Of a DNA stretch of 64,000 nucleotides, positions 1-64,000 are shown piece by piece. Each line of letters begins with the position of its first letter. Position 1 is the stretch's first letter. A model generated the notes under the pieces. That model saw nothing but the letters and a program-made list of their open reading frames with translations, did no database searches and was not told the origin of the DNA. A program made the translations under genes and the position numbers. Source of the DNA: a plasmid; sequence record NZ_CP017041.1; one strand, written 5' to 3'.

Positions 1-44
1 CGGCTAACAGGGTGCGCACCAGGTCCTGAGCCCGATTGTCACGC

Positions 45-1751
45 TCAGTCACTGGTCGCCTCCTCGGGGAGTCCTACTTGCTCGGCCTGCTCTGATAGAG
101 CAGCCCGCTCCGATCCGGTCTGAGGCGCTTCCAAAGGGCCCGGCAAGACACCTTTGACACGCAGCCGCCCGTCCTTGCCGTCATCGCCGCCCCCCTGGGC
201 CACAGGGAGCGCCCAGGGGGGCACGTTGCTGGTGTAGATAGCGTCGCCGTGGATAGCCAGCAGGGTGCGGGAGTTCATGCGTAGTGCTCCTCCCTTGGTT
301 GTGGCGTTTTTTCCGGTGGTGGGGTCGGCGATGGGTGTGTTGAGGGTGCGTACGCGGGACAGGGCCCAGATGCGGGCGGCGATTTCGGGGTGCCAGGTGT
401 CGGGGTCGGGGCGGCGGCGGGCGGTTTGGTATTGGTAGGCGATGGTGTCACCGGTTTTGTTGCGGATGACGTCGAAGCCTTCGATGTCGGAGGGGATGTC
501 GTCGGCGTCGTAGACGACGGTGGTGGTGACGGGGTTGGAGGCCGACATTTGGCCGATGGTCACGCGCAGCATGTTTTTCAACGCGGAGGTGAGGATTGTC
601 GTGGCGGTGGGGTTTTTGTCTGCCCAGCGTTTCTCGGCGATGTCGATCATGTCTTGGATGGTTTTGACCCATCCTCGGATGGGATCGACTTTGGTCAGTT
701 TGATCCCTTCGAGGAACTCGATGGGCTGGGTGATGGGCCCATTTGGTCCGGCTTCGGTGTCCCAGCCTTCGTCGATGGCTAGTTTCAGTTCGGCGGTATC
801 GACCCATGTTTCGTGGGTGGTGCCGGGCACGTTGGGCCAAAACCATCCTGCTCGTCCTTTGGTGCGTTTGACCGGTAGTAGGCCGATGTCGTCCCACCAG
901 GATGGCACGGTGAAGCGGATGTGGTAGCGGGCCGGGTGCCAGGGGTTGTTGGTGAACAGGTCGCGGGCTTCGGTGGCGCTGAGCAGAGTGGCGGGTGCGG
1001 CACCGATCTCTCCGGTCACTGATCCGGCATACATGAATCGGCCGTCGATGTACACGAAGTTAGGGATAGGGCCGGCAGGCACGGTGGGGCGCCAGCCCTT
1101 TTCGCGGTCCTCGGGGTTGCCGTCGTCGACGCATAGTTCGTAGCGGTGCTGAGGGGAGGTGTGTTGGATGAGTGCGCCCAGTTCGGGGTCCATCGGCTCC
1201 ATGCGATAGGACTCGGGGGTCCGTAGCTTCCAGAGGTTGATTCCTTCTGCTCCGGGGCGGTCCATGAGGGCCCAGTCGCGGTCGATTCTGGTGGCGATGA
1301 TGTGGGTTAATTCGCGCCATGCCCAGCGGGCCTGGATTGGGGTGAGGGTCTGGCCAGGGAACCATTCATCAGCGACCAGAATGTCGAGGTTGCGGTCGGT
1401 TTCTTTGTGGGTGAACCGGCCTCGGGCGGGCCGCCCGGACAGCATGAACAGGCCCCGCACGTGCCAGTCCTGGTTGAACTCGCGGGTGTGAGCGGGGGTG
1501 TCAGGCAGCAGCCAGGATTGAGGCTGGTCGGGGATGTTACCGCAGACGATCAGGCGTCGGGCGTTGTGGTGTAGCGCGGTTGTTAGCAGGTCTGACAGGG
1601 TTGCGTGCTTGGTGCGTCGTCCCCCCAGCACTGGCAGGATCTCGTTTCCGGCCGCGTCGACTCCCCGGGCGGTGTCGATGTCTAGCCACACTGTTTCGGG
1701 GTCGGGGGGCCGATGTGGGGCGGGACGGCGCTGCTCCTGGTCGTCTCTCAT
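45..1751 (-). CDS. Large plasmid/ICE replication-initiator-like protein (568 aa), function uncertain
   Basis: Long ORF with good coding character. Stop/start overlap (ATGA) with an upstream HTH gene, the layout typical of xis/HTH-rep pairs in actinomycete elements. No unambiguous HUH or Walker motif recognised by eye. Confidence 0.3.
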   Translation of the reverse strand: MRDDQEQRRPAPHRPPDPETVWLDIDTARGVDAAGNEILPVLGGRRTKHATLSDLLTTALHHNARRLIVCGNIPDQPQSWLLPDTPAHTREFNQDWHVRGLFMLSGRPARGRFTHKETDRNLDILVADEWFPGQTLTPIQARWAWRELTHIIATRIDRDWALMDRPGAEGINLWKLRTPESYRMEPMDPELGALIQHTSPQHRYELCVDDGNPEDREKGWRPTVPAGPIPNFVYIDGRFMYAGSVTGEIGAAPATLLSATEARDLFTNNPWHPARYHIRFTVPSWWDDIGLLPVKRTKGRAGWFWPNVPGTTHETWVDTAELKLAIDEGWDTEAGPNGPITQPIEFLEGIKLTKVDPIRGWVKTIQDMIDIAEKRWADKNPTATTILTSALKNMLRVTIGQMSASNPVTTTVVYDADDIPSDIEGFDVIRNKTGDTIAYQYQTARRRPDPDTWHPEIAARIWALSRVRTLNTPIADPTTGKNATTKGGALRMNSRTLLAIHGDAIYTSNVPPWALPVAQGGGDDGKDGRLRVKGVLPGPLEAPQTGSERAALSEQAEQVGLPEEATSD

Positions 1752-2269
1752 GGTTTCCTCCTTTGGGCCAGGGAGCGGCCGGCGTCGAGGGCGTTCATGC
1801 GCTCGCGTTGTTCTTCGCGTAGTTGGTAGACCCGGCCTCGTGACACTCCTGCTGCCTCGGCGATGGTGGTGGCCGGCAGGTGGCCGATGGCGGCAGCGTC
1901 GGCAAGGACGTCACGCCAGGCCAGGTCAATGGTTCCCAGCTGGGCTAGAGCTTCGTCGCGGCGGCGGGTGGCATCAGCCACTACGGAGGCCCACCCTGTG
2001 GGGTGGATGGTCTTGACGACGATTCGGTTGTGGCGGATGGGGCCCCATGCATCAGCGGGGACTTGCCAGCCGTGATTGGCGGCGGACTCGGTGATCTTGA
2101 GGCGTCGCTCAGGTGCGCGGGTGCGGGCAGTGACGTCGGTGTTCCAGGTCTGGACTGGTACCCACGTCCCTTCTCGGATGCGTTCGATGACGCACGTGGT
2201 GACCTCGTCGGTGACTGTGATGACCAGACGATAATCTTTCCCGTCTGGGGTGGTTCGGTAGCTGGGCAT
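1748..2269 (-). CDS. HTH DNA-binding protein (excisionase/MerR-like HTH at C-terminus)
   Basis: C-terminal motif TTIAEAAGVSRGRVYQLREEQ resembles excisionase-family HTH. Translationally coupled to the downstream Rep-like gene. Confidence 0.45.
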   Translation of the reverse strand: MPSYRTTPDGKDYRLVITVTDEVTTCVIERIREGTWVPVQTWNTDVTARTRAPERRLKITESAANHGWQVPADAWGPIRHNRIVVKTIHPTGWASVVADATRRRDEALAQLGTIDLAWRDVLADAAAIGHLPATTIAEAAGVSRGRVYQLREEQRERMNALDAGRSLAQRRKP

Positions 2270-2338
2270 GTCACCCTCCCCTATCTGTCAAATGAGCTAG
2301 ACACAGTGTCTATTTAATTTGACGCAAAGTCAAGTGTG

Positions 2339-2938
2339 CTAGACGCCTTTGTGTGGATCCGCCCGCCCAGACAGGCACTCACGTCTCATGACCCGCCGCG
2401 ACGTCTTAACGAAACCAAACCGCTTATAGAACCGCTCCGCAGCGGGCCCGGAGGGCTTCAGTTCGAGGGTGAGACCGTGCTCGTCGGCCCATTGGCAGAC
2501 TTGTGTGAGGATCTGTGAGCCGTGGCCTTGAGTGCGGGGGACGGCGTGGACGCACATGAGCATGGGGCCGTGGCGGCGCGCTGGCGGGGCCACGTAGGCT
2601 CCGCCATGCCAGTCCGGTGTGGTCTGCCAGCTTCGCCATGTCGCGGTACGCCAGTGGTGGGCTTCGAGGGCCACCATGATCACCGCGACGACGACGAGCG
2701 TTGCGGCCCCGATCATGGCCAGCTCACCCTGGCCAGGCCAGTTCCCGCAGATGATCCAGTCTCTTAACGCCCAGATGATCGCGGCTTCCACGCCTGCTGC
2801 GATCGGGATGAGCAAGGCAGAACGACGGTGTCCTGCCATGATCTCGGTGATCTCGCTGCGATGCCACGACAAGGAGAATTCCCACGACTCTTGAATCATG
2901 CTGATGTGTGAACGGCTTCTTCGGCTTCGCCCTGCCAT
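2339..2938 (-). CDS. GNAT-family acetyltransferase-like protein
   Basis: C-terminal region HAVPRTQGHGSQIL...AERFYKRFGFV resembles the GNAT motif A (R/Q-x-x-G-x-G) and the C-terminal fold. N-terminus hydrophobic; true start uncertain. Confidence 0.35.
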   Translation of the reverse strand: MAGRSRRSRSHISMIQESWEFSLSWHRSEITEIMAGHRRSALLIPIAAGVEAAIIWALRDWIICGNWPGQGELAMIGAATLVVVAVIMVALEAHHWRTATWRSWQTTPDWHGGAYVAPPARRHGPMLMCVHAVPRTQGHGSQILTQVCQWADEHGLTLELKPSGPAAERFYKRFGFVKTSRRVMRRECLSGRADPHKGV

Positions 2939-3273
2939 AGTTTCTCCAAACGACGCTCAGCCAGCTCGTCGGGACACGGCGACAGCCTGCCGCACTCGGA
3001 GCAGACCCCGAAGTGGCGCGAGAGAGTGATGACCGGCTCGTCGGGAGCATGAACCGACTCGATGCCCGGGTGCTGCTCATCGGTGAGTCCCGAAGCGTGG
3101 CTGATCTCGATCAGACGGAGGTGGACCATGCCGTCGTAGCTGTCGGCTCTCTCGACATGGAACGGGTAGGAGCCGTCCGCGGTGTGGCCTGCAACCAGGT
3201 CCCCGATCTTCAACTGGCTGGCGGTCATGGTTCGCACCGGCGGCAGCGGGGTCCGGGTCGCGTTGATCCTCAT
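2896..3273 (-). CDS. Hypothetical protein (start chosen at MRINATR)
   Basis: ORF 2896..3369 trimmed to an internal Met. Contains a CxxC pair (CSECGRLSPC). No family recognised. Confidence 0.25.
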   Translation of the reverse strand: MRINATRTPLPPVRTMTASQLKIGDLVAGHTADGSYPFHVERADSYDGMVHLRLIEISHASGLTDEQHPGIESVHAPDEPVITLSRHFGVCSECGRLSPCPDELAERRLEKLWQGEAEEAVHTSA

Positions 3274-3814
3274 GGTCTCTCCTTGCTTCTGCGCCTTCAT
3301 AGATGAAGGTGCCACAGCCGGGGTTGATGTGCGGAACCACAGCCACTTTTTCAATAAATCCATCACCAATCCATCACCACGGTCTCACCCCTTCCCAAAT
3401 GTGTAAACCATGATTTACACATTTGGGGCATGATCGAACCCACAACCATCTCCACCACGCCCCGCGTGGCCATCATCTCCCCCAGCGGGCCAGCACGGTT
3501 CTGGGGCGAGCCTCCCAGCATCGCACTGCGCCGACACGGCCGGTCCCCCATGAGGTCCCTTCCTTCCGGGGCCCTGCTGCTGGTGTGGGACGTCACCGTT
3601 TTGACCGGGCCCACTCTCGGCCACCGCGTGCGTCCTCTCAGTAAGGACGCCGAGCTGACTGCCCGGCGCTGGCTCGACCAGGTCGCCGACAACCCCGGCT
3701 TCCTCGACACCCTTATCGAGGCCGCCCGCATCACCAATGGATGGCATCACGCGACGCCTCCGCACATTCAGGCCCCTTACCGGACCCTTCATCAGTGAAC
3801 GGAGGTACAACGAC

Positions 3815-4396
3815 ATGACCAGCGACATTGACATTGACCGGACCCACAAACCCGACGACCGCGCCGAGGCTCCTCTTTACCGGTCCTGGGCCAGGAGACT
3901 CGTGCACGTCTCCGGGATGCCCTGGCGTATCGTCGCCGCCCTGGCCGGGGTCTCCCCCACCTCCATGCACCGGCTTCTATTCGGCCGCAACGGTCGACCC
4001 GTGGAATGGATCGGCATCAATGATGCTCGCGCCCTGATGGATATCGGCATCGATGATCTCGCCTCAGCGTCCACCGACCGTATCCCGGCCCGCGAATCCC
4101 GCGAGCTGTTGGTAGCCCTGCACACCCTCGGCTGGACCGATGAGCATCTAAGCCGCTGGCTGACCAGTTCCGACCTCGACCTGGCCACCACCCCCAAGGC
4201 CCTCTACGTCACCCGGCTATCCGCCGCCCGCATCCAGGCCACCTACGACATGCTCATCAGCCAACCCGTCCGCCGCTGCGGCCACCCCCGCACCCCGCCT
4301 ATCTCGTCCCAGACTCCGGTTACCTCGCCCCAGCCCGGGCCCGAGGATGCCGAAACGTTCCAGCCCGCCCTGTTCGAGCTAGCCGACTGCGCATGA
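3815..4396 (+). CDS. Hypothetical protein
   Basis: ATG at 3815 preceded by GGAGG (3801-3805). No recognisable domain. Confidence 0.35.
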   Translation: MTSDIDIDRTHKPDDRAEAPLYRSWARRLVHVSGMPWRIVAALAGVSPTSMHRLLFGRNGRPVEWIGINDARALMDIGIDDLASASTDRIPARESRELLVALHTLGWTDEHLSRWLTSSDLDLATTPKALYVTRLSAARIQATYDMLISQPVRRCGHPRTPPISSQTPVTSPQPGPEDAETFQPALFELADCA

Positions 4397-4956
4397 GACC
4401 CCACACAAACATGGTTGAATCGAAGGGCTCAGCCAGCAGCCAGTTACCAGGAGTCCCCGTGCGTCTATACCGCGCTGTTCTTACCCACACCGACATCCAG
4501 ATCACCGTCCGCATCTGGAGCACCACCGACCACGACTGGACCTGGACTCCCCTCGACACCTGGACCCCCGACCCGACCCCGACCACACCAGCCCAACTGG
4601 CCGACGAACTCCACCGACACGGATGGACCACCCCCGAGGACCCCACCACCCTCACCAAGGTGACTGTGATCCCCGAGAACTGGCAGGCCCTCGTCGACCA
4701 CGCCCTCGCTGCCCGAAACCACCAAGCCAACCAGCTGCGCGTCGCCGAGAACATCCTCACCGACATCCTCGGCGACGCCGCCGACGCCGGCCTTTCCGTG
4801 ACCTTCCTCGCCCAGGCCGCCGGACTGTCCCGAGCTGCCTTCTACAAACGCAGCGCTAAGACCATCAACTCTATGAGGCACACCGACCAGCCGCGCGAAG
4901 ACCCCTCCCAGCTCACCCGAGCCGAGAAAACAGCACTCAGCCTGGGCGACGAGTGA
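4393..4956 (+). CDS. Hypothetical protein
   Basis: ORF overlapping the previous stop (ATGA); plausible operon partner. No domain recognised. Confidence 0.3.
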   Translation: MRPHTNMVESKGSASSQLPGVPVRLYRAVLTHTDIQITVRIWSTTDHDWTWTPLDTWTPDPTPTTPAQLADELHRHGWTTPEDPTTLTKVTVIPENWQALVDHALAARNHQANQLRVAENILTDILGDAADAGLSVTFLAQAAGLSRAAFYKRSAKTINSMRHTDQPREDPSQLTRAEKTALSLGDE

Positions 4957-5063
4957 TCCTCACACCTCCTGCGACAGCCCGGCCGTGGAGCCTTCCCACA
5001 CGTGTCTAGCCAGCACTGACCGGGAAAACCTATTCGCGGCACCACACCGGGCCCACTCACCAG

Positions 5064-5369
5064 TCACCTACACCCCCGACTGCCCCTCGCGAAGACCCAA
5101 CCAGCGAACCAAGCCCCCAATGCGCCCACCACGATCAGCACACCCACGGCGACCACCAGGTGGGAAGCACTAACCGACCCCAACAACCCAAGATCAAACA
5201 GGCCCTGCCCGGGAACGCCGAGCAGCCCGTGATCGCGAAGCCATGCTCCGAGATGACCGATGATTTTAGGGGCCATCTTCTTCAGCAGGGCTATCCCTCC
5301 GATACCAACAACGATGAAGGCGAGGATTTCTTCGCATCCGTTGTTTCCTTCTCCGGTGGGGCCGTTCAT
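5064..5369 (-). CDS. Small membrane protein (about 101 aa, 3 predicted TM)
   Basis: Internal Met MNGPTGEG... followed by hydrophobic stretches ILAFIVVGIGGIALL and LVVAVGVLIVVGALGAWFAGWVF. Coupled to the upstream ORF. Confidence 0.3.
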   Translation of the reverse strand: MNGPTGEGNNGCEEILAFIVVGIGGIALLKKMAPKIIGHLGAWLRDHGLLGVPGQGLFDLGLLGSVSASHLVVAVGVLIVVGALGAWFAGWVFARGSRGCR

Positions 5370-5713
5370 GCTGCCTTCTCGGGGTGGACGGCCAGCCAGC
5401 CGATGAGGTTGTCGGCGACCTGTCCTGAGGTTTCGATCAGTTCGACCTGTCCAGCCTGCCATGCGCGCGATGCGCCGGCCAGCAGTGATGCCGGGGCCCC
5501 TGCTGCGCGGCTGAGAGAAGCGACTTCAGTCAAGGCGGTGCGTAGCTCCTCGATGGCGCTTTCGATGTACCAGCCGCTGTCGGTACTGGTCTCGGCGGCG
5601 TCGGTGGCGGTGATAAGGGCGTCGGTGAGGTTGTTGACGGCATGGTCGAGATCAGCGATGCTCGGTAAAGCTACGGGAGTCACGGTGTGTTTTCCTTCCA
5701 GGGATGCCTTCAC
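5366..5713 (-). CDS. Hypothetical protein (115 aa)
   Basis: Clean ORF, acidic and Ala/Thr-rich. Its stop overlaps the start of the downstream small membrane ORF (ATGA at 5366-5369). Confidence 0.3.
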   Translation of the reverse strand: MKASLEGKHTVTPVALPSIADLDHAVNNLTDALITATDAAETSTDSGWYIESAIEELRTALTEVASLSRAAGAPASLLAGASRAWQAGQVELIETSGQVADNLIGWLAVHPEKAA

Positions 5714-5817
5714 TGGTAAAGGTTCCCTGGGTCCGGCCGATGTGCGGTGATTTAAGAAAGATGCTCCGCATCAAGTCGTTTGAGTCAGGAAAATTCGGCT
5801 AGAACGGCACCAAGGTT

Positions 5818-5937
5818 CGCTCCCACTCGTCCAAACCTGTGGCGGGGCTGCCCCTGTCTGAACGCACATGCGTGTGCACTGTCTGCGGGATGATCCTGGA
5901 CCGCGGCATCAACGCCGCGGTCAGCCCCGCTCGCTAG
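5818..5937 (+). pseudogene. tnpB: Relic 3' end of a tnpB (IS605/IS607-family) gene
   Basis: Translation HSSKPVAGLPLSERTCVCTVCGMILDRGINAAVSPAR* matches the TnpB C-terminal zinc-finger/RuvC-III signature (SSKTCS..LSER.Y.C..CG...DRD.NAA.N) seen in the intact tnpB at 12312..13757. No upstream coding continuation. Confidence 0.5.
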
Positions 5938-6153
5938 CCACGATGGGCACAGGAGAGCGGCCCGGGGCAGGAGGTCCGTCTACCCTCCGAGGCAGCGGCT
6001 GCTGGCAATGAAGCGTCATTTCCCCTCGGGGAACCGGGCATTGGCAACGGCACTTTGAGACTGAGATGCCACTATCTGACATCCAGACATAACCGTTAGT
6101 GGTCGTTTACGGTCGCTTGTATAACAAGTTATTATTGTAGTACAATATTTGGC

Positions 6154-6423
6154 ATGGCCATCATTTTTACTGAGAGCGCCGCTCGACATGGGTTCACCCG
6201 TGACGACGCAATTCACGCTATGGAGACTCCCGAGGTGTTCACGCCCCACTTTGATCATTCCCGTACTGGGAGTCCTGATGTGGCGGCATGGATTGGCCCG
6301 GCGAGAGGAGGGCTCACCATTGAGGTGTTCGCCACGGTGATCCGACCTCACACAGTCGTGGTCTTTCACTGCATGGAAGTGCGACCTTCAACCCGCGAGA
6401 AACTGAACGGAGAACAATCATGA
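6154..6423 (+). CDS. brnT: BrnT-like ribonuclease toxin (type II TA)
   Basis: About 89 aa with the spacing typical of BrnT/COG2929 toxins (HGFTRDDAIHAME ... VVVFHCMEVRPSTREK). Stop overlaps the start of a BrnA-like RHH gene (ATGA at 6420). Confidence 0.55.
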   Translation: MAIIFTESAARHGFTRDDAIHAMETPEVFTPHFDHSRTGSPDVAAWIGPARGGLTIEVFATVIRPHTVVVFHCMEVRPSTREKLNGEQS

Positions 6424-6746
6424 GCAACAGCCACGAGATCCGTTACGGGATCGACTTCACCGAACTGGCCGACTGGGCCGAGACCGATAACGCCACCCAT
6501 GACCCGCAAACCAGCCCTGTGTTTTGGGGTAAGGATGCCCGGCACGCCAGCCAAGCGCTGCTGAAGCGTGGACGCCCGACCCTTGGCGAGGACCATGCCA
6601 CTGGCAAGGGACACTCACCACGCCGTCAACTCCGTCTGGACGCTGAGACAAACACACGCCTCGATGCAATGGCGGCCGAGACCGGGCGCAGCCCCTCCGA
6701 CATCATGCGCACCGCCCTCATCGACTACCTCGATGCCGCAAGCTAA
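6420..6746 (+). CDS. brnA: BrnA-like antitoxin (ribbon-helix-helix)
   Basis: Motifs ELADWAETD, KRGRPTLGE and C-terminal RHH RLDAETNTRLDAMAAETGRSPSDIMRTALIDYL. Confidence 0.6.
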   Translation: MSNSHEIRYGIDFTELADWAETDNATHDPQTSPVFWGKDARHASQALLKRGRPTLGEDHATGKGHSPRRQLRLDAETNTRLDAMAAETGRSPSDIMRTALIDYLDAAS

Positions 6747-6806
6747 CATCACCTCACATGCACGCGCTACAAGGAAGTCATGCAGGCGACAGCATGAATC
6801 ACGATC

Positions 6807-7142
6807 TCACCCCAAGATAATGATCTTGGGATTCTGAGCCGGGTCAATCCATCGCAGCGTGCTAGTCAGCTCTGACAGTGAGTCCATACCCACACACCCA
6901 GCAGTGTAACGCGTCGCATAATGCAAAAAGATCGCTGCCCCCGACTCGGCACCATGACGCGCCAGCGAGCCATAGTTGAAATCCAGTACGGCTGCTTGCC
7001 GGTACTGACGGCCCACGTAGTCCGCCAAGTGCTCGTTATCCGACTTCGACAACGCGCGACAGTCCTGACGCCACCGGTTGTAATCAGGGGCAGTGGGATC
7101 ACCGATCCACCACGAGCACGAATTGATCCGCCGATACGGCAA
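6807..7142 (-). CDS. Hypothetical protein
   Basis: ORF with a reasonable codon pattern. An alternative overlapping frame (6866..7306) also exists. No family recognised. Confidence 0.2.
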   Translation of the reverse strand: MPYRRINSCSWWIGDPTAPDYNRWRQDCRALSKSDNEHLADYVGRQYRQAAVLDFNYGSLARHGAESGAAIFLHYATRYTAGCVGMDSLSELTSTLRWIDPAQNPKIIILG

Positions 7143-7364
7143 CTTCGTCCCCGGATCACCAGCACCGAAAGCAAAGACGACCCCGTAGACACCTGATGGG
7201 GCGCCATATCACCCTGAATACACTGAGACCCTGACGTGACACCGAGACTCTTATCCAACCGCGCGACAACCCGCACGGCAGAGCGGTCGACCTCACTACA
7301 CGCCACCCCTCGACGCGCCCGAAAACGGCCGTTTACGAGCAGCTGGTAAGTATTCAGAGGGGCA

Positions 7365-7787
7365 TCAGCGGGTGAGTTGGTAAACCCTTTGGCGGGTCAC
7401 CCCAAGCACGCGGGCGGTGTCGTTGGCGCTGTATTTCTTCTCGACCCTCAGCAGAGTGACGGCCTCACGCTTGCGTGCGGCCGCGTGATCAAGCACCTTC
7501 CGGGCTTGGCGCTCTTCCTCCTCACCTTCTTCCCACATGCGGCGGGCGTCGGCCTCACCATCCAAGCGAACGTGAACCTTAAACGCCTTCTCATCGGGTC
7601 CATCCTCATCCCAGGCGGTAATGATTCCGCGGGCCTCGTCTGCGACCTGACCCAACTTCACTGCTTGCCCAACCGCCCCGAGGGCCGGAATCTCGAATAC
7701 CCAGAAATTCGCCTCAGGTGAGACCTCACGATGGGCGATCACGTCATAGACCGTCCCAGCTTCTGCTGTCATGCTCATTACTTCCAC
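7365..7787 (-). CDS. hicB: HicB-family antitoxin with C-terminal HTH
   Basis: N-terminal HicB-like fold (ANFWVFEIPALGAVGQA) plus C-terminal HTH ARVLGVTRQRVYQLTR. Overlaps the hicA stop. Confidence 0.65.
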   Translation of the reverse strand: MEVMSMTAEAGTVYDVIAHREVSPEANFWVFEIPALGAVGQAVKLGQVADEARGIITAWDEDGPDEKAFKVHVRLDGEADARRMWEEGEEEERQARKVLDHAAARKREAVTLLRVEKKYSANDTARVLGVTRQRVYQLTR

Positions 7788-7987
7788 TCCTTCGGAATCG
7801 TCACGCCTGCTCGCTCCAGCTGCGCCAGGACACCAGCGGACATGAGCCGGTGACCTGTTGGTATCGATACGCGCCCGGCCCCGTTAGACCTCCCCCAGAT
7901 TTCATGACTTCCTTTCGCGTCACGCAGATAGTCCCATCCCTGGGAACGGAGCAGCTTGAGGACGTCCTTGGTTTTCTGCGGCTTCAT
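7778..7987 (-). CDS. hicA: HicA-family toxin (mRNA interferase)
   Basis: 69 aa. LKLLRSQGWDYLRDAKGSHEIWGR...IPTGHR matches the YcfA/HicA fold signature (GW..R.kGSH). Immediately upstream of the hicB-like gene. Confidence 0.65.
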   Translation of the reverse strand: MKPQKTKDVLKLLRSQGWDYLRDAKGSHEIWGRSNGAGRVSIPTGHRLMSAGVLAQLERAGVTIPKEWK

Positions 7988-8466
7988 ACATTATAGTATA
8001 GCCCCACTATACATATAAGACAACCCCCTATTTACAGTTTAGTTGGCTTCTGTGCGCCCTCCACTGATGCCGTGGTGGACGAAGTCGTACCGTCCCGTCT
8101 GCTCGATTAGCGATATTGTCACGTCCGTAAGTGGCTTCCAGCGCGTCGATGATGAGCTGACGGGCCGTGGTGCCTAGATGCTTGAGGACGTCGCCCACAA
8201 GGGCCAGCCTCCGCATGGACAGAACGAATCCTCAGCAACGCCGACCCACTGGGATTCCCCGTTGAGCCGGCCAACACGTCACCGCTGCAACATCTCAGCT
8301 CTAATCCCGACAAGATCATCATCATCGACACCCCGGCAGGCAACGGAGACATCACCACATACCCCGATCTGCCAAACCTCAACGACGACAAACACTGAGC
8401 TGAAAGGAACACGATCATGGCGTCGGGCTGGTCTTCGGCGTAGCACAAGCCCAGCGCTTTTGACGG

Positions 8467-9123
8467 TCAGTGAGCGATGGCCAGGCCGACGAGGGCGCCG
8501 CTGCACAGGCTGGGCGCCCAGGGAAGGAATCGGGTGGTGTGGTGTCGGCAGCGGTCGATGAGGGCGTAGAGGGCGATCAGAGTCAGCCCGGCGATGACCG
8601 TGGCGTGGATCGTGGTGATCCCGGTTGCGGCGGCCGGGGCCGCCCACAGCGGCGTGATGCGCACATCAGAGAAACCGAATCCGCCTCGGGAGATGACCCA
8701 GACGATCATCCACGCCGCGGAGATGACGACAGTAGCGATAGCAGCACGGATCGCCGCAGTCTGGTTCGCGAGAGCGATCATGGCCACAGCCCCGATCCAT
8801 CCAACCCAGCCGGTCCAGGCGAGGACTGCCGGTATCCATGTGGTGATGGCGTCGATGACGGCTACCCATGCCCCGATGGTGGCTAGCAGAGCCCAGGCCG
8901 GCCAGGTGGGTGCTGGGGCCCACGCTACGGCGGCGATCATGGTTGTCGCAGATGCAGCACAGACAGCGATCATGCTTCGGAGACTGTAGGTGTCGCGGTA
9001 GGCGATTTTGTCGGGGCTGGCGGTAGCTGGTTCTGGCAAGACGCGGGTGAGGGCAGGCCACCCTGCGGCCGCGATAGCCATCACGGCGACCACCCACACA
9101 ATCTGTTGCATGGGTCTCATCAT
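8467..9123 (-). CDS. Polytopic membrane protein, probable A24 prepilin peptidase (TadV/CpaA-like)
   Basis: Multi-TM 218-aa protein with candidate catalytic-Asp motifs VAVIDAITTWIP and GFGFSDVRITP (cf. ID..T..LP and GGGDVK of A24 peptidases). Confidence 0.45.
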   Translation of the reverse strand: MMRPMQQIVWVVAVMAIAAAGWPALTRVLPEPATASPDKIAYRDTYSLRSMIAVCAASATTMIAAVAWAPAPTWPAWALLATIGAWVAVIDAITTWIPAVLAWTGWVGWIGAVAMIALANQTAAIRAAIATVVISAAWMIVWVISRGGFGFSDVRITPLWAAPAAATGITTIHATVIAGLTLIALYALIDRCRHHTTRFLPWAPSLCSGALVGLAIAH

Positions 9124-9160
9124 GGCCCATCAACGCCGAAAATGGGTGGCCGACATGGGT

Positions 9161-11158
9161 TCAGCCGTCGAGAGGTGTGCGGGTGGACATGGCTTCTCCT
9201 GCGCCGAGCATGAGGGTTCCGGAATCGTCGCCGGCCGATTCCCAATCGACGATGACCTGCTCACCGTCGACGCTGGACTCGGCGATGGTCACCCAATCTC
9301 CGTCTATGTCGATGAGCATCCCAGCAGTCAACTCGGTGGCGGCCACCGGGTGGGGTGGGCTGTAGAAGCGGTCGATGTCGCAAACGGGATCTTCGTCGGG
9401 TTCCTCGACTACCGGGGGCGGGGCGGGCCTGGCTGTCTCGGTGTCGGCAGCCAGGTCGGCTCCCAGGATGCGCTCCCACTGCGGGCTGGTTTTCTTGCCC
9501 GCTGAGGCCATGGCCTTAGCGATCTGTTTGTCAGTGGGCCACACAAACTTCTTCTTGGTCCAGGTCGTGGTGGCGGGTCGCAGCTGTTCCAGCAGCTTCA
9601 GGTCTTGCGGGGAGCGGGCTTTGCGGGGGTCGGGGGTGTAGAAGAACTGGACTTCTTTGGGGGTTGATTCGCCGGATAGGTAGGTGCCGCGGCCGCGTTT
9701 GCCGAACGGGATGCCCACGCCGACGTGTTCGGAGCCGAACATCATGCGGGCGCCATCGGAGGACAGGGGTCCGGTGGCGGCTCGGCCGGAGAAGTTGTCT
9801 CGGATCTCGCCGCCCAGAAATTCGGCGTCTGGGCGTTGGGTTCCTAGATCGACGTGGATGCGGCAGGCTGCTGCCATGCGCAGCAGGGAGCCGATCCATC
9901 CGAAGACGGGGCATTCTCCGGGCATTCCGGAGACTTTGATCGTCGACCACCAGTTTTTCGTGTTGCCGTAGAACTGGCGGTATTCGTCGATGAGGACGAG
10001 CACTCGGGTGAAGTCGGTTTCTCGTGCTCCTTCTTCCTCGATGCGTCGGTAGCGGTCCTCCATGAGGGCCCACAGCCAGTGGATGAGGGCGACCTGGTCG
10101 GGCACGGTGGTGGCGACCATTTCGATGTTGGGCCACTCCCGCAAGCCCAGATATTCGATGCGTTTGGGGTCGATGATGAAGACGCGCCAGTCACGGCGGG
10201 CGGCCTCGACGGCGTCACCGATCATGGATACCGTTTTCCCGGTGCGGGTACGGCCGGCTTTGAGCTGGTGGGCCATGACACCAGAGATGTCCCAGTAGCA
10301 GGTGTTGCCGTCCTCGTCGACGGCTTGAGGGATCTTCTCCCAATCTGGGGAATCTGGGGCAGGAAGGGCCACCGGTCGCGCCGCCACCGAGGGCAAAGGG
10401 CGTCGACGAGTGACAGTGATGGTGTCGTGCTCCAAGTCGAAGTCGCTGCGCCATTGGCCGGGCATCATCGCCGAGGTTACCGCGGCCAGGCGTAGCTGAA
10501 TGTTGGGGCTGGACAGGTGAGCGCCACGCTGGTGGTGAATGGTGAACCCGTCCAGCTTCCCCTGATCGGTGCTCCAGGAATCGACAGTGACCGCCGACCC
10601 ATAGATTTGGGTGGCCACGTCTTTGGCGCGCTCGGTGGCCCGATCCAGATCAGTCTTGTCAGGCTCGGGGGTGGGGTCACGGTAGGCCAGGATGAACCGT
10701 CCGGCCGGGATCGTTGCGGAAGCCACCGTGAATTGTCCTGGCGGCCAGGCAGCTGCAGCTGCCTGGGTCAGCGTCATTGGCACGGTCTCCCCCGCGGCCG
10801 CCTCAGGAGGAATAGTGAGGATCAGTCGGCGCGGGTGTTTGCCCTTGCGATCCCACGTAACTTTCTGGGACACCGGCACCTTCAGCGTCGCCTGGATAGC
10901 CAGGCGGGCTGTTTCAGCGGTCTCAGTGCGCCGGTCGGCGCGCAACGCACGACTGGCGTGAAGAGTCCCCGCCACAGCGCAGCCCACACATAGCAGCCAC
11001 CAGCGGGGATCCGCGGCCGCGGCGTAGCCTCCTGTGGCCAGTACCGCACCCGACCAGCCGGCCGCAGTGTTCGTCCACGCCGGTTTCACGCTGACAGCGA
11101 GCTGGGCGGAGGGTGTCTTCTTCGCGGCCGCAACTGAGGGACGAGACCGGATGGTCAT
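9161..11158 (-). CDS. FtsK/SpoIIIE-family DNA translocase / conjugative coupling ATPase (TraB/TcpA-like)
   Basis: Walker A KAGRTRTGKTVSM and Walker B VLVLIDEYRQF. N-terminal TM segments. Size 665 aa. Confidence 0.7.
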   Translation of the reverse strand: MTIRSRPSVAAAKKTPSAQLAVSVKPAWTNTAAGWSGAVLATGGYAAAADPRWWLLCVGCAVAGTLHASRALRADRRTETAETARLAIQATLKVPVSQKVTWDRKGKHPRRLILTIPPEAAAGETVPMTLTQAAAAAWPPGQFTVASATIPAGRFILAYRDPTPEPDKTDLDRATERAKDVATQIYGSAVTVDSWSTDQGKLDGFTIHHQRGAHLSSPNIQLRLAAVTSAMMPGQWRSDFDLEHDTITVTRRRPLPSVAARPVALPAPDSPDWEKIPQAVDEDGNTCYWDISGVMAHQLKAGRTRTGKTVSMIGDAVEAARRDWRVFIIDPKRIEYLGLREWPNIEMVATTVPDQVALIHWLWALMEDRYRRIEEEGARETDFTRVLVLIDEYRQFYGNTKNWWSTIKVSGMPGECPVFGWIGSLLRMAAACRIHVDLGTQRPDAEFLGGEIRDNFSGRAATGPLSSDGARMMFGSEHVGVGIPFGKRGRGTYLSGESTPKEVQFFYTPDPRKARSPQDLKLLEQLRPATTTWTKKKFVWPTDKQIAKAMASAGKKTSPQWERILGADLAADTETARPAPPPVVEEPDEDPVCDIDRFYSPPHPVAATELTAGMLIDIDGDWVTIAESSVDGEQVIVDWESAGDDSGTLMLGAGEAMSTRTPLDG

Positions 11159-11433
11159 GCCGCAGTTTCCTTGTGGCAGGTCAGCTCATAGGCATGATGT
11201 CCAGCAATGATGCCGTGACGCACCGCCCCGGTGGCCGCATAGACCGTGCATAGCTTGAACACGGGGCACCCATTACAGGCCGCCGGGTTCATGCTTTCTT
11301 TGTCCCACGACGGCGGATCATCGGTGCACGGCACAACCAGGCCATCCTGTTGGACAGCACTGATAGCGGTGAACAGTCGCAGCTGGGCGCGAACTTGTTC
11401 CCGGGTTAGGTTGACGGAGCGGGATACACGCAT
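11155..11433 (-). CDS. whiB: WhiB-like (Wbl) Fe-S transcription factor
   Basis: Four Cys in the Wbl arrangement (C...CNGC...C). Small size. Immediately upstream of, and overlapping, the FtsK-like gene. Confidence 0.55.
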   Translation of the reverse strand: MRVSRSVNLTREQVRAQLRLFTAISAVQQDGLVVPCTDDPPSWDKESMNPAACNGCPVFKLCTVYAATGAVRHGIIAGHHAYELTCHKETAA

Positions 11434-11694
11434 GGGGGCTTCCTTCCTCTTCACTGGTGAAGGTGTCTGCACGCTCCTGGATGTGCGGAGGAATTTGTCA
11501 GTGCTTGATCGCGGTGATCAGCCAGCCGGTCGCGGCAGTGGGTTCGGGCACCAGGGTCAGGTGCACCACGGTGTGGTCGGCCAAGGGCACGTCAATCAGG
11601 GGTCCGTCGGCAGTTGCCCCAGCGAAGGTGGGGGTGGCGGGCAGTTGCTGGTTAAGGCCTGGCTAGTTGACTTAAGCACACTATAGTAGGTGGT

Positions 11695-12315
11695 ATGAAT
11701 CTCAAGGAGTGGGCAGGAGTGCGCGGGATTTCGTATCAGACCGCGCTGCGGTGGTATCACCGTGGGCTTATGCCTGTTCCCGTGCATCGAGTGGGAAGGC
11801 TCGTGCTCGTTGATTGTGACGAGCATGGGTTGCCGTTCGAGGGATCGACCCCCGAGCCGACGAAAACGATCATTTATGCTCGGGTGTGCTCGGCGGATCA
11901 GAAACCCGATCTTGATAGACAGATCGCTCGAGTCATGACATGGGCGAGCGCGAAGGAATTGTCGGTTGATGGTGTTGTCACCGAGGTTGGTTCTGGTCTC
12001 GATGGGCATCGGAAGAAGTTCGAGAAATTGTTGAAGGATGGTTCTGTCAGGACGATTCTTGTGGAACATCGCGATCGATTCTGCCGATTCGGGTCGGAAT
12101 ACATTGAAGCGGCACTTTCGGCACAGAATCGTCGTCTCCTTGTTGTTGACGACAAGGAGATCGAAGACGATCTTGTGCAGGATATGACAGATGTGCTCAC
12201 GTCCATGTGTGCGAGATTGTACGGAAAGAGATCAGCGAAACATCGCGCCCGAAAGGCCGTGGAAACGGCCATGACCACTGGCGGTGAAGAATCCGTTAAG
12301 GATGATCACACATGA
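11695..12315 (+). CDS. tnpA: IS607-family serine recombinase transposase TnpA (MerR-like HTH + resolvase domain)
   Basis: N-terminal MerR-type HTH (WAGVRGISYQTALRWYHRG), catalytic region YARVCSADQK, resolvase-like core. Confidence 0.8.
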   Translation: MNLKEWAGVRGISYQTALRWYHRGLMPVPVHRVGRLVLVDCDEHGLPFEGSTPEPTKTIIYARVCSADQKPDLDRQIARVMTWASAKELSVDGVVTEVGSGLDGHRKKFEKLLKDGSVRTILVEHRDRFCRFGSEYIEAALSAQNRRLLVVDDKEIEDDLVQDMTDVLTSMCARLYGKRSAKHRARKAVETAMTTGGEESVKDDHT

Positions 12316-13757
12316 TCACGAAGCCCGCCGCCCCGAAATTGGACAAGAATGGCCCAGATGTTGTTGTCCGGTCCTACAAGTTTGCGTTGAAACCCACGAA
12401 GTCGCAGGAACAGAAATTGCGTCAGCATACGGGTGCAGCAAGGTTTGTCTACAATTATCTCATTTCCCAGTGGCGCGACGACATTCACACTCGTGCCGAA
12501 GAGAAGAAATGCGGCGTTCCTGAGGATGAATTGACGCCGTTCACGTTTAAGTTGTCTGCCTATGATATGCGTAATTACTGGAATCGCACCAAGGGCGAGT
12601 GTGCTCCGTGGTGGCCAGAAGTATCGAAGGAGATCGGCAACGATGCGGCACGTCGTGCCCATGACTCCATTGAGAACTGGTACGACTCCAAGGGCGGGAA
12701 ACGCAAGGGCAGAAGAGTGGGCTTCCCCCGGTTCCACAAGCGCGGATGCCATGAATCATGCACGTTCTCAACCGGGACGATCCGTGTCAATCCTGACCGT
12801 CACTCGGTGGCACTGCCCCGAATCGGAACCATAAAGACTCGCGAAAATACGCGCGAATTGCAACGCAAAATCGCCAAAGGTACGGCAAGAATCACTCAGG
12901 CCACGATCTCTCGCGGGTTCAATTATTGGCACGTCTCCTTCACCGTGTACGAGAAGAAACACATTCCCGAAACCCACGCACATTCCGGCTCTGTTGTCGG
13001 GGTGGACATGGGTGTGGGAGATCACGTCATCGTTGCGGCAACCCCAAACGGTGATGAAGTCATGCGTAGGGGATTGCCGCAATCGGTCAAGAAGGATGAA
13101 GCGCGAGTGCGGCACCTTCAGCGCAAACTGTCGCGTAAGCATGGCCCGGATAAGAGGACGAAAACCACGCCCTCGAATCGGTGGATTCGCGCGAACAACC
13201 AAGTCAATAAGTATCGCGCGAAACTGGCTAACATACGTCGCGATCTTGCGGCGAAGGCTGCTCATGGGTTGGCGACGAATTATGAGACCGTCGTCATCGA
13301 GGACTTGAACGTTCAAGCCATGATGACGCGCGGAGGCGCACACAAACGTGGTCTGAATCGCGCGATAGCGCAGGCCTCATTTGCCGATGTCAGGCGACGA
13401 ATCACCTACAAAACGAGGTGGAATGGCGGTAGAACCGTCATTGCCGATCGGTGGTTTCCATCGTCGAAAACGTGTTCGGAATGTGGAGAAGTGAAATCCA
13501 AGCTCTCCTTGTCCGAGCGTGAATACATCTGCCATCGTTGCGGTGTTGTCGTGGACAGAGACCTCAATGCTGCAACAAATCTGGCGAAATTAGCGGCACC
13601 GAAATCCGGTGTCGATTTTCACGGAACCGGGAGTTCGCCGGGGATGGGACGTGGAGGCGCGGGGAAGACCAACTCATCCTCGGGTGAGCTGGCACCGGCC
13701 GGTGAAGCGTCAATGGCCCGAAAGGACCTGAGCGGCCGCAAGGCCGGCACGAGATAA
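12312..13757 (+). CDS. tnpB: TnpB (OrfB, RuvC-like RNA-guided nuclease family)
   Basis: 481 aa. C-terminal zinc finger CSECGEVKSK...CHRCGVVVDRDLNAATNL. OrfB_IS605-like central region. Confidence 0.85.
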   Translation: MITKPAAPKLDKNGPDVVVRSYKFALKPTKSQEQKLRQHTGAARFVYNYLISQWRDDIHTRAEEKKCGVPEDELTPFTFKLSAYDMRNYWNRTKGECAPWWPEVSKEIGNDAARRAHDSIENWYDSKGGKRKGRRVGFPRFHKRGCHESCTFSTGTIRVNPDRHSVALPRIGTIKTRENTRELQRKIAKGTARITQATISRGFNYWHVSFTVYEKKHIPETHAHSGSVVGVDMGVGDHVIVAATPNGDEVMRRGLPQSVKKDEARVRHLQRKLSRKHGPDKRTKTTPSNRWIRANNQVNKYRAKLANIRRDLAAKAAHGLATNYETVVIEDLNVQAMMTRGGAHKRGLNRAIAQASFADVRRRITYKTRWNGGRTVIADRWFPSSKTCSECGEVKSKLSLSEREYICHRCGVVVDRDLNAATNLAKLAAPKSGVDFHGTGSSPGMGRGGAGKTNSSSGELAPAGEASMARKDLSGRKAGTR

Positions 13758-13849
13758 CCTGACCATCAGAGTCAGTTCTCATGCAACGGTGAAGGCGGCC
13801 AGGCCTGCTGGGATGAGGATGGCGGCCGCGCTGACGGACCGTAGTGAGG

Positions 13850-14914
13850 TCATTTGACGATCCTTCGGTAGCTCGAGGGGTTGCCGTAGATCTTCTCCAC
13901 GTTGATGCCGCGGGCTTGGTTGTCGGCGCTGATCATCTGGCCTCTACCGATGTAGGTGGCTACGTGGTGGGCAGGGATGCCCCAGAAGATAAGGTCGCCG
14001 ACTTTGAGCTGGTTGCGGTTGACTGGGGTGCCGACTTTTTGCTGTTCGGCAGCGGTGCGGGGAAGGTTGATGCCGATACGTCGGTACAGTGCCGAGGTCA
14101 GGCCTGAGCAGTCGTAGCCGCCATCGCTCGCACCATTACCGCCCCACACGTAGGTGTAGGAGTTGTTGGCGGCGATCGATTTGGCCCATTCCACGGCTTT
14201 GGTCAGGTTCTTTGAGACGCCGGTTTCGTTAGCGGTCCCGGTGACACAGTCGTTGGACAGGCGCCCTGTGGTGGTGGCTCCCACCATCTGTTTGGCGATG
14301 GCCTCCCATTTAGCGTAAGCGTTAGGCAGGGCTGAGGCCTGAACCGCTTGGGCTGCTTGGGCCGGGGATTTCGACTGCCAGTCGGGGACATCGACAAGGC
14401 CGGGAATGTGGTAGCCGGGGCCGCCGGCCGATGTGGGGCCAGCATAGGTGATGGTGTGGCCTTTCAGGAATGTCTCCGTGGCGTAGGCATCATTGTTGAC
14501 TTGGTCCAAGGTGCCGTACCAGCCCGGTAGAACGCGCTGTTGGAATGGGCCGGCGTCGCCGTCACCGTTAGGTTTCGTTGCGGCGGGGTTGGCTCCGAGG
14601 TCTGATTCCTGTTTAGCGGTCATGATGGCGATGACCGCAGCCTGGACAGGTAGTTTGTCGCGTTGGACCACGGTGACGATGGTGGTCACTAGTTGCTTCT
14701 GCCTGGTTGTGAGGCCTCCGACACTAACAGCGCCACCGGTGACAGTTCCTATGCAGGGATCCCCACCGACGCCGCCAGCGCCAGAGTTGTCGTCGAGGGC
14801 CCCGGCGCCTACTGACAGTAGTGGCACCACAATCACGGCAGCTGACGACATTGCCAGGCCCGCAAGGATCAGTGCTACGACACTTGCTACGACGATCACG
14901 CGAGACGCCTTCAT
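13850..14914 (-). CDS. Secreted NlpC/P60-family peptidoglycan hydrolase (conjugation-associated cell-wall hydrolase)
   Basis: N-terminal signal/TM. C-terminal NlpC/P60 catalytic region YVWGGNGASDGGYDCSGLTSALY...GDLIFWG...HVATYIG. Confidence 0.7.
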   Translation of the reverse strand: MKASRVIVVASVVALILAGLAMSSAAVIVVPLLSVGAGALDDNSGAGGVGGDPCIGTVTGGAVSVGGLTTRQKQLVTTIVTVVQRDKLPVQAAVIAIMTAKQESDLGANPAATKPNGDGDAGPFQQRVLPGWYGTLDQVNNDAYATETFLKGHTITYAGPTSAGGPGYHIPGLVDVPDWQSKSPAQAAQAVQASALPNAYAKWEAIAKQMVGATTTGRLSNDCVTGTANETGVSKNLTKAVEWAKSIAANNSYTYVWGGNGASDGGYDCSGLTSALYRRIGINLPRTAAEQQKVGTPVNRNQLKVGDLIFWGIPAHHVATYIGRGQMISADNQARGINVEKIYGNPSSYRRIVK

Positions 14915-17031
14915 CGCTGGCCGCCCTTCGCTGGTTTGAGGGGGCTTCGCCTGCTGATACGCACGGGCTTCGTTGATCCACTCCGCCGTCGGTTGGCAGG
15001 CCTGGGTTTGAGCGGCTTATTGGGTTGCGGTTGAGGTTCCGGAGGCTTCTTAGGTTCCTTAGGGGGTTTCACATGCCTAGGCACTTCGGTGGCGGTGGGA
15101 GGAGTCAGCACGTGGCGCACCGGCTTAGTGACCTTCCGGACACCCAAGACAACCGGTTTGATCACCGCTTTGGTGCCCTTAACCATCGGTGCGGCTACCT
15201 TCGCACCGGTGGCCTTGACTGCATGATGCGTCTTGATGGCCCCGGCCTCGGTTCGGCCAACCCGTCTAGCAGCAGCATCGAGGGTCGGGTGGCCCGTCGT
15301 CGCCCTCACCGGTGCGTCCTTGCCCTGGCGGGTCTGCTTAGCGATCGCCGACATGCCGCCTCGCAATGCCGAAACATGATTGTGGGCGTGGGCGATCGCC
15401 GACATGCCGGCCGTCGCGATTTTTGACTGGCCCTGCGGGGCCCCTGCCCCAGCACGAATCTGCCGGTAAGCCGCCGACGTGCGACGAGCACCCGCCGCCA
15501 TTCGCGCCACCTTCGCAGCCCTAGTCACTCCCGTCGACACGCCACCCGTGGCTACCGCAGCAGCACCCGAGACCACAGTCGAGGCCATCCGCCTTCGACC
15601 CCATCCGGTGAGCTTGCGACCACCACTGCGCACCATCCGGCGAGCACCCCGCCCAGCCCACTGGCCGATCACCGAGCCCCTTTCGGAACGCTTGCTGCGC
15701 ATCCAATCGTTGATCTTGTCCCTCAGCCCCTTCTCGCCCTTGTGACGACGCCACATGGACATCAAGAACCCGATAATCCCCACGAGCTCGAGCATGTTGA
15801 CAACCATGACCTTGATGGCGACATCACCGTCAGAGGCGAAAACCGACTTGATGATGAGCATGACCACACCCAACATCACCATCGACCCGACAATGCCGAT
15901 CATCGAGTACAAGATCGAACACAGATCCCGGATGAGCGGATCTGTGCGGCCAGGGATAGCCCGCAACACGTTGAGCATCGACATGAACGCCGACCACACC
16001 AACTTGCACACGTAGAACCAGCACATGCCCGCGAACACCAGCAGGACCACAGCCAAACCCGCCACCGTCGACGAGTAAAAGAAGAACCCCACCAACCACG
16101 AACCATCCGCAATATCGCCGGCGTAATCCGACAACCCCTCATCACAGTCACCAAGGTCGTCGCGAGCATCCGAGACGTCATCGTAAGGGCCACCCTTGAG
16201 CACCTCGATGTACTTGTCGTGGCACTTCGCATCAATAATCCGGCCATAGTTGAGCTGCTGATGAACCGGCGCCACGAACGAGTCCACAATGATCGCCGAC
16301 AGCTTCGGATCCTTCGAGTCTCCCGTCGAGGTCATGTCATCAGGAACCTCGACCTCACCAGCGGTCGCCGTCGCAGGATCAACCGAACTAGTAATCATGT
16401 GAGACAGCGCCACACCGAACTGCTGGGTGCGAGCCAACGGAGTAGCCAACGTCGTCGTATCGCCTGCGAACTTCGCCACTGGGGCCGCCAAGAAACCCAA
16501 CGCCAGCGCCGCAGCAATCGCCGCACGCGCACCCGTAGCCCACGCCCCAGCCGTGCGTCCCCTCATCATCTTGACGACCACGCCCACACCGGCGCACGTC
16601 GTCAGCAACGTCAACACCGTTCCACCCCAGCTGTCCGCTCCCAGCGGAGCCAAAACCTTGTCGTGGATGTCGTTCTGCAACCCCACCAGCGGGCCGGTAA
16701 TCCACCCCACCCAGCTCATCGCCACGGTCCAGTCCAACAACCGGCACAACAGGGCAACGACCATCAGGTACGTGTTCCAACACATACCAATAATGGAGGC
16801 CCACATACCCTTCAGCGGGGCCGTAACACCACCATCGTCCAACGACATCTGGTACTGAAACAAGTGAATACCGTTGGAGTCAGTCACATTGAAACCATCA
16901 CCCATCCAGCCCAGCCCAGGACCCGACGCCATAGCAGGCACACTGCCCAACGCCACCACCAGAACCAGCGTGGTGACGATGATACGGAACCACCGCTCCC
17001 CGGTTCCGCGACGATACGGATGACGGCTCAC
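14911..17031 (-). CDS. Polytopic conjugal-transfer membrane protein (VirB6/TcpH-like) with basic C-terminal tail
   Basis: 706 aa, at least 6 TM segments, long Lys/Pro-rich C-terminus. Translationally coupled between the VirB4-like and NlpC/P60 genes. Confidence 0.45.
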   Translation of the reverse strand: MSRHPYRRGTGERWFRIIVTTLVLVVALGSVPAMASGPGLGWMGDGFNVTDSNGIHLFQYQMSLDDGGVTAPLKGMWASIIGMCWNTYLMVVALLCRLLDWTVAMSWVGWITGPLVGLQNDIHDKVLAPLGADSWGGTVLTLLTTCAGVGVVVKMMRGRTAGAWATGARAAIAAALALGFLAAPVAKFAGDTTTLATPLARTQQFGVALSHMITSSVDPATATAGEVEVPDDMTSTGDSKDPKLSAIIVDSFVAPVHQQLNYGRIIDAKCHDKYIEVLKGGPYDDVSDARDDLGDCDEGLSDYAGDIADGSWLVGFFFYSSTVAGLAVVLLVFAGMCWFYVCKLVWSAFMSMLNVLRAIPGRTDPLIRDLCSILYSMIGIVGSMVMLGVVMLIIKSVFASDGDVAIKVMVVNMLELVGIIGFLMSMWRRHKGEKGLRDKINDWMRSKRSERGSVIGQWAGRGARRMVRSGGRKLTGWGRRRMASTVVSGAAAVATGGVSTGVTRAAKVARMAAGARRTSAAYRQIRAGAGAPQGQSKIATAGMSAIAHAHNHVSALRGGMSAIAKQTRQGKDAPVRATTGHPTLDAAARRVGRTEAGAIKTHHAVKATGAKVAAPMVKGTKAVIKPVVLGVRKVTKPVRHVLTPPTATEVPRHVKPPKEPKKPPEPQPQPNKPLKPRPANRRRSGSTKPVRISRRSPLKPAKGGQR

Positions 17032-19550
17032 GCTGCCTCCTGGTCGTGCTCGGGCGGGTTGGAGCTAGCGGCCTCACGATGGGGACCGTAGGCAGGTCTC
17101 AAGAGCCGAATCTCACCGACGTTGCCGTGTTGGTCGGCGTACAGGCCACAACCGGGGCCTCCGGGGTTGAGAGCAATCTTGACCAGGTCAGCGAACTCCT
17201 CAGGGGACGTTTTAGGGTCCACGCCCAGGAACTCGACACCTTTCTGGGCGAGGTTGATGTTGTCGCACAGCAACACGATGCGATGCTGAATGAGGTTACG
17301 GACGGTCTCGTTGGGGTAATCGGCCTCGGGGTCGTGGGAGCCAGTAATGAGCCAGGCGTTGGCTCGGCGGGACTCACGCACGTACTCATCGATGGCGTGG
17401 GAGGCCTCCGGCGAGGACGACATATGGTGGAACTCATCAACGATGAAAGCGGCGTCGCGGGCCCGGTCGCTAAAGCACACCAGGCGAGCCAGACGAGCAA
17501 TGAGCGCGTAGAGAGCCCGGCCAAACACCTTGTGCGGGGGCAGCTGCCGAAACAAATGTTCTGACAGCATCTCCTCGGCGTTAGGAAGAGCGATGCCACA
17601 AGTGCCGATGATGAGGATGTCGGCACTCAGGTCGGCGGGAGGAAGGTCCGGGTCAAAGATGGCCGAAGCTAGGGAGGCCGAGTTCTCGATGTCAGCGAAC
17701 ACGGCAATCCTGTCAGCGATCGCGGTGGCCTCGGGAAGGTCGCACTCCTCGGCCAGGTGGCGGGCCAAACGCCCACACGAGGTGATCTGGTGGTCACGCA
17801 TGTAGGCCGGCTTGAGGACCTTGGCCAGCGTGGTTCCGGCCACACCGATGGTCTCCAAGTTAAGCAAGGTCAGCAAGAACGACTGGGCGACCTGTCCGGC
17901 CATCTCCGGGGGAAGGATGCGCAGCGGGTCCAGCGACAGCTTGGGGTGGGCCGTGTCGACGATCTGGCGTCTAACCCCGTCGATAGAGTTGACAAAGGTT
18001 ACCCACTCCCGCTCATCGGAGTTGTCGGTGGCAATAATGCGCCCGCCCCGGGCCGCGATGGCTGCGCACAGCCGCTTCTCGGCCATCGTCTTGCCCGCGC
18101 CCATCTTGCCGATGAACGCCACCGTGTTGCCCTTCTGATCCTGAGTGTCGGCATGCAGGTCAAGGAAGGCCAGCGACTGCAACGGGGAGCCTGTGACCAC
18201 AGCCAACGGGATGCCGGTGGTACGGCCCAACCGGTACTCGACCACCGGGATAGATGCGGCGAACGCGGAGGCGTGAGTCAGCTGACGGTAGGCGTTAAGC
18301 GAGGAGGAGAACCGGCCACCGGGCCGGGCAGCCCACAGCAAGTCCTCCTGACGGCCCACGGGACGCACCCACGTGAAGTCACCGAACACCGGATCATTGA
18401 CGAACGCTCCTGCCAGCTCCTCGGTGGTCTCAAAGTCAGGAGACGAGACAGTGACGGTGATAAGAGCCTGGATCTCGACCTCACGCTCATCGGCGGCCAG
18501 CTCGGCGTTGTAGTCGACGAGCACCTGAGCGGAATGCTCGATAGACATGAGGGTCGAAGCCTGGGTCATCTCACCGCCCTCGACGTTGTCGAGCTGGTCG
18601 ACGGTTTGGCGGATGGCCCGCTGATTTTTCTGCATCGCAGCGTGACGGGTCCGGGCCACTCCCCGGATCGCCACGTCGACCGGCACGCCAGTGTCGTCGA
18701 TACGGCCCAGGAACTCGTAGGCAGGCCACGTCATCGTGCGGGGCACCTTGCCCAGCGCAATGTGGGACTGGTAGACGGTCTCGCCGGTGTCGGCACCGAT
18801 TTTGAGGACGCGACGATTCCACGCCTGAGCCGTCCGGGACATGTCGGAGACTCGCTTGTCATCCCCGCTGGCCAGCAGGTCGGAGGTCGCGGCCTCATCG
18901 ATGACCAACTCCCCCAGCGCGGCACGTCCAGCCTCATCCATGAGGGCGATTCCCTCGCCAGGGGCATCATCACGCAACCGGGTCGGGTGGCCTGACAGGT
19001 GCTGCCGAAGCCAGATCTGTTCATCAACGGTGACCGGGCGGGGTTGGAACGCTGCCGGCAGTTTCGCACCGAATTCCTTAGCCTGACGGAGGGCCCACTC
19101 CCGTGCGACACGGCCAGGAGCGGTGGTCATGAGTCCGGCGGCTTCGGTGATTTTGTTGAGGGCGGCGGTCCAGGCGGTGTGGGTGCGTATTTTCTGGTCT
19201 TGGTTGAGTTTGATCGATAGGAACCACACGCGCCGGCCTAGGGATTCGGTTTCAGGCTGGTCGAGGGTGGCGTCGATTTCGTCGGCCCACACGGGGTGTT
19301 CGCTCAGGTCGAGGCCGGCGGCCATGGCGTCGACGATTTCTGTGGGGTCGGTCCAGGTGAGGGCTCCGTTGAGGCAGAACTCGTGGCGGGCGAGGTGGCG
19401 GAATAGGTCGCGGTGAGCTGCGGCGACGGTGAGGGAGGCGTTCTCGGTGACGGGTCGCTGGAGGGGAGTGAGTCGCCAAGTGGCCCAGATGTCGCCGGTG
19501 GAGGTCCAGACGAGGTTGTCGAAGAGGAACCGTTCGGGGATGGACATCAT
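17028..19550 (-). CDS. VirB4/TraE/TcpF-like conjugative ATPase
   Basis: 840 aa. Walker A AFIGKMGAGKTMAE and Walker B-like AFIVDEFHHM. Confidence 0.6.
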   Translation of the reverse strand: MMSIPERFLFDNLVWTSTGDIWATWRLTPLQRPVTENASLTVAAAHRDLFRHLARHEFCLNGALTWTDPTEIVDAMAAGLDLSEHPVWADEIDATLDQPETESLGRRVWFLSIKLNQDQKIRTHTAWTAALNKITEAAGLMTTAPGRVAREWALRQAKEFGAKLPAAFQPRPVTVDEQIWLRQHLSGHPTRLRDDAPGEGIALMDEAGRAALGELVIDEAATSDLLASGDDKRVSDMSRTAQAWNRRVLKIGADTGETVYQSHIALGKVPRTMTWPAYEFLGRIDDTGVPVDVAIRGVARTRHAAMQKNQRAIRQTVDQLDNVEGGEMTQASTLMSIEHSAQVLVDYNAELAADEREVEIQALITVTVSSPDFETTEELAGAFVNDPVFGDFTWVRPVGRQEDLLWAARPGGRFSSSLNAYRQLTHASAFAASIPVVEYRLGRTTGIPLAVVTGSPLQSLAFLDLHADTQDQKGNTVAFIGKMGAGKTMAEKRLCAAIAARGGRIIATDNSDEREWVTFVNSIDGVRRQIVDTAHPKLSLDPLRILPPEMAGQVAQSFLLTLLNLETIGVAGTTLAKVLKPAYMRDHQITSCGRLARHLAEECDLPEATAIADRIAVFADIENSASLASAIFDPDLPPADLSADILIIGTCGIALPNAEEMLSEHLFRQLPPHKVFGRALYALIARLARLVCFSDRARDAAFIVDEFHHMSSSPEASHAIDEYVRESRRANAWLITGSHDPEADYPNETVRNLIQHRIVLLCDNINLAQKGVEFLGVDPKTSPEEFADLVKIALNPGGPGCGLYADQHGNVGEIRLLRPAYGPHREAASSNPPEHDQEAA

Positions 19551-20188
19551 GACTCCTTTTCGGCGGCGGCGAGGAAGGCTTCCAGGCCGCTGCGGCGTAC
19601 AGCGTTCCCGGTAGGGTGCAGGGGTTTTCTGGGGGTGGGTTCAGGTTTCGGGTCTGGGAGGGGTTTGGGCTCGTAGGTGGTGTCGATGTCTTCGGCGAGG
19701 ACGTGGTCGAGCAGGCAGGTGGCCGGGGTGTCGGTAGTCTCGTCCAGCTCGTCGATCATCTCGTCGAGGAGGTTGGGGGTGGTGGATGCGGCCCACACAG
19801 GTGGGATAGCCGGTGCGGGTCGAGGCGGTGTGGGGAGGCGGAGTTTGGTTTGGCCCCAGAGGGGTGTGTGGGTCATGCCGGCGGGAGTGGTGGCGGCGTG
19901 AGTGGTCACGCGCCACCAGCCCGCCAGCCATGCCAGAGGTGACCAGGTCCAGTCGATGCGGCCGATGATGAACTGGGCGAGCCATCCGGCGGCCAGCGCG
20001 AAGATGAAACCGCGGATGGTCATGCCCCCGTCGATAATTTTGAAGCCCATCATCGCGGCAGGAACTACGCCGCCGACAGCGAGCACCTGATAGATCGTGT
20101 AAGGCCCGCCGGGGATCTTTCGACCCGAAGAGTCCTTACCGATGATGCGGGGCTGCTGGCGGGCTTCGGTGTGCCACTGGATGTCCAT
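19547..20188 (-). CDS. Membrane protein of transfer module (unknown function)
   Basis: Two to three TM helices, Pro-rich C-terminus. Coupled to the VirB4-like gene. Confidence 0.3.
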   Translation of the reverse strand: MDIQWHTEARQQPRIIGKDSSGRKIPGGPYTIYQVLAVGGVVPAAMMGFKIIDGGMTIRGFIFALAAGWLAQFIIGRIDWTWSPLAWLAGWWRVTTHAATTPAGMTHTPLWGQTKLRLPTPPRPAPAIPPVWAASTTPNLLDEMIDELDETTDTPATCLLDHVLAEDIDTTYEPKPLPDPKPEPTPRKPLHPTGNAVRRSGLEAFLAAAEKES

Positions 20189-20263
20189 GACTTGCTTCCG
20201 GGTTCTCGGCTCTACCGGGCGGGAGCCTCAATAGCGGCCTTTGTGTGCTGGGGAATGTCCATG

Positions 20264-20530
20264 TCAGCCCTTGCCCAGTCCCTGCATCATCTGTCCGAAG
20301 AATTGGATGGCGTTGCCTTGGATGAGCCAGTACGCCATGCCACAGACGAACAGCATGGAGACGATTTTCGCGAGGCTCATGCCGTGTCGGAAGATGTTGA
20401 ACGCGGCGAGGGCCATGACTGCGAGCATGGCGACGGCTCGCACTGCGGAGTTTCCTTCACCTGCCTTAGTTGTGGTCCATTCGAAGAGGTTCTGTGTTTC
20501 CAGTGGGAACAGGAGAAATTGGTCGAGCAT
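20264..20530 (-). CDS. Small two-TM membrane protein (possible VirB2/pilin-like subunit)
   Basis: Internal Met at 20530 gives an 88-aa protein with two hydrophobic helices (AVAMLAVMALAAFNIF and IVSMLFVCGMAYWLI). The upstream extension of the ORF is Pro/Arg-rich and unlikely to be coding. Confidence 0.3.
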   Translation of the reverse strand: MLDQFLLFPLETQNLFEWTTTKAGEGNSAVRAVAMLAVMALAAFNIFRHGMSLAKIVSMLFVCGMAYWLIQGNAIQFFGQMMQGLGKG

Positions 20531-20547
20531 GAGGATGGCTTGTCCTT

Positions 20548-21438
20548 TCAGGAGGCCGACCGGGATGGGCCCGGTGTTGACGGGCTGGGCGACACGGGTG
20601 TGCCGGCCAGGGGCAGAAGGCGTGACGGCTGGTCGAGGGCGGCGACCTCCCATCGGCCTGCACGGCTGACAAGGGTCAGGCCGTACTGGCTGGTCCGGGT
20701 GGTGGATTCGTCGCCGGTGGGCTGGCATGTCACGGTCACCGTGACGGTAATCTTCTGCCGGTCTGAGGGGGTGGGGACCTCGTCAGGTCCCACCACATGA
20801 GTGGTTTTCACTGATACGCATGGGGCTGGGTCAACCGCGGTGAAAGCGGTCCCTGGGCTGCTCCATCTCGACAGGTCGGTGCTTCCGGCCAGCATGGCGG
20901 TTAGGAAGCCTGAAGAGGTTTGGGCGGCCGGGTCGGCGGTGCGAAGCTCCGAGGTGTCTAGGGTGGGGGCCGAGGCCGGTGCAGGCATGGGGATCTGTCC
21001 AGGTAGACGCAAGGCGATGGCCTTGCCGTTGGAATCGACGTGGACCGGGACTGACCAGGCCTGTCCGCTCCCGGATTGACCGCCCATGGTGACCACGGTG
21101 ACCTGCCACAGGCTCGGGTCAGACGGGGAGACGGTGGCATCGGCGACGGTGACTGTGGTGGGGGCCGGGCCGGGTTTGCGGGGCAGTCGGGCGTCGGTGA
21201 TCTTGGCCGCCACCAGGTGCCCCAAGTTGTCCAGGTGCTCAGAGTCGGAGGTCAGCAGAAGAGTAGTCACCTCGACCGCGGTGGCTGAGGCGATCTGAGC
21301 TGTGCGGCGGTCGTGATGGGTGGTGTCAGTGCTGACAGCTGTGGTGGGAGCGGATGCCGGGGCCGCCGAACGGACCAGGGCAACGGGGCCGCATGCGACT
21401 CCGCACAGCACGAGGGCAAGGAAGCCTTTGGTGGCCAT
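20548..21438 (-). CDS. Secreted/lipoprotein of transfer module
   Basis: Start at MATKGFLALVLCGVACG (signal peptide with a lipobox-like LCGVAC). Thr/Pro-rich mature part. Confidence 0.4.
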   Translation of the reverse strand: MATKGFLALVLCGVACGPVALVRSAAPASAPTTAVSTDTTHHDRRTAQIASATAVEVTTLLLTSDSEHLDNLGHLVAAKITDARLPRKPGPAPTTVTVADATVSPSDPSLWQVTVVTMGGQSGSGQAWSVPVHVDSNGKAIALRLPGQIPMPAPASAPTLDTSELRTADPAAQTSSGFLTAMLAGSTDLSRWSSPGTAFTAVDPAPCVSVKTTHVVGPDEVPTPSDRQKITVTVTVTCQPTGDESTTRTSQYGLTLVSRAGRWEVAALDQPSRLLPLAGTPVSPSPSTPGPSRSAS

Positions 21439-21850
21439 CGATCCGGTGTGGGGCCAGGGACCCACGTTTTCCTGTGCCTGTTTTTTCTTGGCCGACCAGC
21501 GGCGGGACTTAGGGTTAGCGGATGCACCTTCTGGGGTGCATGCTCGTCTCAATCGCATCGGTCACCTCCTTCATTCACTGGATGAAGGGATGAAGGGAGT
21601 GGCCCATGTGCGGTCGAACCCGAAAAAGTTCAAACTTTTTTCTGGGTCTGCCTCAAGTACGACAGAAGGCCTGCATCATCACGGCGTTGTGGTAGCAGAT
21701 CTTGCGTCAGCGTAAATGTATGGGCCTCGTAGGAGTAGCTCTTAGGTGGGTCCCGGTGGTTGCGGCCAGGGCGAGGGTGTCGGGTATGTGTAGCGCTAGT
21801 CCCGGGTTCGTGGTGTGAGGGCTTTTGGGTGCTGACATGCACTACCCATT

Positions 21851-21887
21851 GCTAGACGCTGTGCTGTGGCATGGCTAGGCGTCTAGC
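21851..21887. promoter_or_regulatory. Palindrome GCTAGACGC-N19-GCGTCTAGC in the transfer-module/sigma intergenic region
   Basis: Perfect 9-bp inverted repeat arms at 21851-21859 and 21879-21887. CTAG-containing, like the repeats upstream of parA. Confidence 0.3.
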
Positions 21888-22385
21888 AGACGGGTTGACA
21901 TCACCTTTAGGCTGGCAGCATCCGAGGCCGCAGGCCAGAGGAATGCGGACAGCCTAACGATTGACGTCCCCCTCTTATTTCCTTCACCTCTTCCACTTTC
22001 TGGAGCTGGCACTCCCCTTGCTGATGTCAGCTTTTTCCTGGATGCCACGGTTGAGTCGACTACTCGAAGGTGGATCGATCCACCGATGTATCTGACTCTG
22101 GTTTTAGAGGCCATCCCCGCTACTTCTGAAGTCACCCCTTCTCCCCCGGCATGACAGGCGGCGCCCCACAGATTGACGACACTGCGGGGCTGCGGAGGTC
22201 TTCCAAGACTGTCGCCAGGGAAAGTGCGTGTCTGTCATCTCATCTTTTCCCGTCACATTTCCCCTTGTCAGAGCGGTTTTTGCAAAGTGACAACGTCAGG
22301 GGTCTTGACGACAACATCCTCGACAACATCGTGGCGGTGGTCTGTGTCTCGTCAGTTCAACGCACCGGGGAAAGAGGCACCGCTG

Positions 22386-23072
22386 ATGTTCACCACCACA
22401 AACACTCTCAACGATGAATGGGACCAGATTCGCGCCATCGAGATCGATTGGCATGACTGCCCCGAACTGATGCACTGCATCGACGTTGATGATGTGTTGG
22501 CCGTCATTCCTGCCGCCCCCGACGCCATCCTGGGCTACCTCATTACCCGAGCTCAGGGCGGTGACGAGTTGGCCACCCGCACTATCATCCAAGCGTTCAC
22601 AGGCAAGCTTATTTTGATGGCCACGGCCACCAAGGTGCGCCGTACTAATGACGGCTTCAATGATCTGCTGGCGGGGTTGTGGGAGACGATCATCACGTAC
22701 CCGTTGGATCGTCGCCCTGACAAGATCGCTGCGAACCTCACCCTCGACACGTTGCACCGGGTTACCCGGTTCTGGCGTGCTGATTCCCCCGATGAGGAAG
22801 AGGCTCACGGTCTGGTGCCCTTCCCTGACACTCTCATCGCCCCAGAGCCCGATGAGGACGTCACAGCTAGCCAGGCCATCGCCTTGGCGGTGGACCGCAA
22901 CTGGATTACCGAGGACCTAGCCCGCCTCATGAGCCATATTTACTGTGACGGTATGACTGGAGCTGATGCGGGTCGTCTGCATGGCTGCGCTCCAGCTACG
23001 GTGCGATCTCGATGCCGTGATGGTCGGGCCGTGTTGCAGCGCAACGCCGAGACGATCCTGGCCGTCTGCTGA
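22386..23072 (+). CDS. Sigma-70/ECF-like sigma factor (region 2-like core and C-terminal region 4 HTH)
   Basis: RBS GAAAGAGG before ATG 22386. C-terminal LARLMSHIYCDGMTGADAGRLHGCAPATVRSRCRDGRAVLQRN has the region-4 pattern. The ORF upstream of 22386 is unlikely to be coding. Confidence 0.45.
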   Translation: MFTTTNTLNDEWDQIRAIEIDWHDCPELMHCIDVDDVLAVIPAAPDAILGYLITRAQGGDELATRTIIQAFTGKLILMATATKVRRTNDGFNDLLAGLWETIITYPLDRRPDKIAANLTLDTLHRVTRFWRADSPDEEEAHGLVPFPDTLIAPEPDEDVTASQAIALAVDRNWITEDLARLMSHIYCDGMTGADAGRLHGCAPATVRSRCRDGRAVLQRNAETILAVC

Positions 23073-23814
23073 TCCCTCTCTTGCTCATGCCTGCCGCCAC
23101 CCTACCCCTACCTGCTAGAAACATAGCCATGTCTCCAGCAACGCATCTAGCATATTTTCTAGCAATTGATCTAGCTATGTATATAGCTGATGATCTAGCT
23201 ATCATATAGCTGTGTCTCCAGCCTATGGGTCACGTTTACTGTGACGGTATGACTGGAGCTGATGCGGGTCGTCTGCATGGCTGCGCTCCAGCTACGGTGC
23301 GATCTCGATGCCGTGATGGTCGGGCCGTGTTGCAGCGCAACGCCGAGACGATCCTGGCCGTCTGCTGATCCCTCTCTTGCTCATGCCTGCCGCCACCCTA
23401 CCCCTACCTGCTAGAAACATAGCCATGTCTCCAGCAACGCATCTAGCATATTTTCTAGCAATTGATCTAGCTATGTATATAGCTGATGATCTAGCTATCA
23501 TATAGCTGTGTCTCCAGCCTATGGGTCACGTTTACTGTGACGGTATGACTGGAGCTGATGCGGGTCGTCTGCATGGCTGCGCTCCAGCTACGGTGCGATC
23601 TCGATGCCGTGATGGTCGGGCCGTGTTGCAGCGCAACGCCGAGACGATCCTGGCCGTCTGCTGATCCCTCTCTTGCTCATGCCTGCCGCCACCCTACCCC
23701 TACCTGCTAGAAACATAGCCATGTCTCCAGCAACGCATCTAGCATATTTTCTAGCAATTGATCTAGCTATGTATATAGCTGATGATCTAGCTATCATATA
23801 GCTGTGTCTCCAGC
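22937..23814. repeat. Tandem direct repeat, about 296 bp x 3 (third copy slightly truncated)
   Basis: Identical 69-aa artifact ORFs recur at a 296-bp period (22996, 23292, 23588). Each unit = the last ~46 codons of the sigma-like gene + a Pro-rich spacer + an AT-rich CTAG-rich segment (tctagcatattttctagcaattgatctagctatgtatatagctgatgatctagctatcatatagctg). Confidence 0.85.
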
Positions 23815-23898
23815 CCAAATGACAGCCCAATGGCATGCTTGCCACAGGAAGGTGCGTCAGCCTCCCGAAATACTGGAAGGAGCTTTACCGTGCAGGAC

Positions 23899-24825
23899 AT
23901 GACCTCGACCAGACCGATTGACCGATCCCCGTTCGACCGCAGCATCGCGGTATGGAACCACAAAGGCGGCACGTTCAAGACGTCCGTCGTGGCGAACCTG
24001 GGATACCTGTTCGCCGCCGGTGGCAACAAGGTGCTGATGGTCGACATGGACCCCCAAGCCAATCTCGACATTGACTTCGGTATACCCGCGGGAGAACGTG
24101 AACGGGGCATGGGATTAGCCGAGGCGCTACGTGAGGGGACGGCCCTTCCCCCACCGCGTCATCTCAGCGAAAACCTTCACCTGGTCAGTGGCGGCCCGGC
24201 CCTCCACGAGTTCACCGACCCCGCCTCCCTAGCGGCCATCCTCGAGCGGGTCACTACCGCACGCTACGACCTGCTGGCCCAGGCCCTCGCACCGCTGGCC
24301 TGGGACTACGACCTTATCCTTATCGATTCCGGGCCGGCCCAGACTGTGCTGTCCCAGACCATCCTTGGAGTAGCCCGCTACCTGGTGGTGCCCACCCGCT
24401 CCGATAACGCCTCGATCACCGGGCTGGTCGGCGTTCAGGACGCCATCGATGAGGTCGCCGACTGCAACCCCGGCCTGAACCTGCTCGGTGTTGTGCTGGC
24501 TGGTGTGGGCACTCAGGCCACCCGGATCGGGGCCGATAAACGCAAGGCCATTGACACGGTCTTGGGGGAGGGGACCGTCTTCGAGGCGATCATCCACTAC
24601 TCCGAAAAAGTGGCCGTGCTCGCACGCCAGCAGGGTAAGACCGTCGCCGAGTTGGCTGGCGAATACCACCACACCCAGCCCGCCTACACCTACCTAGCCC
24701 AAGGCAAAAAGGTCCCCAACGTCGCTAAGGCGGCCGTCGCCATTGAAACCGACTACCTACGGTTGGCCACCGAAATCAGTGACCGCATGTTCGCCGGCGA
24801 CGAGCAGGAGTCCACTCATGACTGA
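23899..24825 (+). CDS. parA: ParA/Soj-family partition ATPase
   Basis: RBS GGAAGGAG. Deviant Walker A NHKGGTFKTS, DMDPQANL. Start at 23899 (MTSTRPIDR). Confidence 0.8.
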   Translation: MTSTRPIDRSPFDRSIAVWNHKGGTFKTSVVANLGYLFAAGGNKVLMVDMDPQANLDIDFGIPAGERERGMGLAEALREGTALPPPRHLSENLHLVSGGPALHEFTDPASLAAILERVTTARYDLLAQALAPLAWDYDLILIDSGPAQTVLSQTILGVARYLVVPTRSDNASITGLVGVQDAIDEVADCNPGLNLLGVVLAGVGTQATRIGADKRKAIDTVLGEGTVFEAIIHYSEKVAVLARQQGKTVAELAGEYHHTQPAYTYLAQGKKVPNVAKAAVAIETDYLRLATEISDRMFAGDEQESTHD

Positions 24826-25438
24826 CGATCCGACCCTGCCCGACCACACCTCCACCGAGGGCGACGACGCCGACACGCGCCTGGCTGAGGAGTGGACCAC
24901 CAGCGGCCGCAAAGTAGGCATCCTGCCCCAGCGTCAGCGACCCGGACGCTCCACAAAACCCGCTAAACAGACTCCTGTCTCGTCCCCTGCTCCTGCTGCA
25001 CCAGCACCAAGGAAAACCCCGGCGGCCACAACCACCCAGAATGAACGCCAGCGGATCAACGTCACCGTCTACGTTGTCCCCGAACTGGCCGCCGAGCTGC
25101 GCTCCCGGTCTGCGGCGACGGGGGTGACGGTCTCGGATCTGGTGGTGCAGGCTCTGGTTTTTGTGGCCGATCACGCGGGCGAGGCGGTCGCCGATGATGT
25201 TCGCGTCGACGCGGTTACTGGTGATGGGGGAGGGTTGTTCGATGTGACCCCGTCGCGGCCGACAGGTGTCGCTAAGACCCAGTTGGGGGTGCGGATGACC
25301 CGCCACAACAAGGACGGTTTGGACCAGCTGACCCAGATCAGTGGGGCCCGTGACCGTAGTCATCTTGTGTCCGTGGCCGTGCGCGACTATCTCGACTCTA
25401 ATCCTGTTCCTGTGAAGAAAGGCCACCATGTCCGCTGA
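24818..25438 (+). CDS. Partition-associated DNA-binding protein with two RHH-like segments (ParG-like)
   Basis: Overlaps the parA stop (ATGACTGA). Segments QRINVTVYVVPELAAELRSRSAATGVTVSDLVVQAL and TQLGVRMTRHNKDGLDQLTQISGARDRSHLVSVAVRDYL look like ribbon-helix-helix units. Confidence 0.45.
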   Translation: MTDDPTLPDHTSTEGDDADTRLAEEWTTSGRKVGILPQRQRPGRSTKPAKQTPVSSPAPAAPAPRKTPAATTTQNERQRINVTVYVVPELAAELRSRSAATGVTVSDLVVQALVFVADHAGEAVADDVRVDAVTGDGGGLFDVTPSRPTGVAKTQLGVRMTRHNKDGLDQLTQISGARDRSHLVSVAVRDYLDSNPVPVKKGHHVR

Positions 25439-26081
25439 TGAAACCCTGGCCGGGCGACACTTTGAAACGACTGTTAAGCCCAGGCGGCGTCCCGTGTTCG
25501 TCGCCGCCGGGATCGCCATCGTCGTGGTCGGTGCTCTGCTTATTGCCCAGTTGATTCACGCGGGTCAGACCGAGAATCGCGTGTTGGAGGTCCGTTCCGA
25601 TGTGGGGCGTGGCGAGGTGATTCGTGACACCGATCTGGTGGCGGTGACCGTTGGCCAGGTCGGCAACGTGTCAACGGTTCCCGCCGATCAGCTTGATGCC
25701 CTGGTCGGCAAGCGTGCCGCGGTGGATCTGCGTTCCGGGTCTTTGTTGTCTGCCGGGGCTATTGGGGCGGCCGACACTGTTCCAGCCCCGGGTAAGTCGC
25801 TGGTTGGGTTGAAGCTGGCCCCCGGGCAGGTTCCTATCGGGGATCTGACCGCCGGGGCGAAACTGCGTCTGATCCAGACGTCGGCCCTCAACGGGTCGGC
25901 CACCGCGACCGACGCCGCCAATACCAATGGTCAGTCGTGGGATGCGACGATGGCGGCCAGCACCAAGGGCACCGATCAGGTCACTTTGGTCAATGTGGAG
26001 GTGAAATCGGGTGAGGCGGCCCGGATCGCCCAGCTGACCTCCCAGGGCCGTATCGCTGTGGTGAAGGACTCGAGCCGGTGA
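25428..26081 (+). CDS. cpaB: Flp pilus assembly protein CpaB/RcpC-like
   Basis: N-terminal TM. SAF/CpaB-like region (VIRDTDLVAVTVGQVGNVSTVPADQLDALVGKRAAVDLRSGSLL). First gene of a tad-type operon. Confidence 0.6.
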   Translation: MSADETLAGRHFETTVKPRRRPVFVAAGIAIVVVGALLIAQLIHAGQTENRVLEVRSDVGRGEVIRDTDLVAVTVGQVGNVSTVPADQLDALVGKRAAVDLRSGSLLSAGAIGAADTVPAPGKSLVGLKLAPGQVPIGDLTAGAKLRLIQTSALNGSATATDAANTNGQSWDATMAASTKGTDQVTLVNVEVKSGEAARIAQLTSQGRIAVVKDSSR

Positions 26082-26896
26082 GCACCATCGTTGTAACCAG
26101 TGTCTCGGGAGCCCCTGGGGTGACCACGACGGCGATTGGGTTGGGCCGGGTGTGGCCACAGTCCAGTCTGGTCGTCGAGGACGATACTCATCACGCCATG
26201 CTGGCGGGCTATCTGCGAGCCGGTCAGCATGCCGAGCCGAATCTGGCTACGGTGGCGAGCTTGACGTCGACTCCGACTAACGCCCAAACGGTGTGGGAAT
26301 CCATTGCCAGGCCCCTGCCCACCGATGATCCGGTCAGCGGGCTGCGGCGCAAGGTTATCCTCGGCCCACCTACCCCGTGGTCTCGCGCGGGTATCGACCC
26401 TAGGTGGGGCTTCATGTTGGGGTTGTGGCGGCGGCTGGAGGAGGCTGGTATTGACACCATCATCGACTTGGGCCGCCTGGCCACGCCGCTGACGTCGACC
26501 CCGCAGCTGATCGCCGCCCCCATTGTCGAGGACGCCGACATGATCTTGGTGATGATCGAGGCGAGGCTACGAGACGTAGCCGGCGCTCACACGATGGTCG
26601 AGGGGCTAGCCGAGCAGATGAATCTGGCCGGGGCCCACCAGCGCCTCGGGTTGCTGGTTCACCGTGGCGGGGCGGCCCGCGGAGTCCCCGAGTTCACTGA
26701 CAGGGAGATCACTTCGGCGTTGAAACTGCCGGTGTGCGGGTCGATAGTCCATGACCCGGTCGGGGCCGCCCAGCTGTCCGATGGTGTGGGGCAGCGGTTC
26801 GACAGGTCGCGTCTGGGCAGATCGTTGTCGAAGGTGGCGGCTGGCCTGGTTGAGGACATTGACAAGCGCCGTGCTGAGGGCAAGGAGGATCTGTGA
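26078..26896 (+). CDS. tadZ: TadZ/CpaE-like ParA/MinD-related pilus assembly protein
   Basis: Degenerate P-loop (VTSVSGAPGVTTTAIGLG). Position between cpaB and tadA. Confidence 0.55.
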   Translation: MSTIVVTSVSGAPGVTTTAIGLGRVWPQSSLVVEDDTHHAMLAGYLRAGQHAEPNLATVASLTSTPTNAQTVWESIARPLPTDDPVSGLRRKVILGPPTPWSRAGIDPRWGFMLGLWRRLEEAGIDTIIDLGRLATPLTSTPQLIAAPIVEDADMILVMIEARLRDVAGAHTMVEGLAEQMNLAGAHQRLGLLVHRGGAARGVPEFTDREITSALKLPVCGSIVHDPVGAAQLSDGVGQRFDRSRLGRSLSKVAAGLVEDIDKRRAEGKEDL

Positions 26897-28437
26897 TGGC
26901 CAGTTTTTCTGACAATCCGTTCGACAAGTTGCGTTCCCGTCTTGATGTTGGGGTGTCGTCGGCGACGTCGATGGCCGGGCACATAGATGCAGGGGAGTCC
27001 TCAGTGGGGCAGGAGTCCTCTCCCAGGTTTGCCTCGGAGTTGTTTTCGACGTCGTCGGGGTGGACCAGTTCCCAGCAGGTGACTCAGACTTCCCCGGTGA
27101 TGACCCGTTCGGAGAAGGTCGATTGGTCTGTTGTTGCGGAACTGGCTAGTACGGCCACGGATGAGATTGAGACCGAGATCACCCGGTGGAGTGCTACTCA
27201 TGAGGGCCTGGCGACGTTGGACATGCGCCAGGCCATCGCCGAACCTGCTATCGCGTCGGCGGTAGCCACCTACGCTGACCGGCGTCAGATCGACGTAGGG
27301 GAGACCTGGCCTGACCTGGTACGTCAGGGCTACCGCAAGGCCGTGTGGGATCAGTTGTTCGGGATGGGGCGGTTGCAGCCGCTGTTCGAAATCAGCGACG
27401 CCGAAAACATCGTCGTAGTGGGTAATCACGAGGTGATCGTCGATCACAACGATGGTTCCCGGTCGACGTTGCCGCCGGTGGCTGATTCGGATGCCGAGTT
27501 GGAATCCCAGATCGCCCGAATGGCGAGGAATGCGACCCCGCGGCGTGCCTTCGACGCCGACCATACTGATGTGACGATCATGCACCAGCAGAAATTCCGC
27601 ATCCACGCGATCTCTGCGGAAGTGTCGTTACAGCCATCGGTGGTGATCCGCCAGCATTTGCTGACCCACATCAGCCTGGGGGATCTGTCCCAGCGCGGAA
27701 TGATGCCGCTGGAGGTGGCCCGGTTCCTGGACCAGGCGGTGCAAGCCGGCAAGTCCATCGTGGTCGCCGGTGAGCAGGGTGCAGGCAAGACAACATTTCT
27801 GCGGGCACTCATCCACGCCATCCCGATGCGGGAACGATTTGCCACCCTGGAGACCGATCAGGAGTTGTTCGCTCATCTGATGCCAGGCCGACAGAACACG
27901 CTGGTGCTGTTCGCCCGTGACGGTAACGGCGAGATTGATCCAGCCACCGGAACCCAGCATGGCGCCATCGAGATTGCCCAGCTCATTCCGCCTAGTCTGC
28001 GCCAAGCGTTGACCCGGGTCATCGTCGGTGAGGTGCGCGGCAACGAGGCTTCGGCCATGTTTCAGGCCATGCAGTCGGGTACGGGCACCATGAGTAGCAT
28101 TCATTCTCCGCGGGCCTCGGAGGTGCCATCTCGACTGGCCCAGATGATTTCGATGGGCCCGGTCTACAATTTGGATCAGGCCATGCTCCAGATCGGTCAT
28201 TCGATCGACTACATCGTCTTCGTGCGTCGGCGTGACCTGCCTGACGGGACCCGGCTGCGGTTCGTTGAGCAGATCCGGTCAGTCTCGCCTGGCGATGCGA
28301 CAACTCCCAGTCTCGGCGAGGTGTACACGGCCGATGCGTGGACCGGTCAGCCGTTGACCCCGCTCATGCCCGGATCGGCCGCCGACGAGCTGTCTCACTT
28401 CGCCCGCGACTTGGATTACTGCGAGGCCCACTCATGA
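26893..28437 (+). CDS. tadA: TadA/CpaF secretion ATPase (type II/IV secretion NTPase family)
   Basis: Walker A VVAGEQGAGKTTFLRAL. VirB11/CpaF-like His box region IVGEVRGNEA. Confidence 0.85.
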   Translation: MMASFSDNPFDKLRSRLDVGVSSATSMAGHIDAGESSVGQESSPRFASELFSTSSGWTSSQQVTQTSPVMTRSEKVDWSVVAELASTATDEIETEITRWSATHEGLATLDMRQAIAEPAIASAVATYADRRQIDVGETWPDLVRQGYRKAVWDQLFGMGRLQPLFEISDAENIVVVGNHEVIVDHNDGSRSTLPPVADSDAELESQIARMARNATPRRAFDADHTDVTIMHQQKFRIHAISAEVSLQPSVVIRQHLLTHISLGDLSQRGMMPLEVARFLDQAVQAGKSIVVAGEQGAGKTTFLRALIHAIPMRERFATLETDQELFAHLMPGRQNTLVLFARDGNGEIDPATGTQHGAIEIAQLIPPSLRQALTRVIVGEVRGNEASAMFQAMQSGTGTMSSIHSPRASEVPSRLAQMISMGPVYNLDQAMLQIGHSIDYIVFVRRRDLPDGTRLRFVEQIRSVSPGDATTPSLGEVYTADAWTGQPLTPLMPGSAADELSHFARDLDYCEAHS

Positions 28438-29300
28438 ACACTCCCGCACTAACCAGCGCCCTCATCATGGCCGGGCTAGGGCTGATCCTGGCCATCGACG
28501 GGCTGGTCCCGGCGCCGCCTCGACCTGGGGCCCCGCTGAGCCCGGCCCAAAGGTGGGCTCGGCTCACCCACCGTCCCACAGGAGCGGCCGGGCGCCGCCG
28601 GGACCTGCGCTGGGGGCTGGCTGTTCTCGTCGGCGTCGTCCTATTTGTGCTCACTGGCTGGGTCGCTGCGCTGGCGCTGGGCCCCATCATCGTGCTGCTG
28701 GCCCCCACCCTGCTGGGGGCGGCCCCGCCGACCGACATCCCGCTGATGGAGGCGTTGGATCGCTGGGTGCGTCAGGTCGCTGCGGTGCTGCCACAGGGGC
28801 GAGACATCATCACAGCGGTGCGGATCTCACGGCCGCGGGCCCCGAAGCTGATCGCCGGGTCGGTGGATCAACTGGTGTCGCGCCTCGATGGCCGTATGGA
28901 GCCGAGGGAGGCATTCCAGCGGATGGCCGACGAGCTGGACTCATCTGAGGCTGACGCGGTGCTGGCCTCGCTGGCATTAGCAGCCACTCACCCGCGGGGC
29001 GCATCGGTGACATTAAAGGCTATTGCTGGCACTATTCAGCAGCGGTTAAAAGTGCTGCGGCAGGTGGAGGCTGAACGGTCCAAGCCGCGCAACGCAGTGC
29101 GCCAGATCACGCTGGTCACGATCGCCATGTTCGGGGTACTGCTGGTTGTTGGGCGCTCGTTCTTGGCCCCACTGGCAACCCCTCCCGGTCAGGTTCTGGT
29201 CACCGCGGCGGTGGTCATGTATGTCACCGCATTAGTGCAGATGTATCGGATGGCGCGGCCGCGACGTCGTACGCGGATCATGGTCAGGAGGACCCGATGA
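28434..29300 (+). CDS. tadB: TadB-like inner-membrane platform protein
   Basis: GspF-like polytopic protein. Start overlaps the tadA stop (ATGA). Confidence 0.6.
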   Translation: MNTPALTSALIMAGLGLILAIDGLVPAPPRPGAPLSPAQRWARLTHRPTGAAGRRRDLRWGLAVLVGVVLFVLTGWVAALALGPIIVLLAPTLLGAAPPTDIPLMEALDRWVRQVAAVLPQGRDIITAVRISRPRAPKLIAGSVDQLVSRLDGRMEPREAFQRMADELDSSEADAVLASLALAATHPRGASVTLKAIAGTIQQRLKVLRQVEAERSKPRNAVRQITLVTIAMFGVLLVVGRSFLAPLATPPGQVLVTAAVVMYVTALVQMYRMARPRRRTRIMVRRTR

Positions 29301-30190
29301 CCACCACTGCTTTGTCTCTGCTGGCCGGAGCCGTTGTCACCGTCGGACTGCTGGTCATCACAGCAGCGTTCCGGCCTGCCCCAGGCCCTGATCTGGTAGC
29401 CGCCCTGGAGGTGGTGTCAGGTCGCACCTCAAGCGTTGACGAACAGATCGACCAGACCCGAATCGGGCGGCTAGGTCGCAGCGTGACCCGCACATTCCAT
29501 CTGTCGGTGTCCCCAGCTATGCGGGCCGCACTACGCCTCCAGGGCACCACCCCCGAGGCGTTCTACGGTCGCCGCCTGATGAGCGCGCTGGCCGGGGCGA
29601 TCCTGCCGTGGCTGCTCAACGCGATAGCCATCGCGGTAGGGGCGAATTTCCCAAGCCTGCTCATCCCTGCGGCGCTGTGTGTAGCGTTAGCTGGCGCCGG
29701 ATGGATGCTGCCAGCAGCACGACTGAAGGCTGCAACCGGACCAACCAACGATGATTCGTTCGAGGCACTGCTGGTATTCATCGACCTGGTCGTGTTGGAG
29801 CGGCTAGCCAATGAAACCTCCGTCGACGCACTCACCAATGCGGCGCATGTCTCGGATGCCCCACTGTTCATCCAAATCCGTCAAGTCCTGAATCGAGCCG
29901 CCCTCGAGAACGTCGACCCGTGGAACGGGCTAGACCGGCTAGCCGACGACATCAAACTGCCCGAACTCACCGATGTGGTCTCCATCGCCCGCCTCCAAGA
30001 AGAAGGCGCCTCCTTGGTCGACAGTTTCCGCGCCCGGGTCGCCGAGCTGCGCGACGCCTACCTGCTGCGCCTCCAGCAGGAATCCACCACCATCACCCAG
30101 CGCCTCGGCTTGTGGACAGTCCTGCAAGCAGGCTCGGTCATGCTCATCTTGTTAGGAGCAGCCGCCCTCACCCTCATCACAACCGGATAA
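29297..30190 (+). CDS. tadC: TadC-like inner-membrane platform protein
   Basis: Second GspF-like membrane protein. Overlaps the tadB stop. Confidence 0.6.
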   Translation: MTTTALSLLAGAVVTVGLLVITAAFRPAPGPDLVAALEVVSGRTSSVDEQIDQTRIGRLGRSVTRTFHLSVSPAMRAALRLQGTTPEAFYGRRLMSALAGAILPWLLNAIAIAVGANFPSLLIPAALCVALAGAGWMLPAARLKAATGPTNDDSFEALLVFIDLVVLERLANETSVDALTNAAHVSDAPLFIQIRQVLNRAALENVDPWNGLDRLADDIKLPELTDVVSIARLQEEGASLVDSFRARVAELRDAYLLRLQQESTTITQRLGLWTVLQAGSVMLILLGAAALTLITTG

Positions 30191-30297
30191 ATCGGCATCG
30201 TGTCGAGCCCCCACACCACGAAAGAATCATCCATAATGACGGCCATAGGCACCACAATGCCGATCACATCGAAATCGAAAGTGAAGGAGAACTCATA

Positions 30298-30489
30298 ATG
30301 ACCGATCTCGACCTAGCCAAGAACCAGATCACCTGGCTAGCCGCACACCTGCGCTCCCGGGTTGTTGACGAGCGTGGTGGTGGTAGTTCCACCGTGGAGA
30401 CATTGATTTGGATTGGTGTCATCGTGGTGGCGGTGATTGCTGTGGGCGCCGGGGTGACGGCGTTCATCAAGTCGAAGATGCCTCACTAA
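30298..30489 (+). CDS. flp: Flp-family pilin-like small protein (63 aa, single TM)
   Basis: RBS GAAGGAGAA before ATG 30298. ERGGGSSTVETLIWIGVIVVAVIAVGAGVTAF matches the Flp/TadE-type N-terminal hydrophobic domain. Embedded in the longer artifact ORF 29920..30489. Confidence 0.45.
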   Translation: MTDLDLAKNQITWLAAHLRSRVVDERGGGSSTVETLIWIGVIVVAVIAVGAGVTAFIKSKMPH

Positions 30490-30870
30490 GTGATGCGAGA
30501 CAAGGTGAGGACCGATCAGCGTGGTGGTGGTTCGGCGTCGGTGGGGATGCTGCTGCTGGTGCCGGCGATCATGCTGATGACATTCGGCGGGATTGAGATC
30601 GGGTTGTGGTATCACGCCCATCAGTCGACCCTCGCTGCGGCCCAAAGCGCCGCGGAGGCTCAGCGTGTCGTCCACCCGGATCCGGGGTCGGCGCAGGAGG
30701 CAGCCGAGAGAATCACCAGTCATGGCGGGGTGCGTGATACCCGGATATCGGTCAGTGATGACGGGGCCACCGTCACGGTGACCGTCTCGGGTCGGGCCCC
30801 ATCGATGTTGGGGTTGCATCTGCCGGCTGTGTCGTCAACGACGTCGATGCCTAAGGAGCGTCTGTCATGA
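30490..30870 (+). CDS. tadE: TadE/TadG-like pseudopilin
   Basis: N-terminal QRGGGSASVGMLLLVPAIMLMTFGGIEIGLWYHA (TadE N-domain pattern). Confidence 0.6.
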   Translation: MMRDKVRTDQRGGGSASVGMLLLVPAIMLMTFGGIEIGLWYHAHQSTLAAAQSAAEAQRVVHPDPGSAQEAAERITSHGGVRDTRISVSDDGATVTVTVSGRAPSMLGLHLPAVSSTTSMPKERLS

Positions 30871-31280
30871 GGCGCAGCGAGCGCGGTGGAGCGAGTCTGA
30901 GCGTCGAGGTGCTGATGTGGGCACCGATTGCGCTAGTGGTCATCGGGTTTGTCGCAGCCATTGGCCGGATGTCGATGGCCCAGGATGCGGTGAGGGGCGC
31001 GGCGGGGGCGGCGGCCCGGGCGGCGTCGTTAGAGCGTGAGGGCCAGTCGGCTCAGTCCGCGGCAGTCCAGGCGGCGACCGCGAATCTGTCGGCCGGTGGG
31101 CTGACGTGTACTCCACGTGTGAGCGTGGACACCTCAGTGTTCACCCGTCCTGCCGGTCAGGCGGGCACGGTATACGCCACGGTTACGTGTGTCACTTCGC
31201 TAGGACCCGGGTTCGGGTCTCGGACGGTGCACGCGACAGGGGCGGCCCCGGTAGACACCTACCGGCAAAGGAGAGGCTGA
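30867..31280 (+). CDS. TadE/TadG-like pseudopilin
   Basis: N-terminal SERGGASLSVEVLMWAPIALVVIGFVAAIG. Confidence 0.55.
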   Translation: MRRSERGGASLSVEVLMWAPIALVVIGFVAAIGRMSMAQDAVRGAAGAAARAASLEREGQSAQSAAVQAATANLSAGGLTCTPRVSVDTSVFTRPAGQAGTVYATVTCVTSLGPGFGSRTVHATGAAPVDTYRQRRG

Positions 31281-31281
31281 G

Positions 31282-31677
31282 ATGGATGAGCGTGGCGGCG
31301 GTTCGGCGTCGGTGTGGATGCTGCTCATGGTGCCAGTGATCCTGGTGGTGGCCGGTCTGGTCTTTGACGGGTCCCGTCAGATCTCAGCAACCCAGGCGGC
31401 TCAGGATGCTGCGGTGGCGGCGACCCGCGCCGGAACCGATGCGGCAGCAACCCCGCAACTGGCCGGCCGCGACGGTGCGGCCGCGGCTGTCCAGGCAGCC
31501 CGACAGGCGCTGTCTGCGGCCGGGGTGAGTGGATCGGTGCAGGTGGGCGGGGTGACCATCACGGTGACCACGTCTCAGAGCCGGCCGACGCTGTTTCTGT
31601 CGGCGATCGGAATCAGCCAGGTGACCGGGCACGGGAAGGCTCATGCCCAGCTTGTAGGACCGGGAGAACGTCCATGA
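31282..31677 (+). CDS. TadE/TadG-like pseudopilin
   Basis: N-terminal DERGGGSASVWMLLMVPVILVVAGLVFDGSRQ. Confidence 0.55.
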   Translation: MDERGGGSASVWMLLMVPVILVVAGLVFDGSRQISATQAAQDAAVAATRAGTDAAATPQLAGRDGAAAAVQAARQALSAAGVSGSVQVGGVTITVTTSQSRPTLFLSAIGISQVTGHGKAHAQLVGPGERP

Positions 31678-34600
31678 CAGTGATGCGTCGTATCCGTGCC
31701 CTGGTGGCGCTATGCGTGGTGATCGTCGGCCTACCGATCGGGCTGGCGGTTGCGGGCGCCCCACTGATGCCTTCGGGTCTGTCGTGGGCTCATCTACGGC
31801 ATCTGCTAACGACCCCGGATATGACCGGGTCTGTGCTGGTGTGGCTGGTCAGCCTCATCGGCTGGATCTGCTGGGCGTGGTTTACCCTGGCCGTGGCAGC
31901 CGAGGCGGTCACGATGGCCTCGGGGCGTCGACTTCGGTTGCACATGCCTGGCCCCCGCGTGGTACCCCGCGTGGCTGCCGGTCTCCTTATTGCCGCGTTC
32001 GCGGCCGCACCGGCGGCCACGTCGATAGCTCACGCCGCAGAGGCCCCCCATGTGGCGGTTACCGCCCAGGTGGCCCCAGCCCACGCGGCTACCACCCATA
32101 ACAGTCATGGCCCTCACACCCCCGGGGCTCCGAAGATCTGGAAGACTCACACGGTGCGGCCCGGCGACTACCTGTGGGAGATCGCCGAGCACTACTACGG
32201 TGACGGCTCCCACTTCCGTCGTATCGCCGAGGCCTCCGGTATCGACCCGCACTCGGAACTGAAAGCCGGCCAAAAACTGGTCCTACCAGTTCCCGAAAAC
32301 ACAGCCGCGGTTCATTCGGTCCAGGCGGGGGAGTACCTGTGGGAGATCGCCGAGCACTACTACGGTGACGGCTCCCAGTTTCATAAAATCGCCGAGGCTT
32401 CCGGTATCGACGCCCATTCCGATCTAGCCGTGGGCCAAAAACTCATCATCCCCGGGCCTCTCCACCACGCCACAGCCCCAACATCAACCCATCCGAAGGT
32501 CCACACGCCGAATGCCGCGGTGGTCCCCGCATCCGCGACTGCGCCTGTCCATAAGGCCACACCTGCGCCCGCCCCGACGTCGTCTATTCCAGCTCACCCG
32601 AAGGCCCCGGCCGTCTCCTCTGCCGGCCACTCAACCAGCGACAAGCACCCCACCAGCCCAGCCACCGTCGCCGCTATTAGTGACGAGGAGGCCTTGTCCC
32701 CGGTTCAGGTGGGGCTGACCGCCAGCGTCGGACTCGTGCTCGTCGCCGGGCTGGTCACCACCCTTAACCGCCGCTACCGGACCCGGTTCACCCGCCAGCC
32801 CCGCGGCACGGCCATGACCCTGCCCAGCCCAGACGCCCAAACCGCTGAGATAGCGCTACGCAGCACCAGGGCAACCGACACTCTGACGATCACATGCCTC
32901 GACCAGGCGCTCCGCGCGATCGGCGCATGGTGCCACCACACCGGGCACCCGCTGCCACCCCTGCTGGCTGCCCGCATCGACGACGACCGAATCGACCTGC
33001 TGCTATCGGCGTCCACCCCCGACCATCCCAAAGCGGTAGACCTAACCGCCGACGGATCGGTGTGGACCCTGACCGCCGAGCGGATCGACGACCTGCTAGC
33101 CCACGCCGACGACGACCAGGCAGCCCCGTGGCCATCTCTGGTCACGCTGGGACGCGACGACGACGGCGCCCATATTCTTATCGACCTGGAAGCCGCAGGG
33201 ACCTTGCACCTGATCGGCGACGACCAAGTCGACACAGCCCTGGCCGCCATCGCTGTAGAACTAGCCACCTGCGACTGGTCCGACGAGGTCAACATCACCC
33301 TGGTCGGCCAAATATGCCCAGGCCTAGAAGAGGCGTTAGGATCTGCGACCCTGACCCGCGCCGCCGACGTTGACGCCCTCCTCACCACCCTGGAAGCTCG
33401 CGCCAACGATCAGCGGCGCATCCTCACCGAGGAAAGCCCCCTCGCCGCTCACCGAGCTGACCCAGCCCTCTCTGACGGGTTCGACACCGAAGTAATCCTC
33501 CTCAACACCGACCTAACCGAAGCCCAGCGCGACCGGCTCGCCAACCTCATCGAAGCCCTTCCCCGAGTGTCAGTCGCCGCAGTAACAACCAGCCACACCA
33601 GCCCACACGAATGGTCCCTCACCTTGACAGGGGACCCCCTAGTCGCCAAGCTGGCCCCTCTCGGCTGGCATGTCCACCCCCAAACCCTCTCCCCAGACCT
33701 CTACGACCGCGTGGTCGAACTGTTAGCCAATTCCGCTGACGACGATTACGAACCTGCCAGCTGGTGGGACCACAACACCGAAATCAAACCAAACACCAGC
33801 CAGGACGACGAAGATAAGACTGCCATCAGCAGGCACACCCGCCCGAATATCCGCCTAACCACTCTGACCGGCGACATCAACCTATCCAGCGTCGACATCG
33901 ACACCATCATCGACGACGCCAACCAGGCCCTCAACGCCGACGAACCCACCGACCAGGTTCGTGTCAATGCCCACCAACCCGGCACCGATACCCCCTTCCC
34001 CATCGACGACATCGACCCGCTGAACTCAGGCCACCCCGTCCTATCAATCATCGGCCACCCCAACATCACCGGTACCACCGGAACCGCCGGGCGCTCCCCG
34101 TGGCGCTGCCAGCAGCTAGCTCTCTACATCGCTGAGCATCCGGGAGTATCAGGGGCAACTATCGCCGACGATTTGGGTCTATCAGGTGCGACGGTGCGCT
34201 CGATTGCTACACACCTACGACACTGGTTGGGGGCCGATGAGGCCGGGGTGGCTTACATGCCGGCGGCCACGCATGGCTACCGGCTCGATGACCGGATCGT
34301 CACTGATGTGGATTTGATCGACGCCGCCCTGGCCGGGCGGGGTATCAACACCGCTGAGACGGCTACTCTGGTGGCCATTTTGAAACTGGGCCGGGGTCGG
34401 GTCTTCGCCGGCGTTCCTGACTCGGATCTTCGCCAGTTCCGGGCATCGATGTACCACGTGGAGGCCCGCATCGTCGATGCTGCTCTCCAGGTGACTGATC
34501 GGGCTCTGGAGGCCGGGGACCTGGGGCTGGCCCGCTGGGCGCTAACCCAAGGACTGCTGGTATCTCCCGATCATGAAGATCTGGTGGCTGGGTGTCTACG

Positions 34601-34751
34601 CACCGAATACCAGGCCGGGAATATGGAAAAAGTCGCCGAACTCGTCGATCATTTATCGGCTACCGCGCGACGGCTGGGTGTCGACTTGAGCGCCGACACC
34701 ACCCGGATCATCGACTCCGTTATTACCCATACACGCAGGAGAGCGTCATGA
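31674..34751 (+). CDS. Large membrane protein: TM - LysM x2 - Pro-rich linker - TM - cytoplasmic region ending in BTAD/SARP-like helical domain
   Basis: Two near-identical LysM units (VRPGDYLWEIAEHYYGDGSHFRRIAEASGID...GQKLVLP and VQAGEYLWEIAEHYYGDGSQFHKIAEASGID...GQKLIIP). C-terminal HLRHWLG...LDDRIVTDVDLIDAAL...GRVFAGV... resembles a bacterial transcriptional activation domain. Confidence 0.55.
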   Translation: MTVMRRIRALVALCVVIVGLPIGLAVAGAPLMPSGLSWAHLRHLLTTPDMTGSVLVWLVSLIGWICWAWFTLAVAAEAVTMASGRRLRLHMPGPRVVPRVAAGLLIAAFAAAPAATSIAHAAEAPHVAVTAQVAPAHAATTHNSHGPHTPGAPKIWKTHTVRPGDYLWEIAEHYYGDGSHFRRIAEASGIDPHSELKAGQKLVLPVPENTAAVHSVQAGEYLWEIAEHYYGDGSQFHKIAEASGIDAHSDLAVGQKLIIPGPLHHATAPTSTHPKVHTPNAAVVPASATAPVHKATPAPAPTSSIPAHPKAPAVSSAGHSTSDKHPTSPATVAAISDEEALSPVQVGLTASVGLVLVAGLVTTLNRRYRTRFTRQPRGTAMTLPSPDAQTAEIALRSTRATDTLTITCLDQALRAIGAWCHHTGHPLPPLLAARIDDDRIDLLLSASTPDHPKAVDLTADGSVWTLTAERIDDLLAHADDDQAAPWPSLVTLGRDDDGAHILIDLEAAGTLHLIGDDQVDTALAAIAVELATCDWSDEVNITLVGQICPGLEEALGSATLTRAADVDALLTTLEARANDQRRILTEESPLAAHRADPALSDGFDTEVILLNTDLTEAQRDRLANLIEALPRVSVAAVTTSHTSPHEWSLTLTGDPLVAKLAPLGWHVHPQTLSPDLYDRVVELLANSADDDYEPASWWDHNTEIKPNTSQDDEDKTAISRHTRPNIRLTTLTGDINLSSVDIDTIIDDANQALNADEPTDQVRVNAHQPGTDTPFPIDDIDPLNSGHPVLSIIGHPNITGTTGTAGRSPWRCQQLALYIAEHPGVSGATIADDLGLSGATVRSIATHLRHWLGADEAGVAYMPAATHGYRLDDRIVTDVDLIDAALAGRGINTAETATLVAILKLGRGRVFAGVPDSDLRQFRASMYHVEARIVDAALQVTDRALEAGDLGLARWALTQGLLVSPDHEDLVAGCLRTEYQAGNMEKVAELVDHLSATARRLGVDLSADTTRIIDSVITHTRRRAS

Positions 34752-34787
34752 TCTCCCGTTGCACTCATCCCTATCAGGAAGGTTCCT

Positions 34788-35375
34788 ATGCACCATTATC
34801 GTCTTGGTATCGGCACTGCCCTCATCGCGGTAGCCGCCGTGGCCGGCTGTCGCTCAACAGACTCGACACCCACACCACCTCCATCCCGTGTCTCCGCCAC
34901 GACATCAGCGAGCTCTACCCTCAGCCCGACCCCGTCAGCCGGAGCGATCAGTGCCGCCGACGCCGAAAAGGTCTACCGCACCGCCTACATCAATAACTTC
35001 GAGGTGGAGAAGATGGGAGGCCTGGCCCCTGGTGAGCCGGCCCCGCTCATGCTCACCAACTACGCCTCCGGCCAAGCCCTCAAGAACTACATGATCTTCA
35101 ACCGCAAGGTCTACAACCTAGGCATCCGATGGAAGTCAGGGGCCCCAAAAATCACGGCAGTACGGGAGAAGAAGGGTGATACCACCTATCCTGAGGCTGC
35201 TATCGCTTTGGAGTCCTGCGAGGACGGCCGCTCTATCCGTACTGTGGACCGCCACGGAGAAGCTGACCATGGACGCATCATCCATCTCGATAGCTGGTAT
35301 GCCCGCGACAAGAAGGGCACCGTCAAAATGATCGCACGTAACGGAGTGGAGGTCCCCTCATGCGACGTCAAGTAA
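34788..35375 (+). CDS. Lipoprotein
   Basis: Signal peptide with lipobox AVAGC. Thr/Pro-rich linker. Confidence 0.45.
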   Translation: MHHYRLGIGTALIAVAAVAGCRSTDSTPTPPPSRVSATTSASSTLSPTPSAGAISAADAEKVYRTAYINNFEVEKMGGLAPGEPAPLMLTNYASGQALKNYMIFNRKVYNLGIRWKSGAPKITAVREKKGDTTYPEAAIALESCEDGRSIRTVDRHGEADHGRIIHLDSWYARDKKGTVKMIARNGVEVPSCDVK

Positions 35376-36268
35376 TCACCGCGGGCCTCCTGAGCCTGGC
35401 CCTCGCCGCCATGCCCCTGACCGCCCTCGCAGACGACGAAAACTTCAGTAGCCATACGGACACGAATGGTCCTGGCTATGACGTGCGGGTAGATGTGTGG
35501 AACCATCCTCATTCTGGGGCTCATACTCGCTCGGGGGATCGGGGCGGTGATGGGAAGAATCATGATGATGGCCCGGGCGAGGCTACGTCTGTTGATGGGT
35601 TGTCGCAGGCTGATGCGTGGGCTGCTCATGCCGGGTATGCCTCGGCGGCTAACTATCAGTGTCAGATGATGAAGTCTTTTCTTGATAGTTCCGAATCGGC
35701 GCATATGACTGCCGCTGAACGTGCCAGCGGGCAAGCCGATTTCACTAAGAAATGCCGGACGGATCCGTCAGGTAAGGCCAGTGCGATCCCTGACCCGGCC
35801 TGGCTGGGACGCCATGCGGCCATGAAGATGACCCTGCCCGGTGCCCGACCGGTCATTGCCCCTGACCCGAGTCTGAATCAGTGGCATTCGGCGGCGGTGG
35901 GCCAGGCGTTGTGGCTGTCGGTTGATGATCCCACCGCCACCACGCACAAATCGATCACGTTTATGGGACAGATTGTCTCGTTGAGCGCCAAACGAAACGG
36001 TCTGTCGTTTGATATGGGCGACGGCCACACCGTCCATTGCGACGCCACGACCCCCTGGAGTCCGTCGGTGGAGCCGGGCACCCCCTCCCCAACGTGCGGC
36101 TACACCTATCAGCAGGCAGCCCCGCCAGAGGGCTACAAGGTCACCGCGATCACGTCGTGGGATGTGACGTGGTCGGTGCTGGGCCACACCGGGTCAGTCC
36201 ATATTGAAAAGGCCGGTGGGCAGATGCTTCCGGTCGGCGAGTTGGAGTCGGTTGTCACCCACCGATGA
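35360..36268 (+). CDS. Secreted protein (signal peptide), unknown function
   Basis: MRRQVITAGLLSLALAAMPLTALA signal. Overlaps the neighbouring genes. Confidence 0.4.
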   Translation: MRRQVITAGLLSLALAAMPLTALADDENFSSHTDTNGPGYDVRVDVWNHPHSGAHTRSGDRGGDGKNHDDGPGEATSVDGLSQADAWAAHAGYASAANYQCQMMKSFLDSSESAHMTAAERASGQADFTKKCRTDPSGKASAIPDPAWLGRHAAMKMTLPGARPVIAPDPSLNQWHSAAVGQALWLSVDDPTATTHKSITFMGQIVSLSAKRNGLSFDMGDGHTVHCDATTPWSPSVEPGTPSPTCGYTYQQAAPPEGYKVTAITSWDVTWSVLGHTGSVHIEKAGGQMLPVGELESVVTHR

Positions 36269-37263
36269 CCCCCGATAGCCCCACCCTCTACGAGGTGTTA
36301 GGGGTTGCCCCCGACGCCACCGACACCCAGCTCAAGACGGCATGGCGCCTCGCCGCGAAAGCGACCCACCCCGATGCCGGCGGCGACCCCCAGGCGTTCA
36401 CCACCGCCCAGCACGCCTGGGAAGTGTTGTCTGACCCGGGCTCCCGCGCCTCCTATGATGCCGCCCTGGCGGGAGAAGGCGACCCCGACGTAGAGGCCCC
36501 AGACAACACCGTCGACCCCTTGACCCCCTCGTGGTCGTGGAGTGTCTCCTTCATCGATGCCACCCCGCAGCTACGCCACACCCGGCCCGGCACGCTCGCC
36601 GCGATCGTGGTAGCCGCCGCCGGGGTCGAGGCCGGGATCGGCTGGCATGAGGCGTTGGAGGCCCTCGCCCCCTCTCCCGGGTTCGTAGGTTCGTGGTGGA
36701 TGACCTCGGTTCCGGTCGTGGCCGCAGTGACATGGCTCGCGGCGATCACGGGGGTACAGGCCATCATGGCCGGGATCGGCTGGCTGGGGTGGGGCTTGAT
36801 CGGTGCCGCCTGCCTGTGGGGACACCCGTGGGCTGTGGCCGTATTGGGAGCCGGATGGGTGGCCTGGGTAGCCGCCGCAGTGTGGTGGTGGCGCCGACGG
36901 ATGGCCTGGCCTGCCCGCACCTGCCGGGCAGGAAACATGGTCGACATGCCCGAGGTTGACCCGCCATGGATGGAACCGGTGGAACTGGTAGCAGAACTCA
37001 TCCCCTCCGTGCGGGCCATGTGGTCTCCTGACGGGCAAACGGTGGCTGTAGTAGCCGGTCGGCGGGTAGCAACCTTAGGGATGCCGATGCGAGGGTGGCG
37101 TGGCATCGAGATGCGGGGCTGGAACCCGATCGGTGCCGACACCGCGTGGATCGTTGACCAGATAGGCGGCTGGCTGGCCGACCAAGACAAACCGCTCACC
37201 ATCGACGGGAAAATCTTGTTCGAGACCTGGGACAGGCTACAGACAGTTCGTCCTCACAGCTGA
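36265..37263 (+). CDS. Membrane J-domain (DnaJ-like) protein
   Basis: N-terminal J domain LYEVLGVAPDATDTQLKTAWRLAAKATHPD (HPD motif present) followed by at least 4 TM helices. C-terminal tail ...IDGKILFETWDRLQTVRPHS. Confidence 0.5.
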   Translation: MTPDSPTLYEVLGVAPDATDTQLKTAWRLAAKATHPDAGGDPQAFTTAQHAWEVLSDPGSRASYDAALAGEGDPDVEAPDNTVDPLTPSWSWSVSFIDATPQLRHTRPGTLAAIVVAAAGVEAGIGWHEALEALAPSPGFVGSWWMTSVPVVAAVTWLAAITGVQAIMAGIGWLGWGLIGAACLWGHPWAVAVLGAGWVAWVAAAVWWWRRRMAWPARTCRAGNMVDMPEVDPPWMEPVELVAELIPSVRAMWSPDGQTVAVVAGRRVATLGMPMRGWRGIEMRGWNPIGADTAWIVDQIGGWLADQDKPLTIDGKILFETWDRLQTVRPHS

Positions 37264-37335
37264 GAAAAATTTTGGGTCCGCCCTGCATATCGGGGCCTCT
37301 TCATACCTTCAAAAGTGTGAAGGGGAATACAGACT
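37180..37335. repeat. Direct repeat A (about 155 bp, partner at 39455..39615, about 75-80% identity)
   Basis: Shared strings atcgacggg.atcttgt.cgag.c.tgggacaggct.ca.acag, gaaaaaatttt.gggcccgc and ccttcaa..gtgtgaaggg (hairpin). Confidence 0.55.
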
Positions 37336-37390
37336 CTTCGACTGGAATTAAAATGGTATATGGCGTGTCCGGTCCGCACCCAGCTCCACG

Positions 37391-37699
37391 ATGCGCCATA
37401 GGGGAGCCATAACTTCACCAATCGTATACGATATGAGTGTGGGTGAGCATCTACCGGTGGCCGACAGTCAGATACAAGCATGGGCGGATGAAGCAGAAGC
37501 TGATTATGACCTCAGCATGCTTCCGCCGTCTCGACGTGGTCGCCCACCGGTGGGGAGGGGCCCGGGCACTGTGGTCCCTGTGCGCTTCGACGCGGACACT
37601 CTCAAGGCGTTGTCACAACGAGCCCATGACGAAGGATTGACCACGCGTTCTGACGCGATCCGTGCTGCGGTTAACCAGTGGCTCGGCCTCGGCTCGTAA
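37391..37699 (+). CDS. BrnA-like ribbon-helix-helix antitoxin-family protein (orphan; no adjacent BrnT)
   Basis: QAWADEAEADYDL, RRGRPPVG, and C-terminal RHH VRFDADTLKALSQRAHDEGLTTRSDAIRAAVNQWL. Same family pattern as the BrnA at 6420. Confidence 0.5.
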   Translation: MRHRGAITSPIVYDMSVGEHLPVADSQIQAWADEAEADYDLSMLPPSRRGRPPVGRGPGTVVPVRFDADTLKALSQRAHDEGLTTRSDAIRAAVNQWLGLGS

Positions 37700-38051
37700 A
37701 CATTATCGGCGCGACAACCTTACTGATGACGCTGTTGGTTACGCCGTAGAGCACATCTTGTACTCGTGGGCGCTCGACGATGCTGATGATCCTCGGTGCT
37801 GGATGATGATTCGGTGTTGACCCAGCTGGCCTCCTCATGGAGCTAGTTATCCTCATCTACGACGATGGCTATGAACTCCTGATCCACGCCATGAAAGCCC
37901 GCCCTCAGTATCTGAGCTACTTCGCTATCTAGTGTTGTTGGGCGAGTTGAACTCAACTTTTCTCCGACGCAAGCGCCAATAAAAGGCTGATCCATCCGAA
38001 TACCACCAAACACGGCTGAAGTGTGGAACAGATTCAGCAAGACAGGGTGCG

Positions 38052-39242
38052 GTGCTCGGGTGCGTTGGGGAGATGAGGATATTCAGGCTTCTGGCGGGAT
38101 GTGGCTTGATGACGTCCAGGATCACCGGTTCGGTTTTGAAGGTGCCTTGCATTAATGTCGACAGGGTCGTACGACTCGAGGATTGGATCGACCAGCCCGT
38201 TGCGTCTGAAGAACTTCATCCACCCCGGTGGAGCTCCGGCCGCGTACTGGTGCAACGGATCATTAGCATGGGTAGCGTGAGTATGCCTTCGATCGTGGTC
38301 AGTGCTGTCATCATCCAAGATTCTGACGGGCGGCTTCTCACTGTCCGTAAACGAGGCACCGAGGCATTCATGCTGCCAGGCGGCAAGCCGGAGCCCGGCG
38401 AGGACTCGCGTCAGGCAGTAGTCCGGGAAGTGCACGAAGAGCTCGGCGTCGCATTGTCTTCCGACGACCTGCGTCGGGTGGGAGTGTTCACCACGCGAGC
38501 AGCGAATGAGGCCGGCCATCAGGTGGTGGCGACGATTTTCACCCACACCCCGGTTGCGGTGAGTGAGCCAGCTGCTGAGATCGAGCAGATTCGTTGGCTC
38601 GATTGGAGTGTCGACGCCCTGCCTGACGACCTGGCCCCGCTGCTGGTCGAGGCAGTCATCCCGTGGCTGCGGCGCCGTATCCGGTCGGTCGCTGTATTCA
38701 CGGGTGCGAAGGATGGAACCGACCCTCATTATCGTGTCGAAGCAACCGCCTTGGGCCGGGGTCTCGCACACGCCGGGATCACCCTGGTTTATGGCGGCGG
38801 GAAGGTCGGGATGATGGGTGCTGTTGCTGATGCGGCCCTCGCTGCTGGCGGCGCTGTGATCGGAGTGATGCCGCAGCACTTGGTGGACGGGGAGATCGCC
38901 CATCCTAGTCTGACTCACCTCGAGGTAGTGCGGACTATGCATGAGCGCAAGCAGCGGATGAGTGACCTAGCTGACGCGTTCGTCGCGCTACCCGGCGGCG
39001 GCGGAACCCTTGACGAGCTATTCGAAGCATGGACATGGCAGCAGCTCGGTGTACACAGCAAACCCGTGGCCTTGTACGACTCGACCTTCTGGGCACCGCT
39101 GACCGCGCTACTCAACCACATGACCATCGAAGGCTTCATCCGCCCTGAGGACCGCGCCTCGCTCGTGATCGCCGATACCATACATCAGCTGATGGCCGAT
39201 CTTGAGGGATGGACCCCACCACCACCGAAGTGGCGCTCGTGA
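38052..39242 (+). CDS. NUDIX hydrolase - LOG (lysine-decarboxylase-like/cytokinin riboside 5'-monophosphate phosphoribohydrolase family) fusion protein
   Basis: Nudix box GGKPEPGEDSRQAVVREVHEELGV. LOG signatures TLVYGGGKVGMMGAVADAAL and LPGGGGTLDELFEAWTWQQLGVH. True start may be the internal Met near 38263. Confidence 0.65.
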   Translation: MLGCVGEMRIFRLLAGCGLMTSRITGSVLKVPCINVDRVVRLEDWIDQPVASEELHPPRWSSGRVLVQRIISMGSVSMPSIVVSAVIIQDSDGRLLTVRKRGTEAFMLPGGKPEPGEDSRQAVVREVHEELGVALSSDDLRRVGVFTTRAANEAGHQVVATIFTHTPVAVSEPAAEIEQIRWLDWSVDALPDDLAPLLVEAVIPWLRRRIRSVAVFTGAKDGTDPHYRVEATALGRGLAHAGITLVYGGGKVGMMGAVADAALAAGGAVIGVMPQHLVDGEIAHPSLTHLEVVRTMHERKQRMSDLADAFVALPGGGGTLDELFEAWTWQQLGVHSKPVALYDSTFWAPLTALLNHMTIEGFIRPEDRASLVIADTIHQLMADLEGWTPPPPKWRS

Positions 39243-39454
39243 CATAGAACAAATGATTCTGACTATGGCTCATTGACATCTGCGCAGCGGCTACTAGCTC
39301 CATTGACTTCAAATCGGGCCTTGGCCGAGGCTCGGTTCAGGTGGCCCGGAATGGATCCCCACAAATTGAATGCTCATGATCGAGGTGATGAACGCCCACT
39401 CTATTGTCCTACGCCCGGTTGTATCCAGCGAGCAATTGAAGGTGCTGCGCCTGC

Positions 39455-39615
39455 TGGTCGACCAGGCCGAGCCACTCATCATCGACGGGCGCATCTTGTA
39501 CGAGGCATGGGACAGGCTGCAAACAGCCCGTCCGGCCCGCTAGAAAAAATTTTTAGGGCCCGCTCCGCACATCCCGGTCTGTACCCACACCTTCAAGGGT
39601 GTGAAGGGAATAAAA
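39455..39615. repeat. Direct repeat B (partner of 37180..37335). Includes the 3' end of a 57-aa ORF (39373..39543) ending ...IDGRILYEAWDRLQTARPAR
   Basis: See repeat A. The small ORF mimics the C-terminal ~35 aa of the J-domain protein. Confidence 0.55.
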
Positions 39616-39640
39616 ACACACCTAACAACAACTTTGTTTC

Positions 39641-40039
39641 ATGATTTGGCGCGTCGGACCCTTTCTGACCGATGTCGTGCGCAACAATGGACCCATGAGT
39701 TCGCCTACCAAGATGCGCCGGAAGGGAACACGCGGCCCGAAACCTCGCAGCGACGAGGAGCTAACGGCTGTGATGTGCCGCATCCCAGAGTCAGTGGCCG
39801 AACGTGTCAGCGATATGGCTTGGGAGCTGAGGCTCTCCCGATCCGATCTTGTGGGCTGGTCGGCCCTCTATGCACTCAACTCGATGCTCAGACAGCGCGG
39901 AGAGGACACGATTCCGGTTCCGGAGTATCTGGACAAGGCCGTGCTCACTGCGTTGTATCCCGATGGGTTGCCCTTCGACGAGGACAACGAGGAGCCGGGC
40001 GAGAATGCCGGGCAGGAGGAGCTTGCGATGACTGGATGA
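39641..40039 (+). CDS. Hypothetical small basic/acidic protein (possible DNA-binding)
   Basis: ORF with a Lys/Arg-rich N-terminus (KMRRKGTRGPKPRSDEE). No family recognised. Confidence 0.25.
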   Translation: MIWRVGPFLTDVVRNNGPMSSPTKMRRKGTRGPKPRSDEELTAVMCRIPESVAERVSDMAWELRLSRSDLVGWSALYALNSMLRQRGEDTIPVPEYLDKAVLTALYPDGLPFDEDNEEPGENAGQEELAMTG

Positions 40040-40352
40040 GCCCGAACATGGTTGAAGGCCGCCCCGCCAGGCGACCTTCAATCAATGGTTTCGGTTGTCA
40101 GCTGCAGCCACCCTTGCCAGGTGCTGTGGTTCTTCTCCAGAGGAGGAGGGACCGCCATGAAGACCAAGAAGACCTAGAAGATCCAAAAGAACCGGTTTCA
40201 GCTTTTGCTTCGGTCTTCATGGTAGCTGATAGCCCGCGTCGTTGGAAGTGCGACGACGCCGATCCTCATCGGTATCGCACCCTGAAACAGGGTGTTGAAC
40301 ATGAAGGGTTGACCGCTATGTCAAGCCATGAGACGCCCTCCCGGAGGGCGTC

Positions 40353-41903
40353 ATGACCGCTTTAATTCAAGCTCTGCCGACAGCTGAACTGTCTGCTGGA
40401 CCTGGTGCTAGCAGTCCAGCTAGACCCTCTGCTGAGGGCTTCATCAAGATTCATCACGACCTCATTAGTGCGGGCGTGTCGGGTAACGCGATGGCGTTGT
40501 TCGTCGCGTTACGTAACCAGCCCGGCTGTGATCAGTGGACCCGTCACTCGTACCTGCGGCTAGCCCAATGGTGCGGCTGGGATGGGCTGTCGGAGGCGGC
40601 GGGCTGTAAGCGGGTGCAGCGGGCCGCTGCTGAGCTCGCTAGCGGTGGTTGGCTGGAATCGCGGGTCGGCCATGATCGTCGCACCGCTAAGACGCTGGTG
40701 TGGCATCGGTTGACCAGCCCCGACACCGACCGCTGGGAGCAATTGCCGCGGATTGTGTGGGCGAGGATCTGCCAGATCGCCGGGGAGACGTCGGGAGAGT
40801 GGGTGAGGCATTGGCTGGTGTGGCGGATGCTGGCCGGTCGTACTGGTGTGGCTCAGGCCCCTACGTCCATCGTGGCCCGGTTCCTGGGCTGTTCTTCGCG
40901 CCAGGTCTCTCATATCCGTGGGGCTCTCGTTGATGCCGGTCTGCTCGGCTGTGACGAGGTGTCGGGGGCGGCGAGCCGGGTGTGGTTCCCCTCGATGGCC
41001 GAGGAGTGTGCAGCGGATCGTGAGGTGGTCGATGGGGCCGTCGTCGGTGCTGGGGTGGGCTCTGGTGAAGGTGTCGAGGAGGGCGGGGAACCCCTGTCGA
41101 TTTTGTCCACCCACCCCTGTCGATTTTGTCCACCCACCCCTGTCGATTTTGTCCGCCAAGTATTAGACAAACCATTAGACAGTGAATTAGACCTTGGGTC
41201 GCGTCAGCGTGTTAGCTCACCAACGCGCGCGCGCGCGGCGGCCGAGCCGCCGAAGCCAAAGAAACCCATACCACCAACGCCTGAACCAGCAGCCCCCGCT
41301 TCAGACAGTCCTGTGTCAGCGCACGCTGATGAGGCTGCCGAGTTGGCGTGGCGGTTCGTGGGGTGGTGTCCTCAGCTGGTAGGGGCACCGAAGAAGGTGC
41401 GTGGCCAGCTCCGTCAGATGGTTGCCAAGCAGATCCGTCTCCATCGTGCCTGGCTGGATGTGCCGGCGTTGACTGTTGCCGCTGAGCGAGTCCGGGAAAT
41501 CGGGGCGCTGGGTGATCGGCACTGCGAGATCGTTCGAGACGAGCTGCATGGCGTGATTGCCGACCGCAAGGCAGCCCCCCCAGCCCCCTCACCCTCACCA
41601 GACGAAGGAGACACGACTGTGTGGATTTACAAAGACCCTCATGAGACTCTTGACGAGTTTGCGGCCAGGACTGAGCCCTCTCGTGTGTGGGAGGTCTCCG
41701 AGCGCGATGACATGGCTGGCGGGATCGCCGTGAACTTGCTGGCGGCTAAGCCGGATGATCCGATGGGCTGGCTGACTCGCCGGCAAACCATGCTGATGGT
41801 CCGGTTCCCCCAAGCCGTCGACGAGGTCGTAGAGATGTGTCACATCGTGCGTACCGCCTTGGAGGCCGACATGGCCGCCGGAACCCGGTGGGAGGACCGA
41901 TGA
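40353..41903 (+). CDS. Replication-initiator-like protein (N-terminal winged-helix region), ORF reads through an iteron array
   Basis: N-terminal half resembles wHTH Rep proteins. 3 x 24-bp iterons lie inside the ORF at 41090-41161. May be two genes or a Rep with an internal origin. Confidence 0.35.
   Translation: MTALIQALPTAELSAGPGASSPARPSAEGFIKIHHDLISAGVSGNAMALFVALRNQPGCDQWTRHSYLRLAQWCGWDGLSEAAGCKRVQRAAAELASGGWLESRVGHDRRTAKTLVWHRLTSPDTDRWEQLPRIVWARICQIAGETSGEWVRHWLVWRMLAGRTGVAQAPTSIVARFLGCSSRQVSHIRGALVDAGLLGCDEVSGAASRVWFPSMAEECAADREVVDGAVVGAGVGSGEGVEEGGEPLSILSTHPCRFCPPTPVDFVRQVLDKPLDSELDLGSRQRVSSPTRARAAAEPPKPKKPIPPTPEPAAPASDSPVSAHADEAAELAWRFVGWCPQLVGAPKKVRGQLRQMVAKQIRLHRAWLDVPALTVAAERVREIGALGDRHCEIVRDELHGVIADRKAAPPAPSPSPDEGDTTVWIYKDPHETLDEFAARTEPSRVWEVSERDDMAGGIAVNLLAAKPDDPMGWLTRRQTMLMVRFPQAVDEVVEMCHIVRTALEADMAAGTRWEDR
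41090..41161. repeat. Iterons: 3 tandem copies of cccctgtcgattttgtccaccca (third variant ...tccgccaag), followed by ttagaca/ttagacc short repeats to about 41195
   Basis: Exact 24-bp period visible in the sequence. Confidence 0.75.
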
Positions 41904-42661
41904 GGTCACTGCGGCGAAACATCATGGTTGTGGCTGGTGTGCTCGGCGTCGCGGTAGCGGCGGGCCCGACCTTAGCCAGGTCGTTGCCGTTTGCCGACAG
42001 GTCTCAGCCGCCGACGACCAGAAATGCCACCCAGGCGGCCGCAACCGGTGCAACGGCTGCGGCGGGCGCGCTCAACCGTCTGCCAGTCAAAGGCAAAGCA
42101 GCGATGACCGGATACACCCGGACCCAATTCGGGCAGGCGTGGACCGATGACACCGACCGGGAGTTGACCCGCCCCTGGGGCCACAACGGATGCGACACCC
42201 GCAACGATGCCCTTGCCCGCGACCTGGTCGAGGCCCACCTGAAACCCGGATCACGATGCGTGGTCGTCTCCGGGCGACTCCACGACCCCTACACCGGGTC
42301 CACACTCGCCTGGCGGCGCGGCCGGCACACCTCGACAACAGTCCAAATCGACCACGTCGTAGCCCTCGGGAACGCGTGGATTACCGGCGCGCAAAAACTC
42401 TCACCGCTGCAACGCACCGCCCTGGCCAACGACCCGTTGAACTTGCTGGCTGTCGACGGACCCGCTAATGAGGCCAAACGAGACAGGGATGCAGCGACCT
42501 GGCTACCCCCTAACAAGGCCTACAGATGCGACTATGTGGCCCGCCAAATCGCCGTCAAAATGAAGTACCAGCTGTGGGTCACCGCCGCAGAGAAGACCGC
42601 TATGGCGCGGGTATTGCACCGCTGCCCGACCCAGACACTCCCTGTAGGAGCCACACGATGA
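41898..42661 (+). CDS. Secreted His-Me finger/HNH-like nuclease (DUF1524-like)
   Basis: Signal/TM MRSLRRNIMVVAGVLGVAVAAG. Motif IDHVVALGNAW...N...NLLAVDGPANEAKRD. Confidence 0.45.
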
Positions 42662-42822
42662 CCACCCATTGGATCCCCGAACAACTCCTAGAACCCGGAG
42701 TCGGAGTCATCCTCGACACCGAAACCACCGACCTGGACGGGCGCATCATCGAAATATCGATCATTGACGCAGCCACCGGGACGGTCCTGATGGACCAACT
42801 CATCAACCGTTGCACGAGATAA
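42658..42822 (+). pseudogene. N-terminal fragment (54 aa) of a DEDDh 3'-5' exonuclease (DnaQ-like), truncated
   Basis: Exo I motif ILDTETTDLDGRIIEISII. Terminates ...INRCTR* inside a sequence nearly identical to the IS607 tnpB 3' end/right end. Confidence 0.5.
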
Positions 42823-42854
42823 CCTGACTACTCAAGTTAGTTCTCGTGCAACGG
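42807..42854 (+). mobile_element. Solo IS607-like right-end hairpin element (about 85% identical to 13752..13796)
   Basis: ccgttgcacgagataacctgactactcaagttagttctcgtgcaacgg vs ggcacgagataacctgaccatcagagtcagttctcatgcaacgg. Perfect 12-bp inverted-repeat arms. Confidence 0.5.
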
Positions 42855-42937
42855 TTGTTTAGAGGAAGGGGGCCGGGCGGTGAGCCCGGGCCCCTGGTGT
42901 GTGCTGAGTCGGCCAACGGGCCCAGCACACAGGTCTG

Positions 42938-43414
42938 TTATGAGGCGCTGGCCTGTTTCGGGCGGCCTGCCTTAGGCTGGCGTGTCCGCGCCCACTGCTC
43001 GGCGGCGGCTTTGGGAAACAGCGGGCCGGCCGCGGTCTTGATGACAGGTGCGGGGAACCCGGCGGTGGCGGCAAGCTGACGGATACGCTGACGTGAGAGG
43101 CCCGCAAGGTGAGCGATCTCGGTGTATCCGACTACTGGGGGAAACAGTGGCCGGTCAAGGTCTGCGAAGAACTCTCCTTCGGGGCGGGCCTCGAGTCCTG
43201 TCACGGTGACATCGCCGCACGCCTCGACGATAGCTGTGCGGGCTGTCTCGGCAGCATGGAGCAGGGAGTCAGCTTCGACGAACACCGAAATTGATCCGGT
43301 GTGCCCGTCCTGGCTCAGTGAGGCGACCGGGGACAGATGATCGAGTGCTTCCAGGGCATCGAGCATCATGTCTTCGCTGACTGCGCGAAGGGACAGGCGA
43401 ACGTGCCACATCAT
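42938..43414 (-). CDS. HicB-like antitoxin with C-terminal HTH (putative)
   Basis: Downstream partner of a HicA-like gene. C-terminal TEIAHLAGLSRQRIRQL HTH. Confidence 0.4.
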   Translation of the reverse strand: MMWHVRLSLRAVSEDMMLDALEALDHLSPVASLSQDGHTGSISVFVEADSLLHAAETARTAIVEACGDVTVTGLEARPEGEFFADLDRPLFPPVVGYTEIAHLAGLSRQRIRQLAATAGFPAPVIKTAAGPLFPKAAAEQWARTRQPKAGRPKQASAS

Positions 43415-43484
43415 GCATTCTCCTTTCGTGTCGATGTATCTCATGGAGGGGATAGGGGGCTGGGGCTCCAGCCCCCCGTGACTG

Positions 43485-43694
43485 CTAGACAGTGAATCCC
43501 GAGCGCCTCAGTTCGGAAAGCATGTTGGCCCATGCTCTGCGATCCGATGGAGTCTTGTGGATCATGACCGCTGATCGTGACGTATCCGGCGGGTAGATCA
43601 TCCATCCCTTGCGCCGGGTCTCGATGCGGGCACCTTGCTCAGATTCCAGTTCCTTGAACAGTTTCTTAAGCGACTTGCGGTACTCGTTTCCCAT
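43485..43694 (-). CDS. HicA-like toxin (putative)
   Basis: 69 aa, RRKGWMIYPPDTSRSAVMIHKTP...LSELRRSGF pattern similar to the HicA fold. Confidence 0.4.
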   Translation of the reverse strand: MGNEYRKSLKKLFKELESEQGARIETRRKGWMIYPPDTSRSAVMIHKTPSDRRAWANMLSELRRSGFTV

Positions 43695-43817
43695 GTCTCA
43701 CCTCCCCTGTTGAGTTGTGAGACCAGCATAACACTAAACACTTCCCAATGACAAGGGTTTAGTGTTTGTGGGGTGACTTAGCCGATAGTGCGCTACCTCT
43801 CCCCCGCTTATCGGCGC

Positions 43818-44141
43818 TTAGACGGTGAGGGCTTGGGTTACGAGGTCGAGGGGAAGCTGGTAGAGGCGGGCCAGGGTGTCGATGCTGAGGTGGGGGTCCA
43901 GGGTGGAGGCGGCGATGATGGCCCCGTGGAGCATCCATAGGGCGCTTTCGTCGGTGGGGTTGTCGAGCCAGCGTTGGCGGATGTCGGCGAAGGGGTAATG
44001 GTTTAACAGGAGCAGGCAGGCTCCCATGGAGTAGTCCTCAACTTCGTCGTCGCTGAGGCGGTCGATGTGGTTGATGTCAGCGAGGACGGTGCCGAAGATA
44101 TCGCTGTCAGATTCGGTGATGTCATCCATATTGGGGTGCAT
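43818..44141 (-). CDS. Hypothetical acidic protein
   Basis: ORF only. Confidence 0.2.
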   Translation of the reverse strand: MHPNMDDITESDSDIFGTVLADINHIDRLSDDEVEDYSMGACLLLLNHYPFADIRQRWLDNPTDESALWMLHGAIIAASTLDPHLSIDTLARLYQLPLDLVTQALTV

Positions 44142-44364
44142 AGGGGCTCCTGAGATGTCGTCGCTAGGGAAAGGTTAGAGGAGGTTGGGGTAGCTGGCGG
44201 GGTCGACACTCGATGCAAAGATGCATAAGTGTCCGCTATGGTGGGGGTGCAGTGGGCTCCTGTGGTGGCTGGGGGATCGTTGTATGTGGGCTGGGGTTTC
44301 CCCTCGCAACACGCCGATACACATATATACAGATACATAGATGCACATGTGTAATGATGTATTT

Positions 44365-44429
44365 ATGCGTAGTATTTCTATTGTCAACACCAAGGGTGGG
44401 GTTGGGAAGACGACCACGGCGGTCTACCT
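44365..44429 (+). pseudogene. parA: 5' fragment of a parA gene (MRSISIVNTKGGVGKTTTAVYL) interrupted by IS copy 1
   Basis: Walker A KGGVGKTT. Continuation (ATALAAQYRVVLLDADPQGS...) found after IS copy 2 at 63285. Confidence 0.65.
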
Positions 44430-44477
44430 AGGGTGTGTCTCCTATATGTGAGGTGAGGGTCGCGAGATACTGGCGGG

Positions 44478-44894
44478 GTGAATGAGAAGTCTCGGTTTGA
44501 GGCGATGACGGATGAGCAGTGGGAGCGTGTGGAGCCCCTGTTGCCAACGAACTGTGGGCGTCGGGGTCGCCCGTTCTCGAATAGTCGGATGATCGTCAAC
44601 GGGATCATCTACCGCTACAGGACGGGGATTCCTTGGAGAGACCTGCCTCGTGAGAGGTATGGGCCGTGGCAGACGGTGTGGAAGCGTCACCGCTCCTACG
44701 CGAGGCGGGGCGTGTGGGATTGTGTCCTTTTTCAGGTGGTGGCCCAAGCGGATTCGGCTGGGAAAGTGGATTGGACGGTCAGCATTGACGCCACGATCAA
44801 CCGTGCCCACCAACACGCCACGAACACGACGCGCCCCGACCAGGACACGGGGGGCTTCATCGAACTACAAGAATTCTCCGCTGGGCGAGGATGA
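44478..44894 (+). CDS. IS5-family transposase OrfA
   Basis: N-terminal HTH-type region typical of IS427-group orfA. Identical copy at 62362. Confidence 0.75.
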   Translation: MNEKSRFEAMTDEQWERVEPLLPTNCGRRGRPFSNSRMIVNGIIYRYRTGIPWRDLPRERYGPWQTVWKRHRSYARRGVWDCVLFQVVAQADSAGKVDWTVSIDATINRAHQHATNTTRPDQDTGGFIELQEFSAGRG

Positions 44895-45388
44895 GCCTGC
44901 AGGTCACGGCATTGGACGCTCGCGCGGGGGGGTTGACCACGAAGATCCACCAGGTCGTGGACGGCAACGGGCGTCCCTTGGCCATGGTCGTCACTGGAGG
45001 CCAGCGCAACGACGGCGCGATGATGCAGGACACCTTGAAGGACATCTACGTCCCCAGGCCCACCGGCAGGCCCCGCACCACACCCGACACGGTCATGGCG
45101 GACCGGGGCTACACGTCGGGCGTGAACCGTGAATACCTTCGAGATCACCACGTCAAGGCAGTGATCCCCCAGAAGAAGAACGAGATCGCCTCCCGGAAGA
45201 AGAAGGGCTCCAAGGGAGGCCATCCACCCGCCTTTGACGCAGAGGCATACAAGGGACGAAACGTCGTGGAACGCTCCTTCAACAGCGTCAAACAGTGGCG
45301 TGGTCTGGCCACCAGGTACGACAAGCTTGCCGTCACCTACAGGTCAGCCACAGTCCTACACGCCATCCTCCAATGGCTCCAAATATAG
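44891..45388 (+). CDS. IS5-family transposase OrfB (DDE domain)
   Basis: DDE-containing C-terminal part (MADRGY...SFNSVKQWRGLATRYDK). Identical copy at 62775. Confidence 0.75.
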   Translation: MSLQVTALDARAGGLTTKIHQVVDGNGRPLAMVVTGGQRNDGAMMQDTLKDIYVPRPTGRPRTTPDTVMADRGYTSGVNREYLRDHHVKAVIPQKKNEIASRKKKGSKGGHPPAFDAEAYKGRNVVERSFNSVKQWRGLATRYDKLAVTYRSATVLHAILQWLQI

Positions 45389-45469
45389 GAGACACGCCCT
45401 AGACCCATTGACCCCTATCAACCCTGTTAGTACTGTCAGAGTCAATAGTATCAACCCAAGGAGGAACCC

Positions 45470-45640
45470 ATGAGCTACATCACCCGCACCGGAAACCTGG
45501 CCGGCGCCCCCGAGCTGCGCGAGGGAGAGCGTGGCCCGTACACCTACGCCCGCGTCATCGTGTCCGACCGCATCCGCCAGGAGGACGGCAGCTACACCGA
45601 CGGACCGGCGGCAGCCGATTCGTCGGCACCGCGCCCCTGA
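45470..45640 (+). pseudogene. ssb: Truncated ssb-like gene (56 aa N-terminal fragment)
   Basis: RBS AAGGAGG. MSYITRTGNLAGAPELRE...YTYARV resembles the SSB N-terminus (GNL..DPELR). Flanked by palindromic GTCAATAGTA / TACTATTGAC motifs. Confidence 0.4.
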
Positions 45641-45671
45641 CAGTACTATTGACACTATTGGAGGTATCACC

Positions 45672-46470
45672 GTGACCGCTCAAATCTTCGCCCTCTGCAA
45701 CCAGAAGGGCGGCGTCGGCAAGTCGACGACGACATTTCACCTGGCCCGCGCCGCGGTGCTGCGCGGCCAGCGCGTGCTTGTGGTCGACAACGATCCCCAG
45801 GGGAACCTGACGTCCGTCGCGGCCGCCGAGCCCGTCGGGGAAGACCAGGCAGGACTGGCCGACGCGCTCAGTGCGCGCGCGCCCGAGACCATCCGCGACG
45901 TGATCGTGCCGGGAGTCTGGCCCGGCCTCGACGTCGTGCCGACGTCGGGAGTCACGCTCGGCTACGTGCGCGACGAGACTCGTGATCGCCGGGGCCGGCC
46001 GAGAGGGCCGGCTGCGCGAGGTCCTGGCCGCCGTCGCTGGCGACTACGACGTGATCCTGATCGACTGCGCACCGAGCCTGGACCAGCTCACGATCAACGG
46101 CCTAACGGCCGCGCAGGGCGTCGTCGTTGTGACCCACTCGAAGCTGTGGAGCGCGAATGGCTTGGCGCAGCTGCTCGACACGATCGAGAGCGTGCGCGCC
46201 TACTACAACCCCGAGCTGTGCGTGGCGGGCATCATCGTCAACCAGCACGAGGAGAACACCGTCAGCGGAAAGACCTGGCTCGGCGAGCTGGCCCAGGCCG
46301 CCGAGTCCCGAGGGCTGAGCGTGCTCAGCCCTCCGATCCCGAAGCGCGTCGTCATCGCAGACGCCACCGAGGCCGCGCGCGGCCTCGACGAGTGGGGGAG
46401 TGCCGAGGCGACCGCACTCGGCCAGCTTTACGCCGACCACCTGACCAGTATCGAAGGAGTCCTGTCATGA
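45672..46470 (+). pseudogene. parA: parA with apparent frameshift near 45965-45985
   Basis: N-terminal part in one frame (GTG start, CNQKGGVGKSTT). C-terminal part (GDYDVILIDCAPSLDQLTINGL...) in another frame (ORF 45982..46470). Confidence 0.6.
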
Positions 46471-46844
46471 ACCGCCCATCCCCCCGCAAGTCCTCACTGA
46501 GCGGATCGAGCCCGGTCGCCCCGCCGCCGGCAGAGACGCCCGAGACGAAGCCGACACCGGCCGCGCCCGTCACGCGCAAGGCCGAGGAACCGTCGACGAG
46601 CGGCAAGAAGAAGTGGCGGCACAAGGTGTCGTTCTACCAGGACCCGGCCGACACCGACCGGGTGCGAGGAGCGATCCTGCACACGATGGTGCAAGAGGGC
46701 AACCGGAACCTGAGCCAGTTCGTCAACGACGCCGTGATGGCCAAGGTCGAGGAGCTGGAAGCCAAGTACAACCACGGCGAGCCCTTCCCCGCCGTGGGAG
46801 CCCGAGAGCTGCCCCAGGGCGGCGCGGCCGCCGCTGGCGAGTAA
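46467..46844 (+). CDS. ParG-like RHH partition protein
   Basis: Overlaps the parA stop. KKWRHKVSFYQDPADTDRVRGAILHT RHH-like segment. Confidence 0.5.
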   Translation: MNRPSPRKSSLSGSSPVAPPPAETPETKPTPAAPVTRKAEEPSTSGKKKWRHKVSFYQDPADTDRVRGAILHTMVQEGNRNLSQFVNDAVMAKVEELEAKYNHGEPFPAVGARELPQGGAAAAGE

Positions 46845-46850
46845 GAACCC

Positions 46851-47300
46851 ATGAAGGCGCGCGCCATCGCCACAGTGGCCCTGCTGGGCCTGCTGGCCGG
46901 GTGCGCACCGAGCACGTCGGCCGCCTCGACGGCGACCGTCACCGTCGGTACCCGCCAGTTCCAGGTGGAGGTCGCAGACACCGCGGACGAGCAACGAACC
47001 GGACTCAGCGGACGAGCCGAGGTGCCTGAGGGCACCGGAATGCTGTTCACGTTCGCCGGCCGCCAGGAGCGGCAGGTGTGGATGGCCGGCATGCAGACCC
47101 GGATCGACGCGGCATGGATCGTCGATGACCAGGTGCTCGCCGTCGAGACCCTGGACCCGTGCACGATGACCGATCAGAGCATGTGCCCGCGCTGGACGTC
47201 GCCTGGCGACGTCGACGCACTGCTGGAAGTCCCCGCCGGCGCACTCGAAGGTGTGCCGGTCGGAGAGACCGTCACCATCCGAGAGGACACCCCATCATGA
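46851..47300 (+). CDS. DUF192-family lipoprotein
   Basis: Lipobox LLAGC. FQVEVADTADEQRTGLSGR...GMLFTF...VWMAGMQTRIDAAWIVDDQVL pattern of DUF192/COG1430. Confidence 0.5.
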   Translation: MKARAIATVALLGLLAGCAPSTSAASTATVTVGTRQFQVEVADTADEQRTGLSGRAEVPEGTGMLFTFAGRQERQVWMAGMQTRIDAAWIVDDQVLAVETLDPCTMTDQSMCPRWTSPGDVDALLEVPAGALEGVPVGETVTIREDTPS

Positions 47301-47713
47301 CCACGACGACCGCCGACGCGCTGCGCGCCTGGGCGAAAGGCATCTACCCGAGTGAGGCCGGCGTCGAGCTGCTGATCCGGTCCGGGCGAGCCGTCTACGA
47401 CGGCGCACCCTGGATCACCCGAGACGGCGACATGGCATGGATCGACGTCGACGAGCTGCTGCGCGAGACCGGAGCCTGGTCGGGAGGAGAGCGACGCCTG
47501 GTGCGCATCGCCGCGTCGCTGCTGGGCGGCCCCGCCGTCGACCTGTCCGAGGACGTGCCCGGCCTCGACCGTCAGGCGGCCGCCCTGGTGCTCGCTGCCA
47601 TCGCACACGCCAACGGCTCGCACGAGCACTCAGAGTTTCAGTTCAACGAGGACGGCACACCGCGAGGCTTCTCGCGGGTGCCCACGCTGTATCCCTGGCC
47701 AGAGACCCGATAG
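47298..47713 (+). CDS. Hypothetical protein
   Basis: Internal start MTTTTADALRAW of ORF 47159..47713. Confidence 0.3.
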
Positions 47714-47737
47714 CGCACTACCCGAGGAGATGCGGCA

Positions 47738-47971
47738 ATGGCCACGAAGTGCCCACACTCAGACGTCGACGTCAACGGCTACTGCTACGCATGCGGAGCC
47801 TACGTCGAGGGCCGCGACGCCGGCGCGGCGATCGCGGCGCTGTTCCCGGAGTTGTACGAGGCCGTGACCGAGCGGCCGGCCTGGCTGGATGCCAAGAGCG
47901 ACGGCCCGATGGCCGACGCGCTCCGACCGCTGCGCGAGGCGTCGCAGGACGAGGACGGCGAGGACCGGTAA
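47738..47971 (+). CDS. Small Cys-containing hypothetical protein
   Basis: CPHSDVDVNGYCYACG motif. Confidence 0.25.
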   Translation: MATKCPHSDVDVNGYCYACGAYVEGRDAGAAIAALFPELYEAVTERPAWLDAKSDGPMADALRPLREASQDEDGEDR

Positions 47972-48201
47972 CGATCGTTTACGGCGCCCAGGCAGCGGGA
48001 CCGTTGCAACGCCCGCGCAAACGTCGATCGGAATCGCGTTTCGGAGGACGTTTACGGCAGCTGGTAGTCAGGCGCGCAGCGCCTGACGCTGTTCAGGTAC
48101 GGCCACCAGTGATGATGGCTTCGGGGTGCCACTTGAGCATGTACTGGAACAGGGGATCGAGGATAGAAATAGTGGCTTCTCGGTCCTGTCCCTTTACCGG
48201 C

Positions 48202-48500
48202 TCATCCGAATCCAGGGTGTAGTCGGGGTCTGAACCCGCCGGTCTCGAGCAGGGATCTGGCGATGTAGTTGGTCAGGTTGCGGAACCCCAGCGCCGAGCC
48301 GCGCAGGTGCTCGAGCCTGCCGTTGATCGCCTCGGTGGGCCCGTTGGAGGTGCTGGGCCGGTCGAAGTAGGCCAGCACGTCGGCGGCGCGCTTCTTCAGC
48401 GTCCTGCCGAGCTTGGTGATCTCGACCAGGGCCTTGGGGACGCCGGTGCTGATCGAGTCGATGAGCCGGGCCATCAGCTCGCGGCCGTGGCGCCGGTTCT
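48202..48500 (-). pseudogene. 3' fragment of an ISL3-family transposase
   Basis: ...TNGPTEAINGRLEHLRGSALGFRNLTNYIARSLLETGGF matches the ISL3 transposase C-terminus. The upstream part of ORF 48202..49266 is out-of-frame noise. Confidence 0.5.
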
Positions 48501-48690
48501 CGTGGCGGTAGGCGGCGATCATGGGCTGGTAGACGCTCCGTGACCTCGACCTGGGCGTCGTCGGCGAGCAGGGTGTCCAGTCGGTCCTTCTGCTTGTCGT
48601 TGAGCAGGTCGGCGCCGTTACCGCTGCCGCACCGACCAGACGCATGTCTACAGGGAATCCGCGCCCATCGACGACCTGGTCGAAGACCTC

Positions 48691-49140
48691 ATGGTCAAGG
48701 CCCTGCGCAAGGTCGAGATGAGGGCCCTGTTGGCACCCGCCGCGCCCGACGTCGATGCGGCCGCCATCCAGCGGGAGTTGGCCGACATCGACGCCAAGAG
48801 GATCCACTACGCCACAATGCTGGCCGACGACGAGATGGACGACGCTCAGTTCAAGGCCGCCAACAAGCGGCTCGCCGCGCGTCGCGCGGCGTTGGAGGAG
48901 CAACTGCCAGCCCCGGTCTCCCCGGTGGCCCAGCGCATTCTCGATGTGCCCCCGGAGACCGTGGCCAACGAGTGGGCCCTGCTCGACCAGGACGAGAAGC
49001 GGGCCCTGATCGACGCACTGTTCACTATCGAGCTGGCGGCCCCCGGCACCAAGGAGAACGCCTACAAGGACTGGCGGAAGAGGATCGTGAACCCCGAGAC
49101 GGTCATCGTGACGCCGAAGCAGCAGGGTAAGGTTGCTTAG
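48691..49140 (+). pseudogene. Probable C-terminal fragment of a large serine recombinase (coiled-coil region)
   Basis: Helical segment IQRELADIDAKRIHYATMLADDEMDDAQFKAANKRLAARRAALEEQL. Lacks an N-terminal catalytic domain. Confidence 0.3.
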
Positions 49141-49651
49141 GTGTTTCGCATCGACGGTCGAACAGCGACCAACCCTGCTTGGTGAGGCGATAGCACTTGC
49201 CAAAGACGTCGGCCAGCTCGACCAGGTCGCCACCCGCCGCGAACTCGGCCATGCCCCCGCCGACATGCTGGGTGAGGGTGCTGCGGCCCACCAGCTGCCA
49301 CGTCAGGGCGTGGGCGTCGCCGCTCATCAGCCGCCACAGCAGGCGCACGTCCAGAGCAGCGCTGGGGCTGAAGACCACTTCGGCGGCTGCCCCCACAACA
49401 GTGGTCACGTTCAGTGCCTGCTTCTTGGTCAGGCCCGCAGCATCGGCCCACCTCGACCTGGCCTCTGTCCGACGGTGTCGCATGTGCTCGCGGGAATCCA
49501 GCCAAGAGCCGGCCTCCGGGTGGGTGCGATCCACGTATGGCTCGAGATCATCGCCGTACTGCAGCGCCCGCTTGTAGAACTCGTCAACCACCCGCAAAGC
49601 CCGCTGCTGGCGATCCACTGGGACATCGGGCGCCAGCACCCAGACCGCCAT
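49103..49651 (-). CDS. Hypothetical protein
   Basis: ORF only. Confidence 0.25.
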   Translation of the reverse strand: MAVWVLAPDVPVDRQQRALRVVDEFYKRALQYGDDLEPYVDRTHPEAGSWLDSREHMRHRRTEARSRWADAAGLTKKQALNVTTVVGAAAEVVFSPSAALDVRLLWRLMSGDAHALTWQLVGRSTLTQHVGGGMAEFAAGGDLVELADVFGKCYRLTKQGWSLFDRRCETPKQPYPAASASR

Positions 49652-49821
49652 GGCTGTGTCAAGCTAATCCGGCCCCGGAATGACGGCCTCAATTGGCTCC
49701 ACCCCGTTACGTGCGGACAGGATCCGTTCGGGATCGGATAGCGGACACCTACCCGCCCGGTTTCGAAGCGAGCCAGCAGGCCCATGGCACGCGCGTGGGG
49801 TTGCGTGCCATGGGGTTGGTG

Positions 49822-50145
49822 TCAGTGCTGGGGCGGAAAGCGCCTCTTGACGACCCCGCGGGTGACGCCCTTCCAGTCGGTGTTGTCGGTGGCGATGGTG
49901 CCCCGTGTGGTGTCCCTGTAGCCGGCCTCGTCGATGTGGGTGGCCTGTCGCGTGGTGTAGTTCCACGGCGCGCTGCTGGCTTCGGAGGTTCGCGGGGCAG
50001 CCGCTTCGGGGGCGGGCTCTTGGCGCTCTGGCTGGACGGCCGACGCTTCGGCCTTGGGCTGGACGGCGGGCGCGGGGGTCTGCGGGGTGAACGGGCTGCT
50101 TCCTGTGTCGATGGTGTAGCCGTCGACGGAGGTGTAGTAGCGCAT
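49822..50145 (-). CDS. Hypothetical Pro/Ala-rich protein
   Basis: ORF only. Confidence 0.2.
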   Translation of the reverse strand: MRYYTSVDGYTIDTGSSPFTPQTPAPAVQPKAEASAVQPERQEPAPEAAAPRTSEASSAPWNYTTRQATHIDEAGYRDTTRGTIATDNTDWKGVTRGVVKRRFPPQH

Positions 50146-50286
50146 GGTTCCTTCTTGGGTTGATCGTTCTAGCGAATGGGTTGGGGTTGGACGTTCGCGG
50201 GGGCGGTCGCCCGGGGTCGTGTGGTTGGCCGGGTCACTGGGTGGGTGGTGTGGTGATGGGCGCTCCTGTGGGGGTGAGAAGGCTGG

Positions 50287-51378
50287 TCAGTGCTGGCTGT
50301 CGACGGGGTAGCGTTTGCGCAGCCAGAGGCTGATGTAGACGAGTCCGATGAGGGCCGGGACCTCGATCAGGGGGCCGACGACGCCGGCGAGGGCTTGGCC
50401 GGCGGTGACACCGAAGGTGGAGATGGCGACGGCGATGGCGAGTTCGAAGTTGTTGCCGGCGGCGGTGAAGGCGAGGGTGGTGGTGCGTTCGGAGCCCAGG
50501 TGCAGACTCCGTCCGAGCAGGTGGCCGATGCCCCACATGACCGCGAAGTAGACCAGGAGCGGCAGGGCGATGCGGACGACGTCGAGGGGGCGGCTGGTGA
50601 TCTGTTCGCCCTGCAGGGCGAACAGCACGACGATGGTGAACAGAAGCCCGTACAGCGCCCAGGGGCCGATCTTCGGCAGGAAGCTGTGCTCGTAGGTTTC
50701 GCGGCCCCAGGCGTTCTCGCCCAGGGTGCGGGTCAGGTATCCGGCGACCAGCGGGATGCCGAGGAAGATCAGGACGCTCTTGGCGATCTGCCAGGCGGAG
50801 ACGTTCAGGCTGGTCTGCTCGAGGCCGAGCCAGGAGGGCAGGGCGGACAGGTAGAACCAGCCGAGCGCGGCGAAGGCGACGACTTGGAAGATCGAGTTGA
50901 TCGCGACGAGCACGGCGGCCGCTTCGCGGTCACCGCAGGCCAGGTCGTTCCAGATGATGACCATGGCGATGCAGCGCGCGAGCCCGACGATGATCAGGCC
51001 GGTGCGGTAGGTGGGCAGGTCGGCGAGGAAGGTCCATGCCAGCGTGAACATCACCAAGGGACCGACGACCCAGTTCAGCAGCAGGCTGGAGACCAGCATG
51101 CGCCGGTCGTGGGTGACGGTCCCGAGCCGGTCGTATCGGACCTTGGCGAGCACCGGGTACATCATCACGAGCAGCCCGATGCTGATGGGCAGCGAGACGC
51201 CGTCCACCTCGACGGCGGCCAGCGCCGTGCCGATGCCGGGGACGACACGGCCCAGCAGGAGCCCGACGACCATGGCCGCGAGGATCCACACGGGCAGGTA
51301 GCGATCGAGCGTGGACAGCTGCTGCGCCACGGGCGTCCGGGTCGGTGTGGACGGTGGTTCGGTGGTGATTACGGCCAT
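50287..51378 (-). CDS. acr3: Arsenite efflux transporter ACR3
   Basis: Start at MAVITTEPP. ACR3 signature LPISIGLLVMMYPVLAKVRY. 10-TM topology. Confidence 0.85.
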   Translation of the reverse strand: MAVITTEPPSTPTRTPVAQQLSTLDRYLPVWILAAMVVGLLLGRVVPGIGTALAAVEVDGVSLPISIGLLVMMYPVLAKVRYDRLGTVTHDRRMLVSSLLLNWVVGPLVMFTLAWTFLADLPTYRTGLIIVGLARCIAMVIIWNDLACGDREAAAVLVAINSIFQVVAFAALGWFYLSALPSWLGLEQTSLNVSAWQIAKSVLIFLGIPLVAGYLTRTLGENAWGRETYEHSFLPKIGPWALYGLLFTIVVLFALQGEQITSRPLDVVRIALPLLVYFAVMWGIGHLLGRSLHLGSERTTTLAFTAAGNNFELAIAVAISTFGVTAGQALAGVVGPLIEVPALIGLVYISLWLRKRYPVDSQH

Positions 51379-51666
51379 GACTACCTCACATTGACGATCA
51401 TCGATATGAACGTCCTCATCATATAGAAAACCGTCAATATGACAAGTCACGGGGTGTTCGTCGTCGAGATTCAACCCTTTCGGGTGCGTCGGGGTGCGGC
51501 CGTGGAGCTAGGCCGGGTGGAGGTCACCTGTCATGGCGGGGGTGGGGATGGCTTGGCGGCGGCGTGCTGACGATTGGCCCGTCGGGGGTGTGGGCGGGTG
51601 GTGAGCGCGCGCTGAGGAGCGCCCCCGGGGTTCACGCTCGGCGGGGGCGCTCATTACTGCAAGGGG

Positions 51667-53061
51667 TCAGGGTTGGGTGCGAGTGCTCGCTGGCTGGTGC
51701 TGGGTCACCCATGCCTGCGCGGCGATCTGGATGGCGTCCCAGGGCGAGCCCAGCGGCGGTGTGTAGGCGAGGTCGAGGTCATTGATGTCGGCCACGTCCA
51801 TGCCGTGGAAGAGCGCGGTGGCGTAGGTGTCGACCCGCTTGGCGGTCTCGGTGGTCAGGTGCCCGACGAGCTGGGCACCTAGCAGCCTGCCGGTGGCGCG
51901 GTCGCCGGTGATGCGGATGGTGATGGGGTGGGATCCCGGGTAGTAGGCCTTGTGGTCGTCGGGCGCCGAGGTGGTGCTGGCGGGGTCGAACCCGGCGGCG
52001 ATGGCTTCGTGCTCCCGCAGCCCGGTGCGGGCTGCGACCAGGTCGAACACCTTGAGCACCTGGGTGCCGATGCTGCCCGCGAATCGGGCGTTGCCGCCCA
52101 GCGCGTTCTCGCCGGCGACCCGTCCCTGTTTGTGGGAGGTGGTGCCCAGTGGGAGGTAGGTGGTGCCGAGCAGGCGATGGTGGGTGGCCACGCAGTCGCC
52201 GGCGGCCCACACGTGTGGCAGGCCGGTGGCCATCGTCTCGTCGACGAGCACCGCACCGCGGGGCCCTGTCTGGGCTCCAGATCGGACGAGCAGGTCGGTC
52301 TCGGGGGTGACACCGACCACGACCAGAACGAGGTCCACATCCCACGACAGGGCTTCGCCGTCTCTGGCCTGACCGGTCACGTGCAGGCCGTCAGCACCCT
52401 TGGCTATGCCGGTGACGCTCGTACCGGTGTGGATATCGACCCCGTGCCGCACGAGTTCGGCATGGACGAGGGTACCGAGTTCGGGGTCGAGGGTGGACAG
52501 TACCTCGGGGGCGGCCTCGACCTGGGTGACGTGGATGCCGCGGGTGGTGAGGCCTTCGGCCATCTCCAGGCCGATGTAGCCGGCGCCGACAACCAAGGCG
52601 GTGCGCGGCTGCAGCTTCTCGAGGGAGTCGCCCAGGGCGAAGGTGTCGCCCATGGAGTGCAACAGGTGGACGCCGTCGGCGGCGCCGAGGGTGTCGAGTC
52701 CGGTGATCGGGGGACGCACGGGCCGGGCGCCGGTGCCGACCACCAGCGCGTCGTAGTCGACCAGGGCGGGGGTGTCGTCGGGTCCGATGGCCTCGAGCTG
52801 ACGGGCGTCGACGTCGATGCGGGTGGCGCGCGTGTCGAGCAGCAGGTGCAGGCCCGCGGCCTCCAGGTCGGCGCGGGTGCGGTGTGCCAGGTGGTGCCAG
52901 TCTCCGACCTCGCCGGAGATGTAGTAGGGGATCCCGCAGATGGAGAAGTTCGGGTAGGCGTCGGCCACCACGACGGTGACCTCGGTCGACGGGTCGAGTT
53001 CGCGGGCACGCAGCCCCGCGGAGATGCCGGCATCGCTGCCGCCGACGCACACAACGTGCAT
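51667..53061 (-). CDS. FAD-dependent pyridine nucleotide-disulfide oxidoreductase (CoA-disulfide reductase/NADH oxidase-like) in the ars locus
   Basis: GxGxxG VVCVGGSDAGISAG. Single redox Cys in SICGIPYY. Second NAD-binding motif VVGAGYIGLE. Confidence 0.75.
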   Translation of the reverse strand: MHVVCVGGSDAGISAGLRARELDPSTEVTVVVADAYPNFSICGIPYYISGEVGDWHHLAHRTRADLEAAGLHLLLDTRATRIDVDARQLEAIGPDDTPALVDYDALVVGTGARPVRPPITGLDTLGAADGVHLLHSMGDTFALGDSLEKLQPRTALVVGAGYIGLEMAEGLTTRGIHVTQVEAAPEVLSTLDPELGTLVHAELVRHGVDIHTGTSVTGIAKGADGLHVTGQARDGEALSWDVDLVLVVVGVTPETDLLVRSGAQTGPRGAVLVDETMATGLPHVWAAGDCVATHHRLLGTTYLPLGTTSHKQGRVAGENALGGNARFAGSIGTQVLKVFDLVAARTGLREHEAIAAGFDPASTTSAPDDHKAYYPGSHPITIRITGDRATGRLLGAQLVGHLTTETAKRVDTYATALFHGMDVADINDLDLAYTPPLGSPWDAIQIAAQAWVTQHQPASTRTQP

Positions 53062-53088
53062 GGGGATGTCCTTTCGGGTCGCCGGGCC

Positions 53089-53436
53089 TCAGCCCAGCAT
53101 GGCGAGGTACTCGTGCAACGCGGCCAGCCCTTCGGGTCGCGGGGTGAAGTGCGCCCACTTGCCGCGCATTTCCTTGTCCACCAGCCCGGCCTCGACCAGC
53201 TTCTTCAGGTGGTGTGACAGCGTCGGCTGGGTCACGCCGAACACCTCGGGCATGTGGCACGCGCACACGCTGGAGCACCGGCTGGCCGCGATGTGGTGCA
53301 GGATCCGCAGCCGCACCGGGTCAGCGAGCGCCTTCACGACGAGCGCAACCCGTTCCGCCTGCTCCATCGAGATCGTGCCACCACCCGGCGCGCAGGCCTC
53401 GGCGGCGGCCATCGGGGCTTCCAGCAGTTCGGTCAT
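53089..53436 (-). CDS. arsR: ArsR/SmtB-family metalloregulator
   Basis: HTH LADPVRLRILHHI. Metal-site Cys cluster SRCSSVCAC. Confidence 0.8.
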   Translation of the reverse strand: MTELLEAPMAAAEACAPGGGTISMEQAERVALVVKALADPVRLRILHHIAASRCSSVCACHMPEVFGVTQPTLSHHLKKLVEAGLVDKEMRGKWAHFTPRPEGLAALHEYLAMLG

Positions 53437-53548
53437 GCAGACATGCTACCCGCTCATATTGACACCTGTCGATATGTGTGCCACGCTCACTCATATCGAC
53501 GGTCATCAATGCGTGATGGTCGTCCTCCACCCGAGCCGGAGGTTTCCC

Positions 53549-53971
53549 ATGCCCGTCATCCGTGTCTTCGAACCTGCACTGTGTTGCAACACCGGGGTCT
53601 GCGGCCCCGACCTCGACCAGGAGCTGGTCGACTTCACCGCCGCGGTCAACGCCCTCAAGGCGCAGGGGGTGGACGTCCACCGCGCCAATCTGGCCAGCGA
53701 GCCGGCGCAGTTCGCGGAGCACCCCGTGGTCGTCAAGTTCCTGCAGGCCGCCGGCTCCGAGGGGCTACCCCTGACGCTGGTCGACGACGTCACCGTGCTG
53801 GCCGGCCGCCACCCGCGCCGCGACGAGCTGGAGCGCTACGCCGGCCTGAACCCGACGAAGGACGCCCAGCCCCAGGGCGGATGCTGCGGCCCGCAGCAGG
53901 AAGCCCCCGCCGCGTCCACTGGCTGCTGTGGGCAGCCCGCCACTACCAGCACCGTGTCCGGCTGCTGCTGA
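53549..53971 (+). CDS. arsD: ArsD arsenical metallochaperone/repressor
   Basis: MPVIRVFEPALCCNTGVCG with the vicinal Cys pair. Cys-rich C-terminus. Confidence 0.8.
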   Translation: MPVIRVFEPALCCNTGVCGPDLDQELVDFTAAVNALKAQGVDVHRANLASEPAQFAEHPVVVKFLQAAGSEGLPLTLVDDVTVLAGRHPRRDELERYAGLNPTKDAQPQGGCCGPQQEAPAASTGCCGQPATTSTVSGCC

Positions 53972-53993
53972 CCCCGACTCGAACTTTCAGGAG

Positions 53994-55757
53994 ATGGTGA
54001 TGACCCAGTTTCTCGACAACCCGCCCCGGCACTTTTTCTTCACTGGCAAGGGCGGTGTCGGCAAGACCAGCATCGCGTGCGCCACGGCCGTGCACCTCGC
54101 CCACCAGGGCAAGCGGGTGCTGCTGGTCAGCACCGACCCGGCGAGCAACATCGCCCAGGTGTTCGGTGCCACCATCGGCAACAAGATCACCCCAATTCCG
54201 CAGGTGCCCGGCCTCGACGCGCTGGAGATTGACCCCGACGAGGCCGCTGAGGCCTACCGCAACAAGATCCTGGAACCGGTGCGCGCGGTCCTGCCCATCA
54301 AGGAGATCGAGGCCATCACCGAGCAGCTGTCGGGCTCCTGCACCACCGAGATCGCCTCGTTCAACGAGTTCACCGACCTGCTCGCCGACACCCAGGCCAC
54401 CGCCGGCTACGACCACGTCATCTTCGACACCGCCCCCACCGGCCACACCATCCGCCTGCTGCAGCTGCCCGGCAGCTGGACCAGCTACCTTGACAACGGC
54501 AAGGGCGACGCGTCCTGTCTGGGGCCCATGAGCGGGCTCGAGAAGAACCGCGCCACCTACCGCGCCGCCGTCGAGGCCCTCACCGACCCCACCAGCACCC
54601 GCCTGGTGCTCGTCGCCCGGGCCCAGCAGTCCACGCTGCGCGAGGTCGCCCGCACCCTGGACGAGCTCGCCGAGCTCGACATCCACGCCACCAACCTGGT
54701 CGTCAACGGCGTCTTGCCCGCCGTGGCCGCCACCGACGACCTGTCCCGCGCCATCCACGACCGCGAACAGGCCGCGCTCGCTGCCATGCCTGCCGCCCTG
54801 GCAGCCCTGCCCCGCGACACGGTGAGCCTCAAGAGCGTCAACATGGTCGGCCTGGAGGCACTCGCCACCCTGTTCCACGACGAGGACGCCCCGCAGGCCG
54901 ACGCGCAGGACACCGGCGGGCAGGGCATCGGCCAGCAGCCGCACCTCGCCGGCCTGGTCGACCAGCTCGCCGAGGCCGACCATGGGCTCGTGATGACGAT
55001 GGGCAAGGGCGGTGTCGGCAAGACCACCGTCGCAGCCGCCATCGCCATCGCCCTGGTCCAGCGCGGCAAGAAGGTCCTGCTCACCACCACCGATCCCGCC
55101 GCGCACCTGTCGACCACCCTCGGCAACGACGTCGACGGGCTCGAGGTCAGCGCCATCGACCCTGAGAAGGCCATCCAGGAGTACCGCGACCACGTCATGG
55201 CCTCCAAGGGCGCCAAGCTCGACGACGCCGGCCGCGCCGCCCTCGCCGAGGACCTCATGAGCCCCTGCACCGAGGAGATCGCCGTCTTCCAGCAGTTCAG
55301 CCGCGCCGTGAACAAGGCCCGCGACCAGTTCGTCATCATGGACACCGCCCCCACCGGCCACACCCTGCTCCTGATGGACGCCACCGGTTCCTACCACCGC
55401 GACATCACCCGCCACCTCGACGACGACCAGCGCGGCCACGTCACCACCCCGCTGATGCGGCTCCAAGACCCCGACCACACCAAGATCATCGTGGTCACCC
55501 TGCCCGAGACCACCCCCGTCACCGAGGCGCAGGCCCTGGCCAGCGACCTGGAACGCGCCAACATCCACCCGTGGGCGTGGGTCGTGAACAACTCCCTCGC
55601 GGCAGCCCACCCCACCAGCCCACTGCTCGCCACCCGCGCACGCTCCGAGCAACAGCAGCTGGACGCGGTGGCCGCCACCACCAACCGCATGGCCGTCATC
55701 CCCACCCAGACCCGCGAACCCGTCGGCACGCAACAGCTCACCGCTCTCAGCAACTGA
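53994..55757 (+). CDS. arsA: ArsA arsenite-stimulated ATPase (two homologous halves)
   Basis: Two P-loops FTGKGGVGKTS and TMGKGGVGKTT. DTAPTGH motifs in both halves. Confidence 0.9.
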   Translation: MVMTQFLDNPPRHFFFTGKGGVGKTSIACATAVHLAHQGKRVLLVSTDPASNIAQVFGATIGNKITPIPQVPGLDALEIDPDEAAEAYRNKILEPVRAVLPIKEIEAITEQLSGSCTTEIASFNEFTDLLADTQATAGYDHVIFDTAPTGHTIRLLQLPGSWTSYLDNGKGDASCLGPMSGLEKNRATYRAAVEALTDPTSTRLVLVARAQQSTLREVARTLDELAELDIHATNLVVNGVLPAVAATDDLSRAIHDREQAALAAMPAALAALPRDTVSLKSVNMVGLEALATLFHDEDAPQADAQDTGGQGIGQQPHLAGLVDQLAEADHGLVMTMGKGGVGKTTVAAAIAIALVQRGKKVLLTTTDPAAHLSTTLGNDVDGLEVSAIDPEKAIQEYRDHVMASKGAKLDDAGRAALAEDLMSPCTEEIAVFQQFSRAVNKARDQFVIMDTAPTGHTLLLMDATGSYHRDITRHLDDDQRGHVTTPLMRLQDPDHTKIIVVTLPETTPVTEAQALASDLERANIHPWAWVVNNSLAAAHPTSPLLATRARSEQQQLDAVAATTNRMAVIPTQTREPVGTQQLTALSN

Positions 55758-55775
55758 CTCAGGGAGTGACGCCTA

Positions 55776-55806
55776 CCCGCCGGACCCAACTGGTGGATCC
55801 GGCGGT
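55776..55806 (+). terminator. Stem-loop downstream of arsA
   Basis: ccgccggacccaactggtggatccggcgg inverted repeat. Confidence 0.3.
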
Positions 55807-55830
55807 AGGCGACTGCCTATTTGCAGTGTG

Positions 55831-56616
55831 TCACCCGGCCTGTCGGGCTCGGGTGTGGGCGAGGCGGTAGGAGTTGGTGCCGGTTTCGATGATGGTGGCG
55901 TTGTAGGTGAGGCGGTCGACGATCGCGGCGCACAGGCGGGGGTCGGTGAAGGTGTCGGTCCAGGCGGAGAAGGACTGGTTGGAGGCGATCGCGATGGCGT
56001 TCTTCTCCTCGCGTTCGGCGCCTCGCCGGTCGAGTTCCATGTAGCCGAGCTCGTCAATGACGAGGAGGTCGACGCGGCCGTAGCGGTTGATGGTCTTGGT
56101 GAGTTGTTTCTCGTCGGCGGCTTCGACGAGCTCGTTCACGAGCCGGGTGGCGAGGGTGTATCGGACGCGGTAGCCCTGTTCGGCGGCGGCGGTGCCGAGT
56201 GCGATGAGCAGGTGGGATTTGCCGGTGCCGGAGTCCCCGATCAGGCACAGGGGGTCGCCGCGGCGGATCCAGTCGCCGGTGGCGAGCTCGTTGATGGTGG
56301 CGGGGTTGATGCTGGGGTTCGCGGTGAAGTCGAAGTCGGCGAGCCATTTCTCGCGGGGGAAGCCGGCGCTCTTGATGCGACGCAGGGTGGAGCGGCGGTC
56401 GCGGTCGTCGACCTCGGCCAGGAGGAGTTCGGCGAGGAAGCCTTGGTAGGTGAGTTGTTCCTTGGTGGCGGCCGTCACGGCGTCGTCGACGACGGCGCGG
56501 ATGGTGGGCAGCCGCAGCCGGCGGCAGGCCTGGTCGATCGCGGCCTGCGCGGCTTGTTCGGTCAGGCCCTGACGCCGGCGAAGGCTCGCGGGGCGGCTGG
56601 TGCTGGTGGTGGTCAT
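55831..56616 (-). CDS. istB: IS21-family helper ATPase IstB
   Basis: Walker A LIGDSGTGKSHL. Walker B LLVIDELGY. Confidence 0.8.
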   Translation of the reverse strand: MTTTSTSRPASLRRRQGLTEQAAQAAIDQACRRLRLPTIRAVVDDAVTAATKEQLTYQGFLAELLLAEVDDRDRRSTLRRIKSAGFPREKWLADFDFTANPSINPATINELATGDWIRRGDPLCLIGDSGTGKSHLLIALGTAAAEQGYRVRYTLATRLVNELVEAADEKQLTKTINRYGRVDLLVIDELGYMELDRRGAEREEKNAIAIASNQSFSAWTDTFTDPRLCAAIVDRLTYNATIIETGTNSYRLAHTRARQAG

Positions 56617-57005
56617 GGGGTTCCTGTCGGGGTGTGGTGGTGAGTCTCGGCGGGGGCCGGGGCGGGATCGGGTTGGCGTCGACGCAGGAGTTCGTCGTAG
56701 GCGGTGACGGTGGGCAGGGGCCGGGTGTCCTCGGGCAGGTGCGCGATGACCTGGTGCGGGTTGGTGGGGCGTCGGGGTGGCAGGTTCACGACCGTCCCGC
56801 CCCTGGTCGGGCTGGCTGGGGCGGGTGTGTGGGTGGTGGCATGGCGGCGGGCTTCGACGGCGACGGCGTCGGGGCTGATCGCGCCCACCGACAGGGCCGA
56901 GGTGATGCCGGCGATCACCGCGTCGGACGGGAGGGATCGGTCGATCTCGTCACAGGCTTCCAGCAGTGCTTGAGAGCCGCCGATCGCTGTCCACAAGTGT
57001 TTCAC
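56613..57005 (-). pseudogene. istA: 3' fragment of IS21-family transposase IstA
   Basis: Overlaps the istB start. Ends ...LPTVTAYDELLRRR typical of the IstA C-terminus. No N-terminal DDE/HTH part. Confidence 0.45.
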
Positions 57006-57115
57006 AATCCCTGTCCGAATCGGAAGTTGTCACGAGATCTCGCGCATGACCATCTCGGACACCGCGGCGCAGCCGCGACGGGGAGGAGGGCGATCGCATA
57101 CTCAGGAGGATTCCC

Positions 57116-57454
57116 ATGGCTTACCCGTACACCCTCACTCCCGTCGCCCGAGGCGTCCAGCTGCGCCTGCCCCACGTGACCTTGGCCGGCGACCTGGCCT
57201 ACGACCCCGCCTCGAGCGCGCTGGTTCTGATCCACGATGACGGTGAACACCACGTGCTCTCCACCGTCCTGCTCGCCTACGGCTACATGCCCTTCTTCGG
57301 CGAGACGTTCATCAAGGACTGGACGGAACACTCCGGTCTCACCGACACCCTGGTCATGGCCGGCGTGGTTACCGTCGTCGAGCGGCTGACCGTCGGCCCT
57401 TTCAACTCCACGGCCTACCGGGTCCGCGCGCGGCCTCGGTGGCGTCTGCGATGA
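57116..57454 (+). CDS. Hypothetical protein
   Basis: ORF only. Confidence 0.2.
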   Translation: MAYPYTLTPVARGVQLRLPHVTLAGDLAYDPASSALVLIHDDGEHHVLSTVLLAYGYMPFFGETFIKDWTEHSGLTDTLVMAGVVTVVERLTVGPFNSTAYRVRARPRWRLR

Positions 57455-57623
57455 CGACGCGCTTCGGGATCGGCGGGCTGAGCACGCTCAGCCCTCGGGA
57501 CTCGGCGGCCTGGTGCAGCTCGTCCAGCCAGGTCTTTCCGCTGACGGTGTTCTCCTCGTGCTCTTTATCCCGACGACAGTCAGTGTGTGGGGGATGATAC
57601 TTCGCCGTTCAGCTCGCTACTAC

Positions 57624-57929
57624 ATGAGCCCTGAAAGAAATGCTGTTCTCGCGATAGTGGCGAAGCGCGGAGCATGGCACATTGCGGATCACGTAGCCGC
57701 CGAGCCTAGTCATGACCAGGGGAAGGCTCTCCGCGAACGACTGATCGGCCCGCTAACTATCGCCGCCGACAGAGCTGGTGTCGAGATTCGCACGGTGGCA
57801 GCGAATCAGAAGCTCGCAGATCAGTACGTGGCCGAAGTGCAAGGTTTGGTCGATGTAGGGCCCGGAATGCCGCGAGGCCGGAAGCTACAACGCCCGCCCG
57901 CTCAGGATGCGCGCACGAATCTGCAATGA
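57624..57929 (+). CDS. Hypothetical protein
   Basis: Internal Met MSPERNAV of ORF 57513..57929. Confidence 0.2.
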   Translation: MSPERNAVLAIVAKRGAWHIADHVAAEPSHDQGKALRERLIGPLTIAADRAGVEIRTVAANQKLADQYVAEVQGLVDVGPGMPRGRKLQRPPAQDARTNLQ

Positions 57930-58153
57930 AGCCGACACGCTGCATGAGACAACCCGTTCCGCTAACGGTCGTTTATGGGCCGATGGTCGACGAGGGTCGA
58001 CGGTGTGGCTTCGTTCGCTTGGTGGCGGGGTTTTTGCAGCGCTCCGTGGCGGTCTTGTTGCCGCGATCACGCAGGACTGGCTGCAGGTAGGTGTCGCGGT
58101 CTGAACCGAGAGGGGTGCGCCCGGTCGGGGCCGTTTGGATCGCTGCCGCTACG

Positions 58154-58756
58154 TCAGAGTCCGAAGGCTCCGCCGCTGACGAGGATCACGATGCCGAGGC
58201 CGATGAGAACGATGGGGAAGAGGATGTGCTCCCAGCGTTCGAGCACTTCGGCGATCGGGGGGCGGGTGGCGACGAACTTTGCTAGGGCCACCAGGACCGC
58301 GACGAGCGCGAGGAAGATGATGCAGTAGGCGACTACTGCGAGAGGTTCCACGCTGAGGAAGACAGGGGTGTAGACGCCGATGTTGTCGCCGCCGTTGGCA
58401 AGGGTGACGCCTGCGACTGTCCACACGCCGACCTTCTTGCCGGCAACCTTGACCTCGTCGTCATCGTCGTCATCGTCTCCGCGCCAGGCCTGCCATGCGG
58501 CCCAGAGGCCGAGGCCCAGAGGGATGAGACCGAAGTACGGGATGGCTGCCGAGGGCAGGAATGCTCCGGCACCGGTAGTCACCAGGACCGCGGCACCGAG
58601 GATGCCGGCGAATCCGAGGTACTGGCCGGCCAGAATGCGGGCGGTAGTGCCGCGCTGGCCTGCCCCTCGCGCGAAGAAGAGGGAGAGCACGACGATGTCG
58701 TCGATGTTGGTCGCTGCGAACAGGCCCATCGCCTGCAAGACCGAGGTGAGTATCAT
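58154..58756 (-). CDS. cadD: CadD-family cadmium resistance transporter
   Basis: MILTSVLQAMGLFAATNIDDIVVLSLFF... 5-TM pattern of PF03596, acidic loop DDDDDDDE. Confidence 0.7.
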   Translation of the reverse strand: MILTSVLQAMGLFAATNIDDIVVLSLFFARGAGQRGTTARILAGQYLGFAGILGAAVLVTTGAGAFLPSAAIPYFGLIPLGLGLWAAWQAWRGDDDDDDDEVKVAGKKVGVWTVAGVTLANGGDNIGVYTPVFLSVEPLAVVAYCIIFLALVAVLVALAKFVATRPPIAEVLERWEHILFPIVLIGLGIVILVSGGAFGL

Positions 58757-59112
58757 GCGCCCTCCCCAGCTGCGTCGCATCCGGGAAGCGAGCAGGCGGG
58801 ATCGATGCACGGGGCGTCTTCGTCCACTGCCAGGGTGGCATCGACCAGTGCCGTCAGCGCCTGCGCCAGGTGCGAATCGGCGATCTCATATCGTGTCCGA
58901 CGACCCTCGGGCTCGGAGACGACGATCCCGCAATCGCGCAGGCATGCCAGGTGGTTGGACACGTTCGGGCGTGTCAGGTCCAGATCTCGGGCCAGTTCCG
59001 CCGGGTAAGCGGGATGGTCGAGCAGGGTCAAGGTGATCCGGGATCGAGTGGGGTCGGCCAGTGCACGACCCAGGCGGTTCATCACGTCGAGACGCGAAGC
59101 AATAGTCAGCAT
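58753..59112 (-). CDS. ArsR-family regulator (CadX/CadC-like)
   Basis: HTH ALADPTRSRITLTLL. Cys pairs at C-terminus. Confidence 0.7.
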   Translation of the reverse strand: MLTIASRLDVMNRLGRALADPTRSRITLTLLDHPAYPAELARDLDLTRPNVSNHLACLRDCGIVVSEPEGRRTRYEIADSHLAQALTALVDATLAVDEDAPCIDPACSLPGCDAAGEGA

Positions 59113-59304
59113 GGACTGAACTATACAGCGCGCACTGAACACTCGGTCACAGGCGTCAGCCCAGATCGCATGCCCGTAAGGGGATCCTCCACCGTACGTC
59201 GAGCGAGCTTCCTCCTCGACGACTCTTTACGAGGGATTGCCATGTACGGAAGACCCGTACGGTGATATGGGCGGTGAGGGGAGGGCAACTGCAACAATGG
59301 GCAC

Positions 59305-59877
59305 ATGCATGTCGGCTACGCGCGCGTCTCGACTCTCGAGCAAGACCTCTCCGCCCAACGGGAAGCGCTCGAGCGCCTCGGAGTCGAGAGCAAGAACATC
59401 TACTTCGACCACGGCCTGACCGGAACTACCCGCGCCCGGCCCGGGCTGCGCGAAGCGCTGGCCGCGACCCGGGAGGGCGACACCCTGGTGGTGACCAAGC
59501 TCGACCGGCTAGCCCGCTCCCTCCCGGACGCGAGGGACATCGCCGACGAGCTCACCATCAAGGGAGTCGCGCTCAGCCTCGGCGGCAGCGTCTACGACCC
59601 CAACGACCCCGTGGGCCGGCTGCTCTTCAACGCGCTCGGCATGGTGGCCGAGTTCGAGGCGGACCTCATCCGCCTGCGCACCCGCGAGGGCATGGCCATC
59701 GCCAGATCCAAGGGCAAGCTCAAGGGCAAGAAGCCCAAGCTCTCACCCTCTCAGCGCAAGCACCTCATGACCTTGCATACGGCTGGCGAGCACACCCAGG
59801 CAGAGCTCGCCGAGCTGTTCAACGTCTCCCGCACCACCATCTACCGCGAGCTGCGCCGCACCACGACCACCTCCTGA
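59305..59877 (+). CDS. Serine recombinase (resolvase/invertase family)
   Basis: MHVGYARVSTLEQDLSAQ catalytic Ser region. C-terminal HTH VSRTTIYREL. Confidence 0.8.
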   Translation: MHVGYARVSTLEQDLSAQREALERLGVESKNIYFDHGLTGTTRARPGLREALAATREGDTLVVTKLDRLARSLPDARDIADELTIKGVALSLGGSVYDPNDPVGRLLFNALGMVAEFEADLIRLRTREGMAIARSKGKLKGKKPKLSPSQRKHLMTLHTAGEHTQAELAELFNVSRTTIYRELRRTTTTS

Positions 59878-60061
59878 CCGCCCATGCCCCGCCACTGAGC
59901 GATCACAGAAGCCCGCCACTGAGCCATCAAATCCACATCGACGGAGACCGACACGCCGGACCGAAACCCTGGACCGAAACCTATACGGCCCAAAACTACC
60001 CCTAGACCGTTTTCGGGAAATCGACTAGAATGGACTTAGCACCGAGCGAGAGGAGCACCCC

Positions 60062-60259
60062 GTGGCCACCAAGACAGCAACCACCGCGACGACCGCGGCC
60101 GAGCGCGAGCTGCGCGTGGCCGAGGCGATCCACAGCGGCGAGATGGAGGGCCTGCCGGTGACGGCTGCCGGCCGCCAGGACGCCGCCGAGTACGTCGCCG
60201 GCCGCATCGACTCTGACGAGCTGGTGGCCCGCGCGCACGCACGCTATGGCCTCGACTGA
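60062..60259 (+). CDS. VbhA/FicA-like antitoxin
   Basis: Contains the inhibitory S-x-x-x-E-G motif (HSGEMEGL). Overlaps the fic start. Confidence 0.6.
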   Translation: MATKTATTATTAAERELRVAEAIHSGEMEGLPVTAAGRQDAAEYVAGRIDSDELVARAHARYGLD

Positions 60260-61040
60260 GTTCGTCGACCCGTATCTCGATCCCGAGACGGGTCTGCTGA
60301 GGAACAAGGTCGGCGCACAGACGAAGGTCGCCCTCGATGAAGCCGAGGGCGACCTTTCGTTTGCCCGTTTGGTGCAGCTCATGGATCACCCGGTGAAGCC
60401 GACCGGCGACCTCGACGAGCTGCGCGCGATCCACCGCCATCTGTTCCAGGACGTCTACGACTGGGCGGGGGAGCTGCGCACGGTCGACATTCGCAAGAAC
60501 GTGGAGGGAGCCCAGTTCTTCCTTCCAGTGTCGATGATCGGCCGCGCCGCCGGCTACGCCGAGGGCGAGCTGCGCGCCGACCACGAGCTGCGCGGCATGA
60601 GCCGCGAGCAGTTCATCGACCGCCTGGCGTACCACTACGACCAGTTCAACTACGTGCACCCGTTCCGCGAGGGCAACGGCCGGACGCAACGAGTGTTCTG
60701 GAACCGCGTCGCCCGCGACGCCGGCTGGCAGCTCGACTGGCGCGAGGTGCACGGCGCGACCAACGACCAAGCGAGCCGAGCGGCATCCGAGCAGCAGGAC
60801 TTCGGGCCGCTGCGCGAGATGTTCGATCAGATCGTCAGCAAGGCGACCCCGCAGGGTGAACGAGACGCCGCCTGGCGCGTCGCAGAGCGCGCCCGTCTGT
60901 CGTTCCCCACGAGTGCCACCGAGGCCGTGCGCCGACCCCAGAGCGTCCCGTCGAGCGCACCGCAGGCGCGCACCACCATGCACGTGCCAGGGCAGAGTCA
61001 CCGAGGGCCTGGCAACGACGGACCAGGAGCGAGCCGATGA
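60246..61040 (+). CDS. fic: Fic/Doc-family toxin (class I Fic, VbhT-like)
   Basis: Fic motif HPFREGNGRTQR. Confidence 0.8.
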   Translation: MASTEFVDPYLDPETGLLRNKVGAQTKVALDEAEGDLSFARLVQLMDHPVKPTGDLDELRAIHRHLFQDVYDWAGELRTVDIRKNVEGAQFFLPVSMIGRAAGYAEGELRADHELRGMSREQFIDRLAYHYDQFNYVHPFREGNGRTQRVFWNRVARDAGWQLDWREVHGATNDQASRAASEQQDFGPLREMFDQIVSKATPQGERDAAWRVAERARLSFPTSATEAVRRPQSVPSSAPQARTTMHVPGQSHRGPGNDGPGASR

Positions 61041-61209
61041 ACGATGACTACCGACTGTCACACCGCGCGCCAGGACCCGAGGGGGACGGCACGACGGTTC
61101 GACTCGACCAGGTTGGGGGAGAGTACGACGAGGTGTTTCCGGCCGACGTGGGACAGCACCCAGAGCGCTACGGTGCGCTGCACTCGACGACAGTCGACCA
61201 GGTGCCCGC

Positions 61210-61554
61210 GTGCGGGTCTGGCGCGCTGTCCCCGAAGGTGTGACCGCGATCAGTCCCGGCGATTGGGTGGCACTGTCCGAGAAGTACGCCCGAGCTGAGA
61301 GCCAGATCGAGCACGCCCAGGTCATCACCGCTACGGCCACCGCATCGGAGCTGTGGTCGGAAGGTCTGCTAGAGGAATGGGGATACCAGGGCACGGCACC
61401 GCTACGCGCCGAGCCAGCGGCCGCCGAGCGCCCGCTGAGCCGTGCCAGCTTCCCTCAGAGCGCGCGAGCGGCGGTCGCTTCAACACGGACCGCAGAGGCC
61501 CACACACAGGCCATGACGCGAGCTAACACGATCGGCCCGGAGGTGGGGCGATGA
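61210..61554 (+). CDS. Hypothetical protein
   Basis: ORF overlapping the resolvase start. Confidence 0.2.
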   Translation: MRVWRAVPEGVTAISPGDWVALSEKYARAESQIEHAQVITATATASELWSEGLLEEWGYQGTAPLRAEPAAAERPLSRASFPQSARAAVASTRTAEAHTQAMTRANTIGPEVGR

Positions 61555-62150
61555 CGAGTGTTGTCGGCTATGCGCGGGTGAGCACGCGCGAGCAGAACCC
61601 CGAGGCCCAGGAGGCCGAGCTGCGTGCGGCAGGGGCGACGCGAGTGTTTGTCGATCGTGGCGAGTCGAGCCGCGTCAGGGACCGGCCGCAGTGGATCGCG
61701 TGCCTGGACTATCTGCGCGACGGTGACACGCTCGTGGTGCGCCGGCTGGATCGCATCGCCGGCAGCGAGAAGATGGCCATCGAGACGATCAATGACTTAG
61801 CCGAGCGTGGTGTGAACATCCGGAGTCTGACCGAGCCGGACATCGACACGACAACCCCGATGGGTCGAGCCCTGTTCGGTATCGTTGCCGTGTTTGCTCA
61901 GCTCCGAGTGGACACGATCCGGGAGAACACCCGGCGCGGTTTGGAGCACGCCCGCGCCCAGGGGCGCGTCGGCGGTCGGCCCTCTGTGATGACCCCGAAG
62001 CGCGTCGCCGCTGCTGCGCAGATGCGCGGCGAGGGAAAGACCCTCGCGCACATCGCGGCAGTGCTCGGAGTCGGCAAGTCGACGGTGGCTCGCGCGCTGG
62101 CCAAGCTGGACGAGGAGACCCCGGAGCGGGTCGGAGCTGCGAAGCCCTAA
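61551..62150 (+). CDS. Serine recombinase (resolvase family) with C-terminal HTH
   Basis: VVGYARVSTREQNPEAQ. HTH GVGKSTVARAL. Confidence 0.8.
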   Translation: MTSVVGYARVSTREQNPEAQEAELRAAGATRVFVDRGESSRVRDRPQWIACLDYLRDGDTLVVRRLDRIAGSEKMAIETINDLAERGVNIRSLTEPDIDTTTPMGRALFGIVAVFAQLRVDTIRENTRRGLEHARAQGRVGGRPSVMTPKRVAAAAQMRGEGKTLAHIAAVLGVGKSTVARALAKLDEETPERVGAAKP

Positions 62151-62194
62151 CCGTTCTTCCTCCTTCCCCTGATAAATGCCGCCCTGCACAGGGC

Positions 62195-62260
62195 AGACCC
62201 CCGTCAAGGGCGCGGCGGAGCCGCATCACGTAGTGACGCGAAGCGCCCTTGACGGGGGTC
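62195..62260. repeat. Long inverted repeat (17-bp arms ACCCCCGTCAAGGGCGC / GCGCCCTTGACGGGGGT, 30-nt spacer)
   Basis: Seen directly, between the resolvase gene and IS copy 2. Candidate res site, terminator or transposon end. Confidence 0.4.
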
Positions 62261-62313
62261 TGAGCTGTGTGAGAATCACGGCGTCAGGGGGAGGGGGAAC
62301 CCTGCACCCAACT

Positions 62314-63284
62314 AGGGTGTGTCTCCTATATGTGAGGTGAGGGTCGCGAGATACTGGCGGGGTGAATGAGAAGTCTCGGTTTGAGGCGATGACGGATGAG
62401 CAGTGGGAGCGTGTGGAGCCCCTGTTGCCAACGAACTGTGGGCGTCGGGGTCGCCCGTTCTCGAATAGTCGGATGATCGTCAACGGGATCATCTACCGCT
62501 ACAGGACGGGGATTCCTTGGAGAGACCTGCCTCGTGAGAGGTATGGGCCGTGGCAGACGGTGTGGAAGCGTCACCGCTCCTACGCGAGGCGGGGCGTGTG
62601 GGATTGTGTCCTTTTTCAGGTGGTGGCCCAAGCGGATTCGGCTGGGAAAGTGGATTGGACGGTCAGCATTGACGCCACGATCAACCGTGCCCACCAACAC
62701 GCCACGAACACGACGCGCCCCGACCAGGACACGGGGGGCTTCATCGAACTACAAGAATTCTCCGCTGGGCGAGGATGAGCCTGCAGGTCACGGCATTGGA
62801 CGCTCGCGCGGGGGGGTTGACCACGAAGATCCACCAGGTCGTGGACGGCAACGGGCGTCCCTTGGCCATGGTCGTCACTGGAGGCCAGCGCAACGACGGC
62901 GCGATGATGCAGGACACCTTGAAGGACATCTACGTCCCCAGGCCCACCGGCAGGCCCCGCACCACACCCGACACGGTCATGGCGGACCGGGGCTACACGT
63001 CGGGCGTGAACCGTGAATACCTTCGAGATCACCACGTCAAGGCAGTGATCCCCCAGAAGAAGAACGAGATCGCCTCCCGGAAGAAGAAGGGCTCCAAGGG
63101 AGGCCATCCACCCGCCTTTGACGCAGAGGCATACAAGGGACGAAACGTCGTGGAACGCTCCTTCAACAGCGTCAAACAGTGGCGTGGTCTGGCCACCAGG
63201 TACGACAAGCTTGCCGTCACCTACAGGTCAGCCACAGTCCTACACGCCATCCTCCAATGGCTCCAAATATAGGAGACACGCCCT
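62314..63284 (+). mobile_element. IS5-family (IS427-group) insertion sequence, copy 2 (identical to copy 1, same orientation)
   Basis: Identical ORF translations and identical terminal repeats. orfA 62362..62778, orfB 62775..63272. Confidence 0.8.
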
Positions 63285-63801
63285 GGCTACGGCCTTAGCC
63301 GCTCAGTACCGGGTCGTCTTGCTTGACGCCGACCCGCAAGGATCGGCGACGTCATGGGCTACCGACGCTTTCGAAGCCGGTGACCAGTTGGACTTCGAGG
63401 TCCGCCCGGCTAATGCCCCCATTGTCAGGCGCTGCCGTGACATCGACGCCGACCTCGTCATCATCGACACTCCCCCCGGTGACTCTCAGACGATTACCGC
63501 AGCCCTCGACGTCGCCGATGTGGTCATCATCCCGACCGAGTCGGGGGACCTGGACATGGATCGAGCGCTAATGACCTATCAGGTGGCCCACGGCACGCGC
63601 CGGGCCCTGCTCTTCAACAAAGCCGATCGGACCAGGCAATACCGTGACGCCCACGACGGAGCCGCCGCCGTAGAGGGCCTCGACATTCTCGACGCGGAAG
63701 TTCATCGGCGGGTCGCCTATCGGCAAGCCATCGGAACCCGGCCAACAGATCTAGGAGAATTCGCCCAGGTTGCCGACCAGATCAAGGAGATGCTGAAGTG
63801 A
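63285..63801 (+). pseudogene. parA: 3' portion of the parA gene interrupted at 44429 (ATALAAQYRVVLLDADPQGS...EMLK)
   Basis: Joining 44365..44429 to 63285.. reconstitutes a continuous ParA ORF (...TTTAVYL|ATALAAQ...). Confidence 0.65.
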
Positions 63802-64000
63802 GTAAGAACCACAAGCCCACCGCCGCAGACAAGGCCAGCCGCTACAGCGGCCAGATGGCGGCAAGCCAGGGGGCCAGTGTCTCTGAAACCTTTCAGTCAG
63901 CCAAGACCCCGATCACCGCGTTCAACGTCAAACTGCCTACCGCCACCCACACGGCGCTGAAGATGAAGGCCGTCGCCGACCACACCACCATGAACGACCT
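63798..64000 (+). CDS. ParG-like partition protein (partial, runs off window end)
   Basis: GTG overlapping the parA stop. KLPTATHTALKMKAVADHTTMND RHH-like. Confidence 0.35.
   Translation, partial: MSKNHKPTAADKASRYSGQMAASQGASVSETFQSAKTPITAFNVKLPTATHTALKMKAVADHTTMND

Follow-up and report, generated by a model that had tools for sequence, protein, structure and literature searches.

An 18.8-kb composite transposon has been described in Propionibacterium (Cutibacterium) acnes C1, where it disrupts a hydrolase gene; its IS had no match in ISfinder and was named novel (Minegishi et al. 2015, Sci Rep 5:9832; PMC4428272). The same C1 element was reported as an arsenic resistance island that is also present, between two transposase elements, in PA_15_2_L1 and 5U42AFAA (Scholz et al. 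2016, Sci Rep 6:20662; PMC4746626). The IS is present at 14 loci in C1, and PA_15_2_L1 has the island and no other copies of the IS (PMC4746626).

We analysed a 64,000-nucleotide stretch of plasmid record NZ_CP017041.1 (the window), for which an earlier interpretation made without database searches (the sequence-only reading) had described a parA gene split by an 18.9-kb block and had taken the block for a captured replicon fragment or cointegrate "rather than a simple composite transposon". That last contrast is not supported, as the same unit is 99.6-99.7% identical at other C. acnes sites and has been published as a composite transposon. Judging by its sequence, the 18.9-kb block is this known arsenic/cadmium composite transposon, i.e. 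an ordinary and already published element, and it is very probable that the window carries a plasmid-borne copy of the 18.8-kb unit that inserted once into parA.

Comparison with chromosomal copies and related plasmids

The whole unit occupies window positions 44431-63283 (18,853 bp), with 16.9 kb of cargo between the two IS copies. Its identity with the chromosomal copy of C1 (CP003877.1, about 808.5-827.3 kb) is 99.6-99.7%; we compared that copy as two loci: L123 matches window 44422-54905 at 99.6-99.7% and L090 matches 51575-63284 at 99.72%. Copies at the thiE/kdp site are equally close (L122/L089 on CP114012.1 and L128/L092 on CP012352.1), so that the IS-cargo-IS unit sits at at least two further sites in complete C. 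acnes chromosomes. These chromosomal copies each have ~18.8 kb between two ISs and flanks with the CTA…TAG signature. Overall, the unit is found with the same outer ends at several sites i.e. the plasmid parA, the C1 hydrolase gene, thiE/kdp and a fourth right flank by an EF-Tu region (L093, L099).

The window copy shares with the C1 transposon the two flanking ISs, the gene order, the size and the junction signature, and nucleotide comparison of its content with the C1 island shows no substantial difference. It differs in location, being in parA of a linear tad plasmid whereas the C1 copy is chromosomal, in hydrolase gene PPA0735, and the PA_15_2_L1 copy is chromosomal, in the thiE/kdp region. 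It also differs from the C1 copy in a DUF192 gene that is about 30-38 nt longer (46949-46978), one additional A at 45978, which shifts the frame of the transposon parA, an istB that is 24 nt shorter, and a run of G7 rather than G6 in both IS copies.

By sequence similarity, the window belongs to a tad-type linear plasmid of the skin bacterium Cutibacterium and is closest to C. modestum pKB17-24694, which is about 99.4-99.5% identical to window 1-37867. The C. acnes linear tad plasmids (pIMPLE-HL096PA1 / p15.1.R1) are 87-92% identical over about 63-71% of the same interval. These tad plasmid relatives share the arm with parA, its small partner gene and a toxin-antitoxin system, but the complete records of pIMPLE-HL096PA1 / p15.1.R1 and pKB17-24694 have a whole parA and lack the transposon. 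In PLSDB, coverage of window 44000-64000 by any one record is at most 12%.

The flanking IS copies

The IS pair and the transposase frames of copy 1 are as follows.

44431-45399, plus strand: IS copy 1, 969 bp, IS5 family (NCBIfam, Pfam)
44478-44894, plus strand: orfA of IS copy 1; DUF4096; NF033580 profile positions 4-111
44789/44891-45388, plus strand: orfB of IS copy 1, -1 frame; DDE_Tnp_1; NF033580 profile positions 117-258
62315-63283, plus strand: IS copy 2, 969 bp, IS5 family, in the same orientation as copy 1

The two copies had been described as identical and in direct orientation, and they are indeed 100% identical. They had been placed at 44430-45400 and 62314-63284, with each end one base out, giving 971 bp instead of the true 969 bp. 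Positions 44428-45400 match 62312-63284 over 973 nt without a mismatch, and this repeat comprises the 969-bp IS together with a CTA to its left and a T to its right. A repeat search found no third IS copy in the window; solo copies occur outside it (L096, L100).

Membership of the IS5 family, which had also been proposed, is borne out by NCBIfam NF033580, for which orfA and orfB score 117.5 and 131.3 bits (cut-off 110 bits), and by Pfam matches to DDE_Tnp_1, DDE_Tnp_1_2 and DUF4096. The terminal inverted repeats, GGG(T/C)GTGTCTCCTATAT, are 17 nt long, imperfect and present at both ends. Read in frame -1 relative to orfA, orfB is open between 44789 and 45388, and the two overlap at ATGA, a layout that fits a split transposase with a predicted -1 frameshift. 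These matches make the IS a complete member of the IS5 family, both ends being intact and the transposase full (orfA and orfB cover NF033580 positions 4-258). The G7 run of copy 1 lies at 44919-44925; in IS copies elsewhere that have G6 instead of G7 the frame relation of orfA and orfB differs.

Elements of the IS427 group are 0.8-1.0 kb long, have two overlapping ORFs and duplicate 2-4 bp of a target that contains TA. The features tested here fit the proposed assignment to this group: 969 bp, imperfect inverted repeats, a transposase split in the -1 frame and a 2-bp (TA) duplication inside CTAG. The subgroup assignment follows the ISfinder definitions. IS5-family elements on PLSDB plasmids are just 66-72% identical to the flanking IS at the nucleotide level.

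The interrupted parA and its empty site

The sequences outside the block contain the two parts of the plasmid parA and the start of its partner gene.

44365-44430, plus strand: plasmid parA, 5' fragment of 22 codons, translation MRSISIVNTKGGVGKTTTAVYL; colinear (99.7%) with the uninterrupted locus L083 to 44431
63284-63801, plus strand: plasmid parA, 3' part; codons resume at 63286 (ATALAAQ…)
63798-64000, plus strand: small partner gene of the plasmid parA, start only, as the window end cuts the gene; from genes called on L083

As the sequence-only reading had claimed, the two pieces join as one ParA: the translation of 63286-63801, which starts ATALAAQYRVVLLDADPQ, continues the 5' fragment to give a 193-aa protein. 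The Pfam CbiA match runs from residue 4 to residue 171 and so spans the junction at residue 22; AAA_31, VirC1 and MipZ also match, and CbiA, AAA_31 and VirC1 together cover the joined protein end to end. Residues 10-17 (KGGVGKTT) form the deviant Walker A motif KGGxGK[ST], and the protein has the properties of type Ib ParAs i.e. it is small (about 190-210 aa), carries the deviant Walker A motif and has no N-terminal DNA-binding domain. Uninterrupted homologues are 91-97% identical at the amino acid level (P0001-P0005; L001, L002). The partner gene overlaps the parA stop from 63798 onwards and encodes 85 aa in L083 (10603-10860), with weak RHH-like profile matches (E=0.003-0.014; Pfam FitA-like_RHH E=0.0026, below the cut-off).

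The suggested search of relatives for an undisrupted parA found it in L083, L001, L002 and pKB17-24694. The metagenome contig L083 is the empty site: it matches window 34318-44431 at 99.73% identity and passes from there straight into 63282-64000 at 95.7%, with the sequence TACCTAGCAACGG across the unoccupied junction. L001 likewise has the site empty. This empty site bears out the view of the block as a single insertion, which is predicted to have inactivated the plasmid's own ParA. We found no published description of the parA insertion in the literature, although public C. modestum drafts do contain it.

A 969-bp exact repeat is longer than short reads, so the IS copies might have been misjoined in assembly and the cargo might not truly lie within parA in the source strain. 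Odd paths through the IS do get assembled: the 'Actinoplanes' contig L003 ties the IS-parA 3' junction to an unrelated 125-bp left flank. However, the left junction recurs in 15 independently assembled loci and the right junction (cargo-IS-parA 3') in L094, and 79-82-kb contigs of two NCBI isolate assemblies run from backbone through IS into cargo. The assembly collapse that the sequence-only reading had wanted checked thus has almost no probability.

Junctions and the route of insertion

We compared the distinct flanks of the IS. All seven on the left end in CTA; of the nine on the right, six start with TAG, one with TAA and two with TGG. Among these, a solo IS in C1 reads CCTCTA|IS|TAGAGG. 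The pattern CTA|IS…IS|TAG (with one TAA) fits a CTAG target and duplication of the TA. Alignment of the junctions in the window, proposed earlier as a way to define the target duplication, gave TA on the left (44429-44430) and an empty site to compare it with, but TG on the right (63284-63285), whereas the chromosomal copies have TA on both outer flanks. The TG is part of an allele-specific patch, TGGCT, that pKB17, L002 and L094 share, the rest of the flank being L083-like; such a patch within a mosaic flank would account for TG in place of TA. As TA flanks are common to all insertions of this IS, they are nearly uninformative, and the flanks alone therefore cannot prove joint movement of the two outer ends.

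A different route, in which a solo IS inserted into parA first and the cargo then entered that resident IS by homologous recombination as a circle with one IS, would give the same final structure and flanks as composite transposition. Such a circle would have been released from another copy of the transposon when the two ISs of that copy recombined. Six metagenome contigs from independent samples (L095, L097, L101-L104) join the right end of the cargo to the IS and then to the left end of the cargo, as expected for a circle or a tandem array, and the many solo copies at the 14 loci in C1 (PMC4746626; e.g. solo L096) show that solo insertion occurs. Against this, there is no contig with a solo IS in parA (parA 5'-IS-parA 3'), as all 15 left-junction loci run into cargo, and PA_15_2_L1 has the island with zero other IS copies (PMC4746626). 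The circle-like contigs can also come from an assembler crossing the repeat when the other branches have low coverage, and the DUF192 variant in them is of the chromosomal rather than the plasmid type. We consider the IS-first route quite unlikely.

The cargo

The left part of the cargo, and the resolvase and toxin-antitoxin genes towards its right end, are plasmid-derived in character.

45470-45640, plus strand: truncated ssb, 56 aa, N-terminal part of the OB fold (Pfam SSB E=0.0029, positions 2-45 of 104)
45671-46470, plus strand: transposon-borne parA, frameshifted (profile search; comparison with other copies)
46467-46844, plus strand: ribbon-helix-helix (RHH) centromere-binding ParB, 125 aa, partner of the transposon ParA (Pfam CB_ParB_C, E=1.7e-23)
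46851-47300, plus strand: DUF192 protein (profile match)
57419-57562, minus strand: inverted 144-nt duplicate of part of the transposon parA (46244-46387), 95% complementary (repeat search)
59305-59877, plus strand: serine resolvase 1 (profile match)
60062-60259, plus strand: VbhA antitoxin (profile match)
60246-61040, plus strand: Fic toxin (profile match)
61551-62150, plus strand: serine resolvase 2 (profile match)

The ssb fragment named by the sequence-only reading is present as an N-terminal part that aligns to the annotated ssb of a Leifsonia plasmid (H30), although its Pfam match is weak and below the cut-off. The second parA is frameshifted, as had been noted, by the extra A at 45978, whereas most other copies have it whole, at 265 aa; the gene called 'parG-like' encodes the RHH ParB. 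The par module is 76-82% identical to those of Leifsonia, Corynebacterium and Glutamicibacter plasmids, and the par/DUF192 order recurs on Corynebacterium and Glutamicibacter plasmids (H11-H13). In both par modules of the window a short gene follows that of a small Walker-type ParA, as in type Ib systems with an RHH centromere-binding protein (Leifsonia pCXC100 ParA/ParB), but neither is intact, one being split by the transposon and the other frameshifted. The family CB_ParB_C was defined on pCXC100 ParB. The 144-nt inverted duplicate is a rearrangement scar, and the exact protein of resolvase 2 is indexed in 3359 blocks of the collection.

The remaining cargo consists of resistance genes and IS remnants.

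48202-49266, minus strand: ISL3-family transposase remnant (Pfam DDE_Tnp_ISL3, C-terminal part only)
50287-51378, minus strand: ACR3 arsenite efflux permease, 363 aa (Pfam SBF, 5e-59; ACR3 name from annotated relatives)
51667-53061, minus strand: pyridine-nucleotide disulfide oxidoreductase (profile match)
53089-53436, minus strand: ArsR repressor (profile match)
53549-53971, plus strand: ArsD metallochaperone (Pfam ArsD, 3e-38)
54000-55757, plus strand: ArsA ATPase, two halves (Pfam ArsA_ATPase, 4e-101)
55831-57005, minus strand: IS21 remnant, istB and the 3' end of istA (comparison with other copies)
58154-58756, minus strand: cadD cadmium transporter (profile match)
58753-59112, minus strand: ArsR/SmtB regulator of cadD (profile match)

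Profile matches confirmed all of the ars locus previously listed (acr3, oxidoreductase, arsR, arsD, arsA), as well as cadD with its regulator, the two resolvases, Fic/VbhA and the IS debris (ISL3, IstB and an IstA remnant). The two ArsA halves are an internal repeat pair in the window, and ArsA has 585 aa on other loci. The 24-nt deletion in istB is in frame and private to the window, and L116 has an intact IS21 at the position of the remnant. The cad module is 96.6-98.7% identical at the nucleotide level to Microbacterium and Rhodococcus plasmids (H1, H18). Arsenic and cadmium resistance are the phenotypes that the block would be predicted to confer. In line with the sequence-only reading, the cargo is a mosaic of resistance genes and plasmid-derived partition and resolution modules; the G+C content of the block is 66-70%, against about 62% for the backbone.

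These plasmid features raise the question of whether the block was once a small plasmid in its own right, equipped with a partition system and fused to the tad plasmid at the IS by replicative transposition or recombination. A plasmid partition region makes up the left 2 kb of the cargo (ssb stub, ParA, RHH ParB, DUF192), with relatives on plasmids of Leifsonia, Corynebacterium and Glutamicibacter, and two resolvases with a toxin-antitoxin pair are typical of plasmid maintenance. However, for the captured replicon or cointegrate of the sequence-only reading no replication initiator was recognised, as no cargo ORF matches a Rep family in Pfam or NCBIfam (several small ORFs are unassigned: 47297-47713, 48691-49140, 49103-49651 and 57116-57929), and the six contigs with a circle-type junction are accounted for equally well by tandem copies or by assembly through the repeat; the ssb is a 56-aa stub, IS21 and ISL3 are wrecked, and the same unit lies at different sites in chromosomes. 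Fusion of two replicons is therefore very improbable, and the plasmid features are best read as cargo history, not as a live replicon.

Proposed order of events

Under the preferred reading, a single insertion of the known composite transposon, the cargo would have come together at an earlier time, in other actinobacteria of high G+C, out of plasmid pieces (the ssb stub, a ParA/RHH-ParB pair resembling the Leifsonia plasmid pair, DUF192, two resolvases and VbhA/Fic) and resistance modules (acr3, arsR, arsD, arsA, and cadD with its regulator), together with IS21 and ISL3 wreckage. The unit would then have inserted once, at a CTAG within codons 22-23 of parA (type Ib) on a linear Cutibacterium plasmid of the tad type and the C. 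modestum lineage, duplicating the central TA. The right plasmid arm would later have recombined with other parA alleles, giving the mosaic flank in which the right TA was overwritten by TG. Where the transposon lies in parA, its right flank comes in three alleles (window, L094, L003) and its left backbone in two (window type, L098), a variety that calls for recombination following the insertion or for more than one insertion at a single hot spot. The structure, its match to the chromosomal copies, the empty site and the junction signature are observed; the order of events, and a move by transposition that used the two outer IS ends, are inferred.

It is also conceivable, though rather unlikely, that the insertion was a swap of partition cassettes, in which the plasmid lost its own ParA and a complete ParA/RHH-ParB module brought by the transposon now segregates the linear plasmid, and that the circle-type contigs reflect a real 17.9-kb translocatable circle shuttling the cargo between C. 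modestum and C. acnes plasmids and chromosomes. If true, the cassette swap would explain why the transposon parA is intact in plasmid copies of the transposon and decayed in the thiE/kdp chromosomal lineage.

Interruption of the plasmid parA gene

The plasmid's own parA is split by a block at 44431-63283. Twenty-two codons, MRSISIVNTKGGVGKTTTAVYL (44365-44430), lie to the left of the first flanking IS copy, and to the right of the second copy the frame resumes with ATALAAQYRVVLLDADPQ… and continues to a stop at 63801. The sequence-only reading had taken the two pieces for one gene, and they do join in frame, giving a 193-aa protein in which Walker A has the deviant form KGGVGKTT and residues 4 to 171, across the junction, match Pfam CbiA. 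Intact homologues were found at 91-97% amino-acid identity. An uninterrupted parA was found among relatives: the metagenome contig L083 is 99.73% identical to window 34318-44431 over 10.1 kb and then passes directly on to 63282-64000, where the identity is 95.7%, i.e. it carries the empty site. This site reads GGTCTACCTAGCAACGG, a CTAG, and the same CTAG is present in the C. namnetense contig L001; the site is CTGGCT in contig L002 (CBDDHW010000032.1) and in the C. modestum plasmid pKB17-24694, in which parA is intact (56996-57580). Since 962 and 652 blocks of the public collection contain the exact plasmid-lineage variants of the cargo proteins DUF192 and ACR3, respectively, the interrupted plasmid is common and not a dead end. 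Loss of its own ParA is tolerated by the plasmid.

The flanking IS copies

The IS pair was confirmed as identical, directly oriented and bracketing the block, although the coordinates first assigned to it were one base off at each end: the 973 nt at 44428-45400 and 62312-63284 match without a mismatch, 17,884 nt apart, and the IS proper is 969 bp long, with imperfect inverted repeats GGGTGTGTCTCCTATAT and GGGCGTGTCTCCTATAT at its ends. The window contains no third copy. The features of the IS are:

44431-45399: IS, copy 1
62315-63283: IS, copy 2
44478-44894: orfA (copy 1), matches Pfam DUF4096
44789 to 45388: orfB (copy 1), open in the −1 frame, matches DDE_Tnp_1

Together, orfA and orfB cover positions 4 to 258 of NCBIfam NF033580 (IS5 family transposase), each scoring above the curated cut-off, and the IS shares only 66-72% identity with its relatives on PLSDB plasmids. 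A G homopolymer lies inside the IS at the start of the orfB-homologous part (44919-44925 and 62803-62809). Both window copies and the solo and circle-type loci L095-L104 have G7; the transposon-flanking copies in the 29 loci that were retrieved through other genes all have G6. G7 places orfB in the −1 frame of orfA, and G6 in the +1 frame. The tract may be an on/off switch for the transposase, or it may reflect sequencing error in older assemblies.

The block is a known transposon at an apparently unreported site

The same block is widespread: an exact-protein look-up finds its resolvase in 3359 blocks of the collection. In complete C. acnes chromosomes it lies at ~808.5 to 827.3 kb of CP003877.1 (strain C1) and between thiE and the kdp operon in CP114012.1 and CP012352.1, with the same IS at both ends in all three. 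The window block is 18,853 bp long and 99.6-99.7% identical in nucleotide sequence to these chromosomal copies over the whole element. Judged by this identity, it is the 18.8-kb 'unique composite transposon' described in P. acnes C1 (Minegishi et al. 2015, PMC4428272). Scholz et al. (2016, PMC4746626) described the same element as an arsenic resistance island, present also in PA_15_2_L1 and 5U42AFAA, and counted 14 copies of the IS in C1. The element is already known, its sequence having been publicly available for years.

Our literature searches found no paper describing either the insertion into the plasmid parA or a plasmid-borne copy, and this site of the known transposon appears to be unreported; arsenic and cadmium genes are noted by one paper for the plasmid-positive strain ESL8, their location not being given. 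A PLSDB search with 44000-64000 returned no plasmid record carrying the block, only module-level matches. The known arsenic/cadmium transposon is now placed on one member of the tad linear-plasmid family, which is spread over more than one Cutibacterium species. Earlier work had found, for every CDS of the C1 transposon, identical genes in 'P. humerusii' (C. modestum) and other propionibacteria, and the tad plasmid is a plausible vehicle behind that observation.

We regard the block as a composite transposon in the practical sense, because the unit with both ISs is found at three or four unrelated sites and an empty site exists. The sequence-only reading had instead leaned towards an IS-mediated cointegrate or captured replicon fragment. 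This is unsupported, because no replication gene was found among the cargo ORFs (Pfam and NCBIfam, including unassigned ORFs) and the plasmid-type genes of the cargo are partly wrecked. Those plasmid-type genes, e.g. the par and cad modules resembling those of other actinobacterial plasmids, support the weaker claim that the cargo was at one time put together from plasmid pieces.

A minor rival to transposition is that a circle entered a resident IS by homologous recombination. In six metagenome contigs (L095, L097, L101-L104), all with the chromosomal-type DUF192 variant, a single IS copy links the right end of the cargo (resolvase 2) to the left end (ssb stub, ParA), as in a circle or tandem. 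These contigs could represent a 17.9-kb circle or a tandem array, but are equally explained by an assembler's path through the repeat. Misassembly of the window itself is unlikely, as 15 loci repeat the left junction, among them 79-82-kb contigs from two isolate assemblies, and contig L094 repeats the right one. The 18.9-kb insertion with its exact 969-bp repeats will fragment plasmid assemblies made from short reads and can mislead plasmid typing.

The same repeats can also yield chimeric or contaminating contigs, e.g. L003 (NZ_BMPW01000064.1, 1-2564), a 2.6-kb contig filed as Actinoplanes campanulatus and made up of the Cutibacterium IS and the 3' part of the plasmid parA. Contamination from Cutibacterium is the probable source of this contig, which may also be chimeric because its 125-bp left flank has no match in the window, in any of the fetched loci or in PLSDB.

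Target site and mosaic right flank

The left flank ends in CTA in every fetched locus, and the right flank begins with TAG (6/9), TAA (1/9) or TGG (2/9, the window and L094). A solo IS in C1 reads CCTCTA|IS|TAGAGG, the junctions of the C1 transposon CTTGCTA|…|TAGAGGAG, and those of the thiE/kdp copy CTAGCTA|…|TAGAGAAG. Read together, these flanks fit a putative CTAG target of which the central TA is duplicated. The plasmid insertion has TACCTA on its left, and on its right TAGCAACGG in L003 and TGGCTACGG in the window and L094.

Alignment of the right flank showed that the window is a patchwork: G63285 and T63288 agree with the pKB17/L002 allele, the next sites are L083-like, 63312 and 63316 are again pKB17-like, and the pattern is mixed beyond ~63570. 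Compared with L083, the window is 99.7% identical on the left side of the transposon and 95.7% on the right side. We infer that the TG at the right boundary probably results from allelic recombination reaching up to the edge of the insertion, and not from a different duplication. The alternative, insertion into a CTGG allele with duplication of TG (63284-63285), was rejected, since CTA is present in 15/15 loci with the parA left junction; it is also opposed by the joint occurrence of G63285 and T63288 as one allele-specific patch. That three parA alleles each received their own insertion is less likely than a single insertion followed by recombination, which is favoured because the right flank is a patchwork. 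Over 63284-64000 (parA 3' part and partner gene), at least two plasmid alleles, one L083-like and one pKB17/L002-like, are interleaved on a fine scale.

Cargo genes and lineage markers

The gene list drawn up for the cargo from sequence held on re-annotation. In order, the cargo contains:

Left part: ssb stub, frameshifted ParA, ribbon-helix-helix ParB (CB_ParB_C), DUF192, ISL3 remnant
Middle: ACR3, pyridine-nucleotide disulfide oxidoreductase, ArsR, ArsD, ArsA, IstB and IstA stub
Right part: CadD and ArsR/SmtB regulator, resolvase, VbhA and Fic, second resolvase

The G+C content of the block is 66-70%, against ~62% in the backbone. Identity to Leifsonia, Corynebacterium and Glutamicibacter plasmids is 76-82% in the par region, and identity to Microbacterium and Rhodococcus plasmids is 97-99% in the cad module.

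An extra A at 45978 puts the transposon-borne parA out of frame; this base is absent in all 29 other loci with that region. Plasmid-borne copies and C1 (L105-L120, L123) have this gene intact (265 aa), and it is broken in the thiE/kdp chromosomal lineage (L121, L122, L125, L127-L129), where there are 189-198 aa fragments or no gene is called; among the plasmid copies seen, only that of the window is frameshifted. Also private to the window, and present in no other locus, is a 24-nt in-frame deletion in istB. The 182-aa ORF at 49103-49651 has no exact protein on record because the window carries a private substitution, T49128. The DUF192 gene is ~30-38 nt longer (46949-46978) in the window and other plasmid-borne copies than in chromosomal copies (called products of 149 aa in the window versus 136 or 154 aa), and its length is a marker that parts the plasmid and chromosomal transposon lineages.

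A 144-nt piece of the transposon parA (46244-46387) is repeated inverted at 57419-57562, 11 kb away and adjoining the IS21 remnant; this duplicate is the scar of an older rearrangement within the cargo. Scaffold L116 (ERZ28601107 scaffold_56, 1-16029) matches window 45349-56944 at 99.7% and has an intact IS21 (istA and istB); its cad/resolvase/Fic end is replaced by two large unassigned genes (>424 aa and 700 aa, neither with a Pfam match). This variant is possibly a precursor or sister form of the cargo.

The plasmid backbone

Window 1-37867 is ~99.4-99.5% identical to pKB17-24694 (AP024748.1, a C. modestum linear plasmid), and the first 35 kb show 87-92% identity to the C. acnes tad plasmid pIMPLE-HL096PA1 and its relatives over ~63-71% of the length. 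Sources attribute the exact ACR3 and DUF192 variants carried by the window to C. modestum (including HL044PA1) and Propionibacterium sp. NM47_B9-13. A 296-bp unit is present in three perfect tandem copies at 22939-23815, and pKB17-24694 appears to have fewer. The 0.75-kb segment 7320-8077 is 98% identical to the 159.5-kb contig L001 and to L002, and 88% identical to a Kocuria plasmid; from these matches, it may be a small mobile module found beyond the plasmid family. L002, a 21-kb contig deposited under a Rhodospirillaceae MAG, contains a Cutibacterium-plasmid parA (91% amino-acid identity), matches window 7320-7911 at 98%, and looks like a case of mis-binning or contamination.
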